This document shows, piece by piece, positions 1-64,000 of a DNA stretch of 64,000 bases. This DNA comes from Candidatus Acetothermia bacterium (lineage in GTDB: Bacteria; Bipolaricaulota; Bipolaricaulia; RBG-16-55-9; DRXL01). Both the position numbers and the translations under genes were made by a program. The DNA lies in NCBI GenBank assembly GCA_016179105.1, contig JACOSB010000160.1:164-64163 (forward strand), read 5' to 3'. The notes beneath the pieces were generated by a model that made no database searches, was not told where the DNA came from, and worked only from the letters and a program-made list of their open reading frames with translations. Numbering within the stretch: the stretch's first letter is position 1; every line of letters begins with the position of its first letter.

Positions 1-640
1 GAAGTTCAACGACCTGAACGGCAATGGCAAGCAGGACCCCGGCGAGCTCGGACTGCCTAACTGGATCTTCACAGTCCAACCAGGCAACCTTACCGGCATC
101 ACCAACCCTAAGGGGGAAATCTGCTTCACCGTGCCCGCTCCGGGGACGTACATAGTCACCGAGCAAGTGCAATCCGGGTGGATGCTGACGACGCCAAACC
201 CGCAAACGGTGACTGTCTTACCGGGCCAGACGGTGAACCTCAGCTTCGGGAATCGGCAAATCGGAAAGTGAGACCTGGCGATCATTAAGGAAGTCAAGCT
301 GATGATCAGCGGACAGCCAGCAACGTACGTCATTACCATCAGCAATAAAGGAGACGGAACCTGTAACCCCACAATCACGGTGACGGACATGTTGGGGTCG
401 GGCCTAAGCTTCAGCTCGGCAGGCGGGCCCGGGGTAGTGTGTGGAGCCGTTGCACAGACGGTCACCTGTACGAGCAATAACCCGCTCGGCCCCGGCCAGA
501 GCCTCCAGATCCAGATCAACGTCACTGTCAAGATTGATCCGGGGAAAGAAGCCAGGAACTGTGCCACTGTGAAGAATCCCAATGACGTCAATTTGACCAA
601 TAACGAAGCCTGTATCACGACCGTCGTAGGGAAAAAGTAA
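1..640 (+). pseudogene. Degenerate duplicate of the 3' end (DUF11-repeat C-terminus) of the 775..3849 surface-protein gene. It is interrupted by an in-frame TGA at 269-271 and a 6-nt deletion relative to the paralog.
   Basis: Frame-2 translation KFNDLNGNGKQDPGE...NRQIGK* parallels residues ~530-625 of the 1024-aa protein. Segment 302..640 (112 aa) is nearly identical at the nucleotide level to 3511..3849. The TGC codon of the paralog's GGKCDLAI is TGA here. Confidence 0.6.
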
Positions 641-653
641 AGGAGCAACGCAA

Positions 654-680
654 GGCGTCCGGGCCACGCGCCCGGACGCT
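654..680 (+). terminator. GC-rich hairpin 3' flank (GGCGTCCGGGC-cacgc-GCCCGGACGC), copy 1 of a conserved cassette 3' element. There is no U-tract.
   Basis: 10-bp perfect inverted repeat immediately after the stop of the duplicated gene fragment. Homologous elements follow the genes ending at 3849 and 6641. Confidence 0.45.
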
Positions 681-774
681 CGCCTTCGCAAACTATAGCC
701 GTAAATGCCCAACAGGAATTAGGAATATAGATGTCCAATAGGAATATAATGTTAAACAAGACAGGTGATCTACG

Positions 775-3700
775 ATGAAGTTCATCAAGCAGAACCCCGG
801 CCTGCTGAGGTCGGCGCGCAGCTGGGGAGCGCTGGGGTTGCTCCTGGCGCTCGTGGTGACGTTTGGGTCGTGGCAAGCTACTTCAATACCATCAACCTTC
901 ATTGTGGAAGGCACTGTGACTTACTCAGCGCAACCGCAACCTCCGACTCCTTGCGCTACACCCCCCTCTGGCATGGTCGCCTGGTATACGTTGGATGAGC
1001 AAAGTGGGGCTGGTGTTGTCTACGATGTAGCCGACTGGGACGATAACGGCAATACTTTGGATGCTAACGGCAGCACTACGACTATCAGCGCGACAGCGGG
1101 TCCTCCACCCGCAGGTCCTGTGCCCGTGACCTCACTTCCCTTAAGCTTACCGTCTGGCAAGGTCGGCAGTGCGCTCTATTTCTATGGGCCGTATGTGCAA
1201 GTGCCTCTGCCAGCAGCGGACTTGAACTTTGCGAAGGGCGATCTCAGCATAGACGCCTGGGTCTGGCCGGTCCAAGTCGGTCCAGGGCGCATTCAGCCTA
1301 TCGTGGATAGGCTCGACCTAAGCCAAAACAAGGGCTACGCCTTCTATGTGGAAGACGGCCTTCTGCGCTTCAGGATGGGGGACGGTACGTTTGCTGGGTC
1401 TGCGAGCACGGGAAGTGTCACCTATGGGACATGGAACCATGTAGCGGTCACAGTGAACAGAAGCGACCCCTTGAGCGGGGTTAAATTCTACATCAACGGG
1501 GCACTTGTCGGGTTCGGTCCGACAGTAACCGGGATCATTGACAATGCACAGGCTGTGTGGATCGGCAAGAGTAGGCTCAGCCCTCCAGCAGGCTTTGGTG
1601 AGATCGCCATTGACGAGCTGGAGGTCTTCAACCGTGTGCTCACACCAACGGAGATCAATGACATCTTCCAGGCCGACAAAGCGGGTAAGTGCAAATCCGA
1701 TCTGGGTGATGCACCGGATAGCACGAATCACGCCGCAGCGCAGATGGCTACTGGTTATGGGCCAACGGCCAACTTCCCCACGGTCTATGATCCGGGCGCG
1801 CCTCATGGTCCGATCCATCTGAATGCGACCGGCGATGCTTGGCTAGGGAAGGCTGTCACCTTAGAGGGAGAGGCCGATCAAGGATGGGACCAAGACCCGA
1901 CGAACAACATCCTACCTGGCCCCAACATCGCTAACAAGGATGGCGCAGACGACGGCGTGAGCCCGCTGCCCATTCTCCCTTTTTACTGCAGCACTCAGAC
2001 ACTCACCTATTCGGTAACCGTCATCGGCCCAACGAAACCCCGCTATGTGAACGTCTGGTTCGACTTCAAGCAGGATGGGGACTGGGATGATGTCATCCAA
2101 TGTCCAGGGACGCCACTATCTGCAAGAGAATGGGCTGTCCAGAACCACCTCATCAACTTAGGTCCCGGTTTTCACCCGGGTTTGGTGACGCCATCCTTTG
2201 TGGCCTTCCTAGACCCTAATAAGTCCATTTCGACGTGGATGCGGGTGACACTGACGGATGTGCCGGTCGCACCCGCACAGGCCGACGGCAGTGGCCCTCC
2301 TGGGGGATACCCGTTCGGTGAGACCGAGGACTACTTCTTGGGAAAGGACCCATCCGGTAGCGCCGAAATCTGCGTCTTCAAATTTGAAGACAAGAACGGG
2401 AATGGTATGTGGGACATTAACTTCAGCAACCCCAACGACCCCAACAACGAGCCTCTGCTATCTGGATGGACGTTTAACGTTAATCCAGGGCCCCCGAATC
2501 AGGTGACCACTGACCCTACAGGCAACATCTGTTTCAGTGTGCCCGCTCCGGGGACATACACGATCACGGAAGTGCCATTGCCCGGCTGGGTACCCACGTC
2601 GCTGAATCCGCAAACCCAGACGGTTTTCTCAACCACCCGCATGCACTTCTACTTCGGCAACCGGAGGCGAGAGGAAGTGAAGTGCGACCCGGCGATCAAG
2701 AAGACAGTTAACCCCAACCCCGTGCAAACCGGAGGGACGGTGACTGTCACGCTCGCCCTAACCGTGCCCGCAGGGCAAATCTGCGAAGCTACCACTGTTG
2801 TCGTGCAAGATCAATTGCCCCCCACGATGGTGTATCAGAACCTGTCGATGACTCCAAGCCCGCTTTCTGATTGGAGCTGTGTTACAACAATCCCGAGTTG
2901 TTACAATGTCATTCCACTGATAGGGCCTTACACAGCCATGTTCAGCTTCATGGCCAACGTGAACGCACCACCAGGAACTAGTATCACCAACTGCGCGACA
3001 GCAACCGTGTCAGGCCAGCTTATCAGTAAGTCATGCGTGCCTATCTCGGTCCTACCTAAAGCTGCCTGCGACCTGGCGATCAAGAAGTCCGTCACTCCCA
3101 ACCCCGTACAGAGCGGTCAACAGGTGACCTTTACCCTGACCGTGCAGAACGTCGGCACCGGACCGTGCCAAGGCATCACCACGGTGACGGATGGTCCACT
3201 CCCGTGGTTGCAGGTCACGAGCGTGGCGCAGGGCGGCAGCCAGTGGAATTGCTCGGTGGCGCCGCCAAATCCTGGAGCGACCATCAAGTGCACTTGGGAT
3301 GCCAGCATCCAGCCTGTACCGCCCGGGCCACTTCCCGCAATTACCATCACAGGGACTGTCATAGCATCGGCAACGGGTCAACTTCCAAACTGCGCGGCCG
3401 TCAGCAATCCGAACGACACCAACACGGCCAATAACCAGTCGTGCGTGATCGTGCAGGTCACAGGCGGAAAGTGCGACCTGGCGATCAGCAAGGAAGTCAA
3501 GCCGAATCCCTTAATCAGCGGACAGCCAGCAACGTACTTCATTACCGTCTTCAATAAGGGAGACGGAACCTGTAACCCCACAATCACGGTGACGGACACG
3601 TTGGCGTCGGGCCTAAGCTTCATCTCGGCAGGCGGGCCTGGGGTAGTGTGTGTACCGTTTGGACAGACGGTCACCTGCACGAGCAATAACCCGCTCGGCC

Positions 3701-3849
3701 CCGGCCAGAGCCTTCAGATCCAGATCAACGTCACGGTAAAGATTGAGCCGGGGAAAGAAGCGAGGAACTGTGCCACGGTGAAGAATCCGAACGATGTTAA
3801 CTTGACCAATAACGAAGCCTGTATTACGACCGTCGTAGGGAAAAAGTAA
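775..3849 (+). CDS. Secreted surface protein with a signal peptide, a LamG_3 / concanavalin-A-like jellyroll domain, a GEVED-like motif (PFGETEDYFLG) and about 3 DUF11 conserved-repeat domains.
   Basis: 1024-aa ORF with RBS AGGTGA 7 nt upstream. N-terminus MKFIKQNPGLLRSARSWGALGLLLALVV is signal-peptide-like. LamG_3 hallmarks: YFYGPYVQVP...DAWVWP...LLRFRMGDG...WNHVAVT...FYINGALVG...IDELEVFNRVLT. DUF11-like repeats: CDLAIKKSVTPNPVQSGQ..TFTLTVQNVGTGPC. Confidence 0.85.
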   Translation: MKFIKQNPGLLRSARSWGALGLLLALVVTFGSWQATSIPSTFIVEGTVTYSAQPQPPTPCATPPSGMVAWYTLDEQSGAGVVYDVADWDDNGNTLDANGSTTTISATAGPPPAGPVPVTSLPLSLPSGKVGSALYFYGPYVQVPLPAADLNFAKGDLSIDAWVWPVQVGPGRIQPIVDRLDLSQNKGYAFYVEDGLLRFRMGDGTFAGSASTGSVTYGTWNHVAVTVNRSDPLSGVKFYINGALVGFGPTVTGIIDNAQAVWIGKSRLSPPAGFGEIAIDELEVFNRVLTPTEINDIFQADKAGKCKSDLGDAPDSTNHAAAQMATGYGPTANFPTVYDPGAPHGPIHLNATGDAWLGKAVTLEGEADQGWDQDPTNNILPGPNIANKDGADDGVSPLPILPFYCSTQTLTYSVTVIGPTKPRYVNVWFDFKQDGDWDDVIQCPGTPLSAREWAVQNHLINLGPGFHPGLVTPSFVAFLDPNKSISTWMRVTLTDVPVAPAQADGSGPPGGYPFGETEDYFLGKDPSGSAEICVFKFEDKNGNGMWDINFSNPNDPNNEPLLSGWTFNVNPGPPNQVTTDPTGNICFSVPAPGTYTITEVPLPGWVPTSLNPQTQTVFSTTRMHFYFGNRRREEVKCDPAIKKTVNPNPVQTGGTVTVTLALTVPAGQICEATTVVVQDQLPPTMVYQNLSMTPSPLSDWSCVTTIPSCYNVIPLIGPYTAMFSFMANVNAPPGTSITNCATATVSGQLISKSCVPISVLPKAACDLAIKKSVTPNPVQSGQQVTFTLTVQNVGTGPCQGITTVTDGPLPWLQVTSVAQGGSQWNCSVAPPNPGATIKCTWDASIQPVPPGPLPAITITGTVIASATGQLPNCAAVSNPNDTNTANNQSCVIVQVTGGKCDLAISKEVKPNPLISGQPATYFITVFNKGDGTCNPTITVTDTLASGLSFISAGGPGVVCVPFGQTVTCTSNNPLGPGQSLQIQINVTVKIEPGKEARNCATVKNPNDVNLTNNEACITTVVGKK

Positions 3850-3861
3850 AGGAGCAACGCA

Positions 3862-3891
3862 GGGCGTCCGGGCCAACGCTCTCGGGCGCCC
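3862..3891 (+). terminator. GC-rich hairpin 3' flank (GGGCGTCCG...CGGGCGCCC), copy 2. It is followed by a second hairpin, CTCCTCG...CGAGGAG, in the convergent intergenic zone.
   Basis: Inverted repeats directly after the stop at 3849. The sequence taaaggagcaacgcagggcgtccgggcc matches the copy at 641-665. Confidence 0.45.
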
Positions 3892-3928
3892 TCCTCGGCT
3901 CTATCGGAGGACGAGGAGAAACTTCATC

Positions 3929-4192
3929 TCAAGCGGGCAGTGGCACTTCCTCCTGCTGCATTACCAACGAAGCGTAGTAGAGGGCGGCTTGGATGTCTTC
4001 TTCGGTCAGGGGAGGATATTCTTCAATGATCTCCCGATGGGTCATGCCGGCGGCCAGGGCGTCTAAGATGACGAAGACCGGAATGCGCGTGCCTTTGATA
4101 CAGGGCTTGCCGTGGCAGATCTGCGGGTCAACGGAGATACGCTCCAGAAGGTTGCTTGATTGCTGGTGTTTCATGGCGTTCACCCAGAGCAA
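3929..4192 (-). CDS. DUF433 family protein. This is antitoxin-like and usually pairs with DUF5615, but it is solitary here.
   Basis: 87-aa ORF with a family-typical HTH-like core (GKPCIKGTRIPVFVILDALAAGMTHREIIEEYP). No DUF5615 partner ORF is adjacent. Confidence 0.6.
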   Translation of the reverse strand: MLWVNAMKHQQSSNLLERISVDPQICHGKPCIKGTRIPVFVILDALAAGMTHREIIEEYPPLTEEDIQAALYYASLVMQQEEVPLPA

Positions 4193-4265
4193 TTTTAGAG
4201 CAAGTTGGCTACTGAAGCAAGCTCACGGGAGTATAGTAGTGCTGAAACGAACAGATCCACAAGAA

Positions 4266-4356
4266 GGGATCGAGAATGAAGTTCATCAAGAAGCATGCCG
4301 GCCTGTGGAGGTCGATGCGGAGTTGGGGAGCAGCTCGGGCGCCCTGCTTTTTATGA
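4266..4356 (+). pseudogene. Orphan remnant of the shared RBS plus signal-peptide 5' module (MKFIKKHAGLWRSMRSWGAA...), fused directly to a sequence resembling the cassette 3' hairpin half.
   Basis: ATG at 4276. The first ~20 codons are about 80% identical at the nucleotide level to the 5' ends of the genes at 775 and 6195. Homology breaks after GGGGAGC and continues as CTCGGGCGCCCTGC, which resembles the 3' flank at 3880-3893 and 6702-6712. Stop falls after 26 codons. Confidence 0.45.
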
Positions 4357-4788
4357 ATGCTTTTGCGCAAATAAGCGCTGGGGATCAACACGCTTGATCT
4401 CTGGAATGAGGTCCAAGTGTGCATCCGTCGAAATGATCTCGTGCAACTCGTTGTGGCGCATCACCGCCACATGAATCAGATCTCTTGCCGTAACCCCTTT
4501 GGGAGCATAGCGCTCAAAGAGCTGAACAGCCAGCCGGATGTCGGCCACCGCGATCGGATAGATCGTGGGCACCAGGTCCAGTAGGCTCTTGGCCATACTC
4601 GTCCCGATCGGCCAGCGACCGAGAGCGCCGTAGCGATACAAGATCTCTTGAATAATCTCGACATCTATGGCGGCGGCAAGCCGTCCCTCGGCGATCTCGG
4701 CCATAATCCAGGTACAAGGTGCTTTATAGAGATGTGCTTTGCCGGCGGCGTACATGGGCACGTTGACATCGAGAAAGAACTCAGCCAT
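4351..4788 (-). CDS. vapC: Type II toxin VapC (PIN-domain ribonuclease)
   Basis: 145 aa. N-terminal FLDVNVPMYAAG has the PIN acidic motif. It overlaps the upstream RHH antitoxin by 8 nt (ATGATGCC). Confidence 0.8.
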   Translation of the reverse strand: MAEFFLDVNVPMYAAGKAHLYKAPCTWIMAEIAEGRLAAAIDVEIIQEILYRYGALGRWPIGTSMAKSLLDLVPTIYPIAVADIRLAVQLFERYAPKGVTARDLIHVAVMRHNELHEIISTDAHLDLIPEIKRVDPQRLFAQKHS

Positions 4789-5062
4789 CTAAGGCACCTT
4801 TGGTAATTTCTTTTTCCATTTCTTCCCAGTCTGCCACCGGGGCTTTCAAACTGAGCAACTGTTGGAGGGCGGCCCGGCGCTGCTGCAGCACGGCCCCTTG
4901 GAAGCACGCCTCCACGATGGCCTCGCGGACGAGCACGCTGAGCGGTTTGCCGCGCTCTTGGGCGATCTTCAGAAGAAGTTCATACTGTTCTGTGCTGAGC
5001 ACGGTTTGGACGCGCTTGGTATAGACAGGGCTTGTGGCGTGTGTGGCGGCCAATGGCATCAC
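4781..5062 (-). CDS. vapB: Ribbon-helix-helix antitoxin (VapB/CopG-like), partner of vapC
   Basis: 93 aa. Shows the ...LSTEQYELLLKIAQERGKPLSVLVREAIVE... RHH signature and is translationally coupled to vapC. A palindromic candidate operator, GATAGTATC...GATACTAT, lies at 5066-5100 upstream. Confidence 0.75.
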   Translation of the reverse strand: MMPLAATHATSPVYTKRVQTVLSTEQYELLLKIAQERGKPLSVLVREAIVEACFQGAVLQQRRAALQQLLSLKAPVADWEEMEKEITKGALDG

Positions 5063-5179
5063 CTCAAGATAGTATCTTACAGATCGTATTTTAATGATAC
5101 TATATCCATAGTGCTGTTGCCACGGTGCCAGCGGGTGCGGGATGACTTTTTTAGCCCACCTCTTTGCTATTGTGAACGA

Positions 5180-5297
5180 TTAAGGATGAATGACGTGTGA
5201 GTTGAGTTCCTGCTTGAACAGGTCGAAATCGCGGTCATTGTGAAGCAGGGCATGATGGTGCAAATGAAAAAAGACGGTGGTGTCGACAAATCACCAT
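5180..5297 (-). pseudogene. Degraded vapC (PIN toxin) remnant downstream of the second vapB. It has a +1 frameshift after codon 3 and an internal deletion.
   Basis: ATG GTG ATT then an extra T. Removing it gives MVIVDTTVFFHLHHHALLHNDRDFDLFKQELNSHVIHP*. This shows the PIN N-terminal VDT motif and the C-terminal NDRDF motif, but only about 36 codons remain. Confidence 0.35.
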
Positions 5298-5300
5298 AGC

Positions 5301-5501
5301 TTAGCGGGCGCGGCCATCGCGCAGTTTCTCGAGATCGCCTTCCCAGGCGACCTTGCCACGCAAGCGGCGGACCTCGCTCTGCCCTTTCACCTGCACCAAC
5401 AACTGTAGAGCAGCTTCAATGACGGCGCGTTTGGTGGGCAGGCCGCTGGCGCGCAGGGCTTGGCGCATCAACTCATCGTCAATCACGACATTAGTGCGCA
5501 T
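5301..5501 (-). CDS. vapB: Type II antitoxin, VapB family (DUF2191-like, MRTNVVIDDELM N-terminus)
   Basis: 66 aa. The N-terminus MRTNVVIDDELMRQALRASG is characteristic of VapB-family antitoxins that pair with PIN toxins. The cognate toxin downstream is decayed. Confidence 0.7.
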   Translation of the reverse strand: MRTNVVIDDELMRQALRASGLPTKRAVIEAALQLLVQVKGQSEVRRLRGKVAWEGDLEKLRDGRAR

Positions 5502-5751
5502 GGGTGAGCACTCCTAAGAGTTTCGATGTGTATAGTATAGCAAAATCGTGTGTATTGGGCAATGGTCTTAGCTGGGCTCTTCTCGGTTTTTCCGGTTCCC
5601 ATGATATTTTGTTTCGCCACGCTATCGTCACGCGGGAAGTTTATACAAGGTTGTTAGACTCGCCTCCTTTTGGGCCATAGATAAGAGCGAAGTTCAGAGT
5701 CGCAGCTGAAGCACACGACAGAAGCAGCCACACAAAGAAAGAAAGGAGACG

Positions 5752-5964
5752 ATGACGATGAAATGGATACACCTCAAGAGCAAACACTGGATCGGGTCGG
5801 CGACGGTGATGATTCCTCAGGGAATGGCGGTGTGGCAGTTCAAGCAGCTGGTCGGTCTCCAGGAAGACAGCATTTTGACAGTGCCTGCGTTGGCGTTTCC
5901 TCTGCCAGATCAAGTGGTCCTGGACAAATATATCACGAATTTCGACACGGTCTATGTCGAGTAA
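5752..5964 (+). CDS. Small hypothetical protein (70 aa) in an AT-rich pocket
   Basis: Strong RBS GAAAGGAG 7-10 nt before ATG. No recognisable motif. It is flanked by imperfect direct repeats GGGCCATAGA...GAAGT at 5672 and 5973. Confidence 0.35.
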   Translation: MTMKWIHLKSKHWIGSATVMIPQGMAVWQFKQLVGLQEDSILTVPALAFPLPDQVVLDKYITNFDTVYVE

Positions 5965-6194
5965 TGCTGTTGGGGCCATAGACCGAAGTGAAACTCAATC
6001 ACCTTGAAGGAGGGTATCTTATGAAACTTTAGAAAGTATTCCCAATCGAAATCGAGCAATTACGCAGATTTGAAGCTCATTTCACGTTTTTGTCACGCTG
6101 GGGATTTAGACTAAAAGTGACCGACGGGTAGTCTTCCGGGCGGTTCAACGAAGTCAAAGCGAACGAACAGATCCAATAAAAGGAGAGATCTACG

Positions 6195-6641
6195 ATGAAG
6201 TTCATCCAGAAGAACGCCGGCCTGCTGAGGTCGGTGCGGAGTTGGGGAGTGCTGGGATTGGTCCTAGCGCTCGCGGTTGTCGCTAGTGTCTATGAACAGA
6301 CAGTAGCTCTTCCATATCCAGCAAACACTGTCAAGCTCTGGGAAGCAGCTTTGCCCCCATATACATATACTTTGCCCTCAAATAAATGTAATCTTGTCGC
6401 GCTGGTTGCCTATGATAACGGCATAACAATTGACCCGCGTTCAAACTATCTTGTGAAGTTCTATCAGATGCCCGGACATGTATATCAAGGCCAGTCTTTA
6501 AGCGGCACGAACGGTGAAGCCAACTTCTCTGTTCTACGCGGCGGTACTGTAGTCACTTTCTTCGTGGCGGAGGTTCAGTCGTGGATTGGGCTCCTCGTAA
6601 GCAACCAGATTGCTTGCGGAGCCCGTTATCCTGGAGACTGA
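6195..6641 (+). CDS. Small secreted protein (148 aa) carrying the shared signal-peptide 5' module
   Basis: MKFIQKNAGLLRSVRSWGVLGLVLALAVV is nearly identical to the N-terminus of the 775 gene. 20 nt of upstream sequence (gatctacgatgaagttcatc) are identical. It is followed by the conserved GC hairpin at 6685-6712. Confidence 0.7.
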   Translation: MKFIQKNAGLLRSVRSWGVLGLVLALAVVASVYEQTVALPYPANTVKLWEAALPPYTYTLPSNKCNLVALVAYDNGITIDPRSNYLVKFYQMPGHVYQGQSLSGTNGEANFSVLRGGTVVTFFVAEVQSWIGLLVSNQIACGARYPGD

Positions 6642-6684
6642 GAAGCAAATCAACGACAAAGTTTGACGCAGTAGGTCAAGGGAT

Positions 6685-6712
6685 GGGCGTCCGGGCCGCG
6701 CGCTCGGGCGCC
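6685..6712 (+). terminator. GC-rich hairpin 3' flank, copy 3 (GGGCGTCCGGGCC gcg CGCTCGGGCGCC)
   Basis: Same element as at 654 and 3862. It lies between the stop at 6641 and the RBS-supported start at 6788. Confidence 0.4.
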
Positions 6713-6787
6713 CCGCCCCACAGCATCACGGACGCAAAGACTGATCAGGAAACTGAAGAATCTGTACAATGGCTAGGAGAGATCGCA

Positions 6788-8563
6788 ATGCACATAAGAG
6801 AAGCAATGAAGCTACTCGGATTGGTCGCAGCCTTGGTCGTGTTGATCTTGGTTGTGATACAGAGCGAACAGGCCTGGTTGGCGCAAGCCGACTGCACGAT
6901 CATAGTACAGCCGGGGCAGTCTATCCAAAAGGTGATTGACCAAGCTCAAGCGGGCGCGGTCGTCTGTCTGAGCCCAGGAACGTTCCAAGAGAATATTCAG
7001 ATCAAAAAGAGCCTGACGCTGCGGGGCGCGGGAAGAATGCAAGCGGTCATCAAGGGCAAAGTAGAAAAGGGTCAGCGCGAGCCGGGTCCGCCCGGGGTGC
7101 AGATGACTGAGCCCGTGGTTCGGATCGAGAGCGCTTCAGAGATCGAAGTGAACATCAAGGGCCTCACGATCGCGGAGGCCGAATTCTACGGGCCCCCCCC
7201 AGTGACTTGTGACTTTGTTCCTTGTTTTTACGCACTTCGTATCCCGCCTAGTATCTCGGTGGGAGGCCATGCGAAAGCGACAATCCGATCCTCCACCGTC
7301 TCCCGCAGCGGGAGCGGTCTAGCTGTAGGAAACTCGGCTCAGGTGAGCCTGATTGACTCCCAAGTCTCCGACAACAGCGGGAGCGGCATCAGTGTGACAG
7401 GCTCTTCCGGCGATGCGAAAGTGACGATCCAATCTTCCATAGTTTCGGGCAATGGGGTTGGCCTCGATGTGCAGGACTCGGCTAAGTTGGAGGTGAATGA
7501 CAGCCGCTTCTTGGACAACCGGCAGTGCGGAATCAGGGTTCTCTCAGCCGATGCCCGGATTTCGGGCACTCCCAACGAGATGCGGGATAACGGGGTCGAT
7601 CTTTGCGGCTTCGCCCCCGTGGCCCTCCGCCGGCCGCTCGTCCCCCAGACGACGCGCACTCAACTGACAGTCCCCCAGGATTTTGCCAGCCTGCAGGAGG
7701 CAGTGGATGCCCTGGCCCCGGGCGGGACGATCTTGGTTGGGCTAGGCATCTATGAAGTGGGGCTGACGATCTGGAAACCGCTGACGCTGTGGGGGGTGAG
7801 CCGGACAGAAACGACGCTGAAGGTACGGCCTGAGCGTGGGTTGGTCGTCTCGGTCCCGGCCGAGGTGCAGGTAGTTACGCTGCAAGGACTTGCAGTGTTG
7901 GGCGGTGGTTTGAACATCTACGGTTATGTCTATCTTCAGGACGTCCAAGTCTCCGGCAATAGGGGCAGTGGCCTCTTTGTGGGGGGATCGGCCCAGGTGA
8001 GCCTGACCGGCTCCCAAGTCTCCACCAACGTCGGGTCAGGCCTCTCTGTGGAGGGCTCGGCCCAGGTGAGCCTGATTTACTCCCAAGTCTCCACCAATGT
8101 CGGGTCAGGCCTCTCTGTGGGAGGATCTGCCCGGGTGAGTCTGAGTGGCTCCACAATCTTCGGCAACACACAAGGCCTCGTGATGGAGGACTCGGCCCGT
8201 GCAGAAGTACGTCAAAGCCTCATCATAGGCAACGGCACTAACCCCGAGATGCAGCTTGTCGACGATTGTCAAGCCGGCAACCCCCGCAGAAAGGCAGACA
8301 TAATGTGCGGCGGGATCGTGGTTGGTGGCACAGAAGCGCGACTGACGCTGATAGGTTCCATTATCCAAGGGAACGCCGACTGGGGCCTGGGGGCGGAGTT
8401 GAAGCAGTGCGGCGGCTCCGAAGACAAGTTCACCGGCAAGGTGGTCTTCGAGGGTACGAACACGATCGAGGGCAACAACAGATCGGGCAAACTCATTGGC
8501 AAGGGCAACCCCGGCAACCACCCGTTCAAGAACTTACCCGACGGGCAGGTGTGTCTGCCGTAG
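6788..8563 (+). CDS. Secreted right-handed parallel beta-helix repeat protein (PbH1 / NosD / pectate-lyase-like fold)
   Basis: RBS AGGAGAGATCGCA-ATG. Signal/TM segment MHIREAMKLLGLVAALVVLILVVI. There are many 22-23-aa rungs of the form GNSAQVSLIDSQVSDNSGSGISVTGSSG. The upstream in-frame extension to 6581 was rejected. Confidence 0.75.
   Translation: MHIREAMKLLGLVAALVVLILVVIQSEQAWLAQADCTIIVQPGQSIQKVIDQAQAGAVVCLSPGTFQENIQIKKSLTLRGAGRMQAVIKGKVEKGQREPGPPGVQMTEPVVRIESASEIEVNIKGLTIAEAEFYGPPPVTCDFVPCFYALRIPPSISVGGHAKATIRSSTVSRSGSGLAVGNSAQVSLIDSQVSDNSGSGISVTGSSGDAKVTIQSSIVSGNGVGLDVQDSAKLEVNDSRFLDNRQCGIRVLSADARISGTPNEMRDNGVDLCGFAPVALRRPLVPQTTRTQLTVPQDFASLQEAVDALAPGGTILVGLGIYEVGLTIWKPLTLWGVSRTETTLKVRPERGLVVSVPAEVQVVTLQGLAVLGGGLNIYGYVYLQDVQVSGNRGSGLFVGGSAQVSLTGSQVSTNVGSGLSVEGSAQVSLIYSQVSTNVGSGLSVGGSARVSLSGSTIFGNTQGLVMEDSARAEVRQSLIIGNGTNPEMQLVDDCQAGNPRRKADIMCGGIVVGGTEARLTLIGSIIQGNADWGLGAELKQCGGSEDKFTGKVVFEGTNTIEGNNRSGKLIGKGNPGNHPFKNLPDGQVCLP
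7922..8190 (+). repeat. Tandem 69-nt (23-aa) repeat, about 3.5 units, inside the beta-helix gene
   Basis: gcccaggtgagcctga...gtcgggtcaggcctctctgtgg recurs at 7991, 8060 and 8129 with over 85% identity. Confidence 0.8.
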
Positions 8564-8679
8564 GAGCTACAAAATATGGAGGGAGAAACGGTGCACTCGG
8601 GTGCCCCGACGGACTCATCCCCATGACGCGAATTGACAAGTTTGAGCAGAAACAGATAGACTTCGAAAGGAGGTCTTCG

Positions 8680-10479
8680 ATGCGTACCAAACTGTCACTC
8701 CTGGTTATCGCTCTGATTTTTTATTTGTTCAGTGCAGGGGCAGCACAACCGGCTCTTTCCCCTTGCCCGCCCGCTCCAGCGCGCACCTTATTGCCCGGCG
8801 GTAGCGGTGAAGGGCAACAGTCCACGTCATTTTTGCAGCTCACGATTCAGCAGAAAGCCAAGGGGCTTGGTCCCTGTCGCGTCGGCCAAGAGCTGACGCT
8901 GAACGCCGTCGTTGCCTCTCTCGGAGCGATTGACCCGGATCAAGTACAATTTCTCATCGACGGTGCCCCCTTTCGCAACAGGCGCTTCACCTCCAGAGGA
9001 CCAGTTTCCACGGTCGGCCCACAACTCTTGGGTATTCAAGACAGCTGGACCGCAACGCCTTCCGAAAACATCAGCCATGAGATCAGCGCTTGTTTGAGCC
9101 TAAGCCCAAACCCTCCTCCTCTGTGCAGCACTTCTACGATTGATGTGCTTCGCATTGAGCTAAGAGAGGGAGTGGACTTCGCTCCCGGCATACTCTTGGT
9201 CAAGTTCAAACCGGGCGTAAGCTCCGGGGCGATTCAAGAGACGATCCGCCGTCTCAACACAACTCAAATCAGCTTCATCGCGTTCATTGAAGTTTATGTT
9301 TTGAGAATCACAGATGCCCAATCAGTGCTGCAGAAAATAGACGCCTTTCGGCGTGACTCAAACGTCCAGTACGCAGAACCCGACGGTTATTGGTATGCCC
9401 AGCAACAAATACCCAATGACCCGCAATTTTCAAAACAATGGAACCTTCGCAATCTCCCGACAGAGCATCCCTGCACTCGCAACGACATCACCGACGTTTT
9501 GTGGAATACGTTCTCACCACCCTTTCTCGACTGCAATCAGAAGGGCAAAGAGAAAGCCGACATCAGAGCCATGGACTTATGGGGACAATTTTCTAATAAC
9601 CAATTTAGCCAGGCGGTCACTGCAGCCGTCCTCGACAGCGGCATCGCCATACACCCGGACTTGGAAGCAAACGTCATCCGCACAGAGTCCAAAATTTTTA
9701 TAGACCCAAAGCTCAACGCTCCTGAAGACCAAGACACCAATATTTATGACACTTATGGGCATGGAACGTTTGTCGCGAGCATCATGGCCGCGTTGGGGAA
9801 CAACGGTCTCGGTCTCACGGGAATACTTTTTAATACCAAAGCCAAAGTCTGGCCTCTCAAAGTGAGCAAGAGTGGAAAACTCTTGTGGACTGACTTCGCT
9901 AATGCGATCGCCTACGTGCTCACACAAAAGACCCCAGCGAACATTCGCGTGATCAATCTCAGCTATGGCGGCATGAGGTCTGAGAGCTTGAGTAATGCCC
10001 TGGATCGTGTGAAAGAAGCCGGTTTACTCTTCATCACTTCTGCGGGAAACTATAAGCAAGACCTCGATCAAAAACCCTTTTACCCGTGCAGTTACGAGCG
10101 CGAGAATAAGAACGAGAATATCCTCTGCGTCGCCGCTTCGGACGATAAAGATCAACTATGGAGCGAATCCAGTTTTGGAGCTAAATCTGTCGATTTGGTT
10201 GCTCCTGGAGTAGACATCTTGGGGCTAATTCCCGAGGGATTGTCCTTGCCCGCGGGACGAAAATCGGCAGATTCTTCTTCGATCTTCGTGGGCAGCGGGA
10301 CTTCCTTTGCGGCCCCCCATGTGACGGCCGTCGTCGCTAGTCTGTGGGCGCGTTGCCCCACGGCGAGCGCGACGGTCATCCGGCGTATCCTGCTCGATGG
10401 AGTGGAGAAGCTTCATTTGCAGGCGCAAGTCGCCAGCGGAGGCCGCCTGCGCTGGCCGGAGAAAGTGAGCTGTAACTAG
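8680..10479 (+). CDS. Secreted subtilisin-like serine protease (peptidase S8) with an I9-like propeptide
   Basis: RBS AGGAGG then ATG. Signal peptide MRTKLSLLVIALIFYLFSAGAA. Catalytic-triad motifs are AVLDSGI (Asp), HGTFVASIMAA (His) and GTSFAAPHVTAVVASL (Ser). The in-frame extension to 8266 was rejected. Confidence 0.85.
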   Translation: MRTKLSLLVIALIFYLFSAGAAQPALSPCPPAPARTLLPGGSGEGQQSTSFLQLTIQQKAKGLGPCRVGQELTLNAVVASLGAIDPDQVQFLIDGAPFRNRRFTSRGPVSTVGPQLLGIQDSWTATPSENISHEISACLSLSPNPPPLCSTSTIDVLRIELREGVDFAPGILLVKFKPGVSSGAIQETIRRLNTTQISFIAFIEVYVLRITDAQSVLQKIDAFRRDSNVQYAEPDGYWYAQQQIPNDPQFSKQWNLRNLPTEHPCTRNDITDVLWNTFSPPFLDCNQKGKEKADIRAMDLWGQFSNNQFSQAVTAAVLDSGIAIHPDLEANVIRTESKIFIDPKLNAPEDQDTNIYDTYGHGTFVASIMAALGNNGLGLTGILFNTKAKVWPLKVSKSGKLLWTDFANAIAYVLTQKTPANIRVINLSYGGMRSESLSNALDRVKEAGLLFITSAGNYKQDLDQKPFYPCSYERENKNENILCVAASDDKDQLWSESSFGAKSVDLVAPGVDILGLIPEGLSLPAGRKSADSSSIFVGSGTSFAAPHVTAVVASLWARCPTASATVIRRILLDGVEKLHLQAQVASGGRLRWPEKVSCN

Positions 10480-10532
10480 TAGGGGCAGACCTACGTGTCT
10501 GCCCAAGGGCGAACACAAAGGTTCGCCCCTAC
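10479..10532 (+). repeat. Palindromic element, family A copy 1 (outer stem GTAGGGGC...GCCCCTAC with two inner hairpins)
   Basis: GTAGGGGCAGACCTACGTGTCTGCCCAAGGGCGAACACAAAGGTTCGCCCCTAC. It overlaps the TAG stop of the protease gene. Confidence 0.75.
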
Positions 10533-10564
10533 TCTGGTTTGTGAATTTGAGAAAGTGATCTCCC

Positions 10565-11464
10565 ATGCAATTACTCGAACAAGCGGCCCACTCCGGATGG
10601 ACGGCTGAGCTCAAAGAGAAATTTGTACATGCCTACGACCGACAGATCGGGCGATCGGTCTTAACTCTCTTGGCGCAGTATGGGCTCATCTCTAGCGCGC
10701 GAGAACTTAGCCTCTTGCGGCAGCATATAGAGTTGCGATTGGAGGGCAAGGCCAAAGCCAGCTCGAGCGAGCGGGTGGATCTTTTATGTGACGTCTACGT
10801 GAAAACCTATCACGAAGTCTTTCAAGAGCGCTTTGTGAAACGCTGGCTTTCTCAAGATCATGCTGCCGAGAGTTCTTTTGAACGCTATCTGCACGGCCTC
10901 ATCCGACACCAATTCTTCGCGGCCTTGGGCAAAGAAGATCTTTCCGAGAAAGAGCTCTTGGACCGGATCGTCCAGAGCAAGCGCGCCGAGACAAAAGAAA
11001 CCCATTTGCGGGAGGCCAAGTCGCGTCTCTGGGAGCGCGCAAGAGCCGCTCTGCTCTGTGTATCCACTCACGAGCTAGTACACCACCACGATGTTTTTGT
11101 AGGGGCAACCCCCCGTGGTTGCCCTCAAACTGGGCAGGCACAGGGGCCTGCCCCTACCATGAATAATCAACATAGTCGAGTACTGGAGCCTCAAGAAGCC
11201 CATCAGTTAGCAACCCAGGTTGATCGCCACATAGACGCGATCACGCACTATTTTTTCGAATGCTTCCTGCCCGAGCGTTATCCCCAGTTGATGGTGACCG
11301 CTCACGGCTCAAGCTTCGAGCGTTTGCTGGAATCTTTCCGTCAAGAACACTATCGACCGGGAAAGCTGAGCGATGAGATTCTCAACTACCGAGGGCGTTT
11401 GTCGCGTCGCCCGCCAGTGCGTCTCGTGGCCGGAGTTGAAGAAGATGAAGGAGATGACCAATAA
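10565..11464 (+). CDS. Hypothetical protein, 299 aa, with a possible divergent sigma-70/ECF-like N-terminal half. An in-frame palindromic-element insertion sits at codons ~179-198, so it may be a fusion of two genes.
   Basis: A region-4-like segment THLREAKSRLWERARAAL resembles the ECF sigma 4.2 motif. Family A palindrome 11099-11157 lies inside the ORF, encoding VGATPRGCPQTGQAQGPAPT. A TAG in the +1 frame at 11076-11078 sits about 20 nt before the palindrome, as stop codons do at the other copies. Confidence 0.4.
   Translation: MQLLEQAAHSGWTAELKEKFVHAYDRQIGRSVLTLLAQYGLISSARELSLLRQHIELRLEGKAKASSSERVDLLCDVYVKTYHEVFQERFVKRWLSQDHAAESSFERYLHGLIRHQFFAALGKEDLSEKELLDRIVQSKRAETKETHLREAKSRLWERARAALLCVSTHELVHHHDVFVGATPRGCPQTGQAQGPAPTMNNQHSRVLEPQEAHQLATQVDRHIDAITHYFFECFLPERYPQLMVTAHGSSFERLLESFRQEHYRPGKLSDEILNYRGRLSRRPPVRLVAGVEEDEGDDQ
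11099..11157 (+). repeat. Palindromic element, family A copy 2, located inside an ORF
   Basis: GTAGGGGCAACCCCCCGTGGTTGCCCTCAAACTGGGCAGGCACAGGGGCCTGCCCCTAC has the same architecture as copy 1: an outer 8-bp stem plus two inner hairpins. Confidence 0.75.
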
Positions 11465-11473
11465 TGAGGGACT

Positions 11474-11890
11474 ATGGACGACTGGGCACGCGAGTTGCGC
11501 TTGATCGTGTGGGATGGACTCTTGCGAGGCAACCCACCGAACGCGAACGACTCCGAACAGTTACAGAAACTCTGGGCTGCGCGCGAGACGCTGGGCGAAT
11601 CGAGCCGACAGGCACTACGCCTCTGTTTGGCTTGTCTCGCGTTGGCACAGGACGCATCGCCGGCGCTCCGCGAAGAGCTACGAATTTTTATAGCGTACTA
11701 TTTGAGTCGCGACGGCAGCGCTCCTATCAAGAGCCTGCCCGAGCCTCAATCTTCCCAAGAGTTGACTCTCGAGCGCTTGCGTGGACGCGAGATGAGCTGG
11801 GAGCAGATTTTTCAAATCTTTGGGCGCACGGCCAATCCCGATCGCGTGCGAAAACTCTTGCACGAGCAGCTCGATCGCGTGGGGGCGTGA
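11474..11890 (+). CDS. Hypothetical protein (138 aa)
   Basis: ORF sits 10 nt after the preceding stop, with no recognisable motif. It is probably co-transcribed with the flanking genes. Confidence 0.45.
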   Translation: MDDWARELRLIVWDGLLRGNPPNANDSEQLQKLWAARETLGESSRQALRLCLACLALAQDASPALREELRIFIAYYLSRDGSAPIKSLPEPQSSQELTLERLRGREMSWEQIFQIFGRTANPDRVRKLLHEQLDRVGA

Positions 11891-11896
11891 TTAAAA

Positions 11897-12409
11897 ATGT
11901 CCTCTGAAGATATTTTCGAGCAGAGTTTGCGTGGGGAACTGCGTGAGATCGCTCACTCCAGTCACCCTTCCTTCGCGATGCTTTTCAGCCACGCCCAACA
12001 GAATCTAGAAGCATCTCAACAGGGTTCACTCATGGCGCATGTGGTGAGTTGCGCGCGCTGTCAACGCGAGCTACAGACAATTCGGGAGGAACTGACTGTC
12101 TTGGATCAGGCGCTGCCCCAGTTTCTTCGCCAGAGCATGGAAGAGAAACCCAGTCCAGTGATACGGGAGACCAACCTCTGGCAAAGATGGTGGCAAAGTA
12201 TTCGTGCTCATCCATTTTTCTATGTTCATGTGAGCACCTACGCAGCAGCGGCGGCTGTGCTGATCGCTTTCAACCGAAGCCAGATGTGTTTCCCAACTCC
12301 ATCGATCGGGTGTCCGCAAAGTTCGGTGTCTTGGTGGGTCCAGTGGTTTTTAGTGCCGTGGGGGTTATTGCTTGCGGCACATATTTGGAAAACCTTCAAG
12401 AATCGTTAA
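11897..12409 (+). CDS. Putative anti-sigma factor with a zf-HC2-type zinc finger and a C-terminal transmembrane segment
   Basis: HVVSCARCQRELQ (H-x3-C-x2-C) resembles zf-HC2 of ChrR/RsrA-like anti-sigmas. Hydrophobic stretches FFYVHVSTYAAAAAVLIAF and WFLVPWGLLLAAHIW are present. A terminator hairpin GCCTTCTGAATGTCCGAAGGC follows the stop. Confidence 0.45.
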   Translation: MSSEDIFEQSLRGELREIAHSSHPSFAMLFSHAQQNLEASQQGSLMAHVVSCARCQRELQTIREELTVLDQALPQFLRQSMEEKPSPVIRETNLWQRWWQSIRAHPFFYVHVSTYAAAAAVLIAFNRSQMCFPTPSIGCPQSSVSWWVQWFLVPWGLLLAAHIWKTFKNR

Positions 12410-12596
12410 AGTGTTAAGAACGTCTAATACTGTTTTGCCTTCTGAATGTCCGAAGGCTGGCGTTACCAGATCAGCATTTTTCGCCCATCTATCACGACAT
12501 GATCAATGCAAAACAGTATAACAGAACCGATAAGAGATTCGCTATTGGCTTTTAGCAATTGGCCGTTAGTTGACACAGCCAATAGCCAACAGCCCT

Positions 12597-13019
12597 TCAC
12601 CCCACCATCTCGCTCTCTTTGAAGAAGAGTGCGACCTCGCGTTTAGCTGATTCCGGCCCATCGGAACCGTGTATCAAATTTTTTGTCAGATCGAGGCCGT
12701 AGTCGCCGCGGATCGTGCCGGGCGTGGCGTTGAAAGGGTTGGTCGCGCCCATCATCGCGCGCACGACGCTGATCGCATTGGGACCTTGCACGACCATCGC
12801 CAAGGCGGGTCCGTCCGTGACAAACTTGACCAATTCTTTGAAGAACGGTTTTTCTTTGAGCTCTGTATAATGCGTCTCGGCTAATTTTTTGTCGATTCGG
12901 ATCAGCCTCGCTGCGATGATTCTCAGATTCTTCTTCTCCAAGCGACTGATCAACTCTCCCACCAAGCGACGCTCGACCGCGTCGGGTTTGAGCATCACAA
13001 ATGTCTTCTCGTTCACCAT
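12597..13019 (-). CDS. ndk: Nucleoside diphosphate kinase
   Basis: FVMLKPDAVERRLVGELISRLEKK...NLIHGSDGPESAKREVALFF carries the canonical NDK motifs. Confidence 0.95.
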   Translation of the reverse strand: MVNEKTFVMLKPDAVERRLVGELISRLEKKNLRIIAARLIRIDKKLAETHYTELKEKPFFKELVKFVTDGPALAMVVQGPNAISVVRAMMGATNPFNATPGTIRGDYGLDLTKNLIHGSDGPESAKREVALFFKESEMVG

Positions 13020-13072
13020 AAATGCTCCCTCTTATGAGTTTAGTCAGAATGCGCTCTAAGGCCCGCAACTCA

Positions 13073-13124
13073 CCGCAGAGACGCCCAAAGATTTTCTTGG
13101 CGACCTTGGCGGCTTGGCGGTTCT
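13073..13124 (-). repeat. Family B dispersed repeat, copy 1 (three CGCCAAG heptads then AGAAAATCT...CTCTGCG)
   Basis: Reverse complement is gaaCCGCCAAGcCGCCAAGGtCGCCAAGAAAATCTtTGGgcgtCTCTGCGg. It is about 90% identical to 25616-25667. It lies between the dnaN stop and the ndk start. Confidence 0.7.
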
Positions 13125-13127
13125 GTC

Positions 13128-14258
13128 TCAAAAATCCATACGAATGGGCATGCAGACGTACAGAAAGCCGCGATCGTCTTCGCTGTCGCTCGGCTCGAGC
13201 AGACCGGCGCTCTCGGCATCGGCCAGCCAGAGGGTCACTTCATCAGACTTCACGCGCTTGAGTGCATCGATCAGATACTCGGCTCGGAACGAAATTTTCA
13301 CTTCGCTGATCTTCTTCTTGAGTTCAAGCGTCTCTTGCGCCTCACCCTTCTCGGCCGCTTGCGAGCTAAGCTGCAGCTTCGTGCCCGACGCGTTCAGAAT
13401 CACGGCATCGGACTCTTCGGCCGCTGTAATCTGCGCGCGCTGGAGCGCATTCAAAAAAACTTGGCGATCGAGCAGCAGTCCAATCGTGTTGTCACGTGGG
13501 ACTACTTTATCAAAGTCAGGATACTCTTCATCAATCAGCCGGGCGACAAAAACGACCGGACCCGACTTAAAGAAGAGATAATTGTCGGACTGATATAATT
13601 CTACTTGCTCGGCTTTGAGCTGCGAGAGAATGCTCGCGAGGTCTCGCAGCGAATCGGCAGCAGCGAGAAATTCTCCCTCGACGTTCGCCGCGCTCTCCAA
13701 CTTTTCTTCTTTAAGTGCGAGCCGATAACCGTTCGTCGCGACCATCTTGAGCGAATTTTTCTCTAAGACTAAGTCGACGCCCGTGAGACTCAAACGGGAT
13801 GTGTCGCGCGCCATGTGCGCCGAGAATGTCGTCAATTCCAGGGCACGCTCGAGCTGAGGCTTCGCGAGCTGACAGATGCGTTTACCCGGCAGGGTAGGGA
13901 TTTCGGGATAGTCTTCTTTAGGCAGCATGAAGAGATCGAAGGTCGCGCCGCCGCAGACGATCTCGACTTTGCCGGTGCCCTTGACGATCTTCATCGTCAA
14001 TTTATCGGCGGGAAGGGTGTTAGCGATTTTTGAAAGCAATTCGCCGTTCAGGACGACGACTTCGTCGCCGCCCGAATTCTCGATCGGGACCGAGCACCAG
14101 ATCGCTCGCTCCAAGTCGGTCGCGTACAGATTCAATTGATTGCCTTGAGTTTCTAGCTTGATGCCGGTAAGAATCGGCATGCTGGTGGCACGTCCCAGAG
14201 CACGACCAGCGACCTTGACTCCGAAAACCATCTCATCTCGGCCGCAAGAGAATTCCAT
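13128..14258 (-). CDS. dnaN: DNA polymerase III beta subunit (sliding clamp)
   Basis: 376 aa with ...NQLNLYATDLE..., ...VCMPIRMDF C-terminus and three-domain length. Confidence 0.9.
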   Translation of the reverse strand: MEFSCGRDEMVFGVKVAGRALGRATSMPILTGIKLETQGNQLNLYATDLERAIWCSVPIENSGGDEVVVLNGELLSKIANTLPADKLTMKIVKGTGKVEIVCGGATFDLFMLPKEDYPEIPTLPGKRICQLAKPQLERALELTTFSAHMARDTSRLSLTGVDLVLEKNSLKMVATNGYRLALKEEKLESAANVEGEFLAAADSLRDLASILSQLKAEQVELYQSDNYLFFKSGPVVFVARLIDEEYPDFDKVVPRDNTIGLLLDRQVFLNALQRAQITAAEESDAVILNASGTKLQLSSQAAEKGEAQETLELKKKISEVKISFRAEYLIDALKRVKSDEVTLWLADAESAGLLEPSDSEDDRGFLYVCMPIRMDF

Positions 14259-14874
14259 ACTGTTCCCCCTTTTCGCGAATCTTTTCCATCATCATATTCG
14301 TGAGCTGCTCGACGCTCTGCGTGGCATCTAAGTGCAAGCCGTCTTCATTGAGCTGGGCGATCTGCTCCCAATATGCCGAGCGCACGCGCTGCAAAAATTC
14401 AAGCCCCGCGATCTCCATGCGGTCTCGCTGCCCGCGCTTACGCTGTAACGCTAGCTCTACCGGCAGGTCGAGCAAGACTGTGAGATCGGGCTTGAGCCCG
14501 CCGGTCGCCAACTCATTCAGCGTTTCGATCAGCTCTAAACTCAACCCGCGCCCGTACCCTTGATACGCAACGCTCGACATCGTAAAGCGATCCGCCAGCA
14601 CGATTTTTTTAGATTCGAGCGCCGGCCGGATCACCGTCTGGACCAATTGGTGCCGCGAGGCTTCGAAGAGAAATAATTCAGCCACAGGCTCCAGTTGCAA
14701 CGTCTTGTCGAGTAACGTGTGGCGAATTTTATCCCCCGCGGGTGTTCCTCCTGGCTCCTCGACCGTGACGACATCGTGGCCACATTGTACCAAGTTTTGC
14801 TTCACCCGTCGCATCAGAGTCGACTTGCCGCTGCCGTCAATCCCCTCGAGCGCGACGAAGAGCCCGCGACTCAT
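14233..14874 (-). CDS. tmk: Thymidylate kinase
   Basis: FVALEGIDGSGKST P-loop and the DRF..S motif. It overlaps dnaN by 26 nt. Confidence 0.9.
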   Translation of the reverse strand: MSRGLFVALEGIDGSGKSTLMRRVKQNLVQCGHDVVTVEEPGGTPAGDKIRHTLLDKTLQLEPVAELFLFEASRHQLVQTVIRPALESKKIVLADRFTMSSVAYQGYGRGLSLELIETLNELATGGLKPDLTVLLDLPVELALQRKRGQRDRMEIAGLEFLQRVRSAYWEQIAQLNEDGLHLDATQSVEQLTNMMMEKIREKGEQYGILLRPR

Positions 14875-15371
14875 AGACTGCCCGTGGTCTCGTTGCTGGA
14901 GGCTTCTTGGGGTTCTTCTCGGCGTTTGAGCAAACTTAGAACGACGAGCCCCGTGCCGACCACGATCGCGGTATCCGCCACGTTAAAGACTGGGAAGTTG
15001 AAATGGGGAAGATAGCTGAAGTGCAAAAAATCGATGACATAACCGTAGTGAAACCGATCGATGAGATTCCCGATCGCACCGCCAGCAATCAGAACGAGCC
15101 CGGACTTAAGCGTCCTGTCCTGCACCCGTCCCGAAAAGAGCGCCCCTAGAATACCGATGCTGATGAGCGAAGCGACGAGCGTGATCCAGTTTCCGGCTTC
15201 TTCGTTATTCTGGAAGACGCCGAAGGCTCCTCCGTGATTATGCGCTTGCGTGATCTGAAAAAATCTTCCCCACACTTCGATGGACTCGCCCTGCTCCACC
15301 GATCGTACGATGAAAAATTTGCTAAGTTGGTCAACTAAAGTGACGACGGTAACCCACATTAATCCGTTCAT
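14871..15371 (-). CDS. lspA: Lipoprotein signal peptidase II
   Basis: 166 aa membrane protein with ...FNVADTAIVVG... and NLIDR motifs. It overlaps tmk by 4 nt. Confidence 0.85.
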   Translation of the reverse strand: MNGLMWVTVVTLVDQLSKFFIVRSVEQGESIEVWGRFFQITQAHNHGGAFGVFQNNEEAGNWITLVASLISIGILGALFSGRVQDRTLKSGLVLIAGGAIGNLIDRFHYGYVIDFLHFSYLPHFNFPVFNVADTAIVVGTGLVVLSLLKRREEPQEASSNETTGSL

Positions 15372-15410
15372 AAATATTACGTGCGAGTATAGACAAAAAA
15401 GCTCTTAAAA

Positions 15411-16538
15411 TCAATCGTTTTGGGCTAAAACCGATCGGAGAGCCTGGAATATCTTTTGGTTGTTCACAGAATCTTTGACGGCGGTGCGAATGAATTTCCC
15501 CGAAAAATGAAGGCTTTGCGAGTCGCAGTTGCGAATATGCACCCCCTGCTCGCGCACCTCGCGATACACTTGAGCCGCTGATTTTTTCGAGTGCGCCAAT
15601 TCCATCAAGATAAAATTTGCCACTGAATCATAGACTTTGAGTCCAGCGATCGTGCTCAGCTCTTGACTGAGTTCGCTACGCAGCCGATGCGTCTCTTGCA
15701 CTTTCGCGCGATAGTATTTTTCGTCGCTCAGCGCTTCGACGGCCGCGACTTGTGCGAGCAAACCCACTGCCCAAGGCGGAGAGAACGCCTTCAAGCGTTC
15801 AATAATCTCTTGAGAAGCCGCGAGATAAGCGACTCGTGCTCCGCTCAGCGCATAGAACTTGGACATCGATTTGATAACAATAAGATTATCGTAGCGCGAC
15901 ACCCACGACTCGACCGACGGAGAGGGCGTCACATAATCAACATACGTCTCATCGATAAACAGCAGTGTGTCCGAAGTGATCTCTTCGAGCAAGTTGCGCA
16001 CAAACTCACGCGTGACATATTGACCCGTGGGATTGTTCGGGTTCACCAGAATGATCATATCTGCATCGACGGCATTTGTAATCAGAGACTCAAACGCGAC
16101 ACGGAACGAAGTCTCTTTGGACTGAAAATTTCTCACGGGTTCTACGGGCAAGACGTTCTCCATGATGTGTGTGTACTCGCCGTACATGGGATCGAGCAAA
16201 AGCACACGAGCGCCTTTCGCGAGCAAATTGGGAAACGCGAGATACATCAGGTCCGAAGAGCCGCCGCCGGTGATCAAATTTTCTGGAGGAATCCCGCGCA
16301 CTTGAGAAATCGTTCGGATGAGCCCCTCACTGTAAATCGGGGGACTGGTCCTCACGAGCCAGGGCAGATACTCGGAGAGCTTGGCTGTCACTTTAGGAGA
16401 CGGGTCGTACCAGGCGTCCACTACATCGGCATTGATGATTTGGTTCTTTCGCTCTAGATCAGAAAAATCAGGACCGATATCCTCAAAGAAAGCGCCACCG
16501 TGATAAGCTTGAGCAATTTTCTCTTTTTGTATTTTCAT
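15411..16538 (-). CDS. PLP-dependent class I/II aminotransferase (HisC/CobD family)
   Basis: 375 aa with ...SMSKFYALSGARVAYL... (PLP-lysine motif) and NPNNPTG. Confidence 0.8.
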   Translation of the reverse strand: MKIQKEKIAQAYHGGAFFEDIGPDFSDLERKNQIINADVVDAWYDPSPKVTAKLSEYLPWLVRTSPPIYSEGLIRTISQVRGIPPENLITGGGSSDLMYLAFPNLLAKGARVLLLDPMYGEYTHIMENVLPVEPVRNFQSKETSFRVAFESLITNAVDADMIILVNPNNPTGQYVTREFVRNLLEEITSDTLLFIDETYVDYVTPSPSVESWVSRYDNLIVIKSMSKFYALSGARVAYLAASQEIIERLKAFSPPWAVGLLAQVAAVEALSDEKYYRAKVQETHRLRSELSQELSTIAGLKVYDSVANFILMELAHSKKSAAQVYREVREQGVHIRNCDSQSLHFSGKFIRTAVKDSVNNQKIFQALRSVLAQND

Positions 16539-16713
16539 CTCACACCTCGGCTTGACTCAGTGATAGTAAAAGACTATTTCCCCAGGCTTAAAAGATACTT
16601 AAAACTCGCTGCGAGCGTACGGCATTGGAGGAGGGAAAGTCAAGTGAGGCGTTTTGTGCGATTCTCGAAAAAATCTCGCTCCGAGTGTAATCTTGCAGAC
16701 TCTGAGAGAGTTT

Positions 16714-16828
16714 CAGGGTGAGGGGGGTTACCGACTTCGGGGAGCTTGGGAGGTAGACTGGGTGTGCAACCTCTCAATCCTCCTTGGGCTGCCCGGGGAC
16801 GAACTCACCCTGGGCCGCCTGACTTTTT
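16714..16828 (+). ncRNA. Candidate structured RNA or long terminator-like element. It is closed by a 9-bp helix CAGGGUGAG/CUCACCCUG with a UUCG tetraloop inside and ends in a U-run.
   Basis: Long-range inverted repeat 16714-16722 / 16804-16812 encloses GGGGGGUUACCGACUUCGGGGAGC...GGGCUGCCCGGGG. It is followed by GGCCGCCUGACUUUUU. The 430-nt intergenic region holds no supported CDS. A weak -10 TAATCT sits at 16686. Confidence 0.25.
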
Positions 16829-16974
16829 GGAGACTTTTCATCTTTCGCCTTGGAATCACGGAACGCCCTGAAAGACTACACAGAAAACGCGGAAGAAAGG
16901 CAAGCCGTTTTCCGTGTTTTCAGTGATGTGTTTTCGATTCAGAATCATGCGAACAAAAAGGAAGAAAAAACGGG

Positions 16975-17047
16975 CGGTCCCAACGGGATTTGAACCCGTG
17001 TTTACGCCTTGAGAGAGCGTCGTCCTAGGCCGCTAGACTATGGGACC
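16975..17047 (-). tRNA. tRNA-Glu (anticodon CUC)
   Basis: Cloverleaf: GGTCCCA|TA|GTCT..GGAC|G|ACGCT-CTCTCAA-GGCGT|AAAC|ACGGG-TTCAAAT-CCCGT|TGGGACC|G. U33 and A37 are present. CCA is not encoded. Confidence 0.7.
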
Positions 17048-17140
17048 GGACTGTTTTCAGCGAAAAGATGCTTTAATATAGCAAATGCAGCCCAGAGGGT
17101 CAAGGTGAATCGAGCCAGCAGTTCTTGTTTTTCGTAGCTG

Positions 17141-17167
17141 TTCTTGGCGCTCTTCGCGTCTTGGCGG
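17141..17167 (-). repeat. Family B-related repeat fragment (CCGCCAAGACGCGAAGAGCGCCAAGAA) upstream of the tRNA-Ser promoter
   Basis: Reverse complement matches the 45586-45620 variant GCCAAGGCACGAAGAGCGCCCAGAAAAATCT. Confidence 0.5.
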
Positions 17168-17168
17168 T

Positions 17169-17197
17169 TTGATGAGAGAGAACTCGACTGTTATAAT
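17169..17197 (+). promoter_or_regulatory. Sigma-70-type promoter for tRNA-Ser (TTGATG -17 nt- TATAAT)
   Basis: -35 at 17169-17174, 17-nt spacer, -10 TATAAT at 17192-17197. The tRNA starts 13 nt downstream. Confidence 0.6.
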
Positions 17198-17209
17198 CTC
17201 TTGCCATCG

Positions 17210-17297
17210 GGAGGGATGACCGAACGGTAAGGAACTGGTCTCGAAAACCAGCACGGCCCAAAAGGCCTTCCGGGTTCGAATCCCGGTCCCTCCGCCA
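17210..17297 (+). tRNA. tRNA-Ser (anticodon CGA), with CCA encoded
   Basis: GGAGGGA acceptor. Anticodon stem CTGGT/ACCAG with loop CTCGAAA. Long variable arm CACGGCCCAAAAGGCCTT. T-arm CCGGG-TTCGAAT-CCCGG. 3' GCCA. Confidence 0.85.
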
Positions 17298-17338
17298 AAC
17301 AAAAACATTCCACACCGTTTGAGCTAGCTTTTTTTTGG

Positions 17339-17367
17339 TTGACGCGCGCTCGTGAAATCGCTAAACT
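17339..17367 (+). promoter_or_regulatory. Sigma-70-type promoter for tRNA-Arg (TTGACG -17 nt- TAAACT)
   Basis: -35 at 17339-17344, -10 at 17362-17367. It is preceded by a T8 run after tRNA-Ser. Confidence 0.5.
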
Positions 17368-17379
17368 ACTCTCACACAT

Positions 17380-17456
17380 GCGCCCGTAGCTCAGCGGATT
17401 AGAGCGTTGGCCTGCGGAGCCAAAGGTCGGAGGTTCAATTCCTCCCGGGCGTACCA
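17380..17456 (+). tRNA. tRNA-Arg (anticodon reads GCG), with CCA encoded
   Basis: GCGCCCG acceptor. D-stem GCTC/GAGC. Anticodon stem TTGGC/GCCAA with loop CTGCGGA. T-arm GGAGG-TTCAATT-CCTCC. An encoded G34 for Arg is unusual in bacteria, where ACG is normal. Confidence 0.7.
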
Positions 17457-17557
17457 CAGATAGCATGGAGCACAGTTGCAAAGCCCTCAGTCTCTTTTCT
17501 TCTAGACACAGTCGCTTGACTTCATCCCCGTTCGCGCTAAAATGGTAGTCGATTGCT

Positions 17558-17959
17558 ATGCGTACGTTTTTCAATGCTGTCACCATCACACTGCTGATTG
17601 CATGCGTCAATATCCTTTCATTTTCGATTACGTGTTACTCCCCCATGTACGGCAGCGATGGCCACGAGCATACGTTCTTCCATCTCTTCGAGACCCACTC
17701 CGATGATCATTCCGAGACTCACTCTGATGCACACTCTAAGACTGATTCTGATGCAGACACCAACTCGCACCACTGCTCGCTCGATTCACATTCTTCGATG
17801 GCCATCATGCTGTCGGCCATGAGCTGCGATCTCTGCATCGGGCAAGCGTCCCTCGCGATTCATGCCCATCCCATCTCCGAGAAAATTCTCTCCGACCATA
17901 CGCTCTCCGTTGCCAGAGATTTTCTCCACCCTCCCACCGAACCTCCCGAACTCAGCTAA
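17558..17959 (+). CDS. Secreted histidine-rich protein with degenerate H-S-D/E repeats, a putative periplasmic metal (copper) binding protein
   Basis: Signal-like N-terminus. HEHTFFHLFETHSDDHSETHSDAHSKTDSDADTNSHHCSLDSHSS is encoded by degenerate ~15-nt repeats. It lies immediately upstream of the CopC genes. Confidence 0.55.
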   Translation: MRTFFNAVTITLLIACVNILSFSITCYSPMYGSDGHEHTFFHLFETHSDDHSETHSDAHSKTDSDADTNSHHCSLDSHSSMAIMLSAMSCDLCIGQASLAIHAHPISEKILSDHTLSVARDFLHPPTEPPELS

Positions 17960-18041
17960 GCTCCTACAGGCAGTCCGCTACGTCATCAAGTTGTGACGCT
18001 TTTTCGTTAGCTGTGTTAAACAACCGAAAGGAGCTTATCTC

Positions 18042-18431
18042 ATGTTCAAGCTGAGCAATCGCAACAAAGCACTCGCTATTTTCGCTGTCATCGGAGGCAT
18101 CGCACTGTGGATGGCCGTTCTCGTCTTCGCGCATCCGAAGGTCACAAGCTCGAACATCGCCCCCGGCGCCGTGCTCGCTGCGGCCGACGTGCCCGGAAGC
18201 ATCCAAGTGCAATTCAGCGAGGACATCGACAACAAGCGCAGTACAATCTACGTCTATAAGATGGGCCCAGACAATGTCGTCGACCTGGGTGATGTGAGAG
18301 TCAATCAAGACACGCTCTCGGTGAGCTTAAGGCCCTCTCTCAGCGCGGGCGTCTATCAAGTCCGCTGGATCGCGATCAGTCCTGATGACGGCGGCTACCG
18401 TGAGGGCACGATCAATTTCGCCATAAAGTAA
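18042..18431 (+). CDS. copC: CopC-domain periplasmic copper-binding protein
   Basis: AHPKVTSS..PG..L....P..IQVQFSEDID...YVYK........VRVNQDTLSVSL...LSAGVYQVRWIAISPDDGGYREGTINFAI is the CopC fold signature, N-terminal H included. Confidence 0.8.
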   Translation: MFKLSNRNKALAIFAVIGGIALWMAVLVFAHPKVTSSNIAPGAVLAAADVPGSIQVQFSEDIDNKRSTIYVYKMGPDNVVDLGDVRVNQDTLSVSLRPSLSAGVYQVRWIAISPDDGGYREGTINFAIK

Positions 18432-18491
18432 ACATCTATAGATGTCAAAGAGTGGGGATCAGAGAAAAATCTGGCCCTCACTCTAGTACAA

Positions 18492-18941
18492 TTGAGAGAA
18501 CTATTTCTGAAAGGAGCCAAGATGAAAAACTCTCGTTTCTTCTCGAAGAAAGCGTTTATCGTTCTAGGTACTCTCGTCGCTGTTTTGGCCATTGCTATCG
18601 CAGGGTTAGTGCAAGCGCATCCAAGTCTACGCGCTGCTGAATCGAGCCCCTCACCGGGTCAGATCTTGAGCGTTGCTCCCACGCAAGTCAAACTCTCCTT
18701 CAACGTAGAAGATCAGGGCTTGGTGACAGACCAGAGCTACGCCTGGGTTTACAAAGAAGAAGGATTACAAGTCGTTGCTCTTGGCAAGGTAGACTTAAGC
18801 AGCGCAGGTCGTAACGTGATGATCATGGCACTGCCAGCCAACTTGAGTCCGGGCATATATATCGTCAAATGGGTGGCCGTCTCTGTTGTCGACCGTGGCT
18901 TCAGTGAAGGCAGTTACAGTTTCGCTGTGACCGGCAAGTGA
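18492..18941 (+). CDS. copC: CopC-domain protein, second paralog
   Basis: AHPSLRAAESSPSPGQILSVAPTQVKLSFNVED...GIYIVKWVAVSVVDRGFSEGSYSFAV. Family A palindrome copy 3 follows at 18977. Confidence 0.75.
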   Translation: MRELFLKGAKMKNSRFFSKKAFIVLGTLVAVLAIAIAGLVQAHPSLRAAESSPSPGQILSVAPTQVKLSFNVEDQGLVTDQSYAWVYKEEGLQVVALGKVDLSSAGRNVMIMALPANLSPGIYIVKWVAVSVVDRGFSEGSYSFAVTGK

Positions 18942-18976
18942 TTGAAAATGCTTTTAACCGCTTAAAATACGATTTT

Positions 18977-19003
18977 GTAGGGGCGAGGTAACCTCGCCCC
19001 TAC
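18977..19003 (+). repeat. Palindromic element, family A copy 3 (perfect 13-bp palindrome GTAGGGGCGAGGT-A-ACCTCGCCCCTAC)
   Basis: Read directly. It sits between the copC2 stop and the copCD start. Confidence 0.8.
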
Positions 19004-19015
19004 AGGAAATTTCTA

Positions 19016-21097
19016 ATGAGCCAGCACAAAATCTTTTTCAGAATCAGTTTCGGATTGCTGCTTGCCGGGTTTCTTATCGTGAGTCTGGGAGCGAGTGCCT
19101 TCGCGCACGCGTACTTACAGAAGACCGACCCGCCGGCGGGCTCTACCGTCGCGACAGCTCCGGAGCATCTGCAATTTTATTTTAGTGAAGATGTCGATTC
19201 CAAATTCAGCCAACTGACGCTCTTTGACTCCGACGGCAAAAAACTTGCTGATCTCAACTTCAAACTCGCGCCGAATGACCCTTTGCATCTCGATGCTACT
19301 CTTCCTCACGTGAGTGACGGCACTTATACGATCGCGTGGCGCGTGATGTCCGCCGTCGACGGCCACACGACCAAAGGCACTTATCCTTTCCGCATCGGCA
19401 AAGAAAGTGCAAGCTGCCTCGATGCGCCTCCCGCGACGCCCGCAAAGACTGAGGAGACCCCAACTCCTTGGGCGCGCGTCTTCTTCCATTGGTTGAGCTT
19501 TTTCGCGATCATTGGACTCGCAGGAGCTTTTTTCTTCCAAGCCCTGGTCATCCAACCGAGTCTACAAAAAGCGGGTTTTCCGGCCGAGCACTGGGCGAGC
19601 GTCACCGTAACAAAGAGCCAGAGATTCTTGCTGATATGCTGGGTCCTCTTCATCCTCACAACCATTCTCGATCTCATCGCTCAAGCCATGAGCAACAGCG
19701 ACTCTTCGTTCAGCCAAGTCATGCAGAGTGCCGTGATGATGCAACTTTTATCGACACGTTTTGGGCTAATCTGGCTCGTGCGCATCGGGCTCGCGCTCCT
19801 GCTGGGCTTATTGATAATTCTGAAAATCCACAAGAGCCGCGCAGGGCTCTGGAGCTCGCTGGGGCTGAGCGCGCTCGTCTTGTTGAGCATTTCTCTATCG
19901 AGCCACAGCGCGGCGCTCAAGGACGGGACTGTCTTAGCTATCTTCGTCGACTGGGTGCATTTGCTGACGTCGGCGATCTGGATCGGCGGCCTGTTCCAAC
20001 TGATGTCCGTGGCTGTTCCGGCGCTACGCTTAATTCCCGAAACGAACCGATACAAACTGATATCGCAGATTGCACCGCGCTTTTCGAGTCTTGCTTTTGC
20101 CAGCGTGATCTTGCTCATCGCTACGGGCGTCTACAGCGCGCTTCGTCAAGTCTCGTCTTGGGAGGCGCTCTTCACGACAACTTACGGGCGCGCGATCGCG
20201 ATCAAACATGTTCTGCTTATCTTCACGATCGCCGTTGCTGCGATTCATTTCTTAAACATCGTGCCGCGCTTGTCGCGCATAGCCGATTCGATTACACAAG
20301 CTACGGCTGAACAAGCGAAGAGCTTGATCCGGCGTTTTCGCAGTTTGGTCAGCGTGGAAGCCGTCATGGTTGTCGCGGTGCTCTTCTTTGCGGGAATCTT
20401 GACGCTCGTCCCGACGGCCTCCCAACCTCAAGATGAGACAGCGTTAGCCCGCACGGGGCCGCTCACGTTCACGGGGCAATCTCAGGGGTTGACTATCATT
20501 CTCACGATGTGCTCGGACCAAGTGGGAGACAACGAGTTCGATGTCTTGGTCTCCGACCCTCAGAAGAATGCGCCCGTCGCCGATGCTCTACAGGTGCTTG
20601 TGGGCTTTAACTATCTCGGACAAGATTTGGGAGGGCTGCACGCCATCGCTGCGCTCAAGGGTAACGGTCATTATCGGACTCAAGGCGCTTTCATGAATTT
20701 AGCCGGAGACTGGGAAGCGACGGTCAGCGTGCGTCGCGCCGGGCAAGCTGAAGATGCCTCAGTAAAATTTTCTCTCAAAATTAAAGATAAGAACGGCCAG
20801 ACTCATGCGGAATCGAAGCCCCAATATGATGCAGCGATGATCGAAAAGGGGCAACTTTTGTACACGCAAAACTGCGCGGCGTGTCACGGTGACTCCGGCC
20901 GGGGCGATGGCCCGGCTGCCCCGACGCTCAAGTACAAGCCCGCGGATTTGGTCGCCCATCGTGGCCATCACACCGATCAAGATTTTCTCTGGGTTGTCCG
21001 TGATGGAACGGGCCTCACGATGCCGGGGTTTAAGGGCAAGGTGAGCGAGGAGGAGATTCGACAGATTATCGCGTATATTAGACAGTTGAAAGAATAA
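19016..21097 (+). CDS. Tripartite fusion: CopC domain, CopD copper-transport membrane domain and a C-terminal mono-heme cytochrome c domain
   Basis: N-terminus AHAYLQKTDPPAGSTV...YTIAWRVMSAVDGHTTKGTYPFRIG is CopC. The middle ~350 aa holds multiple TM helices of CopD type. C-terminus YTQNCAACHGDSGRGDGP...GLTMPGF has CxxCH plus a Met ligand, as in cytochrome c. Confidence 0.8.
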   Translation: MSQHKIFFRISFGLLLAGFLIVSLGASAFAHAYLQKTDPPAGSTVATAPEHLQFYFSEDVDSKFSQLTLFDSDGKKLADLNFKLAPNDPLHLDATLPHVSDGTYTIAWRVMSAVDGHTTKGTYPFRIGKESASCLDAPPATPAKTEETPTPWARVFFHWLSFFAIIGLAGAFFFQALVIQPSLQKAGFPAEHWASVTVTKSQRFLLICWVLFILTTILDLIAQAMSNSDSSFSQVMQSAVMMQLLSTRFGLIWLVRIGLALLLGLLIILKIHKSRAGLWSSLGLSALVLLSISLSSHSAALKDGTVLAIFVDWVHLLTSAIWIGGLFQLMSVAVPALRLIPETNRYKLISQIAPRFSSLAFASVILLIATGVYSALRQVSSWEALFTTTYGRAIAIKHVLLIFTIAVAAIHFLNIVPRLSRIADSITQATAEQAKSLIRRFRSLVSVEAVMVVAVLFFAGILTLVPTASQPQDETALARTGPLTFTGQSQGLTIILTMCSDQVGDNEFDVLVSDPQKNAPVADALQVLVGFNYLGQDLGGLHAIAALKGNGHYRTQGAFMNLAGDWEATVSVRRAGQAEDASVKFSLKIKDKNGQTHAESKPQYDAAMIEKGQLLYTQNCAACHGDSGRGDGPAAPTLKYKPADLVAHRGHHTDQDFLWVVRDGTGLTMPGFKGKVSEEEIRQIIAYIRQLKE

Positions 21098-21116
21098 TTC
21101 CGGGGAGAATCTCAAT

Positions 21117-21746
21117 ATGTCAAAAGAAAAAGCACAGAAAAAACAGAGTTCGAGCCCAAGCTCACGCGCCTGGCTCATCGGTGGCATCGTTGTAGCGATC
21201 GTAGCGGCCATCGCCATCGGAGCTTACATCTGGAAGACAAGCTCTGGGACAAGCTCAAGCCTAACGACCAATGGACCTGTCGAAAACCGGCCATTGCCTG
21301 ATCATGGAGACAAGAGCTTGCTCCAAGGGGTCGAATCGTTCCCCAACGAAGGACGCGATCACGTCTCATCTGCTTCTGAGCTTAACTATAAGACTGACCT
21401 ACCTACGTCGGGGGCTCATTTACCCAGCCCTGTGCCGGCGGGATTTTATAGCGAAAAAATTCAACCGGGGCTCTTGGTGCATAGTTTAGAGCACGGAGGG
21501 GTTGTCATCTATTATGATCCCGCGCGGCTCTCGAACGACGTCGAGAAAAGTTTGCGAGCTTTTGTCAAAGCGCACCTTGAGATGTGGGCGGGTGTCGTCG
21601 TCATGCCGAGCCCGGTACACTATGATGCTCCCTTTATTCTCACGGCCTGGACGAAGATGCTCAAGCTAGAAAATTATGATGCGCGCGTCGTGCAAGCTTT
21701 CTTGGCCGAGTACTTGGGGCGTGGGCCGGAGAACCCGGTGCGTTAA
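21117..21746 (+). CDS. DUF3105-domain membrane-anchored protein
   Basis: N-terminal TM segment (WLIGGIVVAIVAAIAIGAYIW) then ...HSLEHGGVVIYYDPA...TAWTKMLKLENYD, typical of DUF3105. Confidence 0.55.
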   Translation: MSKEKAQKKQSSSPSSRAWLIGGIVVAIVAAIAIGAYIWKTSSGTSSSLTTNGPVENRPLPDHGDKSLLQGVESFPNEGRDHVSSASELNYKTDLPTSGAHLPSPVPAGFYSEKIQPGLLVHSLEHGGVVIYYDPARLSNDVEKSLRAFVKAHLEMWAGVVVMPSPVHYDAPFILTAWTKMLKLENYDARVVQAFLAEYLGRGPENPVR

Positions 21747-23236
21747 GAGTCGGTGAGAGGTCTCTTCATAAACTCTGCAGGCCGGGGAAAAATCGAAGAT
21801 ATTTCCGACAATTCTGTTTTCAGCTGCGCTGCTACTTGCCTTGCTCGCTCCGCTAACTTCTCTCTCAGATAACCAGCTTCCATAGCCGCGTGCAGTTTGG
21901 CTTCGTCAATAATACGAACTTCTCCCTCCGGCTCGCGCGTCACGTCAATCTCCAAGTCGATATAACGGACGCGGTCGGGATAGATCTCGATCGGCGTGTT
22001 CACGTTCGCATAGATACCTTTGCAACGTTCATCGTTCGAATAATAGAAGGTGCGATACTCCCAACGGCCCTCGCAGAATTCTGTGAGCGCGAAATCTCCC
22101 GGAGCTTTGAGCGCGCTGAGCCCGTCGTAGCTTCCATTGCCTCGGATCTCGCGACGCAGCTGCACCGTCTTCTTCGCCGAATCGGCCGCCATTACCTTCC
22201 CGCGCCCCAAAATAATCGTCTCGCCCTCGGGCTTGACGTGTTCGATCAGCAGAGTCTCGCCGACTTCAGGGAATTCGACCATGCGCCCGTTGGAATGATC
22301 GGTGTTGTCACCGAGATACTGTTGGAGCCGTGCTTCGGCTCGATCCACTGTGCGAAAAGACCCGGCGGCTTTGTATTTGTGATGTCCCGGCAACGTCGGG
22401 ACGATCTCGCCACGAAGCTGATCCAAACGCTGCTTGGCGCTCCCGGGAAATTCAAACTGAGTCGTCGCTTCGAACCCGAGCAACAACCCGGGAATGCCTT
22501 CCTCGGGGTGGTCGTGCAAGTGTTCGGTGTGTGCGACCAGCCTCTCTAACTCTGCGATCAGTTCCGGCTCGTCACACTGATACGCGGCGGTGCGCCAGAT
22601 GACGCCCCAGCCTGGGGGCAAGAGTCGACGGCCCACGCGGAGCAAGCGCTCGCGCTCCGCCAACTCTTCTATTTCTCGACTGACTCGAATATTCCCTTGA
22701 GAAGAGAGGACGGCGCGTTGGCCGGGCAGGCTGATCTCCATCGTCACGATGAGATGTTTTCCGGCCGGAGCAAGCTCGCACACTTGGACCAAGATCGCTT
22801 CTCCCAGCCGCAACGGACGAGAGGCCTTGCTGTGAGGCAAGAACCCTACATCGCATCCCAAATCCATCAAATATCCCGACGGACGCAACGATTGAACGAG
22901 CCCCCAGTAGACCGAGTGCAAAGGAGCTTTCACCGGGCGCGTCATCACATCGGGCAAATCGTCTTGGAACGTTGTGGCTAATTTTTCGAGTGCTTCTTTT
23001 GGCCCAGCGGCGATGATGCCCTGACCGCACTCACTGTCTTTTAGCTCAAGGTCGAACGGCTCATACAGGGGCCCCAACTGAAACCGTTCTTGGATTTTGC
23101 GAGAGGGCTGGACGATGGAAAATCCCCGACGATGAAGCAGGTGGGTGAGGGCGGTTGAGTAGATTCCACGGACACGCACTCGGTTCATAAGTGCCCTAGA
23201 GTAACACATCGCGCGTAAAGAGACAACTGGTCCCAT
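21743..23236 (-). CDS. FAU-1-like RNase E/G-family RNA-binding protein with a C-terminal DUF402 (FomD-like) domain, an archaeal-type architecture
   Basis: N-terminus MNRVRVRGIYSTALTHLLHRRGFSIVQPS matches the archaeal FAU-1 start. C-terminus FYYSNDERCKGIYANVNTPIEIYPDRVRYIDLEIDVTREPEGEVRIIDE is DUF402. Confidence 0.6.
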   Translation of the reverse strand: MGPVVSLRAMCYSRALMNRVRVRGIYSTALTHLLHRRGFSIVQPSRKIQERFQLGPLYEPFDLELKDSECGQGIIAAGPKEALEKLATTFQDDLPDVMTRPVKAPLHSVYWGLVQSLRPSGYLMDLGCDVGFLPHSKASRPLRLGEAILVQVCELAPAGKHLIVTMEISLPGQRAVLSSQGNIRVSREIEELAERERLLRVGRRLLPPGWGVIWRTAAYQCDEPELIAELERLVAHTEHLHDHPEEGIPGLLLGFEATTQFEFPGSAKQRLDQLRGEIVPTLPGHHKYKAAGSFRTVDRAEARLQQYLGDNTDHSNGRMVEFPEVGETLLIEHVKPEGETIILGRGKVMAADSAKKTVQLRREIRGNGSYDGLSALKAPGDFALTEFCEGRWEYRTFYYSNDERCKGIYANVNTPIEIYPDRVRYIDLEIDVTREPEGEVRIIDEAKLHAAMEAGYLREKLAERARQVAAQLKTELSEISSIFPRPAEFMKRPLTDS

Positions 23237-23356
23237 CTTCTGTTATTATGCTCGATATGATCGAGATCGATGGAGCAATTGGCGGCGGTTCGGTCCTGCG
23301 GGCGGGGATCGGGCAAAACGCTGCCTTGGATTTACTCAAACCGTCCGTGTGAAGGG

Positions 23357-24136
23357 CTAAATCTCATATCGTTCAACGATCTTTTTCTCGCCCGTGCCGT
23401 CGCCGATGATCTCGACGTGAATCTCAAAATACTCTGCGATGCCTGAATTTTTGAGCTTGGGTTTGAGCAGATTATCGACCTGAAAAATGCCCGCCGAGTT
23501 GGCCATCTCGATCTCGATGCAGACCGGCTTTTTCTCACCGGGTTTCAATTTCACGTTCGCGATCGCGAGCGCCGAGACGGCGTGAATCGTCGCTGTGCCC
23601 GCTTTGAACGGGATGCGCGCGCGGCCCTCTTCCATGTCGAGCGCGTCGGCAATTTTCAGCACGCCGGCTTCGACGGTCATGGGCGGTATATCGGTGTCGT
23701 GCGCGTAGATGGCATGAAGGACTTCCGCCATCATGATCGCTTTCTCACGTTCTTGATAAATTCCCTCGAGCACGCCAGGAAGCATATCGAGCGCGATCGA
23801 GACCGAGAAGGGTTCGTGATGAATGCGATGCACGATATGCCCAATGTCGTGAAAGCACGCGGCGAGCACGACGATCACTTCGGCATCGTCTTTGCTCATC
23901 TGATGGTCCTTCTCGACGCTGGTTTGGATGCCCTTCTCCATGAGCATGCGCAGAATTTTTAGGGCGATGTTGCTCACGATGCGAATGTGCACCGGCCCGT
24001 GATCGTTGATGCCCAGGCGGTTGATCGCGTTCACATTGCAGCAGTACCAAAAGGTGTTGAGCTTTACGCTCTCGTCGATGCGCTTCACGATCGCCGCGAG
24101 TTTTTCGTTTTGTTTGACGGGAACATTCAACGGCAT
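23357..24136 (-). CDS. HD-domain metal-dependent phosphohydrolase
   Basis: H..H ... CFHDIGHIVHRIHHE ... D motifs of the HD superfamily. It sits 12 nt downstream of the NMNAT gene in the same operon. Confidence 0.7.
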   Translation of the reverse strand: MPLNVPVKQNEKLAAIVKRIDESVKLNTFWYCCNVNAINRLGINDHGPVHIRIVSNIALKILRMLMEKGIQTSVEKDHQMSKDDAEVIVVLAACFHDIGHIVHRIHHEPFSVSIALDMLPGVLEGIYQEREKAIMMAEVLHAIYAHDTDIPPMTVEAGVLKIADALDMEEGRARIPFKAGTATIHAVSALAIANVKLKPGEKKPVCIEIEMANSAGIFQVDNLLKPKLKNSGIAEYFEIHVEIIGDGTGEKKIVERYEI

Positions 24137-24148
24137 AGCATGAACTCC

Positions 24149-24682
24149 TTAGGGTTGCTTGTCGGTCTTGGCGATCTGGCGCAGGCGCTCGATCCCGTCG
24201 ATCTCGTCCAATACTGCGGCGACGGTCGTGGGCACGAATTTTTTCCATTCCTCGCCTTGGAGCATCAGCTCGCGAATTTTCGTTCCTTCGTAACGGTCGC
24301 GTTGGACGAAGGGCAAAGGTCTTACTTCAAATCCCGCTTCAGAAAAGAGTTCTTGCACCAGCGTATTGTTCGAGTAAACGATCTCAAACGGAGGAGTCAG
24401 CGAACGGATGTGCGCCACATAGAGCGAGTTTCTTTCAATGTCTTCGATGGGCAAAACATAGGTGGTCATCTTGGTTCCGGCGAGCGCTTTCGTGATCATC
24501 ATGATGCGTTCGCCGGCCGTGAACGGGTCTCTCAATGTGTGACTCCACTGAGCCGAGCCGACGGCGATCACCAGTTCGTCTACGTCGTCGCTCTGCACGA
24601 TATGGTCGATGAGCGCTTGATGGCCGTTGTGATAGGGCTGAAAGCGCCCAAGAAAGAGCGCGCGACAGACGTTGGTGCTCAC
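24149..24682 (-). CDS. nadM: Archaeal-type nicotinamide-nucleotide adenylyltransferase (NadM family)
   Basis: LFLGRFQPYHNGH (the (H/T)xGH nucleotidyltransferase motif in its archaeal GRFQPFHKGH form), AVGSAQ.SHT..PFTAGER and a C-terminal IERLRQIAKTD. Confidence 0.85.
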   Translation of the reverse strand: MSTNVCRALFLGRFQPYHNGHQALIDHIVQSDDVDELVIAVGSAQWSHTLRDPFTAGERIMMITKALAGTKMTTYVLPIEDIERNSLYVAHIRSLTPPFEIVYSNNTLVQELFSEAGFEVRPLPFVQRDRYEGTKIRELMLQGEEWKKFVPTTVAAVLDEIDGIERLRQIAKTDKQP

Positions 24683-24933
24683 GCGCGGGCACCCCCGGCG
24701 AGCGCTTGGCGGATGCGTTCTTTGATGAGATCGGGTTTGGGCAAAACGCCTTCCATCGCGAAAATTTTCTGGTCATTCAAAGATACATCGAAAACGCCCT
24801 CGTGCCCCGGCAGCAGTGTGAGCGAGTCGATCTGCTCAGGATGTTCTTCGAGCAAAGCCCGAACGAGCTCCAGGGCGCGGGGCAAATACATGCACTCAAC
24901 ACAGTATTCGATCGTGATGCATGCCCGTTTCAT
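24679..24933 (-). CDS. Rdx/SelW/SelT-family thioredoxin-fold protein (CxxC variant)
   Basis: 84 aa with ITIEYCVECMYL near the N-terminus, the Rdx CxxU/CxxC position. It is translationally coupled to nadM (ATGA overlap). Confidence 0.55.
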   Translation of the reverse strand: MKRACITIEYCVECMYLPRALELVRALLEEHPEQIDSLTLLPGHEGVFDVSLNDQKIFAMEGVLPKPDLIKERIRQALAGGARA

Positions 24934-25060
24934 ATGCGGCTCATTCTAGCACTCGCTGCACTGGGGTACAACTGAGTGTAGGCGCAGTTCGCGAACCGCC
25001 TCCGCGACGGTGGCCGAACTTCCTGTGCAGGGTTATAATTCACATCAAGGAGGAATCGAA

Positions 25061-25588
25061 ATGCTTAAATTCGGAGATGTCGCGCCAGAGTTCAACTTGC
25101 CCGGTGTCGAAGGAAAAAATCATAAACTTGCGGACCACAAAAGCAAGAAAGCCGTCGCTGTCATTTTTAGTTGCAACCATTGTCCCTACGTGAAAGCGTT
25201 CGAAGATCGGATGATCGCGCTCGCACGCGACTATGCTCCCAAGAGCGTGCAATTCTTGCTCATCAACGCCAACGATCCCGTAAAATACCCGAGCGACAGC
25301 TTTGAGCAGATGGCTGTCCACGCCAAAGAAAAGAACTACCCATTCCCGTACCTGCACGATGCGTCTCAACAAATCGCGAAAGCTTATGGCGCTCAGCGCA
25401 CACCCGAAGTTTTTTTGTTTGATAACAGCTTCAAGCTGCGCTATCGCGGGACGATTGACGACAGCGTAGACGACCCAAATAAAGTGACCAAGCGCTATCT
25501 GAAAGACGCGCTCGACGCCGTCGTGGCGGGCAGAGAGCCGGCAACGAAAGAGACAGCGCCGGTGGGTTGCACGATCAAATGGAAGTGA
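25061..25588 (+). CDS. Thioredoxin-fold thiol-disulfide oxidoreductase (redoxin/AhpC-TSA family)
   Basis: RBS AAGGAGG then ATG. ...AVAVIFSCNHCPYV has a CxxC motif. A TATAAT -10 lies at 25034-25039. Confidence 0.8.
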   Translation: MLKFGDVAPEFNLPGVEGKNHKLADHKSKKAVAVIFSCNHCPYVKAFEDRMIALARDYAPKSVQFLLINANDPVKYPSDSFEQMAVHAKEKNYPFPYLHDASQQIAKAYGAQRTPEVFLFDNSFKLRYRGTIDDSVDDPNKVTKRYLKDALDAVVAGREPATKETAPVGCTIKWK

Positions 25589-25615
25589 GCGCGAGTCAAT
25601 CTAACAACGTCTAAC

Positions 25616-25667
25616 GAAACCGCCAAGTCGCCAAGGACGCCAAGAAAAATCTATGGTTCCTCTGCGC
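25616..25667 (+). repeat. Family B dispersed repeat, copy 2
   Basis: gaaaCCGCCAAGtCGCCAAGGaCGCCAAGAAAAATCTaTGGttcCTCTGCGc lies between the convergent trx-like and pyrF genes. Confidence 0.7.
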
Positions 25668-25685
25668 TCTTTACAGTGAGTTTCG

Positions 25686-26540
25686 TTAAGTGTTCTTACG
25701 ATATTGATTGATCCGAGCGCGCCAGTGCTCCGCGCGTCGGCGGGCGGCTTGCACGAAATCTTTTTCGCTCGACGCGAAGATCACATCGCGCGAGACGTTG
25801 ACGAGCAGTCGTGCTTTGTTTGCGCCCATCCCGTTTTTCACAGACTGTTCGAGATCTCCGGATTGGGCACCGATCCCCGGCAAGAGAATCGGCATCTCGT
25901 TGCCAATAGTTTTGCGGATGATGCCTAGCTCGCGCGGGGCCGTTGCTCCGACGACGAGTCCAATGTTCTGATCTTTGTTCCACTCGCGCGCGCTCTCCGC
26001 CAAATGCTGATAGAGCGGTTTGCCTTCACAATTCAGTTCTTGGAAATCGCGTGCGCCGGGATTGGATGTGCGACACAGTAGAAAGATCAGTTTGTCAGAA
26101 TATCTTAAGTATGGCGCGAGCGAGTCATAGCCCATGAGCGGGTTCACTGTTGCTGAATCAAACTGATAAAACTCGAAGAGTGCCTTGGCATACTGGCGCG
26201 CTGTGTTCTCTAAATCTCCGCGCTTGGCATCGGCGAGCGTGATGATTTCTTTGGGGATGTATTCGCGTGTCTTTTGTAGCTCTTCCAGGCCCGCCGGGCC
26301 GAGCGCTTCGTAAAACGCCAAGTTCGGCTTGTACGCGCAGACTAGATCTGCCGTTGCGTCAATAATTTGCTTATTGAACTCAAAGAGCGCGTTGACGCCG
26401 TATTTCCCTACGAGAAAGCGCGGCAGCTTTTCGTACTCTGGATCGAGCCCGATGCAGAGCAAGCTCTGGTTGGATGCACAAACAGCGTCTAGTTTTGCGA
26501 TGAATTTCACAATGGCTCTAGAAGATCTCTCTGAGAGCAA
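25686..26540 (-). CDS. pyrF: Orotidine-5'-phosphate decarboxylase, type 2 (long form)
   Basis: LLCIGLDPE..., KPNLAFYEALG and TLADAKRGDLENTA match type-2 PyrF. Confidence 0.85.
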   Translation of the reverse strand: MLSERSSRAIVKFIAKLDAVCASNQSLLCIGLDPEYEKLPRFLVGKYGVNALFEFNKQIIDATADLVCAYKPNLAFYEALGPAGLEELQKTREYIPKEIITLADAKRGDLENTARQYAKALFEFYQFDSATVNPLMGYDSLAPYLRYSDKLIFLLCRTSNPGARDFQELNCEGKPLYQHLAESAREWNKDQNIGLVVGATAPRELGIIRKTIGNEMPILLPGIGAQSGDLEQSVKNGMGANKARLLVNVSRDVIFASSEKDFVQAARRRAEHWRARINQYRKNT

Positions 26541-27081
26541 TCTGCAGGCCTACTAGGAGAGGCGAGATCAGAGTTTCGTTCTTTTTATAAAACCCGGCAC
26601 GCTCGTATCTTTTTCGTCCCAACATCAAGACTTCGATCGTCTCATCCTCCGGGTCCACCATCCAGTATTCTTTCACCCCGTGCTTGGCATAGAGTCTGCG
26701 CTTGTAATTTTTGTCTTTTTCTTTTGTAGAAGGCGAGAGAATTTCGATCGCTAGATCGGGTGCGCCATGCACCGCATCTTCGCGAATGATCCGACGTTGC
26801 GCCTTCGAGATAAAAAGAATATCAGGTTCGGCCACTTCTTCTTCCCCTGGTGGGCCAAGTACGACGTCAAAAGGAGCTACGTAAATATGACCCAAGCTAT
26901 GCTCCCGCACATAACGCATTAACAAAAAAGCAAGCGCTATTAAAATCCTCTGGTGTGCTTCATTCGGCGAGGTCATTCGAATCAACTCCCCATCCAACAG
27001 CTCGTAGCGCACACCCTCGACGTAGGGCAGGCTCTTGTAGTCCTCATATGTGAATTTAATTCTCGTATGAGCTTTCGCCAT
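26518..27081 (-). CDS. Uma2-family (DUF820) putative restriction-endonuclease-like protein
   Basis: ...YELLDGELIRMTSPNEAHQRI...PDLAIEILSPST...D...KRRLYAKHGVKEYWMVDPEDETIEVL carries the PD-(D/E)xK-like Uma2 signature. Confidence 0.8.
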   Translation of the reverse strand: MAKAHTRIKFTYEDYKSLPYVEGVRYELLDGELIRMTSPNEAHQRILIALAFLLMRYVREHSLGHIYVAPFDVVLGPPGEEEVAEPDILFISKAQRRIIREDAVHGAPDLAIEILSPSTKEKDKNYKRRLYAKHGVKEYWMVDPEDETIEVLMLGRKRYERAGFYKKNETLISPLLVGLQIALREIF

Positions 27082-27141
27082 CTATCATTCACCCTGCTGC
27101 TATCCTACCCTTGCTCGCCGGATTCGTCAACCCTAAAATCC

Positions 27142-27564
27142 TCAACGCGTGACCAAATAGATCGCGAGCACCGCGCAGACAAGACCGAGCACGCGTGTGA
27201 TTGTGAGAGTTTCTCCGAGCAAGACGACGCTCATAAGACTGGAGACAACGATAAAAAGCCCGTAGATGGGCACGACGATGGAAACCGGCCCCGCACCAAT
27301 CGCCAAGTAGTACGCGATAATGCTGATCCCCAGAAAGATTCCCGCCCCGACCAACAGCCAAATAGGCTTGGCCGTGAGATAGGGCATGATCGACTTGCCT
27401 TGAAATTTTGCCCAGCTGAAGGCCATTAGAGCGAGAATCGAGTTAGTGATGACGACCGCGACTTCGGGTGGTATTTGTCTGGTCGCGAGCTTGACCAAAG
27501 GCGCGACCATCGCATAGCAGACGAGTGCTACGACTGAGAGAGCAACGTAGTTCATAAAAATCAC
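27142..27564 (-). CDS. Small EamA/DMT-family membrane transporter
   Basis: 140 aa with four predicted TM helices, with an EamA-like half-transporter topology. Confidence 0.55.
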   Translation of the reverse strand: MIFMNYVALSVVALVCYAMVAPLVKLATRQIPPEVAVVITNSILALMAFSWAKFQGKSIMPYLTAKPIWLLVGAGIFLGISIIAYYLAIGAGPVSIVVPIYGLFIVVSSLMSVVLLGETLTITRVLGLVCAVLAIYLVTR

Positions 27565-27705
27565 TCCTATGAGAGATCACTCTAGCTGATGCGAGCCCGA
27601 TCGGACAACTATGTCTAGCGTGCGCGAAGCCGATACAGCGTGTATAACAGTTCTCTCTGAGTACTGCGTGATCTCTGCGGTTTATTCAGTTATGCTTAAC
27701 TTCAT

Positions 27706-28293
27706 ATGCGCACCTTCGTCATCCTCGCTCATAAAGCCCCGCTCACACACGAATTTAGCTTGAATGACTTGCCCGGCGGCGCGGGCCGCATCGATGTGCT
27801 CTGCCGCTGCGTGACCGCAAGTTTTTGCCTCTCTCACGGCATCCGCAAAGACGTACAAGTCTATCTCGTTTTTCAGAATCAGCTCGTCGTTCGCTTGCAC
27901 GGAGAAACTCTAAGACACCTAAACCCCGACGAACGCTCGACGGCTGCACTTTTGCAGAAAGCCCTCAAAGCCCAGTCCGAATGCGTCGGCGAGCAAGAAG
28001 TCCAGAGCACCTCTGGAATCTTTGTCTCGAGACGCGGACTGCCCCAACTGCTCGAACAACTCCAATCGCAAAATACTAAAATCATCCAACTGCACGAAGC
28101 CGGAGCGCCTTTGCGCAATACTGTGTTGCCAACCAACTGCGCCTTCCTCTTGAGCGACCATTTAGAGTTCGACCCCGCAGAAGACGCTCTCCTCAGCCAA
28201 GCGCTCCGTCTCAATCTGGGTCCGAAGAGCCTCCACGCTGACCACTGCATCACGATCGTGCACAACGAACTCGACTTGCGGGAGATCAACTAG
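27706..28293 (+). CDS. trmY: TrmY-like SPOUT methyltransferase (DUF358; tRNA pseudouridine-54 N1-methyltransferase family, archaeal type)
   Basis: FVILAHKAPLTHEFSLNDLPGGAGRIDVLCRCVTASFCLSHGIRKDVQVYLVF matches the TrmY/DUF358 N-terminal signature. Confidence 0.65.
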   Translation: MRTFVILAHKAPLTHEFSLNDLPGGAGRIDVLCRCVTASFCLSHGIRKDVQVYLVFQNQLVVRLHGETLRHLNPDERSTAALLQKALKAQSECVGEQEVQSTSGIFVSRRGLPQLLEQLQSQNTKIIQLHEAGAPLRNTVLPTNCAFLLSDHLEFDPAEDALLSQALRLNLGPKSLHADHCITIVHNELDLREIN

Positions 28294-28408
28294 CGCGATC
28301 TAGGGAGATTTTCCCATTCTTGCTGTATGTTAATCACCTAGTTAATATGAATAAAAACTTATTGTGGCAAAAACGCTGTCAGGAACGATTATTAATAGCG
28401 ATTGCCTC

Positions 28409-28437
28409 TTGACAAAAGCAGACTCTTTTAGTATGCT
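28409..28437 (+). promoter_or_regulatory. Sigma-70 promoter (TTGACA -17 nt- TATGCT) for the ZIP transporter. An AT-rich imperfect palindrome CGATTATTAATAGCG 20 nt upstream is a candidate metalloregulator (Zur-like) operator.
   Basis: Consensus -35 at 28409-28414 and -10 at 28432-28437. The palindrome is at 28386-28400. Confidence 0.5.
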
Positions 28438-28479
28438 TTTACGACCGCCGAGAAAATAATCGATCACTGCGGGAGGATC

Positions 28480-29319
28480 ATGTCATTCTCACAGTTGTTG
28501 TTGGTCGGGGCGATTGCTGGGTTCACGGTCTATTTGGGGTTGCCGGTCGCGGCCTTGCGTCGCACGGGGCTACGCACGCGGGGCGTACTCAACGGCATTG
28601 CCACGGGCATTCTCGTTTATTTAATGATTGAAATCCTCAAAAGCCCCTTGGGTTTTGGTGAAGATGCTCTGGAACATGCCATCGGGAAATCAAGCACGGA
28701 CTTGCTCTTGCTATTTTCGGTATTAGTCGGCGGTGTGACCCTGGGTTTAGTAGGCATTCCGATCTTAGAACGCTGGATGTTGCGCCAGTGGGCTCGGTCG
28801 CCGAGGCCGCTAGGGATCGTCGCCCAGACGGTGACGGCTCCCTCACGGGAACGCGCAAAAGAACTCCAGCCCTTCGTGCTCGCTCTGATGATCTCGGCGG
28901 GCATCGGTCTGCACAACTTCAGCGAGGGGCTGGCTATCGGGCAGCAGGCCACGCTCGGACATATGTCGCTCGCCTGGGCTCTGATAATCGGCTTTGCCCT
29001 TCACAACATCACCGAAGGGTTTGGCATAGCTGCTCCGTTGGCTGGAACGCGCCCTTCGCTCGGCTTTCTCGCACTGGCGGGTTTGATCGCGGGTGGGCCG
29101 ACCTTCTTAGGCACGGTCGTCGGAGCGAGCTGGCAATCCCCATTAGCTTCGATTGCGTTTCTCGCACTGGCGGGCGGGGCCTTGCTCTACGTCATCTCCG
29201 AGCTGCTGCGCCTGGGCCACGCCATGCTCGCCAAAGTCCCCTTCATGCTGAGCCTATCGTTGGGATTTTTTATCGGTTATTTTACGGAATTGGTGCTCGA
29301 GCGCGTACTTGGGGGCTGA
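28480..29319 (+). CDS. ZIP-family divalent metal transporter (ZupT-like)
   Basis: 8 TM segments. GLHNFSEGLAIG and ALHNITEGFGIAAPL are the ZIP signature motifs. Confidence 0.85.
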   Translation: MSFSQLLLVGAIAGFTVYLGLPVAALRRTGLRTRGVLNGIATGILVYLMIEILKSPLGFGEDALEHAIGKSSTDLLLLFSVLVGGVTLGLVGIPILERWMLRQWARSPRPLGIVAQTVTAPSRERAKELQPFVLALMISAGIGLHNFSEGLAIGQQATLGHMSLAWALIIGFALHNITEGFGIAAPLAGTRPSLGFLALAGLIAGGPTFLGTVVGASWQSPLASIAFLALAGGALLYVISELLRLGHAMLAKVPFMLSLSLGFFIGYFTELVLERVLGG

Positions 29320-29404
29320 ACAATCCAGCACGCACTGCTGACAGTGCTACGGCAATCCCCGATCGCTCTCAATCGAAGCTGAAATACTTGGAGGAGGAGT
29401 CAGG

Positions 29405-29905
29405 ATGATTAAGAAGACTCGTCGTCAAACGTTACAACTCGCAGGCGCAGCTTTGCTAGGGGGACTCGCGACCTCAACGCTCGGCCCTTCGCCGTCTGCG
29501 CTCGCTCAACAAGCCCCCGGCCTTGAGCCCTGGGAGGCCTATATTGACGAGAAACTCGAGATCGAGATGGGCACGAATTATTTTCAAGTAAAAGGGCAGG
29601 AGAAGAACGCTCCGATCACTCTCAAGGTGGGCAAGATCTATTTGTTGGAGTTCGCGAACGTCGACAAAGGCGTGATCGGCAGAGGCGTTCCGCATAACGC
29701 GCTCTTCGGCAAAGACCCCGATTTGTCCAAGCGCTTTTATAAAACTCTTTTGATTGACAACGTCTTCGGGATTGACCTGGAGGGGGGACAAGAAGGAGAA
29801 TTCGCTTTCCGTGTGCCCGACAAGCCCGGCGAATGGGAGATGGGCAGCTTCGTCACCGGCCAGTACGAAGCGGGCATGAAGATCACTCTTATCATCAAAA
29901 AGTAA
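29405..29905 (+). CDS. Tat-secreted small periplasmic protein with a cupredoxin-like C-terminus that lacks the canonical Cu ligands
   Basis: Twin-arginine motif TRRQTLQLAGAALLGG. ...GEWEMGSFVTGQYEAGMKITLIIKK resembles a cupredoxin C-terminal strand, but no Cys or His ligands are present. Confidence 0.5.
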   Translation: MIKKTRRQTLQLAGAALLGGLATSTLGPSPSALAQQAPGLEPWEAYIDEKLEIEMGTNYFQVKGQEKNAPITLKVGKIYLLEFANVDKGVIGRGVPHNALFGKDPDLSKRFYKTLLIDNVFGIDLEGGQEGEFAFRVPDKPGEWEMGSFVTGQYEAGMKITLIIKK

Positions 29906-29923
29906 ATAAATCCTGTTTCATCG

Positions 29924-30397
29924 TCATCCAAGCAGAGAGAACAAAGCAGGCAGGAAATTGTGTGCCATATGGATGAACGTCGTCACAAGAAGGGCTTCGA
30001 ACAATCCATACTCGAACCAAGCCATAAAAGCCCTGGACATGACATAGAAAGACCATACCACCAGAAGCCCCCAAGGAGCCCAGGCCAATGAGTGCAACAT
30101 CGCCCACACGATCGCTGAAGCAATCGCCAAACCATGAACGTCCTTTATCACATAAGAAGCTAATCCTAGCAGCAATGCGAGAATCAGAGTCTCTACCAAA
30201 GGGCCTATCGTCACCGCCAGCAGAGCGGCTGTGAAGTCATGATCTGGAATGGCTCGGAAGTTGGTGGCGAAGAGGCTAGGAATTAATAAAGACAAGAGAA
30301 ATCCGATAATTATTGTTGGAATGAACGAAAGAACCCACATGCGCAGCACATACCTCCACATGGGCCACGAAGGCTTGAAGAACATTTTTCTGCCCAC
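29924..30397 (-). CDS. CPBP-family (CAAX protease / Abi-like) intramembrane protease homolog
   Basis: Polytopic membrane protein. FIHMAHNFLPALF resembles CPBP motif 3 (HxxxN). Confidence is limited. Confidence 0.4.
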   Translation of the reverse strand: MGRKMFFKPSWPMWRYVLRMWVLSFIPTIIIGFLLSLLIPSLFATNFRAIPDHDFTAALLAVTIGPLVETLILALLLGLASYVIKDVHGLAIASAIVWAMLHSLAWAPWGLLVVWSFYVMSRAFMAWFEYGLFEALLVTTFIHMAHNFLPALFSLLG

Positions 30398-30546
30398 CCT
30401 TTTATCTTAGTTTGCTGTCTGTTTTAAGCTGCTCTGGACAGCGAGCGAGATCCCTTGCTGTCGCTCAGGCAGTATATAGTTCCCTCCGATGAGCCATTTT
30501 GTTGATAAGCTGCCCTGTCTCTTTTATCTATCACACGAGCTTGTTT

Positions 30547-31128
30547 TTATTTCGCGACCGGTATCATCACATGCTGATAGGGCGTGCCCTTCCACATGAC
30601 CCATGGACCGCCATTGTTTAGGTCTGCAGTCATCTCCGCCAGCGCCACTGGATCGGGACTGATCCACATCACATGCGGTGGAAGAATCAACCACTGCTCA
30701 CCCGGTCCGGGGGCTGTCTTGAACGGGTCAGTGTTGCTTGCATCGGCTCCACCTTGCAGCATGTATCCGATGCCGGGGACCTTGGTGCTGAACGGCTTCT
30801 TCTCAGCCCAGGCTTGGAACCAAGCCTGCCAAACTTGGTCAAGACAGATAGGATCATTCGCGGGCGTTCCTGGGTCATCGGGGTAGCAGACCCAGCCGTT
30901 CGTGCCCGCGCGCAGCTGCTTCGGCTGAGCCCCCGCGGAGGCAGGCAAGTCCAGGATTGTGGCATTCTTGGAAATGGCCATAGGAGCTGCACTCATGGCA
31001 TTTTGAATCTTTTGCTCATCGGTCATGTTCCCCGTGGGTGGTGTCAGTCCGGTGCAACTCATCGCAACAACGAGTAAAACGGTCAGAGCCATCCCTAAGC
31101 CGAAAAACTTGAGTGTGGTTGTACGCAT
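30547..31128 (-). CDS. Putative lipoprotein, function unknown
   Basis: RBS AGGAGGGG 7 nt before ATG (MRTTTLKFFGLGMALTVLLVVAMSC). Lipobox-like VAMSC. The longer 31155 start was rejected. Confidence 0.55.
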   Translation of the reverse strand: MRTTTLKFFGLGMALTVLLVVAMSCTGLTPPTGNMTDEQKIQNAMSAAPMAISKNATILDLPASAGAQPKQLRAGTNGWVCYPDDPGTPANDPICLDQVWQAWFQAWAEKKPFSTKVPGIGYMLQGGADASNTDPFKTAPGPGEQWLILPPHVMWISPDPVALAEMTADLNNGGPWVMWKGTPYQHVMIPVAK

Positions 31129-31266
31129 TGTGACTCCCCTCCTATACTGATTCAAATTTAACTAAATTTCTTCGGCTCTATCAAGGTCCGATGATTCACT
31201 ATTTGACTTCTTAAACTACGTCCTCATAATAGTTCTAGCGAACTCTGTATTTATGGGAGAATCTCG

Positions 31267-34200
31267 ATGGCTGACCAATTTGAGAATCCTGACTCACATT
31301 CAAACTCTGATGAGCTGACAGCTCTACGACAGCAGGCCGAGCAATACGCAGCACAATTGCAAATCATCAATAGCATTCAACAAGGGCTTGCAAGCAAACT
31401 GGATATACAAGCCATTTATGATCTGGTTGGCGACAAGGTCTGCGAGATCTTCGATGCCCACGTGGTTCAAATTCTCTCATACGATCCGGCAGCGAATCTC
31501 ATGCATTACCCGTATTGTAATGAAATGGGCGACCGACATTCACACGACCCACGTCTGCCCGGCGGCTTTTCAGGCCACATACTCCAGACGCGCCAACCAC
31601 TCATGATCAACCAGAACCTGGTGGCGCGTTCAGCGGAACTCGGGAAAACCGTACCGTTATCCGGAGACTGGCCTAAATCTTATCTGGGGGTTCCTTTGCT
31701 CGTGGGTGATGAAGTTCGCGGTGTTCTCACTCTCCAAATCTTAGACCGCGAGAACGGCTTCAACGAATCTGACCTGCGCCTGCTTCAGACGCTCGCCAGT
31801 AGCATGAGCATGGCGCTCGAAAACGCGCGTCTCTTTGATGAAGTGCAAAATCGAAATGATGAGATCACTGATGCGTTAGAGCGAGAAACTGCAACGAGCG
31901 ATATTCTCAAAGTGATCGCCAACTCGCCCACCTACATTCAGCCTGTGCTCGATGTGATCGCTGAGCATTCGGCACGGTTATGTGCATCGGACGACGCTGT
32001 CATCGTGCTGGTGGAAGACAACTTTTTGAGGGTGTCCGCCCATTACGGCAGTATCCCCATCACACAAGTGGGTGAAGGGATTCCGTTGGATAAAGAGACT
32101 GTCGTCGGGCGAGCGATCCTGGAGGGTGGAACCTTTCAAACGATCCATGGCCAGAACGAGGCCGCACCCGACTATCCGGCCGGCGACGCAAACGCAAAAA
32201 AATTCGGCTATCGCATGACGTTCTCGACCCCGCTGATGCGGCAAGGCAAGGCAATCGGCGGCATCACCATTCGCCACATCGAACCAAAGCTACTGAGCGA
32301 TAAACAAGTCGAACTGGTCAAGACCTTTGCCGATCAAGCGGCCATTGCTGTCGAGAATGTGCGGCTCTTCAACGAGACCAAAGAAGCACTCGAACAACAG
32401 ACCGCTACGAGCGAAGTGCTCCGTGCCCTGAGTAGCTCTCAAACGGACTTGAAGTCTTTGTTGGAAGTCATTGCCGTGAACGCGGCTAAGGTCTGTGGCG
32501 CCGATGATGCTCACATCTACCGCGTTGAGGGCAACATGCTCAAAGAATGGACACACCGCGGGCCAATTCCAGGGTTAGAGGCGGGCGAATCCTTACCGCT
32601 CAACCGCAAGTCGTTGACGGGCCGCGCGATCGTGGATCGGCAAACTATCCATATCCACGATGCGGCTGCAGAATTGAACGAGGCCGAGTATCCGATCAGT
32701 GCCGCTCTTCAGCGACGATGGGGCACTCGGACGGTGCTATCTATTCCATTGCTCCGCGATGGAGAGCCGATCGGGGGCATTGCCATTCGCCGCAAAGTGG
32801 TGCAACCGTTTACGGAGAAGCAGATTGAGTTGCTCAAATCCTTCGCCGATCAGGCTGTGATTGCGATTGAGAATGTGCGTCTTTTTGATGAGACTCAGCG
32901 TCTGCTCAAAGACACTCAACAACACGCCGCCGAGCTCGCCATTATCAACAGCGTGCAAGAAGGGTTGGCGTCTAAGCTAGATTTCGAGGCAATCATTGAT
33001 CTCGTGGGTGACAAGATTCGTGAAATATTCGATGCGCAGAGCGTGGCCATTGGCAGGTACGATCACGTGAATGGTCTGGTCAACTATAGTTATGTGGTCC
33101 AAAAAGGACACCGAGTGCAATGGAGTCCGTCGCCTTTTGCGGGTATGAGCCATCATATGATTAACACTCGACGGACATTGGTCATCAATGAAAATGTTGC
33201 TCAACGAATGAAAGAAATTGGTGCCATCTTCCCAGATGAGTTTGATCTGCCGCGCTCTACAGTGTATGTACCGCTGCTTGTGGGAGAAACGATCACGGGT
33301 GTGATTAATATCGCTAATCTGGATCGCGAGCACGCCTTTAGCGAATCCGATGTGCGCCTGCTCCAAACGCTCGCCAACAGCATGAGCGTGGCGCTCGAAA
33401 ACGCGAGGCTCTTTAATGAGACTCAACAACGCAACGCCGAGCTTGCCATCCTCAACAGCGTGAGCGAAGCCATGTCGAAGACGCTCGATGTCAAGACCGT
33501 GACGAAGATCGTGGGCGACAAGGTGCAAAGTATCTTTGCCTCAGAAGCCGTGAGCATCCGCTTATATGATCCCGCCACCAACCTCATTCAGCGCGCCTAT
33601 GATTATGACCGCGGTTATGAAGACCTGACTGATACCTCGTTTCCCATGGGCCAAGGGCTGACCTCGAAAATCATCCTTTCCGGCAAGCCGCTCATGTTTG
33701 GCACAGAACAGGAATCATACAGCGCTGGCTCACTGAATGTGCCTTCCCAGAAGGGCGACGAAGCGACGCAATCCTATCTTGGCGTTCCCATTATCGTCAA
33801 TGATAAAGTGATAGGCACCGTTTCCATTCAAAGTTATAAACAACACGCCTATAACGAAAATCACTTGCGCCTCCTGCAAACGCTCTCGTCCAACATGGGC
33901 GTCGCCATCCAGAATGCACGTCTCTTTGAAGCCGAGAAGCAGCGCGCCGCTGAACTTGCGATCATCAACAGTGTGCAAGCAGGACTCGCGTCAAAACTCG
34001 ATATGCAAGCGATTTACGATTTGGTGGGCGACAAGATTCGCGAGATCTTCGACGCACAGGTAGTAACCATTCTCTCTTACGACCACACCAGCAATCTCTT
34101 GCACTTTCGCTACTCGATCGAAAAAGGCGAACGGCAAACCGCTGAACCTTCACCGCTCGGCAAAGGATTTGCCTCCCATATTTTTAGGACACGCGAGCCG

Positions 34201-37200
34201 TTGCTCATCAATCAAGATATTGAAAAGCGGCGCGCTGAATTTGGCGCGGTTGTCCCCATGGGCTCTCCTGCCAAATCCTATCTCGGCGTTCCTTTGATCG
34301 TCGGTGATGAAGCCAAAGCCGTCATCACCTTGCAAAACATTGATCGCGAGAACGCTTTCACCGAATCCGACCTGCGTCTCTTACAGACACTCGCCAACAG
34401 CATGAGCGTCGCCCTCGAAAACGCCCGTCTCTTCGACGAGACTCAGCGCCTGCTCAAAGAGACCGAACAGCGCAACGCGGAACTGGCAGTCATTAACAGT
34501 GTCCAAACTGCGCTCGCCGCTGAACTCAACATGCAAGGCATCTACGACGCGGTAGGCGACAAGATCCGTGAGATATTCAATCAGGCAGATATCAACATCC
34601 GTATCTATGACCCCAAGACAAATCTAGTTCACTATCCATACGCATACGAAAATGGGAAACGCATCGCGATTGATTCGCGCCCGTTACGCGAAACCGGCTT
34701 CAATGCTCATGTCCTCCGCACCCGCGAGACATTGGTCATCAACGAGAACATGGCGCAAGAAATAGTAAAGTATGGCAGCTCCATCATCCTAGGCACACAA
34801 CTGGAAAAATCGGCTATGTATGTGCCGCTCGTGGCAGGCGATCAAGCGCGCGGGTTAATTGAAATCGGCGATTATCAACGCGAACACGTCTTTAGCGAAT
34901 CAGATGTCCGTCTCCTGCAAACCCTCGCCACTGCAATGAGCGTCGCGCTGGAAAACGCACGTCTGTTCGATGAGACTCAGCGCCTGCTCAAAGAGACCGA
35001 ACAGCGCGCTGCCGAACTCGCCATCATCAACAGCGTGCAAGAAGGACTCGCATCAAAGCTCGATATGCAGGCGATTTACGATTTGGTGGGCGACAAGATT
35101 CGCGAGATTTTCGACGCACAAGCGGTAACGATCGCCACCTTTGATCTCGAAAAAGAGATGGGTTATCAGCGCTATAGCATCGAAAAGGGTCAGCGCTTTT
35201 ACTCCGAGCCGGCACGATACGGTAATATTGCCAAGCAACTGATCGCCACTCGCCAGCCCGTGCTTTACCAAACCCGCCAGCAACTCATCGCAACGGGTGT
35301 CGGCGTCGCTCCTGGGACGGAGCCATCCAAGTCCGCCGTGTATGTGCCGCTCGTCGTCGGCGATGTGGTGAAGGGCGCGATAAGTTTGCAAAACGTTGAT
35401 CGCGAGTACGCGTTCACCGAATCGGATGTGCGCCTATTACAAACCTTTGCCAACAGCATGAGCGTCGCCCTCGAAAACGCACGGCTCTTCGACGAGACCC
35501 AGCGCCGAGCGCAGGAAATGTCAGCACTGATCGAAGTAGGTCGTGACATCTCGGCAACGCTCGATCCGACGACAGTCTTGGAACGCATCGCACGTCACGC
35601 ACGCGATCTTTTGCAGGTCAGTGATTGTGCCGTCTTCTTACCCGATGAAACGGGGCAGGCGATGAAGGCCTTCGTCGCGCTTGGACCCATCGCTGCGCAA
35701 ATCAAAGCGATGACGATTCAATTCGGCGCGGGCATTATCGGCAGCATCTGGAAGACGGGAGCCGCCGAAGTCATCAACGATGCGAGCCAAGATCCGCGCG
35801 GCGTAAAGATCGCTGGGACTGAGGATAAATCTGATGAAAAACTGATGGTCGCGCCGTTGTTATCGGGTGATAAAGTGATCGGCTTAATGTCGGTCTGGAG
35901 ATCGGGCGGCGATCGTTTTTTCGAGGACGATCTAATATTCTTGATGGGCTTGGCTCGCCAAGCTACCATCGCCATTCAGAATGCACGTCTCTTCAATGAA
36001 ATCCAGGCGCGCAACCGTGACATCACCGAAGCCTTGGAACAACAAACCGCAACCAGCGAAATCCTGCGCGTCATCGCCAGTTCTCCGACAGACGTGCAAC
36101 CCGTGCTCGAAACGGTTGCGCGGCACGCAGTGAAACTGTGTGATGCGGTATTTTGCGGCGTGTATCGAGTGCAGAACGGAATAGTTTCTCTCGGGGCACA
36201 GTACAATTTGACGCCGGAGGTGGTTGAAGAACTCAACCGCGTACTGCCTGCACCGATCGAGAGCGCACCTAGTATCTCTGCTGAAGCGGTGCGTCGCCAA
36301 ACAATCATTCACATTGCAGACATCGAAAACGAACCCACCGTACCCTCGTGGACGCTTCGAGTCGCGCGGAAGCTAGGGTATAAGAGCATTGTTGCCATCC
36401 CAATGTTGCGGGAGGGTGAGGTCCTCGGTGCCATCACGGTCGCCAGACGCGAAGCAGGGAATTTCACGGATAAACAGATCGCTCTCCTGCAAACCTTCAC
36501 CAATCAAGCGGTCATCGCCATCGAAAATATACGACTATTCAATGAGGTGAAGAACCAGAGACAATTCTTGGAAGCAGTGATCGCCAACAGCCCTGCTGCG
36601 ATTGCGCTCATCGGAAGAGATGCAATAATCAGGGGATGGAATCTGGCTGCTGAAAAATTGTTCGGTTATACCGAAACAGAAGCCCTCGGCCGCAATATTG
36701 ACGATCTGATCGCCTATAGAGAAGAGGTGCGTTTCGAAGCCCTTCACTATACGAATCAAGCCCTCACCGAGAACCGATTCCATATTATCACGAAGCGTGT
36801 CCGTAGAGATGGTAGCTTCGTCGATGTGGAAATATCGGTCTTGCCCATCAACCCTGCCAATCTGAACGAGGGATTTGTTGTTATCTATCACGACATCACC
36901 GAACTCCAGCGCGCGCGCCAAGAAGCGATCGCGGCCAATGAAGCGAAGAGCGCCTTCTTGGCAACGATGAGCCACGAGATTCGCACTCCGATGAACGCCG
37001 TCATCGGAATGAGCGGCCTACTGATGGACACTGATCTCACCCGAGAACAGCACGAGTATGCCGAGACAATCCGCAACTCCAGCGATACGCTTTTAACTAT
37101 CATCAATGATATATTGGACTTCAGCAAGATCGAGGCCGGGAAGATGGAATTGGAGCATCAGCCCTTCGATGTGCGCGAGTGCGTTGAGTCGGCACTGGAC

Positions 37201-38517
37201 TTGGTCGCGGGGCGCGCCGTCGAGCGCGGACTCGATCTGGCGTATCTGATTGATGACGAGGTGCCCAGCGTCGTGCGCGGCGATGTCACGCGCGTGCGTC
37301 AGATTTTGCTCAACTTACTGAGCAACGGAATCAAGTTCACTGATCATGGCGAAGTAGTCGTTGAAGTGAAGCGCGGACAAGCTGCCAATGAGTTGCTCTT
37401 CTCGGTGCGCGATACCGGCATCGGCATCTCACCCGAGGGCATGAAGCGGCTCTTCCAGTCTTTTAGTCAAGCCGACTCGTCGACGACGCGCAAATACGGT
37501 GGTACGGGCTTAGGCTTGGCCATCAGCCGAAAACTTGCGGACATGATGGGCGGTACGATGTGGGCCGAGAGCAAGGGTGTGCCGGGCAAAGGGTCTACTT
37601 TCTTCTTCACGATTAAAGCAGAGGTGGCAAAGTCAATTGTGAGTAAATCGGTGCGCAATCTGAGCAGCCTGCAGCCCGAAGTCGAGGGCAAGCGCATTCT
37701 CATTGTGGACGACAACGCGACCAACGGTCGCATCTTGGAAATACAGACGAAGAAGTGGGGCATGACTCCACGAGTGGCAAAATCGCCCAAGCAAGCGCTC
37801 AAGATTGTGAAGACGAAGAAAAAATTTGATCTGGCAATTTTGGATATGCACATGCCCGAGATGGACGGCATGGCGCTCGCGAAAGCGCTGCGAAAATTGC
37901 CCAGTGCCAAGAAATTGCCTTTGATCTTACTCACGTCGTTGGGGCGTCAAGGAACCAAAGAAAAAGTTTCAGCATTTGCAGCGTATCTCACCAAGCCGGT
38001 CAAGCCCTCACAACTCTTTGATGCGCTGGCGAGCGTTTTTGCTGGCGCGAAAACCAAGCAGCGTAAAGCAACTTTATCAAAGATTAAGACAGCGAAACAA
38101 AAATTCGATCCAAAGATTGCCAAGCGGCATCCTTTGCGGATCTTGCTCGCCGAAGACAACGTCGTCAACCAGAAAGTCGCGCTGCGCATTTTGGATCAGA
38201 TGGGCTATCGTGCCGATGTGGCGTCGAATGGTCTGGAAGCGATCGAAGCCGTCGAGCGTCAGCATTATGATGTGATCTTGATGGACGTGCAGATGCCCGA
38301 AATGGATGGGCTTGAAGCGACGCGGCGCATTGTCGCACGCTGGAGTAAAAAGAAGCGTCCGCACATCGTCGCGATGACGGCAAATGCGATGCAGGGCGAC
38401 CGCGAGATGTGCCTCGCTGCGGGCATGAATGATTACATCACCAAGCCCATTCGAGTCGATGAACTAATCGGCGCTCTGAACAACGTCACTCCCCAAAAGA
38501 GGAGAAATAATTTATGA
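31267..38517 (+). CDS. Giant hybrid sensor histidine kinase with 10 tandem GAF domains, a PAS domain, HisKA, HATPase_c and two receiver domains
   Basis: 2416 aa. Ten GAF units are each bounded by L(E/Q)NARLF(D/N)E(T/V)Q linkers. HisKA: [23 protein letters not shown]. HATPase: [15 protein letters not shown]...[13 protein letters not shown]1: [10 protein letters not shown]...[13 protein letters not shown]2: [10 protein letters not shown]...[11 protein letters not shown]. Confidence 0.9.
31363..35520 (+). repeat. Intragenic array of near-identical ~150-200-nt repeats (GAF linker plus GAF N-terminus) with a ~0.6-kb period
   Basis: gagactcagcgcctgctcaaagagaccgaacagcg...atcatcaacag(c/t)gtgcaag...ctcgatatgcaagcgatttacgatttggtgggcgacaagattcgcgagat recurs at ~32880, 33960, 34440 and 34975 with over 85% identity. 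Confidence 0.8.
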
Positions 38518-38867
38518 GCGACAGTGCTATAGATTTATCTGTGTTTAACAATCTGAAAGAGATGGTCGGCGAGGATTTTATCGGCGAGCTGATTGATACG
38601 TTTCTTGACGAGGCTCCGCAATTGATTGCTTCGATGCAAAAAGCTCTTCCTAAAAATGATGTTGAGACGTTTCGCCGATCGGCTCATTCGCTTAAATCCA
38701 ACAGCGCGAGTTTTGGCGCGCACGCTTTATCCGACCAAGCCAAGGCGCTAGAAATGCTAGGACGAGCGGGCCAACTAAGCCAAGTCGGGGATAAGCTTGA
38801 GACTCTATCGGCTGAGTACAAAAAAGTAGAAGAAGTCTTGAAGAGATTGCGCCATGACTTCGAATAA
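38514..38867 (+). CDS. Histidine phosphotransfer (Hpt) protein
   Basis: 117 aa. FRRSAHSLKSNSASFGA is the Hpt phospho-His motif. The start overlaps the kinase stop (ATGA). Confidence 0.8.
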   Translation: MSDSAIDLSVFNNLKEMVGEDFIGELIDTFLDEAPQLIASMQKALPKNDVETFRRSAHSLKSNSASFGAHALSDQAKALEMLGRAGQLSQVGDKLETLSAEYKKVEEVLKRLRHDFE

Positions 38868-39909
38868 GATGCACGGGCCGGGACGATTATTAGTCGTCGA
38901 AGACAACAAGGTCAATCGCATTTTGCTTCTGCGCGGGCTGGAGCAACAGGGGCACGTGGTGACGGCTGTTGAAAACGGAAAACAAGCGTTGAAGCTCTTA
39001 CACAGCCAGCCTTTTGACATCGTTTTATTAGATATTGAGATGCCCGAAATGAATGGGTTCCAAGTCTTGGAAACGTGTCTGCAAGACACGCACCTGCGCG
39101 AGATCCCGATTATTATGACGTCGGCGATGGACGAGCTGGACAGCGTCGTCAAGTGCATTGAGATGGGAGCCGAAGACTATCTCACAAAGCCACTTAATAC
39201 AGTCTTGCTCCGGGCGCGAGTCAACGCGAGCCTTGAAAAGAAACGGTTGCGCGATCAGCAGCGCAAGCTCTTTGATACAGTAGCGACCAGCGAAGTCGCT
39301 GAAGAATTGATCAGCAAAGGATTTTCATTGGGCGGCAAACACGTGGACGCTTCGGTCATGTTCACGGACATTCGCTCTTTCACTTCGATTGCCGAATCGC
39401 AAGACCCCTCGGAGACAATGGAGTTGCTCAACACTTACTTTACGTTGATGTTCGAGCCCATCAAAGATCATGGTGGAATCGTCAACCAAATTGTCGGTGA
39501 TGAGATCATGGCCATTTTCGGTGCCCCGATTCCACGAGTCGATCATCGCGAGCAAGCGGTCTTTGCGGCGATCGAGATGCTCGAATTGTTAAAAGGCTTT
39601 AATCAAGAACAAGCGTTGCGCAATAGAGTACAAATTCAGATCGGTGTGGGGATTGCATCGGGTAGAGTTATTGCGGGATACACAGGTACCCAACAGCGCG
39701 CGATTTTCACTTGCATAGGGGATACGGTGAATGTGGCTTCGCGTATACAAGACCATACCAAAATTATTGGCCAGCCTCTTCTCATAAGCGAGAACACTCA
39801 GCAAAGCTTGCCCACGGCGCTTCACACCGAGCTATTGGACTCAATAGTCTTTAAGGGAAAGAGCCAACCCGTCTCAGTCTATAGCGTCAAGACGGAACCG
39901 GCGGATTAA
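38854..39909 (+). CDS. Response regulator with an N-terminal receiver domain and a C-terminal class III nucleotidyl cyclase (adenylate/guanylate cyclase, CHD) domain
   Basis: REC: LLVVEDNKVNR...LLDIEMPEMNG...KPL. Cyclase: VMFTDIRSFTSIAE...IVGDEIMAIFGAP...GIASGRVIAGYTG. It overlaps the Hpt gene by 14 nt. Confidence 0.85.
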   Translation: MTSNKMHGPGRLLVVEDNKVNRILLLRGLEQQGHVVTAVENGKQALKLLHSQPFDIVLLDIEMPEMNGFQVLETCLQDTHLREIPIIMTSAMDELDSVVKCIEMGAEDYLTKPLNTVLLRARVNASLEKKRLRDQQRKLFDTVATSEVAEELISKGFSLGGKHVDASVMFTDIRSFTSIAESQDPSETMELLNTYFTLMFEPIKDHGGIVNQIVGDEIMAIFGAPIPRVDHREQAVFAAIEMLELLKGFNQEQALRNRVQIQIGVGIASGRVIAGYTGTQQRAIFTCIGDTVNVASRIQDHTKIIGQPLLISENTQQSLPTALHTELLDSIVFKGKSQPVSVYSVKTEPAD

Positions 39910-40292
39910 CGCAAACTGACTGGCAAGTCGTGAGCAGAGGAGTGCGTTCCTCGATCGAAGGGTTCTTCGGGGAATTCCTCAAACGTCGCATCAAAGACTT
40001 TGACAAGTATTTCCGCAGTGCCCGCTACAAATTACGACGTGTGAAAGAATGGGTGAGAGTTTTTTTCTTGGTTCCACAAGCACTTTCGTTCAGGCGGTGC
40101 TCCCTTCTCTATTTGAACCGGCCCCTCCGTTGTGGGTCGAAATCACCGCTGGCAAGCGAACCAGAAAGATACATGCCGACAAAATGGTTCCCGAGAATAG
40201 TGCGCACTCCTGATAGTAATAGGTGCAGTATGGTATTGAGGTCGGGGTAAGGCGTAGGCTGAGTAACGCGAGCTGACACTGAGCCTCCCCTG

Positions 40293-41462
40293 CTAAGCTG
40301 CCCTCCTCACCGCGAGCGAAATCCCGTTCCCGCCGCCCATGCAGATCGTCGCGAGCCCTAACTCTGCGCCGCGATCCTTCATCGCCCAGACGAGCGTGCC
40401 GACAATGCGCGCTCCGCTGCAACCAATGGGGTGCCCGAGCGCGATCGCGCCACCGTTCACATTAACACGATCCCAGTCCCACTCCAGCTCCTTGCCATCT
40501 GCAAGCGTCTGTGATGCGAACGCTTCGTTCACTTCAATCAGATCAAACGCATTCACGTTGACCTTCATCTTGGCCATGAGTTTTCTCGTCGACTCAACCG
40601 GAGCATAGAAGAGATCGATCGGTGCGGTGCCTGCGACAGCGTAATCGACGATCGTCGCCAAGGGCTTATAGCCGCGCTTCTTCGCTTCTTCTTTGGAGCA
40701 AATCAAGAGTGCCGCAGCTCCATCATTCAACCCCGGCGCGTTGCCCGCTGTGACCGTGCTCCCATCTTTGAACGCGGGCTTCAGCTTGGCCAACTTTTCG
40801 ATCGTCGTATCCAGGCGCGGCGTCTCGTCTTGCTCGATGGGTCCGTCTTGAGCTTGCAAGGGAATCAGCTCGTTCTTAAATTTCCCATTTTGAATCGCTT
40901 TCACGGCCTTCATGTGGCTCTGATAGGCAAAACGATCCTGCTCCTCGCGCGAGATTTTAGACTTAGTGGCTGTGTACTCGGCGGCATCACCCATGATCTT
41001 CCCATCGAATGACGACCAGAGCCCATCGATTACGATCGAGTCCACTAATTTTTGGTCGCCGTATTTAAGCCCAGAACGAGCACCCTTGAGTAAATAGGGC
41101 GCATTGCTCATGCTCTCCATGCCCGCCGCGATGACTATCTTCGCGTCGCCGGCTTTGATTGCTTGGGCTGCGAGCAAGATCGCTTTCATGCCCGAGCCGC
41201 AAACTTTGTTCACAGTAAGGGCTGGTACAGACGGAGAGATTCCACCTTTGATGCTCGCTTGACGCGCCGGGGCCTGACCGACGCCCGCCTGGACAACGTT
41301 CCCGATTATGACTTCGTCCACTTCGTCGCCCTTTAAGCTATTTCTGTCTTTAATGGCTTTGATCGCCGCTGCGCCCAAATCCGTTGCGCTGAATTGCGCA
41401 AGTTTTCCCTGAAATCGTCCCATCGGCGTGCGCACGGCATCGACAATCACCACTTCAGCCAT
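40293..41462 (-). CDS. Acetyl-CoA C-acetyltransferase (thiolase II)
   Basis: [13 protein letters not shown]..., [11 protein letters not shown] (active-site Cys) and a C-terminal [11 protein letters not shown]...CMGGGNG. Confidence 0.9.
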
Positions 41463-42501
41463 TTCGTTTCACACTCCTTTGTAACTTACGTTTCCCCACG
41501 TTCTTCGCTCGACCATTTTCTGCTAAACTCATCTTCGCTGGCACAGTTTCTAGAACGTTAGAAAGAGTTGAGCACAGTTCGCCGTTCACATAGAGCTCAA
41601 AAACATCAGGGCGCCCGTAGTGCCCAACTGGATCGAACCGAGATCGTTCTTCATACACTTTTTCGAGATCGATCTCCGCATACAAAATGCTTTCATCGTT
41701 CCACAAGGGGCCAGCCAAGAATTTCCCATTGGGTCCAATGATCGCCGTCGTCCCAAACTGCATCTGTTTGCCCTTGTATTTTTCTAAATCTTTGCGCAGC
41801 TCGAAATCTTTCGGGAGGCTATCAATCTTCAAAATAGGCGAGACTGGGATCACGTACATCCGGTTCTCGAACGCGATGTGCTGCATCGCAGCGAGCCAGT
41901 TTTCGGTGTCGTCAGCCGTCGGTGCAACATAAATCTGAACGCCTTGGGCATAGAGCGCATAGCGCGCTAAGGGCATGAAATTTTCCCAACAGATCAAGCC
42001 ACCGATGCGACCCAGCTCGGTCTCATAAACTTTGAGATCGGTCCCGTCGCCGCGGCCCCAGATCATCCGCTCGTGATAGGTTGGCACGAGTTTTCGATGT
42101 GTACCGAAAATCTCTCCCGCTTTGCCGAAATAGATAATCGTATTGTAGAGAGTACCCGAATGCTTTATATCCCGTTCATTCACACCCATGACCACGATCG
42201 CTTTCGCTTTGCGCGCAGCCTGGCCGAGCGCGCGAGTCTCCGATCCGGGGATCTCGACAGAGTTTTTGTAGAGCCGCGCATAGGCTTTCTTTAACGGAGC
42301 ATATTCATAGCCGCCCGAGCAGAATGCAGTCCAAAACGGGTAGATGGGCAAAAACGCTTCGGGAAAGACAATCAGCTCAGCGCCTTCGTCGGCCGCTGCT
42401 TCGATGAGCTTGATCGCTTTCTCCAGCGATGCATCGAGGTCGAGCAAGACCGGCTCGGCCTGAACTGCAGCGACCTTGTACTTGGGAAACTTTAATGACA
42501 T
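41455..42501 (-). CDS. Carbon-nitrogen hydrolase (nitrilase / aliphatic amidase family)
   Basis: VAAVQAEPV...LIVFPEAF (Glu), ...K... and GGLICWENFMP (Cys) form the catalytic triad of the nitrilase superfamily. Confidence 0.8.
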   Translation of the reverse strand: MSLKFPKYKVAAVQAEPVLLDLDASLEKAIKLIEAAADEGAELIVFPEAFLPIYPFWTAFCSGGYEYAPLKKAYARLYKNSVEIPGSETRALGQAARKAKAIVVMGVNERDIKHSGTLYNTIIYFGKAGEIFGTHRKLVPTYHERMIWGRGDGTDLKVYETELGRIGGLICWENFMPLARYALYAQGVQIYVAPTADDTENWLAAMQHIAFENRMYVIPVSPILKIDSLPKDFELRKDLEKYKGKQMQFGTTAIIGPNGKFLAGPLWNDESILYAEIDLEKVYEERSRFDPVGHYGRPDVFELYVNGELCSTLSNVLETVPAKMSLAENGRAKNVGKRKLQRSVKRNG

Positions 42502-42504
42502 CGC

Positions 42505-42942
42505 TCAGCCTTTGGAGTTGATCTCATATTCATAAGAAATCTTGCTCTTCATCGTGGTGGAGACCGTGCAATATTTTTCGAGCGACAGCTCGATCGCTTT
42601 CTTGAACTTCTCTTCGTCGATCTCCTCACCCCAGATGCGATAGATAATTTTCACAGTATCAATGAATGTTGGGTACTCCGTGGTCTTATGTCCGTCCAAA
42701 TCAATCTCCAAGCGATCGAAGCGCACGCGCTGTTTGGTGAGAATCGAGACGACGTCCATACCCGAGCATGACCCTTGCGCAACCAAGAGCAATTCCGTCG
42801 GGCGCGCTCCCGTGTCGTTTCCATGCCCTTCGACGGATGAATCTATCACGACAGAATGTCCACTGCCGCTGGTGCCGAGAAATTGCATGCCACCGGTGTA
42901 CCTCACGACTGCCGTTGCCATGACGCCTCCTTCGAAATTCAA
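42505..42942 (-). CDS. OsmC/Ohr-family peroxiredoxin-like protein
   Basis: ...ARPTELLLVAQGSCSGMDVVSIL...KYCTVS has the OsmC two-Cys signature. Confidence 0.8.
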   Translation of the reverse strand: MNFEGGVMATAVVRYTGGMQFLGTSGSGHSVVIDSSVEGHGNDTGARPTELLLVAQGSCSGMDVVSILTKQRVRFDRLEIDLDGHKTTEYPTFIDTVKIIYRIWGEEIDEEKFKKAIELSLEKYCTVSTTMKSKISYEYEINSKG

Positions 42943-42990
42943 AACTCGAACTCATTGTAACGAGAGGGTTTAGGGGGAACAACAAATATT

Positions 42991-43018
42991 GTAGGGGCGT
43001 AGCATGCTACGCCCCTAC
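42991..43018 (+). repeat. Palindromic element, family A copy 4 (GTAGGGGCGTAGCATGCTACGCCCCTAC)
   Basis: Perfect 11-bp arms around GCATGC, between the OsmC start region and the lactate-oxidase-like gene stop. Confidence 0.8.
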
Positions 43019-43024
43019 GGCAAA

Positions 43025-44035
43025 TTATCTCGGCAACTTCACCAACGACCGATCGATCTCTTTTACGGTCGGACATCCCGCGAGCGCCATCGCGAGATCG
43101 AATTCATCGCGTAAGAGCTCGATCACACGACGTGCGCCGGCTTCGCCATTGACGGCGAGGCCCCAGAGCACCGGGCGACCGAGCAAGACGGCCCGTGCTC
43201 CCAGTGCGAGCGCTTTCAGAATATCCGTCCCACGACGGATGCCGCCGTCGACATAGACTTCGATCTGATGCGCAACAGCTTCGGCAATCTCGGGAAGCAT
43301 CTCGATCCCCGCCGGGACTGTGTCCAGTTGACGCCCACCGTGATTTGAGACGACGATGCCGGCTGCTCCGTGCTCGACGGCGCGTATCGCATCAGCGGCT
43401 CTATGAATTCCCTTGAGCACCATCGGGAGTTTCGTGATCGAGCGCAGCCAGTCGACATCTTTCCAGTTGAGCGAAGCATCAGGACCCATTTGGCCCGCCG
43501 CACCGCCAGCGCCCAAGAGCATAAAATTATTGCGCACGTCGCGCTCGCGCCGTCCCAGCTCGGGAACATCGACGGTGAGACAGATCGCCTTGAAACCAAC
43601 CTTCTCAGCGCGCTGCACCAATTCCTTGCTCATCTCGCGATCCCTAAAATAGAGCTGAAACCAGAGCGGCCCGGTCGCGGCCGCCGCGACTTCTTCGATC
43701 GTGCTGCTCGCGAGCGTGCTCAAGATCATGATTGTGCCCGTCGCTCCGATAGCCCGCGCGGTCGCGACTTCTCCGTCGGGATGAGCCATCTTTTGTAAAG
43801 CCATCGGTGCGACCATCACAGGAAACGAAATTTTTTGGCCGAGCACGGTGGTCGATGTGTCTCGTTTGCTCACATCGACCAAGACCCTGGGCAAAATCTT
43901 GATGTGATCGAACGCCTGGTGGTTCTCGCGCAGAGTGATTTCGTCATTCGCTCCGCCGGCGAAATAGTCATAGGCGGGTTGAGGGAGTTTCTCCCGCGCC
44001 AACGCTTCGTATTCAAATATATTGCTAGGTTCCAT
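43025..44035 (-). CDS. FMN-dependent alpha-hydroxy-acid dehydrogenase/oxidase (L-lactate or glycolate oxidase family)
   Basis: ...VSNHGGRQLD..., LGRPVLWGLA and the TIM-barrel FMN motifs. Confidence 0.85.
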   Translation of the reverse strand: MEPSNIFEYEALAREKLPQPAYDYFAGGANDEITLRENHQAFDHIKILPRVLVDVSKRDTSTTVLGQKISFPVMVAPMALQKMAHPDGEVATARAIGATGTIMILSTLASSTIEEVAAAATGPLWFQLYFRDREMSKELVQRAEKVGFKAICLTVDVPELGRRERDVRNNFMLLGAGGAAGQMGPDASLNWKDVDWLRSITKLPMVLKGIHRAADAIRAVEHGAAGIVVSNHGGRQLDTVPAGIEMLPEIAEAVAHQIEVYVDGGIRRGTDILKALALGARAVLLGRPVLWGLAVNGEAGARRVIELLRDEFDLAMALAGCPTVKEIDRSLVKLPR

Positions 44036-44147
44036 GCTCCAAGACTAGACGATTTACCCTAGCACAGTCAAGCACTCTGCTGGACACATATTGATTACAC
44101 TTTCGCGTCGGTTCAAGCTATAATCAACTGAAGAAAGCGAGATTTTT

Positions 44148-45575
44148 ATGGCAGAAGCGCCGGAGAGCACTCGAACGCTCCCCAAGAATCGTGAAGCCGA
44201 GCAAGTTGTCCTCGGCGCGTTGATGTTCGAGGCCGAGACCGTCGTCCCGTTGTTACAAGCCAAGCTTTTGCCCGACCAGTTCTACTGGCCCCCGCACCGC
44301 ACGATCTATCACGCGATCCTGGACCTCGCGGAGGCCGCCAAACCCGTCGATTTGATCACCGTCGGGAATAGACTTGAAGAACTGGGAAAGCTCGCAGAAG
44401 TCGGCGGACGCGCCTACTTAAGCGAGATCTATAGCAAAGTCACGACGACGACCAGCGTCGATCATTACGCCGATATCATTCGCAAAAAAGCCGTCTTGCG
44501 CGACCTCATCACTGCCGGTCGCGAGATCGCCGAGCTCGGCTTCGACGAAGAGTTAGAGATGACTCAACTGCTCGACGCCGCTGAAGAAAAACTTTTCCGA
44601 ATCTCCAGACTCGAAGTGCAGCAAAACTATTATTTAATTCGCGATTTCATTCACGAGCATCTGAGCCACCTGGAAAAATTGCAAAGAGACGCCTCGCAGC
44701 ACACCGTCACAGGCCATGCGACGGGTTATCAAAAGTTCGATGAGTTGACTTCGGGTCTACAGCCTTCTGACTTGGTCGTCATCGCCGCACGCCCGAGCGT
44801 CGGTAAGACGTCGTTGGCTTTGAGCGTGACTCGCCAGATGGCGCTGCACTATAACAAATGCGTCGGCATCTTCAGTTTGGAGATGACCAAGGAGCAAGTT
44901 TTGGAGCGCTTGCTCTGCGCCGAAGCGCGCATCAACTTACACCGCCTGCGCGGCGGCTATCTGCAAACAGATAGTAAAGCGTGGAGTCAAATTATCAATG
45001 CTGCCGGTAAACTCCAGAACAGCAAAATCATTATTGACGACACGCCAGCGATCTCGATCACCGAATTGAAAGCCAAAGCCCGACGCATGAAGACCGAGCA
45101 CCATCTCGACGCACTCTTCGTTGACTATTTGCAGCTCGTCGAAGCAGTGGGTCGCAGCGATGTGCGCGAACAAGAAGTTGCGTACATCGTGCGCTCGCTC
45201 AAGGGCTTGGCACGCGAGTTGGGTGTCCCGGTGGTGACTCTCTCGCAGCTCTCGCGTGCGCCGGAGCGTGGTGAGGGTCGCGAACCGAGATTATCTGATT
45301 TGCGTGAGAGCGGTGAGATCGAACAGGCTGCTGACGTCGTGATATTCATTCATCGGGAAGAACCCAGAAAAGACAAAGAGGAATCATCTCCAGAAGTTAT
45401 GGAAGACAGAGCGGAGCAGCAAGATTCCTTGAGCGAAGATCTTAAGATCATCATCGGCAAACAACGCAACGGTCCCGCGGCAGTTTCGTTCATCTTGCGA
45501 TTTCTTCGCTCATACGCCAGCTTCGAGGAACCCACGTATCAACCCTTCTCTGCCCGCGACGAGGCACCGTTTTAA
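44148..45575 (+). CDS. dnaB: Replicative DNA helicase DnaB
   Basis: 475 aa with ...AARPSVGKTSLAL (Walker A), ...LFVDYLQL... and SQLSRAPE. No intein is present. Confidence 0.9.
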   Translation: MAEAPESTRTLPKNREAEQVVLGALMFEAETVVPLLQAKLLPDQFYWPPHRTIYHAILDLAEAAKPVDLITVGNRLEELGKLAEVGGRAYLSEIYSKVTTTTSVDHYADIIRKKAVLRDLITAGREIAELGFDEELEMTQLLDAAEEKLFRISRLEVQQNYYLIRDFIHEHLSHLEKLQRDASQHTVTGHATGYQKFDELTSGLQPSDLVVIAARPSVGKTSLALSVTRQMALHYNKCVGIFSLEMTKEQVLERLLCAEARINLHRLRGGYLQTDSKAWSQIINAAGKLQNSKIIIDDTPAISITELKAKARRMKTEHHLDALFVDYLQLVEAVGRSDVREQEVAYIVRSLKGLARELGVPVVTLSQLSRAPERGEGREPRLSDLRESGEIEQAADVVIFIHREEPRKDKEESSPEVMEDRAEQQDSLSEDLKIIIGKQRNGPAAVSFILRFLRSYASFEEPTYQPFSARDEAPF

Positions 45576-45585
45576 CATTTGAACT

Positions 45586-45620
45586 GCCAAGGCACGAAGA
45601 GCGCCCAGAAAAATCTCTCA
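45586..45620 (+). repeat. Family B-related repeat variant (GCCAAGGCACGAAGAGCGCCCAGAAAAATCT)
   Basis: It faces an inverted family B copy at 45631-45665, so the pair forms an imperfect large palindrome between the convergent dnaB and oxidoreductase genes. Confidence 0.55.
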
Positions 45621-45630
45621 AGTTCTTCTT

Positions 45631-45665
45631 AGCGTCCTTGGCGTCTTGGCGGTTAATTTTCAACC
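45631..45665 (-). repeat. Family B dispersed repeat, copy 3, inverted
   Basis: Reverse complement aaaattaaCCGCCAAGaCGCCAAGGaCGCtAAGAAgAA. Confidence 0.6.
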
Positions 45666-46847
45666 TGCAATGCTATACTCGTACTGCCCGCGAATATATT
45701 GTTTTTTCGCAAACCGATCATAATTAAAAAATTTCACATCGGGCACAGCCGACTTCCCTCCAGTGACTAAATCGGCGACCATATCGCCCGTCGCGGGAGC
45801 GAGCTTGAACCCATGCCCACTAAAACCCGCGACAATAAAAAGCCCCTCGGGACCGACTTGGTCGATCACCGGATGCCAGTCGGGCGTGATATCATAGAGC
45901 CCGACCCAGCCGCCTTTGTAGAGCCCGTTCTTCAAGATGGGAACGCGCTTCGCGAGCTTTTCGAGCATCTCGTCTCTAAAGTGTGTATCGACGGCTTCTT
46001 TGTAGCTGTCGGGGTTCGGCGCGCGGTCTTCGGCTTCCTTCGGATCGATCGAGCCGACCAGCGTCTGTCGTCCCTCTTCGGGGCGAAGGTAGATACTGCT
46101 GACAAAGTCCGCGTAGATCGGATGCACTTCTTCTTTCATTTGAGCAGGCCGTTCAACGATGCAGATCTGTGCGCGACACGCGTGAATGGGCAAAGAAATT
46201 CCTAACGGTGCCACGAGCATCGGCGTCCAGGGACCGACGGCTGCAATCACGGTTTGTGTTTCAATTGTGCCCTTGTCGGTTTCTACGCCTAACACTCGAC
46301 TACTGTTCGCTTTGACCGATCTCACAAAAGTTTTCTGAAAGACTTGGACACCCAATCTCTTCGCTGCTTCGCCGTAAGAACTCGTCGTCAGCACAGGGTC
46401 CGCGTGACCCGCTTCGGGTTCATAGGCAGCGTAGAGAAAATCTTCGGTGCACAGATAGGGATCGATCTGCTTGACTTCGTTCGCTGTGATGAGCTGTGTT
46501 TTGATTCCGATGCGCTGTTGCATCGCGACGTTCTGTTTGAGCCTGTCAGCATCGCGCGCATCGACAATGATCATAAAGCCCGTCTTGACATAGCCGCACT
46601 CGCCGCCGACTTTATGGGAAAATTCTTGGAATTCTTTCAGACTGTTGAACGCCATTCTGGCTGTGACTTCGTTCGAATAGTGCTGGCGCAAAATGGCGCT
46701 CGACCGCCCAGTCGGTCCGCCAGCGAGCGTCTCTTTTTCGAGCAAGACAATATTTCTTACTCTGCGCTCGGCCAAGTTGAACGCGATGCTCGCTCCGTTG
46801 ACCCCACCGCCGATGATGACGACATCTGCTGCCCTAGGGAAAGTCAT
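45660..46847 (-). CDS. FAD-dependent oxidoreductase (DadA / sarcosine-oxidase-beta-like glycine/D-amino-acid oxidase family)
   Basis: ADVVIIGGGVNGASIAFNLAER Rossmann GxGxxG motif, 395 aa. Confidence 0.8.
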   Translation of the reverse strand: MTFPRAADVVIIGGGVNGASIAFNLAERRVRNIVLLEKETLAGGPTGRSSAILRQHYSNEVTARMAFNSLKEFQEFSHKVGGECGYVKTGFMIIVDARDADRLKQNVAMQQRIGIKTQLITANEVKQIDPYLCTEDFLYAAYEPEAGHADPVLTTSSYGEAAKRLGVQVFQKTFVRSVKANSSRVLGVETDKGTIETQTVIAAVGPWTPMLVAPLGISLPIHACRAQICIVERPAQMKEEVHPIYADFVSSIYLRPEEGRQTLVGSIDPKEAEDRAPNPDSYKEAVDTHFRDEMLEKLAKRVPILKNGLYKGGWVGLYDITPDWHPVIDQVGPEGLFIVAGFSGHGFKLAPATGDMVADLVTGGKSAVPDVKFFNYDRFAKKQYIRGQYEYSIAG

Positions 46848-46891
46848 CCGTTCGCCCTTTCTCGTTTTTTTACCTTTTCGACTCGACTCAC

Positions 46892-47164
46892 TCAGTTCGA
46901 TTCATCCTCAGCGTCAGTATCTTGCAAATCGCTGATCTCATCGAGAATCTCTCGCAATGTGTTCGCTTTGGTTTCCAAAACATTCAGAGAAACATAAAGC
47001 TCAGCCCAAGCATCGTCGTACGCCTCTGTGCCCAATTTAACTCTATGCAGTCTTCGCAGGAGCCGCTGTGTCTTGACATACTCGGAATCCAATTCTTTGA
47101 CGAAAACGCCGAACGCTTCTTGTAAATCTTCTAGAGAATACTCTCTGGTCTTGACCGTTTTCAT
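46892..47164 (-). CDS. Small hypothetical protein (about 90 aa, acidic C-terminus)
   Basis: Strong RBS GGAGGAGG 8 nt before the ATG for MKTVKTREY.... Its ATGA start overlaps the stop of the upstream small basic ORF. Confidence 0.45.
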   Translation of the reverse strand: MKTVKTREYSLEDLQEAFGVFVKELDSEYVKTQRLLRRLHRVKLGTEAYDDAWAELYVSLNVLETKANTLREILDEISDLQDTDAEDESN

Positions 47165-47346
47165 CGTTTCAACCTCCTCCGTCGATGCTCGATTTGTCTT
47201 TGCCACGTTAAGGTTTGTTTTTGCCAAAATCCGATCAATCCAGTACGCGGGCGAGGTCGTTTCAGTTCTTCTTGTACCTTGAGTTCATGTTCTTCAATTA
47301 GCCGCTCCCAACTCTTGATTGATTTAAGTTTTCTCTTTTTCCCCAA
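47161..47346 (-). CDS. Small, highly basic hypothetical protein (61 aa, TTG start)
   Basis: RBS AGGTGAAAGG before TTG. K/R-rich (GKKRKLKSIKSWERL...HRRRRLKR). Translationally coupled to the downstream acidic ORF. Confidence 0.3.
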   Translation of the reverse strand: MGKKRKLKSIKSWERLIEEHELKVQEELKRPRPRTGLIGFWQKQTLTWQRQIEHRRRRLKR

Positions 47347-47555
47347 GTCCTTTCACCTACCCAATTGCTCTTTAGACTTCCCATTCTGGCAATCCCCTGC
47401 TGTAAAGTCAAGCCTAGCCTAGCACCGTGAGCTAGGTGCAGAATATGCTGATTTGATCTAACCTAGAGCCAAGAGTATAATCCTGCTCACGCAGACAAGG
47501 CTGATAGCATAAGCGTTAGAAGACCCTAAGAACGGGGTGTCTTTACTCAAAAAAT

Positions 47556-48335
47556 ATGCTCATCGTACGAGATCTCGTCAAAGATTTCGGCGGCCTACGC
47601 GCCGTCAATCGCTGTTGCCTTGAAGTCAAACAAGGTACGATCACCGGGCTCATCGGCCCGAACGGTGCGGGAAAAACGACGCTCTTCAATCTGGTCACCG
47701 GCTTCATCCCACCCGACAGTGGAGTGATTACTTTCAAAGATGAGCGCATCGATGGCCTGCCCGCCCACAGAGTCTTTCATAAAAAACTCGTCAGAACCTT
47801 TCAGATTCCACGCGAGTTCAAACAAATGACTGTTCTAGAAAATTGTATGCTCGTTCCCGGAGGACAAACCGGAGAGCGCCTCTGGGCTTCGTGGTTTCGT
47901 CCGGGACGTGTCCGCCGGCAAGAAGCCGAAGTCCGCGACAAAGCCCTCGATGTCTTACAGTTTGTCAACTTGACCGATTTGAAAGACGAATACGCCGCCA
48001 ATCTCTCCGGCGGCCAGAAAAAATTGTTGGAGATCGCCCGTGCAATGATGGCCGATCCCGAAATGATCCTGCTCGATGAGCCCGGTGCCGGCGTCAACCC
48101 CACGTTAATGAATAAACTCGTCGGCTATATTGAGAAGCTGGTCACCGAGCGAAACGCTACGGTCTTTCTCATCGAGCACGACATGGACCTAGTGATGACG
48201 CTCTGCAATCCCGTGATCGTGATGAGCAACGGAGAGAAACTCGCCGAGGGCACGCCGGCAGAGATCCGAAAGAACGAACGCGTACTCGAAGCGTATTTGG
48301 GCAGCCAGTATGCCGAATCGCGCGTGCAAAGCTGA
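47556..48335 (+). CDS. livG: Branched-chain amino acid ABC transporter, ATP-binding protein LivG
   Basis: GLIGPNGAGKTT Walker A, LSGGQKKLLEIARAM signature and LLDEPGAG Walker B. Confidence 0.9.
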   Translation: MLIVRDLVKDFGGLRAVNRCCLEVKQGTITGLIGPNGAGKTTLFNLVTGFIPPDSGVITFKDERIDGLPAHRVFHKKLVRTFQIPREFKQMTVLENCMLVPGGQTGERLWASWFRPGRVRRQEAEVRDKALDVLQFVNLTDLKDEYAANLSGGQKKLLEIARAMMADPEMILLDEPGAGVNPTLMNKLVGYIEKLVTERNATVFLIEHDMDLVMTLCNPVIVMSNGEKLAEGTPAEIRKNERVLEAYLGSQYAESRVQS

Positions 48336-48356
48336 CAAAAAATAGTGGAGTAGTGA

Positions 48357-49061
48357 ATGAGCTTACTCGAAGCCAACGGCATTGTCTCCGGCTACGGCGG
48401 GATCGATATTTTGCACGGGGTCTCGCTCAAGGTCGAGCCCGGTGAGATCGTATCGATCATCGGACCGAACGGAGCCGGCAAGTCTACGTTGATGAAATCG
48501 GTCTTCGGTCTGCTCAAGCCTCGTTCGGGCCAAGTCGTCTTCAACAGTACAGACATCACCGGATGGAGCCCCGATCGCATCGTCCATCAGGGCATCTGTT
48601 ACGTGCCTCAGACCGAAAATATTTTTCCCTCGCTCACGATCCAAGAGAATTTAGAGATGGGCGCGTACATCCGCAAAGACAATTTCCGCCACAAATTAGA
48701 AGAAATTTATTCTCTTTTCCCCGACTTAAGAAACAGAAAAAACACACGAGCCGGAAAACTTTCCGGGGGCCAGCGCCAGATGGTCGCCATGGGCCGCGCA
48801 CTCATGCTCGACCCTAAATTGCTGTTATTGGACGAGCCCTCGGCGGGACTTGCCCCCAAGTTGGTCGAGCTCATTTTTGAGAAGACGATCGAAGTGAATA
48901 AAACGGGCGTTGCCATCTTAATGATCGAGCAGAACGCCCGCGAAGCGCTAAGGTTTTCTCATCGCGGCTACGTCTTGGCTGCCGGAGAAAACCGATTCGA
49001 AGACACAAGCGAAAATATTCTGAGCAACCCCGAAATCGGCCGGCTTTATCTTGGAGGCTAA
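48357..49061 (+). CDS. livF: Branched-chain amino acid ABC transporter, ATP-binding protein LivF
   Basis: IIGPNGAGKSTL, LSGGQRQMVAMGRAL and LLLDEPSAG. Confidence 0.9.
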   Translation: MSLLEANGIVSGYGGIDILHGVSLKVEPGEIVSIIGPNGAGKSTLMKSVFGLLKPRSGQVVFNSTDITGWSPDRIVHQGICYVPQTENIFPSLTIQENLEMGAYIRKDNFRHKLEEIYSLFPDLRNRKNTRAGKLSGGQRQMVAMGRALMLDPKLLLLDEPSAGLAPKLVELIFEKTIEVNKTGVAILMIEQNAREALRFSHRGYVLAAGENRFEDTSENILSNPEIGRLYLGG

Positions 49062-49064
49062 CGA

Positions 49065-50186
49065 ATGCAACAGAGTCAAACTGCAAACGCACCTCTACTT
49101 GCTGGGATCCGTCTCAAATGGGCTATTGGACTCGCAATCCTTGTCTTGCTTGCTGTACTCATCGCCCTAGGCATTGCTGTATCTGATGGATTCAGGAAAT
49201 GGCTTACTGACAGCATCGACACGCTCCAAACCCAAGGCCTTCAAAGCCTATTCAACGGGATTCGCTACGGCTGTATCTTGCTCTTAGGCGCGATCGGCCT
49301 TTCGCTCACCTATAAAATTCTGAACTTCGGCAACTTTTCGCACGGCGACGTCATGGCCATAGGTGTCGCGATCGCGATCAGCCTCAATGATCTCGCGCGA
49401 GGGTTTCTTACGTCCTCCCTCCCTGATCTCGAGCCAAGTTTGCGAGAGATTTATGGTCTGGCTTTTGCGTTTGTGGGCACGGTCTTAATCACTCCCTGGG
49501 TTGCGATCGCGGTCGATAGAATTCTCTATAAACGCTTTCGCAAGGCAAAACCCGTCGTCTTGATCATCGCTTCGTTCGGCATGGCTCTCATTCTGCGCAG
49601 CTTGGTCCAAGTCATCTGGGGTACGCAAAACCAAGGGTTTGGGCAGCACATCTCCGTCACTCCGCCCTTAAGCTTAGGGTACATCGGCGACAAAGAGATC
49701 ATCGTTCGCATCTCCAATCAAGATTGGCTCATCATCGGCGCGGCGATTGTGCTGACGCTCTTGCTCCATTTTTTCTTAAAATACTCGAAGCTTGGTAAGG
49801 CGATGCGCGCGATGGCCGACAACACCGATCTGGCGCGCTCCACGGGCATCGACACCGAACGAGTCATCTTTTGGACCTGGTGGATCGGCGGGGCCTTGGC
49901 CGCCGCCGGAGGTTTTTTCTTATGCTTGGTCTTCGGCCCCTTCCGGCTCTTCAACGTCGGCCCGCAAGTCGTGCTCCCGCTCTTCGCCGCCACCATCCTT
50001 GGTGGCATCGGCTCGCCCTACGGAGCGATGGCCGGCGGTTTGCTCATCGGACTCGCGCAAAACGTTCTAGTGTTGTTCATCCCGGGCCAATATAACCCGA
50101 CGGCGTGGCAACCCGCCGTTGCCTTCGCTCTCTTGATTATTATGCTCCTGATCCGTCCTCAGGGAATCCTCGGGAGTGGCAAATGA
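49065..50186 (+). CDS. livH: Branched-chain amino acid ABC transporter permease LivH
   Basis: Polytopic. YGCILLLGAIGLSL...LNFGNFSHGD matches the LivH N-terminal consensus. Confidence 0.85.
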   Translation: MQQSQTANAPLLAGIRLKWAIGLAILVLLAVLIALGIAVSDGFRKWLTDSIDTLQTQGLQSLFNGIRYGCILLLGAIGLSLTYKILNFGNFSHGDVMAIGVAIAISLNDLARGFLTSSLPDLEPSLREIYGLAFAFVGTVLITPWVAIAVDRILYKRFRKAKPVVLIIASFGMALILRSLVQVIWGTQNQGFGQHISVTPPLSLGYIGDKEIIVRISNQDWLIIGAAIVLTLLLHFFLKYSKLGKAMRAMADNTDLARSTGIDTERVIFWTWWIGGALAAAGGFFLCLVFGPFRLFNVGPQVVLPLFAATILGGIGSPYGAMAGGLLIGLAQNVLVLFIPGQYNPTAWQPAVAFALLIIMLLIRPQGILGSGK

Positions 50187-51412
50187 CGATACTCCAGATT
50201 CGTGATCTGATCTCCTCGGGTGGAATGCTGACGATCGTCATCGGCCTCTTTCTCTTCTTGCGCGCGGAGACCTCGCGAGGTCGTGGACTGGTCGCTCTCA
50301 TCAGCTTTGCGGCGCTGGGTTTGCTCTATGGCGGAGCCGCTCCGTTCATCCCAGACCACGATGTCGCCAGCCTCCTCACGTACTTAGTTAGGACGATGCT
50401 CGTCTTAGGCGGGCTCTACGGGTTGGCGCTCTTGGGGCTCAATTTACAGTGGGGCTACACGGGACTTTTTAACATCGGCATTCATGGGTTTGTCGCGCTC
50501 GGCGCTTACACATCCGCGCTCCTGGTGAAAGCTTCCGACATCACGCTCGGCGCAGAGCACTTGGCCGAAACCCCTATTCCCGCGTTGGGACTACCGTTCA
50601 TCGTGGGATTGATGGGGGCTATCTTGGTCGCGGGCCTCTTCGCGCTCATCACCGGCATTTCTACGCTCAAGCTGCGCGAAGACTATCTCGCCATCGCGAC
50701 GATCGGCTTGGCCGAAATCATTCGTGTCTCAGCTCAAAATCTTCCCATCACGGGCAAGACGCGCGGCATCGCCGACATCCCCTCACCACTCTTTGACTGG
50801 CTGGTCAAAAGTTCCGACCAAGACCCGACCGGCTTTGTCGACCCCAACTTTTACATCTGGTTCTACGCTGGCATGATCGTTGTCGCGCTGATCGTCGTCT
50901 ATTTCGCTTTCCAACGAATCGCCCGTTCGCCGTGGGGCAGGGTCTTAAAAGCGATTCGCGAGGACGAGGATGCCGCGAATGCACTCGGCAAAAACCCTTT
51001 TCGATTTAAGCTCCAGTCGCTCGTCTTGGGCGCGATGATCATGGGCGCCGTGGGGAGTTTTTGGGCACACTCAGCCCGCTCGATCACGCCGGATGCGTTC
51101 GATGCCGTCCAGTGGACTTTCCTGCCCTGGGTCATGCTGATCATCGGGGGCAGCGGCAACCACAAGGGTGCGCTCTTCGGTGCATTTCTCATCTGGGCGC
51201 TCTACAGCATCACGAACTTTCAGAACGACTTCCTGCCTCCGCGCGTGCAGTTCGACCTCTTTAGTTGGAAGATTGACTTAGATATTGCCGGGCGACTCTT
51301 CGGCCCTTTGCGGGTAATCATCATCGCGGTCGCGCTCGAACTGATCTTGATCTATCGCCCGCGCGGGCTTCTCGGTGAAGAGAAACAAGTCTCAACCTTG
51401 CTTAAGCGTTGA
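50183..51412 (+). CDS. livM: Branched-chain amino acid ABC transporter permease LivM
   Basis: ATG at 50183 overlaps the livH stop (ATGA). LNLQWGYTGLFNIGIHGFVALGAY is the LivM motif. The extension to 50105 was rejected. Confidence 0.85.
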   Translation: MTILQIRDLISSGGMLTIVIGLFLFLRAETSRGRGLVALISFAALGLLYGGAAPFIPDHDVASLLTYLVRTMLVLGGLYGLALLGLNLQWGYTGLFNIGIHGFVALGAYTSALLVKASDITLGAEHLAETPIPALGLPFIVGLMGAILVAGLFALITGISTLKLREDYLAIATIGLAEIIRVSAQNLPITGKTRGIADIPSPLFDWLVKSSDQDPTGFVDPNFYIWFYAGMIVVALIVVYFAFQRIARSPWGRVLKAIREDEDAANALGKNPFRFKLQSLVLGAMIMGAVGSFWAHSARSITPDAFDAVQWTFLPWVMLIIGGSGNHKGALFGAFLIWALYSITNFQNDFLPPRVQFDLFSWKIDLDIAGRLFGPLRVIIIAVALELILIYRPRGLLGEEKQVSTLLKR

Positions 51413-51495
51413 GACTGGCTCGATTTCTTCAGTTCATCAAAACGCCTTGACAAACCGGGTGGGTTCCCTTTAGCATAGCTTTTGAGGAGTTTGGT

Positions 51496-51849
51496 ATGGC
51501 TGAGCATATTCGACTAGGCCGACGCGCCGAAGCCTCCGCGCGCGAGTTTCTCAAACAACACGGGTATCTCATCATCGCCGAACGCTATCGCTGGCGCGGC
51601 GGCGAAATAGATTTGATCGCCCGCGAAGCCGACTGTCTTGTCTTCATCGAAGTCAAGTCACGCTCGAATCATTCACACGGCCTGCCCGAAGAAGCCATCA
51701 CGTCAGAAAAACGGCGCAAGCTGATCCTCACAGCGCAGCGCTATTTGTCAGACCATCCGACCAACCTGGATACGCGTTTTGACGTCGTCGCGCTCTCTCA
51801 AGGAAAACTGAGATTGTACAAAAACGCCTTCGGGTTGAGTGATTTTTAA
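51496..51849 (+). CDS. yraN: YraN-family (UPF0102) endonuclease
   Basis: GRRAEASAREFLKQHGYLIIAERYRWRGGEIDLIAREADCLVFIEVKSRS matches the family core. Confidence 0.85.
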   Translation: MAEHIRLGRRAEASAREFLKQHGYLIIAERYRWRGGEIDLIAREADCLVFIEVKSRSNHSHGLPEEAITSEKRRKLILTAQRYLSDHPTNLDTRFDVVALSQGKLRLYKNAFGLSDF

Positions 51850-51862
51850 GGAGTGATGCACG

Positions 51863-53413
51863 ATGTTTGCCAAAGCTTTGAGCGGTGCTGTCTTGGGAAT
51901 TGACGCGTCTTTGATCGAGGTCCAGTGCGATATTGCTATGGGCTTGCCCAACTTTACGATCGTCGGGCTTCCCCAGAAAGAAGTCCAAGAAAGCCGCGAG
52001 CGCATTCGTAGCGCTATCAAGAACACGGGCTACGAATTCCCGATGAAGCGCATTACGGCCAACTTGGCTCCCGCCGACGTGCCCAAGGAGGGCGTCGGCC
52101 TCGATTTGCCCCTGGCGCTCGCGATCTTGGTCGCCACGGGCCAAGTCTCGGGCGAAAAACTTTCAGAATATCTCTTGCTCGGCGAGCTTTCTCTGGACGG
52201 AGGGCTAAGGCCCGTGCATGGAGTGCTGCCTATCGTGCTCGCCGCGAAAAATTTTGGGATCACCTCGGTCGTTCTTCCCGCGGGCAACGCCAAAGAAGCC
52301 GCGATCGTCGGTGATCTGAAAGTTTATCCGTTGTCCCATTTGCGCGAAGTCGTCGCGCTGCTGGAGGGCCAGCTCGTCCCGAAACCCTTCGAATTCGACC
52401 GTGAAAGTTATTTCGCGACCGAACGTATGTATGAGTGCGACTTTCAGGAAATCAAAGGTCAAGAGCAGGCGAAGCGCGCGCTCGAAGTGGCTGCCGCCGG
52501 AGCGCACAATGTTTTACTCATCGGCCCACCGGGCTCCGGCAAGAGCATGTTAACCAAGAGATTGCCGACGATCTTGCCCGATCTCACTCTGGAGGAAGCG
52601 ATCGAGGTGACCAAAATTTACAGCATTATGGGATTACTCCCCACAGACCGCCCGTTGCTCACGGCGCGTCCCTTTCGCGCGCCCCATCACACCGTCTCTT
52701 ATGCCGGGATGGTCGGAGGCGGTCACGGCACCCCTCGACCCGGCGAGATCAGCCTGGCGCATCACGGGGTTCTCTTTCTGGATGAGCTACCCGAATTCGA
52801 GCGCTACGTCTTAGAAACTTTAAGACAGCCCTTGGAAGAACGCTCGATCACTATCTCGCGCGCGACGATCGCGGTCAATTTCCCCGCGAATTTTATGCTC
52901 GTCACCGCGATGAACCCCTGTCCCTGCGGGCACCTGGGAGACCCGAAAAAGCCCTGCCGTTGCGGCCCTTTGGAAATCCGGCGCTATCGCAAGCGGATTT
53001 CCGGTCCGTTTTTGGATAGAATAGACATATTCATCGAAGTACCGCGATTGACGAAGGAGGAGTTGATGGGTAAACCGACCGGAGAACCGTCGTCGCAGGT
53101 GCGCGAGCGCGTCGCGGTGGCTCGCGCGACTCAGCACAGACGGTTCGCCGGCAAGCGCCTGTTCACCAACGCCCAGATGGGCCTCAGCGAAATACGGCGT
53201 CTGTGCCCTCTGGAGCCAGCCGCGCAGGGCCTGCTGGAACGCGCCATCGAGCATTACAGCCTCAGCGCCCGGGCATACCATCGCGTCCTCAAGGTCGCGC
53301 GCACGATTGCCGACCTCGCTCACTCAGACACCCTACAGACGGCACACGTGGCAGAAGCAATCCAGCATCGCCGCTCCGAAGAGAGCGTGCTCGAAGGAGG
53401 AGTTTGGTCTTGA
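51863..53413 (+). CDS. comM: YifB/ComM-family Mg-chelatase-like AAA+ ATPase
   Basis: LLIGPPGSGKSMLTKRLP Walker A, HHGVLFLDELPEF Walker B and a C-terminal ChlI-like helical region. Confidence 0.9.
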   Translation: MFAKALSGAVLGIDASLIEVQCDIAMGLPNFTIVGLPQKEVQESRERIRSAIKNTGYEFPMKRITANLAPADVPKEGVGLDLPLALAILVATGQVSGEKLSEYLLLGELSLDGGLRPVHGVLPIVLAAKNFGITSVVLPAGNAKEAAIVGDLKVYPLSHLREVVALLEGQLVPKPFEFDRESYFATERMYECDFQEIKGQEQAKRALEVAAAGAHNVLLIGPPGSGKSMLTKRLPTILPDLTLEEAIEVTKIYSIMGLLPTDRPLLTARPFRAPHHTVSYAGMVGGGHGTPRPGEISLAHHGVLFLDELPEFERYVLETLRQPLEERSITISRATIAVNFPANFMLVTAMNPCPCGHLGDPKKPCRCGPLEIRRYRKRISGPFLDRIDIFIEVPRLTKEELMGKPTGEPSSQVRERVAVARATQHRRFAGKRLFTNAQMGLSEIRRLCPLEPAAQGLLERAIEHYSLSARAYHRVLKVARTIADLAHSDTLQTAHVAEAIQHRRSEESVLEGGVWS

Positions 53414-53415
53414 AA

Positions 53416-55728
53416 ATGCTGCGACTCACCGGGTTGGTTGTTTTTATAGTCATAGGGTTCTCGGCTCTTGTCCTGGCTCAGGGCGAACCCAACAAATGGA
53501 CGGTCAGAGAGATCACTATTAAGGGTGCCAAAAACGTCAGAGTCTCCGAGATCAAAGCCGCGCTCCCGTTCAAAGTGGGAGTAGCGGTCGTCGAGAACGA
53601 TATTATTAAGGGCAAAGATGCGATCGAGCGCATGGGGCTTTTCAAGAGCGCCGATTATACCAAAAAAGTCGACGGCTCCGACGTCCGTATCACTTACACG
53701 GTCGTCGAGAATCCCGTGGTCAAGCGCATCAGTATCTCAGGGAACCAAACTTATAAGTTGTACTTTGACCTGCTCATCGTCAAAATCCCCTACAACGATA
53801 AGATCATGCGCAAGGACGATATTCTCGATGCGCTGCGCGACAAGGGTATAGAGAACGACAAGGTGCTCAACCTCAAATGGATCAAAGACGGGATCATCCA
53901 GGCGGCCATCACGGACCTTTATCATAAGAAGGGCTATGCGTTCGTCGGCGTGACCGGCGGCTTCGACCCAGACAAGAATGTTCTCAACATTCAGATTATC
54001 GAAGGCAAGCTCGAAGAGTTGAAGATCGCCGGGTTAGAGACAGTCCCGGCTTCCGAAGCCGAAAAGCTGATCAAGCTGACAAAAAATGAGCCGATGAAGC
54101 TCGCCCCCGTCCAAGAAGCCTTCCAAAAAATCGGCCGTTCGGTCTATTTCTTGTCCGTCGATCCCAACAAAGATATCCAGGTCAATCCCGGTAGCGCTCA
54201 AGACAAAGTGAAAATTACCTGGACCGTGCGCGAGCGCAAGATCCTCGACAAGCCTGAAGCGCTCCAAAAGATAGCGTTTTCGGGCTACACGCTCTACTCC
54301 GCCGATCTGTTGAACGCCAAGCTGGGTAAATTGCCCTCCGAGCCCATCGATAATTATAAACTCTTGCAAATCTTAAAAGGGATTTACGACACCTATCGCA
54401 AAGATGGGTATCTGATGGCCGATTTCTACAACGAGGGCCTGGAGAACGGCACGCTCAAACTAAAAATCATCGAAGGCCAGATCGGCAAGATCGAGATCAA
54501 GAACCCGTGCCCGGGGCCTCAGACGGTCTTCCAGATCCCGGAAGGATCGCAAAAGCCGTTGATCGATCTCCAGAAGCAGTGCACCTCACTCGAGGTGATT
54601 CGCAAAGAGCTGCGCATCAAAGAGGGCCAGATTCTGAACGAAAATCCTCTCCGCGACAGCTACAGAAATCTTTTACAGTTGGGCTATTTTAAGGAAGGTG
54701 GCGTGAATATCGCTCCTAAGCTTGAGTCTCTCCAGTCGGGCATTGTCGATATTACTATCGATGTTTTAGAAGAAGACAAGCTCGGCAGCCTCAACGGAGC
54801 GATCTCCTATAATGCCGATGCGGGCATCGTCGGGCAGATCAAGCTCGGCTGGAAGAATGTCTTAGGCACCGGCCAAGACATCACGTTTGAGTTTGACCGC
54901 GGTGTGATCGGCAAGCCGACGACGAACTATAAGATCGAGTACAATACGCACACGTTCCCGTTCTTCAAGGATTATAATTTTTTGAGCTTTAGCGTCTTTC
55001 GCGAGACCAAGAAAGAGGACGAGAATCAACCCTCGCAGCACAATCTGGTCCGCACCGGCCTAGAGTTCGGCGTGGGCTACCCGCTCGATGCCTTCTTGAA
55101 ACTTCCCATCTCCCTCACGCTCCAGTATCGCTATGAGTACGATGAGAAGTTTTTCCCGCCGATTGACAACAAGCCCTCATCCCTGGACAGCAAAGAGCTG
55201 ATCTCTTCGGTCACGCTCCAGCTCGATCACGACTACCGGAACAACCCGATCTTCCCCACGCGGGGGGGCTACGAGCGCTTCGGCATCGAGCAAGCGGGCG
55301 GCTTCTCGGTGGGCACCAAGTTCACCAAGCTCACCAGCCAGATTGTCTTTCACTGGCAGACGTTTGAGGACCAAACGATCGCCGTGCGCTTGCTCGCTGA
55401 AGCTGGCTGGGACTTGCCCTCGCAGGAGCGATTCATCCTCGGTAGCGTCATCACGGTGCGCAACTGGGACGCCCACTTCACGGATATGCTCGGTATTCTT
55501 AACGTTGAATACCGCGCCCGCGTCACCGACATGGCCGTGGGCATTCTCTTCTTCGACGCCGGCATCGGTCGCGATGTCGCGCTCTTGCGCTCGTTCGGCG
55601 TCGAGGGGCAAATCGACACGCCTGTGCTCGGCAAAGTCCGTCTGATTATTTCCATGAAGATTGAGGAAAATAAACCGCTTTGGCCGCAGACACCGCTCTT
55701 CCAATTCGGCCTGGGCACGATGTTCTAG
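53416..55728 (+). CDS. bamA: Outer-membrane protein assembly factor BamA (Omp85/D15, POTRA repeats plus beta-barrel)
   Basis: Signal peptide MLRLTGLVVFIVIGFSALVLAQG. POTRA-like repeats, and a C-terminal barrel with a terminal ...LGTMF. The extension to 53203 was rejected. Confidence 0.85.
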   Translation: MLRLTGLVVFIVIGFSALVLAQGEPNKWTVREITIKGAKNVRVSEIKAALPFKVGVAVVENDIIKGKDAIERMGLFKSADYTKKVDGSDVRITYTVVENPVVKRISISGNQTYKLYFDLLIVKIPYNDKIMRKDDILDALRDKGIENDKVLNLKWIKDGIIQAAITDLYHKKGYAFVGVTGGFDPDKNVLNIQIIEGKLEELKIAGLETVPASEAEKLIKLTKNEPMKLAPVQEAFQKIGRSVYFLSVDPNKDIQVNPGSAQDKVKITWTVRERKILDKPEALQKIAFSGYTLYSADLLNAKLGKLPSEPIDNYKLLQILKGIYDTYRKDGYLMADFYNEGLENGTLKLKIIEGQIGKIEIKNPCPGPQTVFQIPEGSQKPLIDLQKQCTSLEVIRKELRIKEGQILNENPLRDSYRNLLQLGYFKEGGVNIAPKLESLQSGIVDITIDVLEEDKLGSLNGAISYNADAGIVGQIKLGWKNVLGTGQDITFEFDRGVIGKPTTNYKIEYNTHTFPFFKDYNFLSFSVFRETKKEDENQPSQHNLVRTGLEFGVGYPLDAFLKLPISLTLQYRYEYDEKFFPPIDNKPSSLDSKELISSVTLQLDHDYRNNPIFPTRGGYERFGIEQAGGFSVGTKFTKLTSQIVFHWQTFEDQTIAVRLLAEAGWDLPSQERFILGSVITVRNWDAHFTDMLGILNVEYRARVTDMAVGILFFDAGIGRDVALLRSFGVEGQIDTPVLGKVRLIISMKIEENKPLWPQTPLFQFGLGTMF

Positions 55729-55839
55729 GGGGTGAGCGGCGGAAGGTTTGGCGGCGTAGATCGTAATCATCGCAACCGTATAAGCTAGACAGAAACAGAG
55801 AAACCGTGAGAAATTTCAAACTTTGACAGGAGGTCTGTT

Positions 55840-56397
55840 ATGAGACAGAATTGGATATGGGTTGTTTTGGTAATTGCGGCATTGGTCGTAGGATATTTGG
55901 GGGGCCAAATGCTCTCCAGCGGCATCCCAGACGATGTGAAAAAGCAGATCAGCACGCTCCAGAGCCAAGTCAAGGAGTTGCAAGACAAGCTCACCAGTTC
56001 CAGCAGCTCCGGCGGCCCGCTCAAGCTTGCATATCTGGATGCGAACGCCGTCTTCACTCAGTACAAGGGCACGCAAGGAGCCGTCGAGCAGTTTAAGCAA
56101 GAGCGTGAGAAAAAGCAGCAAGACTTCGACAAAATCAAGAAAGACTTTGAAGCAGCCAAGATCAGCAGCAAGGACTATGAAGAGGCCGCCGCGAAGCTCC
56201 AGCAAGAGTTGCAGCTGGTCGACCTCAAGCTCACTTCAGAAATCCAGAGCAAGATGCTCGCCGCGATTAAAAAGATCGGCCAAGCCAAGGGTTACGATTG
56301 GGTGACCCAGAAAAAGGACGTCGTCCTCTACATCAAGAACGGCGTCATGGAAGATATCACGGGCGCTGTGCTGGACGAGCTGAACAATCAACAGTAA
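55840..56397 (+). CDS. skp: OmpH/Skp-family periplasmic chaperone
   Basis: Signal/TM then coiled-coil K/E-rich region (YLDANAVFTQYKGTQGAVEQFKQEREKKQQDFDKIKKDFEAAK), directly downstream of bamA. Confidence 0.75.
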   Translation: MRQNWIWVVLVIAALVVGYLGGQMLSSGIPDDVKKQISTLQSQVKELQDKLTSSSSSGGPLKLAYLDANAVFTQYKGTQGAVEQFKQEREKKQQDFDKIKKDFEAAKISSKDYEEAAAKLQQELQLVDLKLTSEIQSKMLAAIKKIGQAKGYDWVTQKKDVVLYIKNGVMEDITGAVLDELNNQQ

Positions 56398-56411
56398 CCT
56401 GTGGATACGGC

Positions 56412-57008
56412 ATGAATCAGCCAGAGAACATCCAAAAAACGGAGAGTGGCCAGAATCGGCTGCTGATCGGGGTTGCCGTCGCCGCGATCGTCTTATTCTT
56501 GATCGTGGTGGTCGGCGGCCAGTTGATGTCGCGGGCGTTTACGGACTTGAACACGCTCAAGCAGAATTACAGTATGCTAAGCGATAGGCTTGGCGAAGTC
56601 GAGAAGCTCAAGCCCGGTTCTTCCAAAGTAGCGCTCGTCGACACGCAACGCGTCTTCAAAGACTACAAAGGCTTTGCCGGCGCGGCGCAGCAATTCACCG
56701 ACGAGCGCGATAAAAAACAAAAAGAAGTGGAACAATTGCAGAAGGATTTCGATGCCGGAAAGATTAGCTCGATCGATTTCCAGAAAAAACAAGCCGAGCT
56801 GCTCGGCCAGCTACAACAGCTCGATGTACAGTTGGCCGCCCCAATCCAGCGCAAGATGATCGAGGTCATCCGTCGGCTCGGTGCCGAAAAAGGCTATACG
56901 ATGGTCTTCAACAACCAAGAGGGGAACTTGACCGTGCTCTACTCGAAAGAAAGTGACGTTGAAGACATCACGGACGAAGTGCTCAAGCAAATGAACCAAG
57001 GGCCCTAA
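56412..57008 (+). CDS. skp: OmpH/Skp-family periplasmic chaperone, second tandem paralog
   Basis: ALVDTQRVFKDYKGFAGAAQQFTDERDKKQKEVEQLQKDFDAGK parallels the first Skp. The extension to 56298 was rejected. Confidence 0.75.
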   Translation: MNQPENIQKTESGQNRLLIGVAVAAIVLFLIVVVGGQLMSRAFTDLNTLKQNYSMLSDRLGEVEKLKPGSSKVALVDTQRVFKDYKGFAGAAQQFTDERDKKQKEVEQLQKDFDAGKISSIDFQKKQAELLGQLQQLDVQLAAPIQRKMIEVIRRLGAEKGYTMVFNNQEGNLTVLYSKESDVEDITDEVLKQMNQGP

Positions 57009-57024
57009 CGCGCGCGGTGAGATC

Positions 57025-57459
57025 GTGCAGGACATAGAAGCGATCAAAGAGATATTGCCACATCGGTATCCGTTCTTGTTGGTCGACCGCGTGTTAGAGA
57101 TGAATGCAACCCAGGTGCGGGCGCTCAAGAACGTGACGATCAACGAGCCTTATTTCGCCGGGCATTTTCCGCAAGAAGCGGTGATGCCCGGCGTCTTGAT
57201 TCTAGAGGGCCTGGCTCAGGCAGCGGGTCTTTTGGTCAGCCAGGGCCGCGCCCAGCTCATCGGGTACTTGGTTGGCGTCGACAAAGCACGTTTTCGCCGC
57301 AAAGTCATCCCCGGAGACCAACTCCTCTATGAGGTGACGGTCACCCGCGAACGTTCAGGCTTTTATCAGATTGAAGCCAAGGCGAGCGTGGATGGCGAGC
57401 TCGCTGCTGAGGCGGTCATTTCCGTCGTTGTCCAGGGTGAAGGGGCTTCTAATTTGTGA
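57025..57459 (+). CDS. fabZ: 3-hydroxyacyl-ACP dehydratase FabZ
   Basis: LPHRYPFLLVDRV..., EPYFAGHFP and GVLILEGLAQ hotdog-fold motifs. Confidence 0.9.
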   Translation: MQDIEAIKEILPHRYPFLLVDRVLEMNATQVRALKNVTINEPYFAGHFPQEAVMPGVLILEGLAQAAGLLVSQGRAQLIGYLVGVDKARFRRKVIPGDQLLYEVTVTRERSGFYQIEAKASVDGELAAEAVISVVVQGEGASNL

Positions 57460-58367
57460 ATCGGTTGATCGAGTGCGTGCCCAACATCAGCGAGGGGCGA
57501 GACGCAAAAAAAATTGAGCAGATCGTCTCTGCTATCAAACAAACTCCCAACGCCGTTTTGCTCGATGTAGATTCCGATCACGATCACAACCGCACGGTGA
57601 TCACTTTTGTCGGCGACGATCTTTCGGTGGAGAAAGCGATTCTCGCTCTTACTGAAAAAGCGATTGCACTCATCGATCTCAACCATCATCAGGGCGAGCA
57701 CCCGCGCATGGGCGCTGTCGACGTCATCCCCTTCATTCCTATCAAAGGCGCAACGATGGAGAACTGTATCGCGCTCGCCCAGCGCGTGGGGAAACAGATT
57801 TGGGAAAAATTTCGTTTTCCCGTTTATCTCTACGAAGAAGCAGCGACCCGCCCCGAGCGTAAAGACCTCTCGAACATTCGCAAGGGCGAGTTCGAGCACT
57901 TCGCGCAGAAAATTCTAGAATCCGATTGGGCCCCAGATTTTGGCGAGCGAAAAATTCATCCGACGGCTGGAGTTGTTGCGGTCGGCGCGAGAATGCCCTT
58001 AATTGCTTTCAACGTCAACCTCGGCACAGATAATTTAGAAATTGCTAAAAAGATCGCCAAGGCCGTCAGGCACTCGGATGGGGGCTTTCGTTTCGTGAAA
58101 GCGCTGGGCTTCGCGCTCGAAGAACGGGGCATCGTCCAAGTCTCGATGAACATGACCAATTACAAAAAAACTCCGCTCTTCCGCGTCTTCGAGATGGTCA
58201 AGCGCGAGGCAGAGCGCTATGGCGTCTCCGTTATTGGAAGTGAGATCGTCGGCTTGGCTCCACAAGAAGCCCTCGATCAGGTCGCAGACTTTTATTTGCA
58301 ACTGGAAGATTTTCAATCCGAACAAATCTTGGAAAACCGATTGGAGCATGCGCAGACGAAAAGTTAA
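57456..58367 (+). CDS. Glutamate formimidoyltransferase (FtcD N-terminal formiminotransferase domain protein)
   Basis: LIECVPNISEGRD start and 303-aa length typical of stand-alone formiminotransferases. Start overlaps the fabZ stop. Confidence 0.8.
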   Translation: MNRLIECVPNISEGRDAKKIEQIVSAIKQTPNAVLLDVDSDHDHNRTVITFVGDDLSVEKAILALTEKAIALIDLNHHQGEHPRMGAVDVIPFIPIKGATMENCIALAQRVGKQIWEKFRFPVYLYEEAATRPERKDLSNIRKGEFEHFAQKILESDWAPDFGERKIHPTAGVVAVGARMPLIAFNVNLGTDNLEIAKKIAKAVRHSDGGFRFVKALGFALEERGIVQVSMNMTNYKKTPLFRVFEMVKREAERYGVSVIGSEIVGLAPQEALDQVADFYLQLEDFQSEQILENRLEHAQTKS

Positions 58368-58379
58368 GGAGGGGATTTA

Positions 58380-58637
58380 ATGATCCAGCTTTTCACCCAA
58401 GATCCCGAGACCAGGGAGCGCGAGCTGTTGGGAGCGATCACCGAAGAGCAATTGCAATTTTTGGTCGACCACCTGGAAGAAGAGTTTGAGGAAGACAAAT
58501 CGTACTATATCGATCACGACACGGCCGACTATTTGCAAGAAACAGGCGCCGACGACGAACTGATCCATCTCTTAGAGAAAGGGTTATTGACAGTAGGTGA
58601 CGAAGAGGGGATCGAGATTGCCTACGAGCGGCATTAG
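58380..58637 (+). CDS. Small acidic hypothetical protein (85 aa)
   Basis: RBS GGAGGGG before ATG. E/D-rich with no recognisable motif. Confidence 0.4.
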   Translation: MIQLFTQDPETRERELLGAITEEQLQFLVDHLEEEFEEDKSYYIDHDTADYLQETGADDELIHLLEKGLLTVGDEEGIEIAYERH

Positions 58638-58776
58638 CTCCTTGCTCTGCCTAATAATCAAAACAACGTTGTCTATCCAAACTTAGTGGAAATTTATTGA
58701 ATCTCAGGCTCGTTTTCTGTTAAGATAGTTTGTCCATTTTGTATCCCAAGGGAAAATGTTTTTTTGAGGTGACCCG

Positions 58777-60747
58777 ATGAAACTGGATGAGATCAAGACG
58801 ATCGCTGTGATTGGCGCCGGCACGATGGGACACGGAATCGCCGAGCTAGCCGCGCTCGCCGGCTACAAAGTGAAGCTCCGTGACATCAATGAAGAAATCG
58901 CCAAAAAGGGCTACGATCAAATCAAATGGAGCTTGAACAAACTGGCTGAGAAGGGCAATTTTGGACTTACTCCCGCGAAGGCCGAGGAAGTCGCCCAGCG
59001 CATCACTCCGCTCGTCGACATCAAAGAAGCCGTCAAAGACGCGGATGTTGTGATCGAGGCTGCCCCCGAGATCATGAAGCTGAAGCTCGAGCTTTATCAA
59101 GAGCTCGACAAGAGCGCACCCAAGCACACTGTACTCGCGTCCAACACGAGCAGCTTGAGCATCACCGATCTAGGCAAGATTACCAAGCGCGCGGGTCAAG
59201 TCGTCGGGATGCACTTTTTCAACCCGCCGGTCAAGATGGCACTCGTCGAAGTCATCAAGGGAGAAAAAACTTCGGAAGAGACGATGAATCTCATCGTCGA
59301 GTTATCGAAAAAGCTTACGCGCACTCCGATTCGCGTCGAGAAAGACGTGCGCGGGTTTATCGTGAACAGAGTTTTGGTTGGCCCTTTTATGTTTGAATCG
59401 GCTTGGATTGCCTCGCGCGGAGACGCAACGATCGATCAAATTGATAGTCGCATGAAGTTCTATGAGAGTTTCCCGATGGGGCCCTTCGAGTTGCAAGACC
59501 TCACGGGCATTGATATTGGGTATCATTTGATGAAAGAAGCGGGCGTCGTGATCCCGCCGGTGATTGAAAATACGGTCAAAGCTGGGAATTTGGGCCGCAA
59601 AACGGGAAAAGGTTTTTACACCTACAAAGACGGTGCTGGAGCCAACTACACACGGGAGGCCGGAGAAAAATTCGATCCGATAGCGATTTACGCACTCATG
59701 GTCAACGAGGCTGCGTGGCTAATTGAGCACAAAGTCTCGACGGCTGATCAGATTGACTTGGCGTGCCAGCTTGGTGCGGGCTTCCCTGAAGGATTGCTGC
59801 GTCGTGCCGATCGCATCGGCGTCGATAAGATTCTCAAATCTCTTGACGAGCACTATGCCAAGTACAAAGAAGAGCGCTACAAGGCGACTCCGTTGCTTCG
59901 CCAGATGGTCGAACAGGGCAAGACGGGCGAAAAAGCTGGTGCTGGTTTCTATGGCTACGAGAAGACGGGCAAAGAGTACAAAGCGCTCAAGGTCGAGATC
60001 GACAAGAACTCAAAAATCGCGTGGGTGATCTTGAATCGCCCGGCGCGCTTGAACGCGATCAACTCAGATATGCGCGCGGAGTTGCCCAGAGTCTTTGAAG
60101 AGCTTCGCTTCAATGATGACGTGCGCGTGATTGTGATCCGAGGCGAGGGCGGACGTGCCTTCAGCGCTGGAGCCGACATCACCGAGTTCGTCGGCGGCAA
60201 GCCCCATCAGTTCGTCGAGCTTGGAGAATTTTTTAGAGCACCGGAGCTTTGCACGAAGCCTGTGATCGCGGCCATTGATGGGTTTGCCCTCGGTGGCGGA
60301 TTGGAACTGGCACTCGCGTGCGATTTCAGAGTCGCGAGCAAGCGCAGCGAAGTCGGTCAGCCAGAAATTTTCTTAGGCTTGATCCCCGGCGGTGGCGGCA
60401 CGCAGCGTCTCACGAGACTCGTTGGACTCTCACGCGCCAAGGAGTTAGTTATGATTGGAGAGCGCGTTAGTGCTGAAAAGGCCTATCAGTATGGGTTAAT
60501 CGATCACATGTATGAGAACGAGAAATTTGAGCAAGAAGTGAAGCTTTTTGCCGAAAAACTCGCGGCTGGCCCACCGATCGCAATTCGTCTTGCGAAGCAA
60601 ATCATGAATGCCGGTGCCGAGTCTCCGCTCGAGGCAGCGCTTCTGATGGAGCGCGAGGCCTTCGGCATTCTCTTTGCCACCGAAGACATGATGGAGGGTG
60701 TGAACTCCTTCTTGATGAAGAAGAAGCCCGAGTTCAAGGGTAGATAA
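58777..60747 (+). CDS. Bifunctional 3-hydroxyacyl-CoA dehydrogenase / enoyl-CoA hydratase (FadB/FadJ-like, with HAD N-terminal and crotonase C-terminal)
   Basis: IAVIGAGTMGHGIAE (NAD-binding) with HFFNPP. C-terminal crotonase ...AIDGFALGGGLELALACDFR.... Confidence 0.9.
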   Translation: MKLDEIKTIAVIGAGTMGHGIAELAALAGYKVKLRDINEEIAKKGYDQIKWSLNKLAEKGNFGLTPAKAEEVAQRITPLVDIKEAVKDADVVIEAAPEIMKLKLELYQELDKSAPKHTVLASNTSSLSITDLGKITKRAGQVVGMHFFNPPVKMALVEVIKGEKTSEETMNLIVELSKKLTRTPIRVEKDVRGFIVNRVLVGPFMFESAWIASRGDATIDQIDSRMKFYESFPMGPFELQDLTGIDIGYHLMKEAGVVIPPVIENTVKAGNLGRKTGKGFYTYKDGAGANYTREAGEKFDPIAIYALMVNEAAWLIEHKVSTADQIDLACQLGAGFPEGLLRRADRIGVDKILKSLDEHYAKYKEERYKATPLLRQMVEQGKTGEKAGAGFYGYEKTGKEYKALKVEIDKNSKIAWVILNRPARLNAINSDMRAELPRVFEELRFNDDVRVIVIRGEGGRAFSAGADITEFVGGKPHQFVELGEFFRAPELCTKPVIAAIDGFALGGGLELALACDFRVASKRSEVGQPEIFLGLIPGGGGTQRLTRLVGLSRAKELVMIGERVSAEKAYQYGLIDHMYENEKFEQEVKLFAEKLAAGPPIAIRLAKQIMNAGAESPLEAALLMEREAFGILFATEDMMEGVNSFLMKKKPEFKGR

Positions 60748-60770
60748 TAAACCATTTATCTCTCTCACAA

Positions 60771-61316
60771 TCAATTAGACATGAGTGCAAGATAGTCTTC
60801 ACGCGTTAGCTGATAACGAATGACCCCAGGCTCAGAGCCTTGTCCGATAAATTTGAATCCATTCTTCTCTAGCACTCGGATAGAAGGCCGCAGCTCCGGC
60901 AATGTCTCAGCGATCACACCCTTTATCATCGAATGCCCGAAAGCCCAGGCAACAAGAGCGCGTACTGCCTCGCTCCCCTACCCCTGCTTGTGAAATCTTT
61001 CTAGCAATGAGTAGCCAATCTCAACCGTGCCGTCGGGAGAAGGCCTGCCCTTGAAGCCACCGCCTCCTATTAAAATATGCTCTTGCTCATTCTCAGAGCG
61101 CAAGATGAAGTACCATAATCCCCAGCCGTTAGCATCCGGATTCTGTGCAAAATAGTCTCGTGCAGATCTCATCGAGTTTTCATCGTTGAGTGGAGGAGGC
61201 CAGTCTGTAACTTGCGCGTTGAGCAACCGGCTAAACTCGTTGAGATCATTGATTTCTGCTTCAGACAATTCTAGATTTCCAGCCACCAACTCTAAGCGTT
61301 CTGTTTTGATGCGCAA
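60771..61316 (-). pseudogene. GNAT-family (RimJ/RimL-like) N-acetyltransferase interrupted by an in-frame TAG stop at 60975-60977
   Basis: N-terminal part ends ...SLLERFHKQG* and continues in the same frame GSEAVRALVAWAFGHSMIKGVIAETLPELRPSIRVLEKNGFKFIGQG..., a classic GNAT C-terminal. The stop replaces the residue before GSEA, which is commonly Y/K/Q. Confidence 0.6.
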
Positions 61317-61508
61317 AGTATTCCCTCTTCCCCAGTCAAGCCATCCGTCCTCTGGCCGTTTCTCTTTTGCCCATAGGGACCCATTTATGCAGCTTCCGCC
61401 AGCGATTGATCCTCAGCCTGATGAGGAAGATGCAGAATTTTCCACTCAGCTCCGCGGTCATTCTTTCTTGGATAATCTTGGCCATGCACTTCTCTTTGCG
61501 TGAAGAGT

Positions 61509-62465
61509 TTAGAATTCTGCCACGAGCTTATCCAGCTTCTTGGCCACTAAGAACGGTAAATAATATCGCGGAGATAAAACTCCACTGGAACGGTATGTCA
61601 CTAGATCACTCTGAACCGTCTTCCAAATGTCATCTCGAACTCGCTCATAATCTGAACGGATTTGACTGAACAAAATCAAAATTGTAAGGTTCAAGATCGT
61701 ACCACCGATAGTCTGGAAATTGGTATGCCCATGAAGAGATGAATTTCTCCACTCATATATCAGGTCGAATGGATCCTTGGTGCTATCTAAAGTAGAAAGG
61801 TGTTTTCGCATCTCGTCCAATTTTGATTTCAAATCTGTATCTGATACGTCTTTATAAAATAGGTGTAGCAAATCTCGAAGACTGCTACACTTCCTTTGAC
61901 TTAGACTAGAGCTATGAGGATCGTATTCCTTCAAATTGCCGCCACGACCTTGCACATTGAATGGTTTTATCACATTCCCGTCATAATCTACATAAGCTTT
62001 GCAAACCTTTTTTAGAATTGCTTCAAGAAGAGGAAGCGATAGATATGCTAAAATCAGATGTGCTTTGAGCATGAATTTTTCATTAAATCCAAGTGGATTG
62101 GTCTGCCTTGACAGAGTAATGCTAGTAATAGAGGCTAGAACACAGGTTTCCAATAGTTCTTGAACATATCGTTCTTCATTAGAAAATGTTCTTGGTAAAG
62201 AAAATAGAAATAATTCTCCAGCCCACGCCCAAAATAATTGATGATCAAGACTAATTACTGTATTCATTCCCTTTAGCAACAATACTTTGCTAAGACTTGT
62301 GCAAGCTATCTGGATTTCCGGATAGTTTAATTCATGAAATTTGATGCCGTTTTTGTGTAGCCGAAATTTTTCTGGATCTTCATGAGAACTACTACTTGAT
62401 CGCTGATAAGCAGCTATCCACGCATCACATAACTGTCTAATCAAATCTTCTCGAGACTGGACCAT
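61509..62465 (-). CDS. Hypothetical protein (318 aa) with no recognisable domains, in an AT-rich (~40% GC) island
   Basis: Continuous ORF in a region whose GC content is about 15-20 points below its flanks. Rich in L/K/S/N. Confidence 0.5.
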   Translation of the reverse strand: MVQSREDLIRQLCDAWIAAYQRSSSSSHEDPEKFRLHKNGIKFHELNYPEIQIACTSLSKVLLLKGMNTVISLDHQLFWAWAGELFLFSLPRTFSNEERYVQELLETCVLASITSITLSRQTNPLGFNEKFMLKAHLILAYLSLPLLEAILKKVCKAYVDYDGNVIKPFNVQGRGGNLKEYDPHSSSLSQRKCSSLRDLLHLFYKDVSDTDLKSKLDEMRKHLSTLDSTKDPFDLIYEWRNSSLHGHTNFQTIGGTILNLTILILFSQIRSDYERVRDDIWKTVQSDLVTYRSSGVLSPRYYLPFLVAKKLDKLVAEF

Positions 62466-62519
62466 AGTTTATTCTCGGGTTTGGTTAGATTAAAAACACG
62501 AACCTTCTTTATAAAGCAA

Positions 62520-62777
62520 TCATGCGTGTTCAATGCCACGTGCATAAGACTCGTTTAACACTCGTATTTCTTCACGGGGCAAGTCAACCAAAATGAAATA
62601 ATCTGCCGGATACAGATAATCTTCTCCGCTCTCGTCGATGACACGCAAATCGCCATCGCGCTCGGCTTCTTTGTCCGGAAGCACGCGATAGATTTTATGC
62701 TTCTCCAACGAGGCAGGATACTCCGAATTATCGATGCAAATTGCGAAGCGGGGAGTAGAAACTTTTCGTGTCGACAT
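62520..62777 (-). CDS. Small hypothetical protein (85 aa), downstream member of a tightly linked two-gene module
   Basis: ORF sits 3 nt after the upstream 78-aa ORF stop. No confident family assignment. Confidence 0.4.
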   Translation of the reverse strand: MSTRKVSTPRFAICIDNSEYPASLEKHKIYRVLPDKEAERDGDLRVIDESGEDYLYPADYFILVDLPREEIRVLNESYARGIEHA

Positions 62778-62780
62778 AAT

Positions 62781-63017
62781 TCAATCTAAGTAGCGCTTGC
62801 GCTTAAACTCTTTTCTGCCGATACCATGTGCTTCGTACCAGTGAATTTCTGCTCGTCGTATGCGACCATTCGCTAAACGAATCATAGCGACTTCTTTGAG
62901 TTTGCGCCAGTGCCCAAGGCCGTACTGTTTTCGCAACCGTGCAACATCTCGAATTGCACTTCCAACCGCAATCATCTCAATCTCAGTGATCTCACTGATG
63001 ATCTCAAAGGATTTCAT
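62781..63017 (-). CDS. Small hypothetical protein (78 aa, basic C-terminus IHWYEAHGIGRKEFKRKRYLD), upstream member of a two-gene module
   Basis: Tightly linked to the 85-aa ORF. Size and arrangement resemble a toxin-antitoxin-like pair. Confidence 0.4.
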   Translation of the reverse strand: MKSFEIISEITEIEMIAVGSAIRDVARLRKQYGLGHWRKLKEVAMIRLANGRIRRAEIHWYEAHGIGRKEFKRKRYLD

Positions 63018-63217
63018 CTGTACTTGCCAGGCAACATCAAATAGCCTTAAGCTCGCTCAGCCGGCCCCGATTTAAAAATCATCAGAGCAATGACATCTTC
63101 GAAGACGCCTCACTTGTGCACGCGCTGACACAAAGTTCTCTCTTCCTACAGCCCAATTCGTTTAAGCGCTTTACCCGATGCTGGATCACGCATCACGTAA
63201 TGCGCATAAATGCGAGT

Positions 63218-63862
63218 CTACTTACTTGATGGTGGCAACAACTGCTCCAAACACTCCATCACCGGCGGCAGCGGCTCCTGCCACAACCACTCTGCCTCAA
63301 ACCAGAAACCCTGCAGCACCGACGAAGTTACTTTACCCGCAGTGATAATCTCCTCTTGATAGCGCCCAGTCGCTTGCCGTCGATCAATGATTATCTTGCG
63401 ATTCTCTGAATCTATAAAAAAGATTTCCCGAATTCCCGCTTCTTGATAAACCTGACGCTTCTCAATCAAATCATACTGCCGCGCCGACTCGGAGAGAATC
63501 TCGACCACTAGATCAGCAGCACCTTCGAATTCTTTCGTCAATGGAGTCGGCACTCGATGTTGTGCCACGAACATAATGTCCGGCGCAAACTTGCGCCCTT
63601 GTGCCAAGCGCATCAAGGTGTTTGGCCCAGTCATGTTGCCTAATCTTTTGGAATCTGCAAAAACCCTCATCAGGCTTGCCAAAAACAATTGAAGGTCGTC
63701 ATGTCTCCACGTCGTCGGCGAGTGCACGATCATCACCCCATCATAGAGCTCAGCCCGAGTCTCTTCGTCCGCCAGCTCTTCAAACTCTTGTTCAGTGATG
63801 CCGAACAAGCGCACCAAGAAGGGCTGACGAACCTCGCGATCTCGAAGCACAAAATGCGCCAT
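63218..63862 (-). CDS. Uma2-family (DUF820) putative restriction-endonuclease-like protein, second copy in the window
   Basis: ...ELYDGVMIVHSPTTWRHDDLQLFL...PDIMFV...ADLVVEILSESARQYDLIEKRQVYQEAGIREIFFID carries the Uma2 PD-(D/E)xK signature. Confidence 0.8.
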   Translation of the reverse strand: MAHFVLRDREVRQPFLVRLFGITEQEFEELADEETRAELYDGVMIVHSPTTWRHDDLQLFLASLMRVFADSKRLGNMTGPNTLMRLAQGRKFAPDIMFVAQHRVPTPLTKEFEGAADLVVEILSESARQYDLIEKRQVYQEAGIREIFFIDSENRKIIIDRRQATGRYQEEIITAGKVTSSVLQGFWFEAEWLWQEPLPPVMECLEQLLPPSSK

Positions 63863-64000
63863 ACCATCTATCCTTTCCCAACTACTCTAGCGCAGGAAAT
63901 TTACCTAAGCAAGTGAAAAATGGGAGTACGATCTCAAAGAGGTCCAAGACTGCTCTGGGGCAGTGATGAAAACGCCCATTTTCGTCTCAGGCAGAAGATG

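Follow-up and report, generated by a model that had tools for sequence, protein, structure and literature searches.

Heptad repeats between genes of an Acetothermia bacterium as probable gene-less derivatives of the inverted ends of GxxExxY cassettes

Introduction

What is the short repeat, built of CGCCAAG heptads, that lies scattered between the genes of a Candidatus Acetothermia bacterium? The question arises from a 64,000-nt stretch of contig JACOSB010000160.1 (the window), for which an earlier note had described a dispersed repeat, family B, with at least five copies in both orientations and no named bacterial repeat class, and had read the heptads as protein-binding iterons. All five copies are present. 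No class could be named here either, as Rfam returned nothing real, a GTAG or CGTC tag is missing, and the heptad strings do not appear in the searchable literature.

Results

Repeat copies in the window

Five arms at four sites of the window share AACCGCCAAG-N-CGCCAAG-NN-CGCCAAG (Table 1). Every site given earlier holds a copy, with small corrections to boundaries such as those of C, D and E, and the gene contexts named earlier (dnaN-ndk, a tRNA promoter and two convergent junctions) were found as described. The window has 28 occurrences of CGCCAAG where 12.1 +/- 3.7 would be expected, a count reached in 0 of 100 shuffles. Three or more identical heptads no further than 4 nt apart were found in the window only at A and B, to which a two-unit pattern adds C and E. 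Compared with the module described below, A, B and E show at most one mismatch. A and B are alike in both loop and arms, and their identity is 80% over 49 nt without gaps, lower than the ~90% over 50 nt claimed before.

Table 1. Positions of the repeat copies and of the composite element in the window
Feature	Position	Strand	Description
Copy A	13073-13122	-	50-nt gene-less hairpin element, dnaN-ndk junction
Copy B	25618-25666	+	49-nt gene-less hairpin element, converging AhpC-like gene / pyrF
Copy C	17141-17169	-	Solo arm, reads AACCGCCAAGACGCGAAGAGCGCCAAGAA
Copy D	45582-45610	+	Left arm of D/E element
Copy E	45626-45654	-	Right arm of D/E element
D/E element	45582-45654		73-nt palindromic element, dnaB / FAD oxidoreductase gene (converging)

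Copy A is flanked by the stop of dnaN (13128) and the start of ndk (13019), and probably falls within one dnaN-ndk transcription unit. Three CGCCAAG units make up its left arm, from 13122 down to 13096, followed by the loop AAAATC and a decayed right arm, TTTGGGCGTCTCTGCGG. Copy B, between the ends of the AhpC-like gene (25588) and pyrF (25686), also carries three CGCCAAG units. Its loop reads AAAAATCT, and CCTCTGCG closes the decayed right arm; an outer stem, CGAAAC/GTTTCG, extends its structure to about 25615-25685. The solo arm C has no inverted partner and occupies the divergent spacer of tRNA-Glu (-) and tRNA-Ser (+), where it ends directly at TTGATG, the -35 box of the tRNA-Ser promoter. 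The D/E element, between the stops of dnaB (45575) and the FAD oxidoreductase gene (45660), combines a degenerate left arm, AACTGCCAAGGCACGAAGAGCGCCCAG, with a right arm that is a well-kept module on the minus strand, from 45654 down to 45628. The window also contains separate palindromes with a GTAG tag.

The earlier proposal that D and E form one imperfect palindrome was borne out by folding, with -33.0 kcal/mol (z = -4.6) on the plus strand and -32.6 kcal/mol (z = -3.7) on the minus strand for the 73 nt. Copy B folds into an imperfect hairpin at -22.7 kcal/mol (z = -3.7), as does copy A at z = -1.0, the right arm being decayed in both. No fold was found for copy C, and a single module (-0.5 kcal/mol) folded no better than shuffles.

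The module across genomes and strains

The scan for further copies covered one genome per species. At least 120 stretches, labelled with about ten phyla, matched the module, mostly at intergenic positions; the case that would have refuted the earlier note, with no copies beyond its own and one local duplication, does not hold. The part common to 146 copies in 120 stretches is only ~31 nt long and sharp-edged, with the consensus (A/T)TG followed directly by AACCGCCAAG(A)CGCCAAGG(A)CGCCAAG(A)(A). Although the search pattern did not include the third heptad, its consensus base occurs in 76-87% of copies at each of the seven positions. Most copies read TTG, ATG or GTG at positions -3 to -1, and paired elements are purine-rich at positions -12 to -5. 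One or two variable bases stand between successive heptads, so that the period is 8-9.

An inverted, head-in partner lies downstream of 95 of the 147 modules (65%), for a total length of 57-317 nt, while only 3 modules show the opposite arrangement. In 29 of 36 pairs, where 16 would be expected, the variable base between heptads 1 and 2 was complementary across the arms. Around more than 100 unrelated intergenic module sites (120 loci) no neighbouring gene recurred, nor was a RAYT (Y1 transposase) gene recurrent among the genes adjoining the 120 loci; module orientation relative to genes showed no bias. No target-site duplication was enriched in 78 paired elements at offsets of 0-12 nt from the module edges and k = 3-5, the one weak direct-repeat signal amounting to 4 cases at offset 9 and k = 4. 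The hairpin forms the core of a larger, CTAG-bounded repeat of ~150 bp in Sorangium, and in Chloroflexia the palindrome reaches beyond the module, so the spreading unit can have outer ends other than the module.

The copies are unstable among close strains. In strain L001 (99.2% identical), copy A is shorter by one 8-nt unit and has 6 substitutions besides, and copy C is unchanged. Strain L134 has the same outer edges at the copy A site around a different interior, which makes a different palindrome. Conservation in related genomes, which the earlier note had raised, did not extend to the orthologous spacers of the 88%-identical relative L135: no element was found at its copy A site, and in its tRNA spacer the copy C stretch is diverged and the module absent, with both promoters conserved. 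D/E is unchanged in L169, which is another assembly from this population.

These observations bear on the iteron reading, in which the heptads would be a binding array for a regulatory or replication protein at dnaN, dnaB and the tRNA promoter. The 7-nt direct repeats recur every 8-9 nt, a spacing that ribbon-helix-helix repressors (MetJ and omega among them) also use, two copies adjoin replication genes, and copy C touches a promoter box. However, an identical module stands in at least 120 unrelated contexts of many phyla with no shared neighbour and no orientation bias towards genes, near-identical strains differ in unit number, the 88% relative has no module at the dnaN and tRNA sites although its promoters are conserved, GC skew gave no origin in the window, and the full-length form is coding sequence. 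An array of this kind is therefore very improbable. The iteron reading is not supported. In its full-length form, the 31-nt module begins the coding sequence of a small nuclease gene and also flanks that gene on the 3' side.

Cassettes carrying the GxxExxY gene

The module makes up the ends of a gene cassette. In full-length versions of ~430-500 bp, a GxxExxY gene starts within it: the module supplies an ATG, TTG or GTG start and the codons that follow (together MNRQDAKDAK). The left repeat AAC CGC CAA GAC GCC AAG GAC GCC AAG encodes NRQDAKDAK and also includes the ribosome-binding region, and an inverted module copy follows 0-15 nt past the stop. Module start and inverted 3' copy were present in five of five distinct genes examined in this GxxExxY clade. 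In Sorangium (L023), TGAACCGCCAAGACGCCAAGGACGCCAAGG opens a 142-aa ORF, which matches the profiles PF13366 (E = 8e-42) and TIGR04256 (E = 2.9e-41), and ACTTGGCGTCTTGGCGTCTTGGCGTCTTGGCGGTTCC follows its stop. The four other genes (L170, L171/L172/L173, L174 and L175) were retrieved via protein identity, independently of the repeat. Among the 120 closest GxxExxY homologues, 102 start with N[RH]Q..DAK, and in ten proteins the frame continues into ..LGVLAV, ..WRLGG or ..LRLCG, the translation of the inverted module. A heptad-type N-terminus was found in the called protein of ~16% of 149 diverse family representatives; the link may be confined to part of the GxxExxY family, or many gene calls may start past the module.

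Cassette lineages differ in their heptad (CGCCAAG, CGCAGAG, CGCCGAT and others), and both ends of one cassette match. Ends of the CGCCGAT type were found in L074. The L176 gene is opened by ATG CAC CGC AGA GGC GCA GAG and has CTCTGCGTCTCTGCGGTGA past its stop, which is matched by the right end of copy A; the end of this decayed arm resembles the 3' terminus of a CGCAGAG-type cassette. A truncated-gene intermediate is provided by L085, in which a module, a 45-residue N-terminal GxxExxY fragment and an inverted module occupy 212 nt in total. The 78 paired elements of the sampled loci held a whole gene in 1 and a gene fragment in 1. In the window the interiors between arms measure 6-17 nt, and hmmsearch of the six-frame translation found no PF13366-like segment that would represent a GxxExxY gene; the window copies are therefore read as gene-less derivatives. 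Of this genome, the analysis covered the window and overlapping contigs.

The cassette protein has ~140 residues and belongs to Pfam PF13366 (PDDEXK_3) and NCBIfam TIGR04256. The catalytic D..ExK residues D84, E94 and K96 were invariant in 18 sequences. In the structural model (pLDDT 88), residues 1-13, which the module encodes, are disordered, and the best fold matches were lambda exonuclease and Cas4. GxxExxY is thus a putative PD-(D/E)XK nuclease with a predicted Cas4 / lambda-exonuclease fold. The family is on record (PMC3424549) without an assigned function and with the remark "multiple transfers, mixed clades", which matches the spread of the repeat.

The order of events could also be the reverse. 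The hairpin, selfish or structural, would then be primary and the GxxExxY gene would have homed into its loops later, much as homing-endonuclease genes enter intron loops, leaving the window copies as empty target sites. Loops do hold foreign inserts: in L130 a CGCAGAG-type hairpin is nested within a CGCCAAG-type hairpin, a Chloroflexia element encloses an unrelated perfect hairpin together with a CGCAGAG module, and L134 carries its palindrome of another kind within the copy A edges. The Sorangium repeat with the hairpin at its centre and the vast excess of gene-less over gene-bearing copies also agree with a later gene. We nevertheless consider this order unlikely. The module provides the start codon and first codons in full cassettes, and the 5' and 3' heptad type co-varies with gene lineage, both of which fit ends and gene evolving together as one unit, while the truncated gene of L085 is expected from deletion decay and not from fresh invasion.

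Position at gene 3' ends

Of the four window sites, three adjoin the 3' end of a gene, and at two of the three the genes converge. These positions would be explained if the host kept the hairpins as transcript 3'-end structures, either bidirectional terminators or mRNA stem-loops. On the plus strand, the right arm of D/E is followed by a U-rich tail, AAUUUUCAA, which is weak as a U-tract. Family-wide, at least 5 T in 8 nt occur on ~25% of hairpin sides against 4.8% at random positions, and T frequency is 0.42-0.49 at positions +5 to +11 past the right arm.

Retention for this purpose is nonetheless improbable. Of 74 hairpins, 33 are flanked by a T-tract on one or both sides and 41 on neither, and a simple terminator scan of the window called no element copy, D/E included. 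The flanks are purine-rich on the left and T-rich on the right because they are the cassette ribosome-binding region and its inverted copy. Reading of the sequence gave no U-tract at copy A, which sits inside its probable transcription unit. The copies decay fast and are missing in a relative, and neither solo arms nor the sense-strand modules just 5' of start codons on a viral contig can terminate.

If the window copies are gene-less derivatives of a cassette, any effect of these non-coding sequences is incidental. They give transcripts a stable stem-loop at the 3' ends of genes, and D/E may help in terminating dnaB.

Discussion

The most probable reading is that family B represents the inverted ends of a tiny, mobile, horizontally spread GxxExxY cassette from which the gene has been lost, that is, miniature, non-autonomous and decaying derivatives. 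We infer a direction from full cassettes to hairpins by deletion. An interior deletion would join both cassette repeats into a 50-75-nt hairpin such as A, B and D/E, and loss of one arm would leave a solo module, as in C. The miniatures would multiply as gene-less units and then decay by slippage of the 8-9-nt units and by point mutation. Mobility would come from the GxxExxY nuclease acting in trans, perhaps by cutting a hairpin or cruciform of the ends; the protein could instead be cargo and not the mobility enzyme.

Several known systems resemble these elements in part. As in MITEs, the copies are non-coding, intergenic, multi-copy units of 50-320 nt, a longer partner that carries a gene has the same terminal inverted repeats, and truncated-gene intermediates exist. 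In contrast to MITEs, target-site duplication was not found, the partner of ~430-500 bp encodes a 140-residue PD-(D/E)XK protein that is not a recognised transposase type, and the inverted repeat is made of heptad units and includes the gene start codon. Cyanobacterial SDR elements are reportedly mobile-looking repeats of 21-27 nt common to distant cyanobacteria; they are said to be nested in longer, hairpin-forming host repeats, to be restricted to cyanobacteria and to have no associated gene. Going by description only, the present repeat is likewise very short, mobile-looking, cross-lineage and nested, but differs in its linked gene and its spread beyond cyanobacteria. Plasmid iterons and heptad operators, such as the omega repressor sites of pSM19035, are also short tandem direct repeats, found at one locus beside the gene that is controlled, whereas the present units are dispersed across phyla as hairpin-forming inverted pairs.

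REPINs are inverted REP doublets mobilised by a single-copy HUH tyrosine transposase, the RAYT (PMC3116915, PMC3733652). The present elements share with them the hairpin-forming inverted doublets, the missing target duplication, repeats far in excess of the protein gene, singlets as decay products and families across phyla. However, a REP unit is an imperfect palindrome of 20-40 nt with a GTAG or CGTC tag at one end (PMC3733652), whereas the single module is non-palindromic, has neither tag, and has ends reading (T/A)TGAACC...GGTTCA. The protein associated with the present repeat is also a putative PD-(D/E)XK nuclease, unlike the Y1/HUH enzyme of REPINs, and the repeats overlap the coding start of its gene. 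TAACTGA heptamers, intergenic tandem repeats found in Beggiatoaceae, Cyanobacteria and Bacteroidetes, show no obvious route of transfer; they follow one another without gaps (period 7), are direct in nearly every case and stand just 5' of start codons (MacGregor 2015, PMC4679880). While both are intergenic tandem heptamers across phyla, TAACTGA repeats and cyanobacterial STRRs run head-to-tail with a period of exactly 7, against 8-9 here, and TAACTGA repeats are set apart from the present ones by the inverted pairs and linked gene of the latter.

The GxxExxY cassettes have the same module as the window copies, placed at the 5' end and in the inverted 3' flank, and the window copies are gene-less. 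The searchable literature gave no account of a link between the repeat and GxxExxY, of flanking heptad repeats or of gene-less derivatives. The link between repeat and cassette provides a first testable clue to the role of the very large GxxExxY family.

Repeat copies in the window

All five copies of the CGCCAAG repeat (family B) that the earlier note had claimed were recovered in the window, in the gene settings stated there. They share the core AACCGCCAAG-N-CGCCAAG-NN-CGCCAAG, followed by AAGAAAAATCT. The heptad CGCCAAG occurs 28 times in the window against an expectation of 12.1 ± 3.7, a count reached in 0 of 100 shuffles, and arrays of three identical heptads were present at copies A and B and nowhere else in the window. 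These two copies are 80% identical over 49 nt, loop included. Copies D and E form one imperfect palindrome of 73 nt (-33 kcal/mol, z = -4.6), as had been proposed. Copy B folds well (z = -3.7), the fold of copy A is weak, and no fold was found for copy C.

Copies of the CGCCAAG repeat in the window and their gene settings
Copy	Position	Strand	Setting
A	13073-13122	minus	between the dnaN stop and the ndk start
B	25618-25666	plus	between a converging AhpC-like gene and pyrF
C	17141-17169	minus	spacer of divergent tRNA-Glu and tRNA-Ser; touches the -35 box of the tRNA-Ser promoter
D	45582-45610	plus	faces E; between converging dnaB and FAD oxidoreductase gene
E	45626-45654	minus	faces D; between converging dnaB and FAD oxidoreductase gene

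Differences were evident between close relatives. In stretch L001, which over 11.7 kb shares 99.2% identity with the window, copy A is missing exactly one 8-nt unit and carries six further substitutions in its right arm. In L134 (DnaN 98% identical) the outer edges of copy A are kept and the interior is exchanged for a longer stretch with another palindrome. L135, with a DnaN of 88% identity and identical tRNAs, has no element after dnaN, and in its tRNA spacer both promoters are conserved and the stretch corresponding to copy C has diverged. The copies are thus unstable and not conserved among relatives, which argues against a locus-specific regulatory role.

At gathering thresholds, Rfam identified only three tRNAs in the window. 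At permissive E-values the hairpins matched eukaryotic miRNA-precursor models only, below the cut-offs (56 bits against 87 for mir-5881), and these matches were rejected as generic to long perfect stems. Such matches to mir-5881 (up to 56 bits) and other precursor models lie at 45574-45660 of the window and, in other stretches, at L020:5374-5456 and L035:1599-1693; they could give false miRNA calls in contaminated assemblies. Resemblances of the repeat to ECF-sigma and sigma-54 promoters, integron attC sites, Chi, rut and DNA-uptake sequences were considered and dropped, as neither spacing nor distribution fits.

Other repeats occur in the window. Four palindromes GTAGGGGC...GCCCCTAC (10479-10532, 11099-11157, 18977-19003 and 42991-43018) contain as inverted pairs all eight exact GTAGGGGC matches of the window. 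They look like GTAG-tagged REP elements of a family separate from the CGCCAAG repeat, and are probably the "family A" of the earlier note. An ORF of 2416 aa (31267-38517) has internal DNA repeats of about 510-530 nt with 60-89% identity, each unit closing with a conserved ...ALENARLF motif; by its appearance it may be a tandem series of GAF-type sensor domains. The starts of three paralogous genes (ATGAAGTTCATCAAGCAGAACCCCGGCCTGCTGAGG...; 767-857, 4268-4358 and 6187-6277) are 64-88% identical. They open large ORFs rich in repeats, which may encode a small family of surface or secreted proteins.

Distribution of the module across phyla

Further copies beyond the window were sought by scanning one genome per species for AACCGCCAAGNCGCCAAGG, which has 18 fixed bases and about 17 expected chance matches in 596 Gb, and matches were obtained in at least 120 genome stretches. 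Among the matches listed, closed or isolate genomes were those of Sorangium (many), Scytonema, Oscillatoria, Nostoc, Tolypothrix, Nodularia and Botrimarina, and metagenome-assembled genomes (MAGs) were labelled as Chloroflexota, Planctomycetota, Verrucomicrobiota, Lentisphaerae, alpha-, beta- and gammaproteobacteria, Acidobacteriota, Armatimonadetes, Methylomirabilota and others. Identity of the repeat over about 30 nt spans genomes labelled Myxococcota, Cyanobacteriota, Planctomycetota, Chloroflexota, Verrucomicrobiota, Pseudomonadota, Acidobacteriota and Candidatus Acetothermia, among others.

Alignment of 146 copies from the matches listed revealed only about 31 nt in common, with sharp edges and the consensus (A/T)TG, then AACCGCCAAG(A)CGCCAAGG(A)CGCCAAG(A)(A). 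Although the third heptad had not been searched for, every one of its positions agrees with the consensus in 76-87% of the 146 copies, so the matches are homologous and not due to chance. Among the matches listed, 31% of module copies lie inside long ORFs compared with 79% of random positions, and no strand or orientation bias relative to neighbouring genes was found. Sister modules of the same grammar are built of the heptads CGCAGAG, CGCAAAG, CACAGAG, CGCGGAG, CGCAAGG, CGCAGAT and CACGAAT; they share loci with the CGCCAAG type and are sometimes tandem to it or nested within it.

No match to the module was found in cultured phages, one Nostoc plasmid carries it at four places, and it is present in 11 stretches of viral contigs. 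The IMG/VR contig L132 (65% G+C) has sense-strand modules at 1042, 3077, 3593 and 5976 between co-directional genes. At least two of the four are followed by a second module of the CGCGGAG/CGCAGAG type, and two stop directly upstream of a ribosome-binding site and ATG. None of the four has an inverted partner, so hairpins and terminators are ruled out at these sites. In Scytonema sp. HK-05 (L040:7529), a cyanobacterial MAG (L044:685) and Nodularia chucula (L079:4573), the module lies in frame within a protein of about 1230 aa (...YFGNEPPSRQGRQEEE...). The coding sequence on either side is conserved in the three, which suggests an old insertion that has been accepted into the reading frame. A Dehalococcoidia MAG has three tandem units at L015:1386-1700, spaced by 144 and 115 nt, each consisting of a CGCCAAG module and a parS-like TGTTTCACGTGA sequence.

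Pairing of modules into gene-less elements

A module alone is unstructured. An inverted partner, always head-in, follows downstream of 95 of 147 modules among the matches listed (65%), giving elements of 57-317 nt, and the opposite arrangement occurred in three cases. The variable base between heptads 1 and 2 is complementary across the arms in 29 of 36 pairs, compared with 16 expected. Element interiors are variable and sometimes contain other palindromes. No target-site duplication flanked the elements at any offset tested. All-against-all clustering of 2,840 ORFs from 120 listed loci disclosed no gene family recurring beside the repeats; the clusters were kinases, ABC ATPases and similar large families only.

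The Sorangium hairpin forms the centre of a dispersed repeat of about 150 bp with a sharp CTAG at both boundaries and a loop that is flipped between copies. Loci of this repeat include L017, L020, L051, L063, L073, L090 and L103; it has imperfect outer inverted repeats, and some copies have CGCAAAG units in place of CGCCAAG.

Association with GxxExxY genes

The link to a gene came from a search for inverted module pairs 400-4000 nt apart. In Sorangium stretch L023, a 460-nt inverted pair encloses an ORF of 142 aa that matches Pfam PF13366 PDDEXK_3 (E = 8e-42) and NCBIfam TIGR04256 "GxxExxY protein" (E = 2.9e-41). Its ATG coincides with the "TG" of the consensus, codons 2-10 (NRQDAKDAK) come from the module, and the inverted module begins three bases past the stop. 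Among the 120 closest homologues, drawn from many sources at 64% identity or more, 102 have an N[RH]Q..DAK start, and in ten proteins the C-terminus reads through into LGVLAV, WRLGG or LRLCG, which is the inverted module translated. Four further genes were picked solely for the identity of their proteins: one from a Planctomycetota MAG, one for a Blastocatellia-type protein and two on metagenome contigs. In the DNA of all four, the module stands at the start and its inverted copy 0-15 nt past the stop. Other heptad types are arranged alike: a Planctomycetota gene has CGCCGAT-type ends, and a cassette opening with ATG CAC CGC AGA GGC GCA GAG (MHRRGAE..) has CTCTGCGTCTCTGCGGTGA after the stop. 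Stretch L085 is an intermediate of 212 nt overall, in which module and inverted module enclose a 45-residue GxxExxY N-terminus.

With the module as the 5' end of a gene in full cassettes, two features of the consensus are explained, TTG/ATG/GTG as a start codon and the purine-rich part as a ribosome-binding region. The reading of the heptads as protein-binding iterons in the earlier note was not supported, the module being dispersed over many phyla, unstable, absent in a relative and, in full-length form, the coding end of a gene. Some copies may act as terminators. T-tracts are enriched 5-fold at the sides of hairpins; however, 41 of 74 hairpins are without a T-tract, a terminator scan called none of the window copies, and the T-rich right flank is explained as the inverted copy of the ribosome-binding region.

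When the transcript of a full cassette was folded in silico, pairing was predicted between its 5' module, which includes the start codon, and its 3' module; this would hide the start site. Fold-back inhibition is known for some insertion sequences, and the cassette would be similar to them in this respect. One identical GxxExxY protein (P0115; L171, L172 and L173) occurs on nine contigs. Two different left flanks lead into a single right flank, which could reflect recent rearrangement or movement at the 5' end of the cassette, or else differences between strains or assemblies.

The protein family is large, with 32,812 clusters at 50% identity (E <= 0.001, search of 1.84 billion representatives), and about one-sixth of the 149 best representatives have a heptad-type N-terminus of some kind. 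Invariant residues are D84, E94 and K96 in addition to G-x-x-E-x-x-Y. The AlphaFold model (pLDDT 88) has disordered module-encoded residues 1-13, and its nearest solved folds, at weak scores, are lambda exonuclease and Cas4; no solved relatives were found by sequence. PADLOC returned a weak Cas4b match only, PHROGs no family match, and a protein-pattern scan of viral contigs none of this GxxExxY clade. PF13366 has been described as of unknown function, present in prokaryotes and viruses and transferred multiple times between divisions (PMC3424549), and no published annotation beyond this was found.

Origin of the window copies

The window holds no GxxExxY gene, and its copies have no start codon at positions -3 to -1 and are, as read from their sequence, non-coding. 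Copies A, B and D/E are probably gene-less miniatures of the GxxExxY cassette, and copy C a solo end. Since the right end of copy A, GTCTCTGCGGTGAG, matches the 3' terminus of CGCAGAG-type cassettes, this copy is by its sequence a chimera of two heptad types. Because A and B share both arms and loop, the miniatures would multiply as gene-less units, and copies would decay by unit slippage and substitution. No known transposase linked to the elements was found; the favoured guess has the GxxExxY nuclease working in trans, on a hairpin or cruciform that the ends would form. In the chief rival reading the order is reversed, with the hairpin coming first and the gene invading its loop. A more far-reaching reading, less likely than not, is that GxxExxY proteins are nucleases of an unrecognised class of very small mobile elements. 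Such an element would be a cassette of about 430-500 bp whose heptad-built inverted ends form a hairpin or cruciform cut by the nuclease with no target duplication; it would spawn gene-less hairpin miniatures and have spread to about ten phyla of bacteria and to some viruses.

Relation to known repeats and implications

As to kind, the repeat would fall among the gene-less derivatives of small mobile units. The small dispersed repeats reported for cyanobacteria by Elhai et al. 2008 are among its closest parallels. MITEs are likewise gene-less miniatures, but here no target duplication was found and the partner protein is not a recognised transposase. REPINs are also alike (PMC3116915), whereas here the units are not palindromic, carry no tag and belong with a different protein. 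The TAACTGA heptamers, common to several phyla, are among the closest published parallels (PMC4679880). The searchable literature yielded no account of GxxExxY genes with heptad ends, nor of gene-less miniatures derived from them, and exact heptad-array strings returned nothing relevant; AACCGCCAAG alone matches the Widom 601 nucleosome sequence.

A non-coding repeat of many phyla is now tied to a specific, very large and uncharacterised gene family. For annotation, starts of the MNRQDAKDAK type and tails of the LGVLAV type should be read as translated repeat DNA. If the cassette model is true, it would account for the patchy, multi-copy distribution of the family, the odd low-complexity N-termini and read-through C-termini of many members, and the origin of a class of long perfect intergenic hairpins together with their accidental matches to miRNA models.

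Follow-up and report, generated by a model that had tools for sequence, protein, structure and literature searches.

The uncultured diderm bacterium Candidatus Acetothermia (Bipolaricaulota) carries a five-gene cluster, with all genes on the + strand, that has about an even chance of being a YcnJ-type copper uptake or trafficking operon with copper–haem electron transfer built into the transporter. This reading draws on comparisons of sequence and predicted structure. The cluster lies in a 64-kb stretch of DNA, referred to here as the window, and its central gene encodes a 693 amino acid protein in which CopC, CopD, YtkA-like and cytochrome c modules follow one another in a single chain, a design of which no description was found in the literature searched. 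Bacterial copper import is far less understood than export. Cu(II) is bound by CopC domains and Cu(I) is handled by cytosolic sensors and chaperones. The existence of a large family in which a copper-linked cytochrome c is fused to CopCD serves as a 'Rosetta stone' hint at a one-electron step in CopCD function.

Organisation of the cluster

The five open reading frames were confirmed where an earlier note on this DNA had placed them, all on the + strand. The first (17558..17959) encodes a 133 amino acid protein with no family match in Pfam or NCBIfam, and heads the cluster in every related locus compared. Its relatives form only five clusters among 5.8 billion proteins, all from the same clade. 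An N-terminal transmembrane segment (residues 8–26) leads into an acidic loop; the positions that never vary are H36, H38, H42, H71, C90-x-x-C93 and a C-terminal PPxEPPExS. The earlier note took this for a secreted protein made up of degenerate H-S-D/E repeats and a likely Cu/Zn buffer. A His/Ser/Asp-rich stretch is indeed present, but this is where the protein varies by insertion and deletion, and what is conserved is the His/Cys set rather than a repeat; moreover, TRF finds no tandem repeat in the DNA of this stretch, which is thus of low complexity at the protein level only. The buffer proposal is likewise unsupported in that form, the protein being membrane-anchored, its repeat variable and its invariant positions His36/38/42/71 and CxxC. 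Just upstream of the gene is a promoter-like site (17516..17543, + strand; TTGACT-16-TAAAAT, 10/12 matches), weak evidence that comes from a consensus scan only; if used, the site would leave a very short leader.

Two standalone CopC proteins are encoded next, as previously reported: CopC-a (18042..18431, 129 aa; Pfam CopC 1e-11) and CopC-b (18492..18941, a 149-aa ORF; Pfam CopC 8e-9), the latter with a probable start at ATG 18522 that gives 139 aa (orthologues have 139–140). The predicted signal peptides end in VFA and VQA, respectively, each directly before a histidine. Alignment with orthologues and with the CopC domain of the fusion, from which the brace residues were read, shows that both proteins retain this His1 and the brace Asp but have Gly in place of the second brace His (D-G-G in CopC-a, D-R-G in CopC-b), a loss that the earlier note overlooked and that is also seen in orthologues from Acetothermia and Fraserbacteria. 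With the second His of the D-x-H motif replaced, neither protein belongs to the canonical Cu(II)-brace class.

A 16-bp GC-rich hairpin (18973..19007, + strand) separates CopC-b from the transporter gene, its 3′ arm overlapping the AGGA Shine–Dalgarno sequence of the latter; the 83-nt intergenic stretch that holds it has an RNA folding energy of −31 kcal/mol. Among the related loci compared, equivalent hairpins are found in L001, where two of the pairs have changed in a compensatory way, and in L005 and L010, and not in L003. The transporter gene itself occupies 19016..21097 and is followed after 19 nt by a gene for a 209 amino acid DUF3105 protein (21117..21746; PF11303, 1.3e-27, 96.8 bits against a cutoff of 25). 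The suggestion that this last gene belongs to the same unit is borne out by this spacing, by its conservation in each of the four related loci of the Acetothermia clade and by its recurrence in about 20 Chloroflexota loci.

The DUF3105 protein consists of an N-terminal transmembrane anchor and an extracytoplasmic alpha/beta domain with five invariant residues (H82, H101, H122, E125 and H126). It is not a chaperone of the Sco/thioredoxin-fold type, the combination of a thioredoxin fold with CxxxC and a His copper site not being found. The family occurs in Chloroflexota, Bipolaricaulota and haloarchaea, and its repeated occurrence alongside the fusions in different phyla, in some cases next to a CopA ATPase, links these uncharacterised proteins to copper handling.

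The earlier note also called for a search for a CsoR/CueR-type regulator, and none was found among the neighbouring ORFs scanned. The 64-kb window likewise yielded no gene for a copper regulator, for cytochrome maturation or for an electron donor, which counts against the electron-transfer reading. A BamA/Omp85 gene is present in the window, indicating that the organism is diderm and so possesses a periplasm. Acetothermia are usually described as anaerobic acetogens, which also counts against that reading.

The four-module fusion protein

Pfam identifies CopC (residues 31–127, 2.6e-21), CopD (351–462, 1.5e-20) and Cytochrome_CBB3/Cytochrom_C (608–692, 1.4e-13 and 2.1e-11) in the 693 amino acid protein, and the NCBIfam CopD model spans residues 153–463 (1e-30). 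The three domains of the tripartite CopC–CopD–cytochrome c fusion originally proposed therefore stand; the modules, however, number four. The one missed at that time is YtkA-like and lies between CopD and the haem domain, at residues 483–590 (20462..20785). Scanned alone, this segment gives no Pfam match, but it forms an eight-strand beta-sandwich in the confident AF2 model of the fusion (pLDDT 85.2, pTM 0.70), and phmmer aligns it with residues 467–565 of a Leptofilum protein (E = 6e-17), within which Pfam YtkA matches at 474–556 (3.3e-8). Several homologues carry precomputed PF13115 matches. NCBI already lists the 693 amino acid protein, under the name 'copper resistance protein CopC'.

Could separate genes have been joined by a frameshift in sequencing or assembly? 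This can be dismissed with near certainty. The ORF is continuous, the same ORF is found in orthologues at 91, 65 and 58% identity, and the identical architecture recurs in independent assemblies of various origins, in the genomes of 65 species and in at least 144 of 150 representative clusters; no evidence for an artefact was found.

The protein has a predicted signal peptide and eight transmembrane segments that obey the positive-inside rule, which places every soluble module outside the membrane. In a diderm host, as marked by BamA/Omp85, this puts the haem domain in the periplasm, in agreement with the earlier proposal.

The CopC domain (19106..19396) has a complete histidine brace, made up of His31, which becomes the mature N-terminus after an AFA cleavage site, Asp115 and His117. 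It aligns with the solved CopC structures 6TPB and 5ICU, with which it shares H1 and, as Asp115-Gly-His117, the D-x-H motif; Foldseek comparison with 5ICU and 6NFQ gives TM scores of 0.87–0.89. The brace is also invariant in the 15 fusions aligned, and the domain can be assigned on sequence grounds to the Cu(II)-binding class. In none of the CopC modules of the cluster did alignment reveal a Met-rich Cu(I) site.

The CopD domain (residues 152–465; 19469..20410) comprises the eight helices, which show both in the hydropathy profile and in the AF2 model. Its histidines H297 and H315, invariant in 55 homologues, align with H135 and H154 of E. coli YebZ, of which H135A reduces and H154A abolishes copper uptake (PMC11923076). 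CopD proteins with two such histidines are importers by experiment in both E. coli and B. subtilis, and helix count and histidine pair place the fusion in the 8-TM importer class, with uptake as the predicted activity.

The closest characterised relative in overall plan is B. subtilis YcnJ, which shares with the fusion the order of CopC, 8-TM CopD and YtkA-like modules, the Cu(II) histidine brace at the N-terminus and the two conserved histidines of CopD, and whose gene is likewise preceded by genes for extracytoplasmic proteins with a mature N-terminal His. YcnJ, however, lacks a haem domain, and the latest study of the system knows of no reductase for it (PMC13344008). YcnJ is accompanied by YcnI (DUF1775) and by the repressor YcnK, neither of which is found among the cluster genes or the scanned neighbours here, so that the operon is not of the ycnKJI type; their place is taken by the two brace-defective CopCs, the His/Cys orphan and DUF3105, with no adjacent regulator. 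In E. coli YobA–YebZ–YebY (AZY) and Pseudomonas CopC/CopD, CopC and CopD also act as a unit but are separate proteins with neither a YtkA nor a haem module. The Acetothermia cluster lacks YebY (DUF2511), whilst Pseudomonas CopC differs in having an extra Met-rich Cu(I) site and in being encoded in an operon that holds a multicopper oxidase.

The haem domain and its copper-linked relatives

The C-terminal domain (residues 606–692; 20831..21091) has the features of a mono-haem class I c-type cytochrome: the motif C620-A-A-C623-H624, a distal axial ligand in M669 and an extracytoplasmic site, from all of which haem binding is predicted. Further conserved residues are H648, H652 and D654, the two histidines being kept in 69 of 71 fusions and the aspartate in 67. 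By Foldseek, the best PDB match is the cytochrome CytC552 of Thioalkalivibrio paradoxus (7O9U/9VR0; E = 3e-17, 39–40% identity; TMt 0.72 against 9VR0), which is about 40% identical to residues 596–692 of the fusion. Its C55, C58, H59, M103 and H83 correspond to C620, C623, H624, M669 and H648, a mapping verified against the published numbering, and its His83/His87/Asp89 to H648/H652/D654. By sequence and structure the domain belongs with the CytC552-type cytochromes, the His83 gateway residue included.

CytC552 receives electrons from thiocyanate dehydrogenase, a copper enzyme, and is encoded beside copCD (PMC9456337, PMC5744179); its His83 has been proposed to link a copper centre to the haem propionate, and its Em of about +160 mV would permit electron flow in either direction. 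It differs from the haem domain of the fusion in being soluble and free-standing, in its disordered ends rich in histidine, and in having as its known role that of an enzyme's acceptor rather than part of a transporter. A crystal complex of a CopC with a flavocytochrome c (5N1T) also exists. The homology of the domain to a cytochrome that serves a copper enzyme as electron acceptor lends support to the idea, already put forward in the earlier note, of Cu(II)/Cu(I) electron transfer within the transporter, which we consider plausible from these comparisons.

CytC552 takes electrons from copper, the reverse of the direction proposed below for the fusion, and this is one reason to weigh an unlikely but substantial alternative, detoxification by oxidation. 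Here periplasmic Cu(I), such as that exported by CopA, would give up an electron to the haem, the CopCs would sequester the less toxic Cu(II) so formed, and the haem domain would replace the multicopper oxidase PcoA/CopA of classical cop/pco operons, no gene for which is found in the cluster. A CopA-type P1B ATPase is indeed encoded at the head of the cluster in Ca. Leptofilum and eight other loci, and CopC modules with a Cu(II)-type site only would suit such a scheme. The cluster in the window, however, has no CopA ATPase, two-histidine CopD proteins import copper in the experiments on E. coli and B. subtilis, and a periplasmic copper sink would have no need of a conserved 8-TM channel.

The haem domain could instead serve cuproenzyme assembly, a reading that we rate slightly below detoxification. 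The cytochrome would dock with, or exchange electrons with, a haem–copper oxidase or another periplasmic copper enzyme, whilst the adjacent YtkA-like module loaded CuA/CuB, a task performed in Bacillus by CtaK and by the YtkA domain of YcnJ. The latter does contribute to assembly of the CuA site of cytochrome c oxidase (PMC13344008), cytochrome c is the natural ligand of the CuA domain, and the YtkA-like and haem modules are neighbours in the fusion. Set against this, in 66 loci, genes for oxidase, Sco and CtaG are not among the recurrent neighbours of the fusion (4 kb to either side), nor are any found in the 64-kb window, and the H648/H652/D654 motif is shared with a cytochrome whose partner is a copper enzyme other than an oxidase.

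Distribution of the fusion

The fusion was called unusual in the earlier note, and it is so when set beside characterised proteins; in databases it is common. The architecture is found in 144–147 of the best 150 representative clusters and as a single ORF in 65 of 80 GTDB species loci, mostly from Chloroflexota, and it persists across deep divergence (28–35% identity). Recurrent neighbours belong to copper homeostasis, being genes for CopA ATPase, DUF3105, His-rich lipoproteins and proteins with an N-terminal His. The haem module is an optional extra: it is missing from a close relative, P0004 (61% identity), that is encoded in the same operon, and is thus not essential to the core mechanism.

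Nitrospira encodes a separate CopC immediately upstream of uncharacterised 'CopD family / c-type cytochrome' proteins of 671–673 aa, in which CopD is joined to a cytochrome c from that subfamily and then to a cysteine-free thioredoxin-fold module, in a position like that of the DUF3105 gene here. Counterparts of H648 and H652 are kept in 17 of the 18 such proteins aligned across this region. These proteins differ from the fusion in that CopC is unfused, the YtkA-like domain is absent, the thioredoxin-fold domain is AhpC/TSA-like and fused, and Ala replaces Asp654. By these comparisons, the link between CopD and haem arose at least twice, independently in Nitrospira.

Membrane-tethered cytochromes c are common, and an ordinary respiratory cytochrome might simply have acquired CopCD as its anchor, with no link to copper. 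The dispensability of the domain in the close relative would fit such an arrangement. We regard it as very improbable, given that the partnership is kept across phyla at 28–35% identity and has an independent origin in Nitrospira, and that the haem domain comes from a specific subfamily with ties to copper, marked by the additional conserved residues His-His-Asp.

A possible route for copper

How might a YcnJ-type uptake operon with built-in electron transfer operate? Periplasmic Cu(II) would be captured by proteins with an N-terminal histidine, namely the two non-canonical CopCs, and perhaps also by the small His/Cys protein and DUF3105. The transporter would then receive the copper in its CopC brace and present it to H297/H315, where CopD opens to the outside. 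The tethered haem domain would exchange one electron with the bound copper through the conserved surface residue H648, the counterpart of CytC552 His83. The most likely direction would be reduction of Cu(II) to Cu(I); this would both free copper from a brace specific for Cu(II) and render it transportable. For the fusion, the directions of transport and of electron flow are both what we infer.

A fuller version of this scheme is more tentative and, in our view, possible rather than probable: that CopC–CopD–YtkA–cytochrome c proteins are self-contained cupric reductase-importers in which the tethered haem reduces brace-bound Cu(II) and Cu(I) enters CopD, with DUF3105 as a working partner. If true, these would be the first bacterial metal importers with a built-in redox cofactor, the missing reduction step would be identified for the whole CopCD/YcnJ family, and in DUF3105 a new protein of thioredoxin fold would have been recognised that hands on copper by means of histidines. 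The fusion offers a compact construct for such questions, with natural controls in its haem-less close relatives and in the Nitrospira proteins with another domain order.

Coupling of a copper redox change to membrane copper trafficking has parallels among dedicated cupric reductases and oxidases, in Rhodobacter CcoG, in CueO/PcoA and in eukaryotic Fre1 with Ctr1. These are unrelated proteins with other cofactors (Fe–S in CcoG, copper in the multicopper oxidases, haem b and flavin in Fre1), and none is fused to a transporter.

Domain architecture of the fusion

The 693-aa protein encoded at 19016–21097 (+) had been read as a fusion of CopC, CopD and a c-type cytochrome, and Pfam and NCBIfam back all three assignments, placing CopC at residues 31–127, CopD at 153–463 (NCBIfam) and cytochrome c at 608–692. 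Hydropathy analysis gives a signal peptide cleavable between …AFA and HA… and eight transmembrane segments, with loops that obey the positive-inside rule. The CopC domain, the region following TM8 and the C-terminus are all placed outside and, since a BamA/Omp85 gene in the window marks the organism as a diderm, outside here means periplasmic, as the earlier note had supposed for the haem domain. An AlphaFold2 model predicted from 55 homologues is confident (pLDDT 85, pTM 0.70) and comprises a CopC beta-sandwich, eight long helices, an eight-strand beta-sandwich (residues 483–590) and a helical C-terminal domain. Scanned alone against Pfam, the middle domain gives no match; it does align (E = 6e-17) with a segment of the Ca. 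Leptofilum homologue that passes the Pfam YtkA threshold, and several further homologues carry precomputed YtkA matches. Assigned in this way, by transitive homology and predicted fold, the domain makes the protein a CopC–CopD–YtkA-like–cytochrome c fusion, an architecture like that of Bacillus subtilis YcnJ save for the haem domain, which YcnJ lacks.

The residues expected of each module are in place. The CopC brace residues His31 (the mature N-terminus), Asp115 and His117 are invariant across 15 fusions and align with the Cu(II) ligands of solved CopCs. Within CopD, every one of the 55 aligned homologues retains H297 and H315, which match exactly H135 and H154 of Escherichia coli YebZ, mutation of which lowers (H135) or abolishes (H154) copper uptake (PMC11923076). 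The haem-binding C620-x-x-C623-H624 motif and Met669 are likewise invariant in the aligned fusions. The protein is, then, a YcnJ-type CopC–CopD–YtkA-like protein that possesses all the residues known to matter for uptake together with a periplasmic haem domain of the type found in CytC552, the cytochrome c552 of Thioalkalivibrio paradoxus.

The haem domain and a proposed direction of electron transfer

CytC552 (7O9U/9VR0) is the best solved relative of the haem domain (E = 3e-17, ~40% identity, TM 0.72), its Cys55, Cys58, His59 and Met103 aligning with C620, C623, H624 and M669 of the fusion, with numbering checked against the paper. CytC552 is the electron acceptor of thiocyanate dehydrogenase, a tri-copper enzyme; its haem is unusually exposed (Em ~ +160 mV) and its surface residue His83 has been proposed as the last relay from a copper ion to the haem 7-propionate (PMC9456337). 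copCD genes lie within the thiocyanate dehydrogenase gene cluster (PMC5744179), and a CopC–flavocytochrome c complex from the same organism has been solved (PDB 5N1T). The counterparts of CytC552 His83, His87 and Asp89 in the fusion are H648, H652 and D654. Among 71 fusions, 69 retain H648, 69 retain H652 and 67 retain D654, and equivalents of the two histidines are present in 17/18 Nitrospira-type CopD–cytochrome proteins aligned across the region. By sequence, the domain falls within a subfamily of cytochromes that is linked to copper.

Other extracytoplasmic proteins rich in histidine are encoded alongside the fusion in a conserved operon, and we infer that the operon would acquire or traffic copper; the haem would exchange an electron with copper bound where CopC meets CopD. 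As to direction, Cu(II) reduction to Cu(I) seems to us the more likely, because all CopC modules here are of the Cu(II) type, because CopD imports where tested and because the field is without a reductase for the import step, none being known for YcnJ-type import (PMC13344008). Oxidation of Cu(I) for detoxification is a serious rival, given that CytC552 itself accepts electrons. The observation made in the earlier note is confirmed and its interpretation is supported in part; its idea that electron transfer for Cu(II)/Cu(I) conversion is built into the transporter is plausible. The fusion is chiefly valuable as a natural clue to, and a convenient experimental handle on, the redox step of bacterial copper import.

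Distribution and genomic neighbours

The fusion had been called unusual, but it is not rare. Profile searching of 1.84 billion representatives, run exhaustively, gave at least 150 matches, all those listed having E < 1e-160; 144 of the top 150 possess CopC, CopD and a single CxxCH motif and three more are N-terminally truncated versions, so that 147 of these 150 representative clusters carry the fusion. Scanning GTDB species genomes with a profile built from a seven-sequence alignment identified 368 relatives. The complete fusion is a single ORF in 65 of the best 80 loci, as it is in the window, which rules out separate genes or a frameshift. Almost all of these loci are from Chloroflexota (Anaerolineae, Promineifilaceae, Ardenticatenaceae, Dehalococcoidia, Thermomicrobiales and Chloroflexia). 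None of them exceeds 36% identity to the window protein, so the GTDB species representatives do not include its own lineage. More distant members have a two-helix hairpin inserted before the haem domain, leaving the haem on the same side of the membrane.

A separate family in Nitrospira combines CopD, two TM helices, cytochrome c and then a cysteine-free thioredoxin-fold domain, with a CopC gene overlapping the start of the CopD–cytochrome c gene. On one Nitrospira contig (L007, 4686–6525) the region directly upstream of CopC and CopD–cytochrome c contains three ORFs in tandem, each of ~195 aa, that look like paralogues and match nothing in Pfam; two ferritin-like genes are found further upstream.

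The haem domain is not always present. P0004, a close relative (61% identity) encoded in the same five-gene operon, stops after the YtkA-like domain, and the CopCD of a Ca. Fraserbacteria locus is likewise without haem, indicating that the haem domain is an accessory module that has been repeatedly gained or lost. In the related locus L005, a separate di-haem cytochrome c (FixO-like) gene is found at 15506–15740, ~7 kb downstream of that locus's haem-less CopCD gene; its product could be a stand-alone substitute electron partner.

The fusion is undescribed in the literature searched (CopD or CopCD with cytochrome c, Nitrospira, cupric reductase); the CopC survey of Lawton et al. (2016), which may list cytochrome fusions, fell outside that scope. 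It is therefore a common variant of a known transporter family, undescribed within the literature searched. The window derives from a Candidatus Acetothermia (Bipolaricaulota) MAG, and its DnaN protein is identical to MBI1744758.1. The 65,957-bp contig of that entry also encodes MBI1744765.1 (693 aa), which clusters with the fusion at 90% identity and has no annotation beyond ‘copper resistance protein CopC’; by accession offset from DnaN, we take it to be the fusion gene itself.

Neighbouring genes were surveyed by clustering every ORF lying no more than 4 kb from the fusion at 66 loci. A ~200-aa protein is the commonest (56/66) and the most constant partner in Chloroflexota, followed by a DUF4399-like His-rich lipoprotein (23/66), DUF3105 (19/66), CopA ATPases (9/66) and a histidine kinase (8/66). 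The presence of CopA in some clusters is a further point in favour of Cu(I) oxidation. A third possibility is cuproenzyme assembly via the YtkA-like module, but gene context gives this no support: oxidase, Sco and multicopper oxidase genes are not recurrent within 4 kb at the 66 loci, and no copper enzyme, oxidase, Sco or multicopper oxidase is found among the ORFs scanned in the 64-kb window. The Ca. Leptofilum version of the ~200-aa protein (L019, 4676–5275) has a signal peptide, a mature N-terminal His, a C-terminal TM anchor and only a weak YtkA-like Pfam match; Bacillus YcnI has the same layout, although the Leptofilum protein shows no detectable homology to DUF1775.

DUF3105, about which the literature searched holds essentially nothing, is conserved in 4/4 related Acetothermia-clade loci and occurs near the fusion in ~20 Chloroflexota loci, mostly as a tandem pair; in Ca. 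Leptofilum a CopA-type ATPase gene comes first, followed by two DUF3105 genes, two genes for small secreted proteins and finally the fusion. The protein is anchored by an N-terminal TM segment, and its outside domain contains the invariant residues H82, H101, H122, E125 and H126. It may plausibly bind copper. A Foldseek comparison of its model with the PDB found nothing significant, and a Sco-like identity is ruled out by the lack of a Cys motif. Haloarchaeal DUF3105 proteins (P0277, P0285, P0305, P0321, P0328 and others) carry an additional N-terminal cytoplasmic, zinc-ribbon-like C-x2-C…H-x3-H segment before the TM anchor, a hint that a metal site on the outside could be coupled across the membrane to a module in the cytoplasm.

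The five-gene operon and its surroundings

All five plus-strand ORFs previously assigned to the copper cluster (17558–21746) are present with the coordinates first reported, separated by gaps of 82, 60, 74 and 19 nt, the last of these between the fusion and DUF3105 genes. Pfam and NCBIfam identify CopC in the 129-aa and 149-aa proteins and DUF3105 in the 209-aa protein. A promoter-like site lies directly upstream of the first gene. The cluster is preceded by tRNA-Ser and tRNA-Arg genes, both on its own strand, and by tRNA-Glu on the other strand, whilst the gene 3′ of the cluster is transcribed in reverse, towards the last gene. A CsoR/CueR-type regulator, suggested in the earlier note as something to look for nearby, was not found among the window ORFs scanned, nor was another CxxCH protein or a cytochrome-maturation gene.

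A strong, GC-rich hairpin of 16 bp (18973–19007, +) is located between the second CopC gene and the fusion gene, overlapping the Shine–Dalgarno sequence of the latter. Equivalents are seen in the related loci L001 (7926–8001, with two compensatory pair changes relative to the window), L005 (6915–7001) and L010 (6348–6420), whereas L003, with a 12-nt gap, has none. The hairpin may act within the operon as an attenuator or stability element, tuning the ratio of CopC to transporter.

The 133-aa protein encoded by the first gene heads the cluster in every related locus and is an orphan, with five clusters among 5.8 billion proteins. It had been described as a His-rich repeat protein: the ORF is real, but its His-Ser-Asp stretch varies in length among orthologues and corresponds to no DNA repeat (TRF). 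An N-terminal TM segment is accompanied by an acidic loop that is predicted to lie outside, and H36, H38, H42, H71, C90-x-x-C93 and a PPxEPPExS tail are invariant. The Fraserbacteria cluster is headed by a similar, very divergent small protein. Both standalone CopCs have a signal peptide that exposes an N-terminal His and retain the brace Asp, with the second brace His replaced by Gly in all orthologues; neither has a complete Cu(II) brace or a Met-rich Cu(I) site. YcnI, with its mono-histidine brace, exchanges Cu(II) with YcnJ (PMC12362106) and, by analogy, the standalone CopCs may be lower-affinity capture or hand-off proteins.

The 5′ flank of the five-gene block, tRNA-Glu/Ser/Arg genes in the window (16972–17456), is different in every relative, being a phage-integrase fragment in L003 (2103–2657), a peptidase M15 gene in L001 (5456–6193) and fatty-acid synthesis genes in L005 (4844–5092). 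The RNase E/G–DUF402 gene 3′ of the block is retained in every relative compared. The changing 5′ flank may reflect rearrangement or mobility at the tRNA site.

Archaeal-looking genes adjoin the operon at 21743–23236 (−), 23357–24136 (−) and 24149–24682 (−), in a genome otherwise bacterial (DnaN, LspA, BamA). They encode an FAU-1-like RNase E/G–DUF402 protein, an HD-domain protein and, from our reading of the sequence, a probable archaeal-type NMN adenylyltransferase; L005 has Pus10 too (10924–12027). Within 8 kb downstream of the operon are genes for an Rdx (SelW-like) redox protein (24679–24933, −), an AhpC/TSA-redoxin with the CxxC-type motif CNHCP (25010–25588, +) and a ZIP-family metal transporter (28480–29319, +), for none of which was a link to the copper operon established. 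Further on, a hybrid histidine kinase of 2416 aa is encoded at 31267–39909 (+) and combines ten GAF domains with one PAS and two receiver domains; an Hpt protein comes next, then a fusion of a response regulator with an adenylate/guanylate cyclase. Finally, the ORFs at 775–3849 (+), encoding a 1024-aa surface protein with Laminin_G_3, GEVED and DUF11 repeats, and at 6195–6641 (+) begin with near-identical signal sequences, MKFI(K/Q)(Q/K)N(P/A)GLLRS(A/V)RSWG…, and a subtilase gene (8266–10479) lies near the two.

Follow-up and report, generated by a model that had tools for sequence, protein, structure and literature searches.

The main result of this analysis is a correction: a locus that had tentatively been annotated as one four-gene NAD/RNA module is better read as two units, an Rdx–NMNAT–HD operon (unit A) and a separate RNase W gene (unit B). 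These units are probably unrelated, inherited vertically within Bipolaricaulota, and brought to abut by a local deletion; the operon lies beside the RNase W gene because an intervening rtcA gene has been lost in this genome. The stretch of DNA that was analyzed, 64,000 nucleotides in length, is referred to here as the window. It belongs to a Candidatus Acetothermia/Bipolaricaulota metagenome-assembled genome, and the host is a bacterium, since dnaN, lspA, and tmk are located within the same window and 'Candidatus Acetothermia bacterium' is the name given to an identical protein. Matches to TIGR01527, to FAU-1 structures, and to NF002560 in this setting uphold the initial annotation in its view that archaeal-type genes reside in a bacterial genome. 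All four open reading frames (ORFs) that it had noted (Rdx, NMNAT, HD, and RNase W) were confirmed at their coordinates on the minus strand, and the features of the region are as follows:

21743..23188, minus strand: RNase W (FAU-1), 481 aa; the mechanical ORF of 497 aa extends to 23236 (PDB 8wo8/8rza, Pfam)
23248..23352, plus strand: rtcA remnant (RNA 3'-phosphate cyclase), 34 codons, translation MLDMIEIDGAIGGGSVLRAG... (tblastn, and blastn against L088)
23357..24136, minus strand: HD-domain phosphohydrolase, 259 aa, of an uncharacterized, highly conserved family (PF01966)
24149..24682, minus strand: archaeal NadM-type nicotinamide-nucleotide adenylyltransferase (NMNAT), 177 aa (TIGR01527, PDB 1EJ2/1F9A)
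24679..24933, minus strand: Rdx/SelW-like protein with a thioredoxin fold, 84 aa, CVEC motif; leads the operon (PF10262, TIGR02174)
25058..25588, plus strand: AhpC/TSA-family gene resembling thiol peroxidases, transcribed divergently from the Rdx operon (PF00578, E = 8e-19); ORF listed from 25010, probable start MLKFGD
25686..26540, minus strand: pyrF (type 2 OMP decarboxylase), a syntenic context gene (TIGR02127, 256 bits)
27706..28293, plus strand: TrmY, archaeal-type tRNA (pseudouridine54-N1)-methyltransferase (NF002560, PF04013)

The Rdx–NMNAT–HD operon

Rdx, NMNAT, and HD form a real conserved operon, which is translationally coupled and divergent from the AhpC/TSA-like gene. The first gene encodes a member of the Rdx/SelW–SelT–SelH group, as defined by the fold model (PF10262 E = 2e-15, 57 bits against 22.6; TIGR02174 50.7 bits, cutoff 34.2) and by an N-terminal CxxC/CxxU motif, here CVEC at residues 11–14. 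Its stop codon overlaps the NMNAT start in the sequence GTGA, and the translational coupling of a CxxC protein upstream of NMNAT was thus read correctly at the outset. NMNAT meets TIGR01527 ('arch_NMN_Atrans') at equivalog level, with a score of 226.8 bits (cutoff 181.2), and its motif reads GRFQPYHNGH; its full-length alignment to the archaeal structures 1EJ2 and 1F9A (MJ0541), with E about 1e-56, bears out the earlier description of it as an archaeal, Methanocaldococcus-like enzyme. The protein P0241, annotated as NMNAT, is 100% identical to it. From this family membership, the enzyme would be expected to convert NMN (or NaMN) and ATP to NAD (or NaAD) and PPi. It shares the equivalog match, the full length, and the GRFQPxHxGH motif with the archaeal NadM enzymes of M. 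jannaschii (MJ0541, 1F9A) and M. thermautotrophicus (1EJ2), but differs from them in being hosted by a bacterium, in being coupled to Rdx (to which it is fused in relatives), and in having an HD hydrolase as its neighbor.

The association is retained in other genomes. NMNAT is located directly upstream of HD in 28 of the 80 HD-centered genome loci, with HD at least 59% identical in all 28, and a profile search found Rdx in 26 of the fetched loci. In one lineage, natural Rdx–NMNAT fusion proteins of 282–285 aa (P0267–P0283) are encoded on many contigs, with HD as the next gene. Rdx may act as a CxxC redox partner, and its functional tie to NMNAT is backed by this natural fusion. The AhpC-like gene is a conserved divergent neighbor of Rdx in about 20 loci, and pyrF keeps its relative position in L007, L025, and L088.

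The HD protein, which starts 12 nt after the NMNAT stop codon and is preceded by AAGGAG, belongs to the HD superfamily (PF01966, E = 3e-8), and its metal-binding motif H...HD...D, composed of H50, H96-D97, and D164, is invariant across 18 sequences. An extra C-terminal α/β domain spans residues about 184–259. Comparison with the PDB returned generic HD-fold matches only; the AF2 model has a pLDDT of 84. The family is large, with 2762 homologues retrieved, and also occurs without NMNAT in other Bipolaricaulota (beside a XerA/D-like recombinase), in DHVE2 and Aciduliprofundum archaea, and in Bathyarchaeia. YqeK (COG1713), an Ap4A hydrolase and NadD proofreader, was considered as an identity for the protein and rejected, as neither its sequence nor its fold ranking points to YqeK.

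Based on analogy with NadD–YqeK and NadM–Nudix, HD is most likely a phosphohydrolase of nucleotides or dinucleotides that depends on metal and would serve housecleaning or proofreading beside the adenylyltransferase, although this is the weakest step of the proposed mechanism. The clustering of an HD hydrolase with a NAD adenylyltransferase has precedent (bioRxiv 10.1101/2021.12.01.470718): in the NadD–YqeK clusters and fusions of Firmicutes and Mollicutes, an HD-superfamily phosphohydrolase is likewise placed directly beside a NAD-pathway adenylyltransferase, which offers a plausible proofreading or housecleaning logic for the NMNAT–HD neighborhood. Analogous to this, the bifunctional NadM–Nudix enzymes (PDB 2qjo, 2qjt) combine a NadM-type adenylyltransferase with a nucleotide pyrophosphohydrolase; however, their match to the window NMNAT is weak and confined to the N-terminal part (E about 1e-5), and the hydrolase in the window is an HD protein on a separate polypeptide. 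Rdx–NadM–HD, with its natural Rdx–NadM fusion, would thus represent a third pairing of a NAD adenylyltransferase with a pyrophosphohydrolase, and provides a first functional context for a very conserved uncharacterized HD family and a bacterial Rdx protein.

RNase W and the lost rtcA gene

In 2024, RNase W was presented as a ribosome-biogenesis nuclease specific to archaea, with a 5'-monophosphate sensor (Vayssieres et al. 2024, PMC11602121), following an earlier study of FAU-1/RNase W (Ikeda et al. 2017, PMC5627344). The window protein can be aligned over its whole length to 8wo8 and 8rza, solved structures titled 'Probable ribonuclease FAU-1' (E = 5e-79; residues 19–473 of the 497-aa ORF align to residues 8–464 of 8rza, E = 7e-79), and has the same architecture, i.e., a central domain, an RNase E/G-like S1/5'-sensor domain, a helical domain, and a C-terminal DUF402 nuclease domain, with Pfam matches to RNase_E_G and DUF402. 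The initial identification of a FAU-1-like protein with DUF402 is therefore sound, whereas its start is not: the second Met, the ATG at 23188 (MNRVRVRGIY...), gives 481 aa and agrees with the NCBI protein P0001 and with the relative L088. The 14 functional residues reported for RNase W (PMC11602121, P. furiosus numbering), read off the structure–sequence alignment, are all conserved in the window protein. These include the active site (H326/K328/D364/N404/D420/D424/D437, corresponding to H333/K335/D371/N411/D427/D431/D444 of the 497-aa ORF), the RNA-contact residues R355, T378, and Y391, and the regulatory residues R10, R12, H271, and H272 (R21, R23, H285, and H286 of the 497-aa ORF). The enzyme is apparently competent, as judged from its sequence, and would constitute a single-gene unit with DUF402 as the nuclease and the S1/5'-sensor part as the regulatory region; by analogy with archaea, it probably takes part in rRNA maturation. 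It shares full-length architecture and catalytic, RNA-contact, and regulatory residues with the RNase W enzymes of Pyrococcus furiosus, Sulfolobus acidocaldarius, and Haloferax volcanii (PMC11602121; PMC5627344; 8rza, 8wo8), but the window copy is bacterial, 33–39% identical to the archaeal ones, and its partner rtcA is deleted.

The gene order had been described as tight, which holds for the 4-nt Rdx/NMNAT overlap and the 12-nt NMNAT/HD gap, but not for HD and RNase W, which are 168 nt apart with an opposite-strand rtcA remnant in the spacer. The locus L088, whose HD protein is 87% identical, has the gene order of the window, except that an intact rtcA on the opposite strand is located between HD and RNase W; an opposite-strand rtcA also separates the two in L027, and rtcA together with two more genes does so in L007. 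With the L088 RtcA as the query, tblastn aligned window positions 23242–23334 at 61% identity over 31 aa (E = 5e-5), and blastn matched window positions 23314–21939 to L088 9773–11153. An intact RtcA has about 340 codons; the window retains the first 20 or so rtcA-derived codons, within a 34-codon ORF. The ancestral neighbor of RNase W was thus probably a divergently transcribed, archaeal-type rtcA, of which about 1 kb appears to have been deleted, since the stub alone is left where L088 has the intact gene, leaving RNase W 168 nt downstream of HD.

It is possible, though doubtful, that this deletion created a new four-gene transcription unit, in which RNase W would be expressed along with the NAD operon although no functional link between them is ancestral. 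The convergent rtcA that formerly separated the units is gone, and a scan of the 168-nt spacer found no terminator-like hairpin on the coding strand, so that in this genome all four genes could in effect be transcribed together by read-through. However, roughly 90 nt from the 5' region of rtcA and the short ancestral stretch between rtcA and RNase W are kept and conserved relative to L088, as expected if RNase W retains its own promoter there; scans for promoters and terminators carry little weight in either direction.

A single NAD-RNA module, in which, for example, HD would decap NAD-RNA to give 5'-monophosphate RNA that switches on RNase W through its sensor, or alternatively a NAD salvage unit of all four genes, is very unlikely. 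The shared strand, the spacer without a predicted terminator, the 5'-monophosphate sensor, and the location of units A and B a few kb apart in several lineages would suit such a module, but the opposite-strand rtcA of relatives intervenes between HD and RNase W, and the adjacency in the window is accounted for by the deletion. Among the 28 HD-centered genome loci with an adjacent NMNAT, RNase W is found within 8 kb in L027 only; most RNase W loci, including archaeal ones, are without NMNAT and HD, and in some relatives RNase W is located elsewhere, with Pus10 upstream in L004 and with no NMNAT/HD nearby in L001, L003, and L006. The linkage of NadM, HD, and DUF402 that was to be checked in other genomes is thus conserved for NMNAT–HD and absent for RNase W. 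Family and fold searches matched no deNADding family, and nothing was found to link the locus to NAD-capped RNA, whose turnover had been suggested as one of its possible functions. Unit A and rtcA/RNase W lie within 1–6 kb of each other in L007, L021, L026, L027, L028, L031, and L088; because this proximity recurs in several lineages, there may be a loose functional tie between them.

Archaeal-type genes in Bipolaricaulota

The archaeal character of the two units and their surroundings (RNase W, RtcA, NadM, and TrmY, with Pus10 in relatives) is a phylum-level trait and not a recent island, because RNase W homologues occur across Bipolaricaulota and form one clade, and local GC is unremarkable. 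RNase W homologues across the phylum are 40–66% identical to the window protein and group as one clade in a rough neighbor-joining tree, which has few named tips and no support values. TrmY, correctly placed by the initial annotation 2.8 kb away, is an equivalog-level match (NF002560, 237.4 bits against a cutoff of 183; PF04013 E = 5e-55) and is located beside pyrF–Rdx–NMNAT–HD in L025. The archaeal origin proposed for these genes is therefore only partly retained: the genes probably have an archaeal affinity, but one that is old and shared by the phylum, most likely deriving from old exchange with archaea, which would be Bathyarchaeia-like for the rtcA–RNase W pair.

It is accordingly extremely unlikely that this genome alone acquired an archaeal island by recent horizontal transfer. 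RNase W, NadM, and TrmY are all located within 7 kb, but local GC (0.54–0.57) is uniform with the rest of the window, the same genes in the same order are present in many Bipolaricaulota at 40–87% identity, and the nearest archaea are just 33–39% (RNase W) and 52–56% (NMNAT) identical; moreover, the block is not flanked by an integrase or a tRNA, the tRNAs being about 4 kb off, beyond the cop genes. The chance that the contig is archaeal or a chimeric archaeal–bacterial mis-assembly, to which its archaeal-type gene content might point, is negligible given the bacterial genes named above, the uniform composition, and the same synteny in independent NCBI, JGI, and Logan assemblies.

The intact RtcA of relatives is archaeal in type (TIGR03399, 297 bits), with P. 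horikoshii RtcA (4o89) as its best PDB match, scoring 204 bits where E. coli RtcA scores 133; this archaeal-type counterpart stands intact beside RNase W in relatives and is reduced to a remnant in the window. The rtcA–RNase W pairing is divergent in Bipolaricaulota; among 59 Bathyarchaeia-like metagenome loci, 55 have rtcA directly upstream of RNase W and co-directional with it. No mention of this pairing was found in the literature searched. The authors of the RNase W study observed that the active site contained a 3'-phosphate and considered either 3'-phosphate or cyclic-phosphate processing possible (PMC11602121), and a gene pair conserved in two domains offers a concrete, testable partner for this chemistry.

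Taken jointly, we tentatively propose that Bipolaricaulota may possess an archaeal-type RNA-maturation kit of RNase W, RtcA, and Pus10 together with TrmY making m1-pseudouridine54, including an rtcA–RNase W end-processing pair shared with Bathyarchaeia, in which RNase W would make or consume the 3'-phosphate or 2',3'-cyclic-phosphate ends handled by RtcA. Separately, Rdx–NadM–HD may form a redox-linked module of NAD synthesis and proofreading, with the CxxC protein acting on HD via Cys206. A whole bacterial phylum carries an apparently competent copy of a nuclease introduced as archaea-specific, and for this phylum an unusually small set of bacterial ribosome-biogenesis factors has been reported (PMC12641178). 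Bacteria have been said to lack Pus10 (PMC7912444); it is encoded in relatives of the window genome, and TrmY in the window itself, from which archaeal-style tRNA T-loops are predicted in a bacterium.

Genes at 21743–24933 and their families

Four minus-strand ORFs lie at 21743–24933, where the initial annotation had placed them, and family and structure matches agree with that reading. These ORFs and the TrmY gene of the window are as follows:

24679–24933, minus strand: Rdx, a SelW/Rdx-like CxxC protein; PF10262 and TIGR02174 over their cutoffs, CVEC motif
24149–24682, minus strand: NMNAT, 177 aa; TIGR01527 at 226.8 bits vs a cutoff of 181.2
23357–24136, minus strand: HD-domain protein (HD), 259 aa; domain match
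21743–23236, minus strand: RNase W (formerly FAU-1), 497-aa ORF; Pfam RNase_E_G and DUF402
27706–28293, plus strand: TrmY; over the equivalog cutoff

The description of these genes as archaeal-flavored is correct. Over its full length, the NMNAT aligns with the archaeal enzymes 1EJ2 and 1F9A (E ~1e-56), and the 497-aa ORF matches 8wo8 and 8rza, two solved structures of "Probable ribonuclease FAU-1", from end to end (E=5e-79). The host is bacterial, as had been stated, with dnaN, lspA, and tmk in the window and identical RNase W and NMNAT sequences deposited as "Candidatus Acetothermia bacterium". Membership in this family is the basis for the predicted NMNAT function. The length of 497 aa first given for the FAU-1-like protein requires correction, since the true start is the ATG at 23188, which yields 481 aa. 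The tight gene order that had been described holds for Rdx/NMNAT, which share a 4-nt overlap (GTGA), and for NMNAT/HD, separated by a 12-nt gap within which an AAGGAG ribosome-binding site is located, but not for HD and RNase W, which are spaced by 168 nt. Novelty at the window is modest because each of its genes is already annotated in public records.

An Rfam search of the window returned three tRNAs only. A small tRNA cluster, comprising Glu-CTC (minus), Ser-CGA (plus), and Arg-GCG (plus), is located at 16972–17456, ~4 kb from the genes described here, and no integrase adjoins it. The window also encodes, at 31267–38517 (plus), a 2416-aa hybrid histidine kinase with ~ten GAF domains, one PAS domain, HisKA/HATPase, and two receiver domains.

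The Rdx–NMNAT–HD operon and the lost rtcA

Two things are present at this locus: a conserved operon of Rdx, the archaeal-type NMNAT (NadM), and HD, and the RNase W of a bacterium in which its partner rtcA, the RNA 3'-phosphate cyclase gene, has been lost. Neighborhood conservation was examined from two seeds, namely RNase W homologues and HD homologues. Rdx–NMNAT–HD is a real conserved operon, for which the strongest support is a natural Rdx–NMNAT fusion (proteins P0267–P0283, 282–285 aa, with a variable ~25-aa linker; locus L091, 8001–8849); such fusions occur on many contigs, one of 1.79 Mb, with the HD gene next. The Rdx–NadM fusion is apparently unreported in the literature searched and is testable. 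In the HD-seeded genome scan, NMNAT is directly upstream of HD in 28 of the 80 species-level genomes analyzed, all 28 being Bipolaricaulota-type MAGs whose HD is at least 59% identical to that of the window. Profile searches identified Rdx in 26 fetched HD loci, and a divergent AhpC/TSA-like gene is present in ~20. The conserved linkage at issue in the initial annotation thus exists for Rdx–NMNAT–HD but does not extend to RNase W.

The neighbors of RNase W are different. A divergent rtcA lies directly upstream of RNase W in loci L001/L002 and L006 (three lineages by our count), with neither NMNAT nor HD beside RNase W, and the L003 RNase W locus contains no rtcA and no NMNAT/HD. Locus L004, the closest full-length RNase W relative (66% identity), has an archaeal-type Pus10 upstream and, as in the window, DUF3105/CopCD genes downstream. 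In L007, Rdx–NMNAT–HD is separated from RNase W by, in this order, a small ORF, an opposite-strand rtcA, and two further genes; among the 28 NMNAT–HD genome loci, only L027 has RNase W within 8 kb, and rtcA lies between there too. Neither NMNAT nor HD was found beside RNase W in Thermococcus or in another archaeal lineage; the 80 Bathyarchaeia-like loci contain no NMNAT, and only three of them have HD 3–4 kb downstream of RNase W. The four-gene NAD/RNA module originally suggested is not supported, RNase W being apart from NMNAT–HD in relatives and its adjacency to HD secondary.

The decisive comparison is with the close relative L088, the HD of which shares 87% identity with that of the window and which displays the order Pus10, DUF4015, EamA, Uma2, pyrF, AhpC, Rdx, NMNAT, HD, rtcA (opposite strand), and RNase W, which from EamA on equals the window order plus rtcA. 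By blastn, window 23314–21939 aligns with L088 9773–11153, covering the first ~80 nt of rtcA and then RNase W; by tblastn, RtcA residues 4–34 match window 23242–23334 (61% identity, E=5e-5), and no other convincing RtcA match is present in the window. The plus-strand translation of 23248–23352 reads MLDMIEIDGAIGGGSVLRAG...stop, and conservation between the window and L088 extends over the short intergenic stretch between rtcA and RNase W. The L088 order, the alignments of the rtcA stub, and this conserved intergenic sequence therefore establish that ~1 kb of rtcA has been deleted in the window lineage and that the RNase W–HD adjacency is secondary. Read-through may now co-transcribe HD and RNase W in the window genome; no terminator-like site was found at their junction, but the promoter and terminator scans around it are weak, with counts at shuffle level.

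Separately, a copper-handling cluster at 18042–21746 (plus), encoding two small CopC proteins, a 693-aa CopC–CopD–cytochrome c fusion, and DUF3105, has a conserved counterpart in L004/L005, where it likewise follows RNase W. The DUF3105 gene is convergent with RNase W, with a 4-nt overlap at the RNase W stop.

RNase W, RtcA, and Pus10 in Bipolaricaulota

The name RNase W replaced FAU-1 in 2024; the enzyme's nuclease is the DUF402 domain, which is regulated by the S1/5'-sensor and central domains via 5'-phosphate recognition, and late 16S rRNA maturation is impaired in a Haloferax RNase W mutant (PMC11602121). Alignment to the solved structures revealed that the residues named in that study are conserved in the window protein (14 of 14), i.e., the regulatory R10, R12, H271, and H272, the active-site H326, K328, D364, N404, D420, D424, and D437, and the RNA-contacting R355, T378, and Y391. 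Because all 14 functional residues are conserved, the sequence identifies the window protein as a predicted bona fide RNase W that is probably active.

The family has been called archaea-specific (PMC11602121; 2025 survey, PMC12641178). RNase W homologues occur in many Bipolaricaulota assemblies at 40–66% identity, and the best archaeal matches (Bathyarchaeota, Thermococcus) rank below them at 33–39%. In a rough neighbor-joining tree of 115 full-length RNase W matches, constructed without support values, P0001–P0043 group in a single clade, all named members of which are Bipolaricaulota/Acetothermia, and the archaeal sequences fall outside it. The local GC content (0.54–0.57) is the same as in the remainder of the window. 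RNase W in Bipolaricaulota is an old, phylum-wide trait and not a recent island. Three "mini" RNase W proteins (P0050, P0062, and P0076; 304–343 aa; L175, 4388–5362) are devoid of the S1/5'-sensor region and retain the N-terminal 85 residues and the helical/DUF402 part (51–52% identical); their genes are complete within their contigs, and one is labeled Methylomirabilales. Unlike these, P0073 is without the helical domain.

Bipolaricaulota RtcA is of the archaeal type, as judged by a TIGR03399 match over the cutoff and by its scores of 204 bits to P. horikoshii 4o89 and 133 bits to the E. coli enzyme. The divergent rtcA–RNase W pair is present in four of eight Bipolaricaulota lineages examined; in one, rtcA is 1.4 kb distant, and only a stub is left in the window. 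In a complete Bathyarchaeota genome, rtcA and RNase W are co-directional, with rtcA upstream at a distance of 3 nt, and a metagenome scan seeded with this archaeal protein (L094, 4957–7431; metagenome loci L095–L174) revealed a co-directional rtcA directly upstream in 55 of the 59 Bathyarchaeia-like loci with enough upstream sequence; the pairing is absent from Thermococcus and another archaeal lineage. A dinucleotide 3'-phosphate was observed in the RNase W active site, and "3'-phosphate or cyclic 3'-phosphate" processing was left as a possibility (PMC11602121); the 2017 FAU-1 paper described EDTA-resistant cleavage at UA (PMC5627344). Products on which RtcA would act are compatible with both papers, from which we infer the RtcA link. 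The RNase W/FAU-1 papers and other literature searched do not mention rtcA–RNase W linkage, and nothing relevant was retrieved on RtcA in combination with RNase W or DUF402; the pair is thus apparently unreported there and is testable. Transfer of a shared pyrF...rtcA–RNase W...HD block between Bathyarchaeia and Bipolaricaulota was not adopted because the archaeal pyrF is of a different subtype (26–30% identity). In ten Bathyarchaeia-like loci (L129, L131, L137, L142, L149, L150, L159, L163, L167, and L169), pyrF lies ~4–5 kb upstream of rtcA–RNase W, and its occurrence near the pair in both groups may be a coincidence.

Archaeal-type Pus10, absent from the window, is encoded in close relatives (L088, 2004–3239, minus; L004, 6671–7903; TIGR01213 at 512 bits vs a cutoff of 200). 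Pus10 was described as not found in Bacteria in a 2021 review (PMC7912444), and the literature searched contained nothing relevant on Bipolaricaulota with Pus10. Together with the window TrmY, the relatives' Pus10 predicts m1-pseudouridine54 tRNA in a bacterium. That a bacterial phylum carries RNase W, RtcA, Pus10, and TrmY is apparently unreported in the literature searched and is testable.

A possible role for the HD protein

HD belongs to a large, strongly conserved, and uncharacterized family, for which a homologue search yielded 2762 matches and the genome scan at least 579 species, with a mean column identity of 71%. The AF2 model (pLDDT 84) displays an HD helical core and a C-terminal alpha/beta domain, and PDB searches returned generic HD-fold matches only. 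Identity with YqeK was tested and rejected on the basis of family models and its low fold rank. In NadD–YqeK, an HD hydrolase that is clustered or fused with an adenylyltransferase hydrolyzes mis-made dinucleotides and Ap4A; NadM–Nudix fusions are the other of the two nearest functional precedents for Rdx–NadM–HD. Based on these precedents, we propose that HD may be a housecleaning or proofreading phosphohydrolase, a role that we only infer because the family is also successful where NMNAT is absent.

Such a role is favored by two weak leads. Cys206 of HD is present in all 26 loci with Rdx (among L007–L092) whereas in ~60 HD loci without Rdx the position is occupied by K, R, E, N, or M, with three exceptions (L022, L030, and L020, the contig of which starts ~100 nt before NMNAT); Rdx, with its CxxC motif, may act on Cys206, but the pattern is phylogenetically confounded. 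Additionally, in three Bathyarchaeia-like loci (L155, 9293–11033; L144, 10155–11864; L154), an HD homologue that is 49–50% identical and lies 3–4 kb downstream of rtcA–RNase W directly follows an ARMT1/DUF89 "damage-control phosphatase".

In distant Bipolaricaulota (L036–L087; identity up to 58%), HD lies between the gene for a conserved 151-aa protein, which matches no family and is encoded upstream, and a downstream gene for a short tyrosine recombinase of XerA/XerD type; mutL is often nearby. In DHVE2 and Aciduliprofundum archaea, the HD gene (55–57% identity) adjoins an FKBP isomerase gene.
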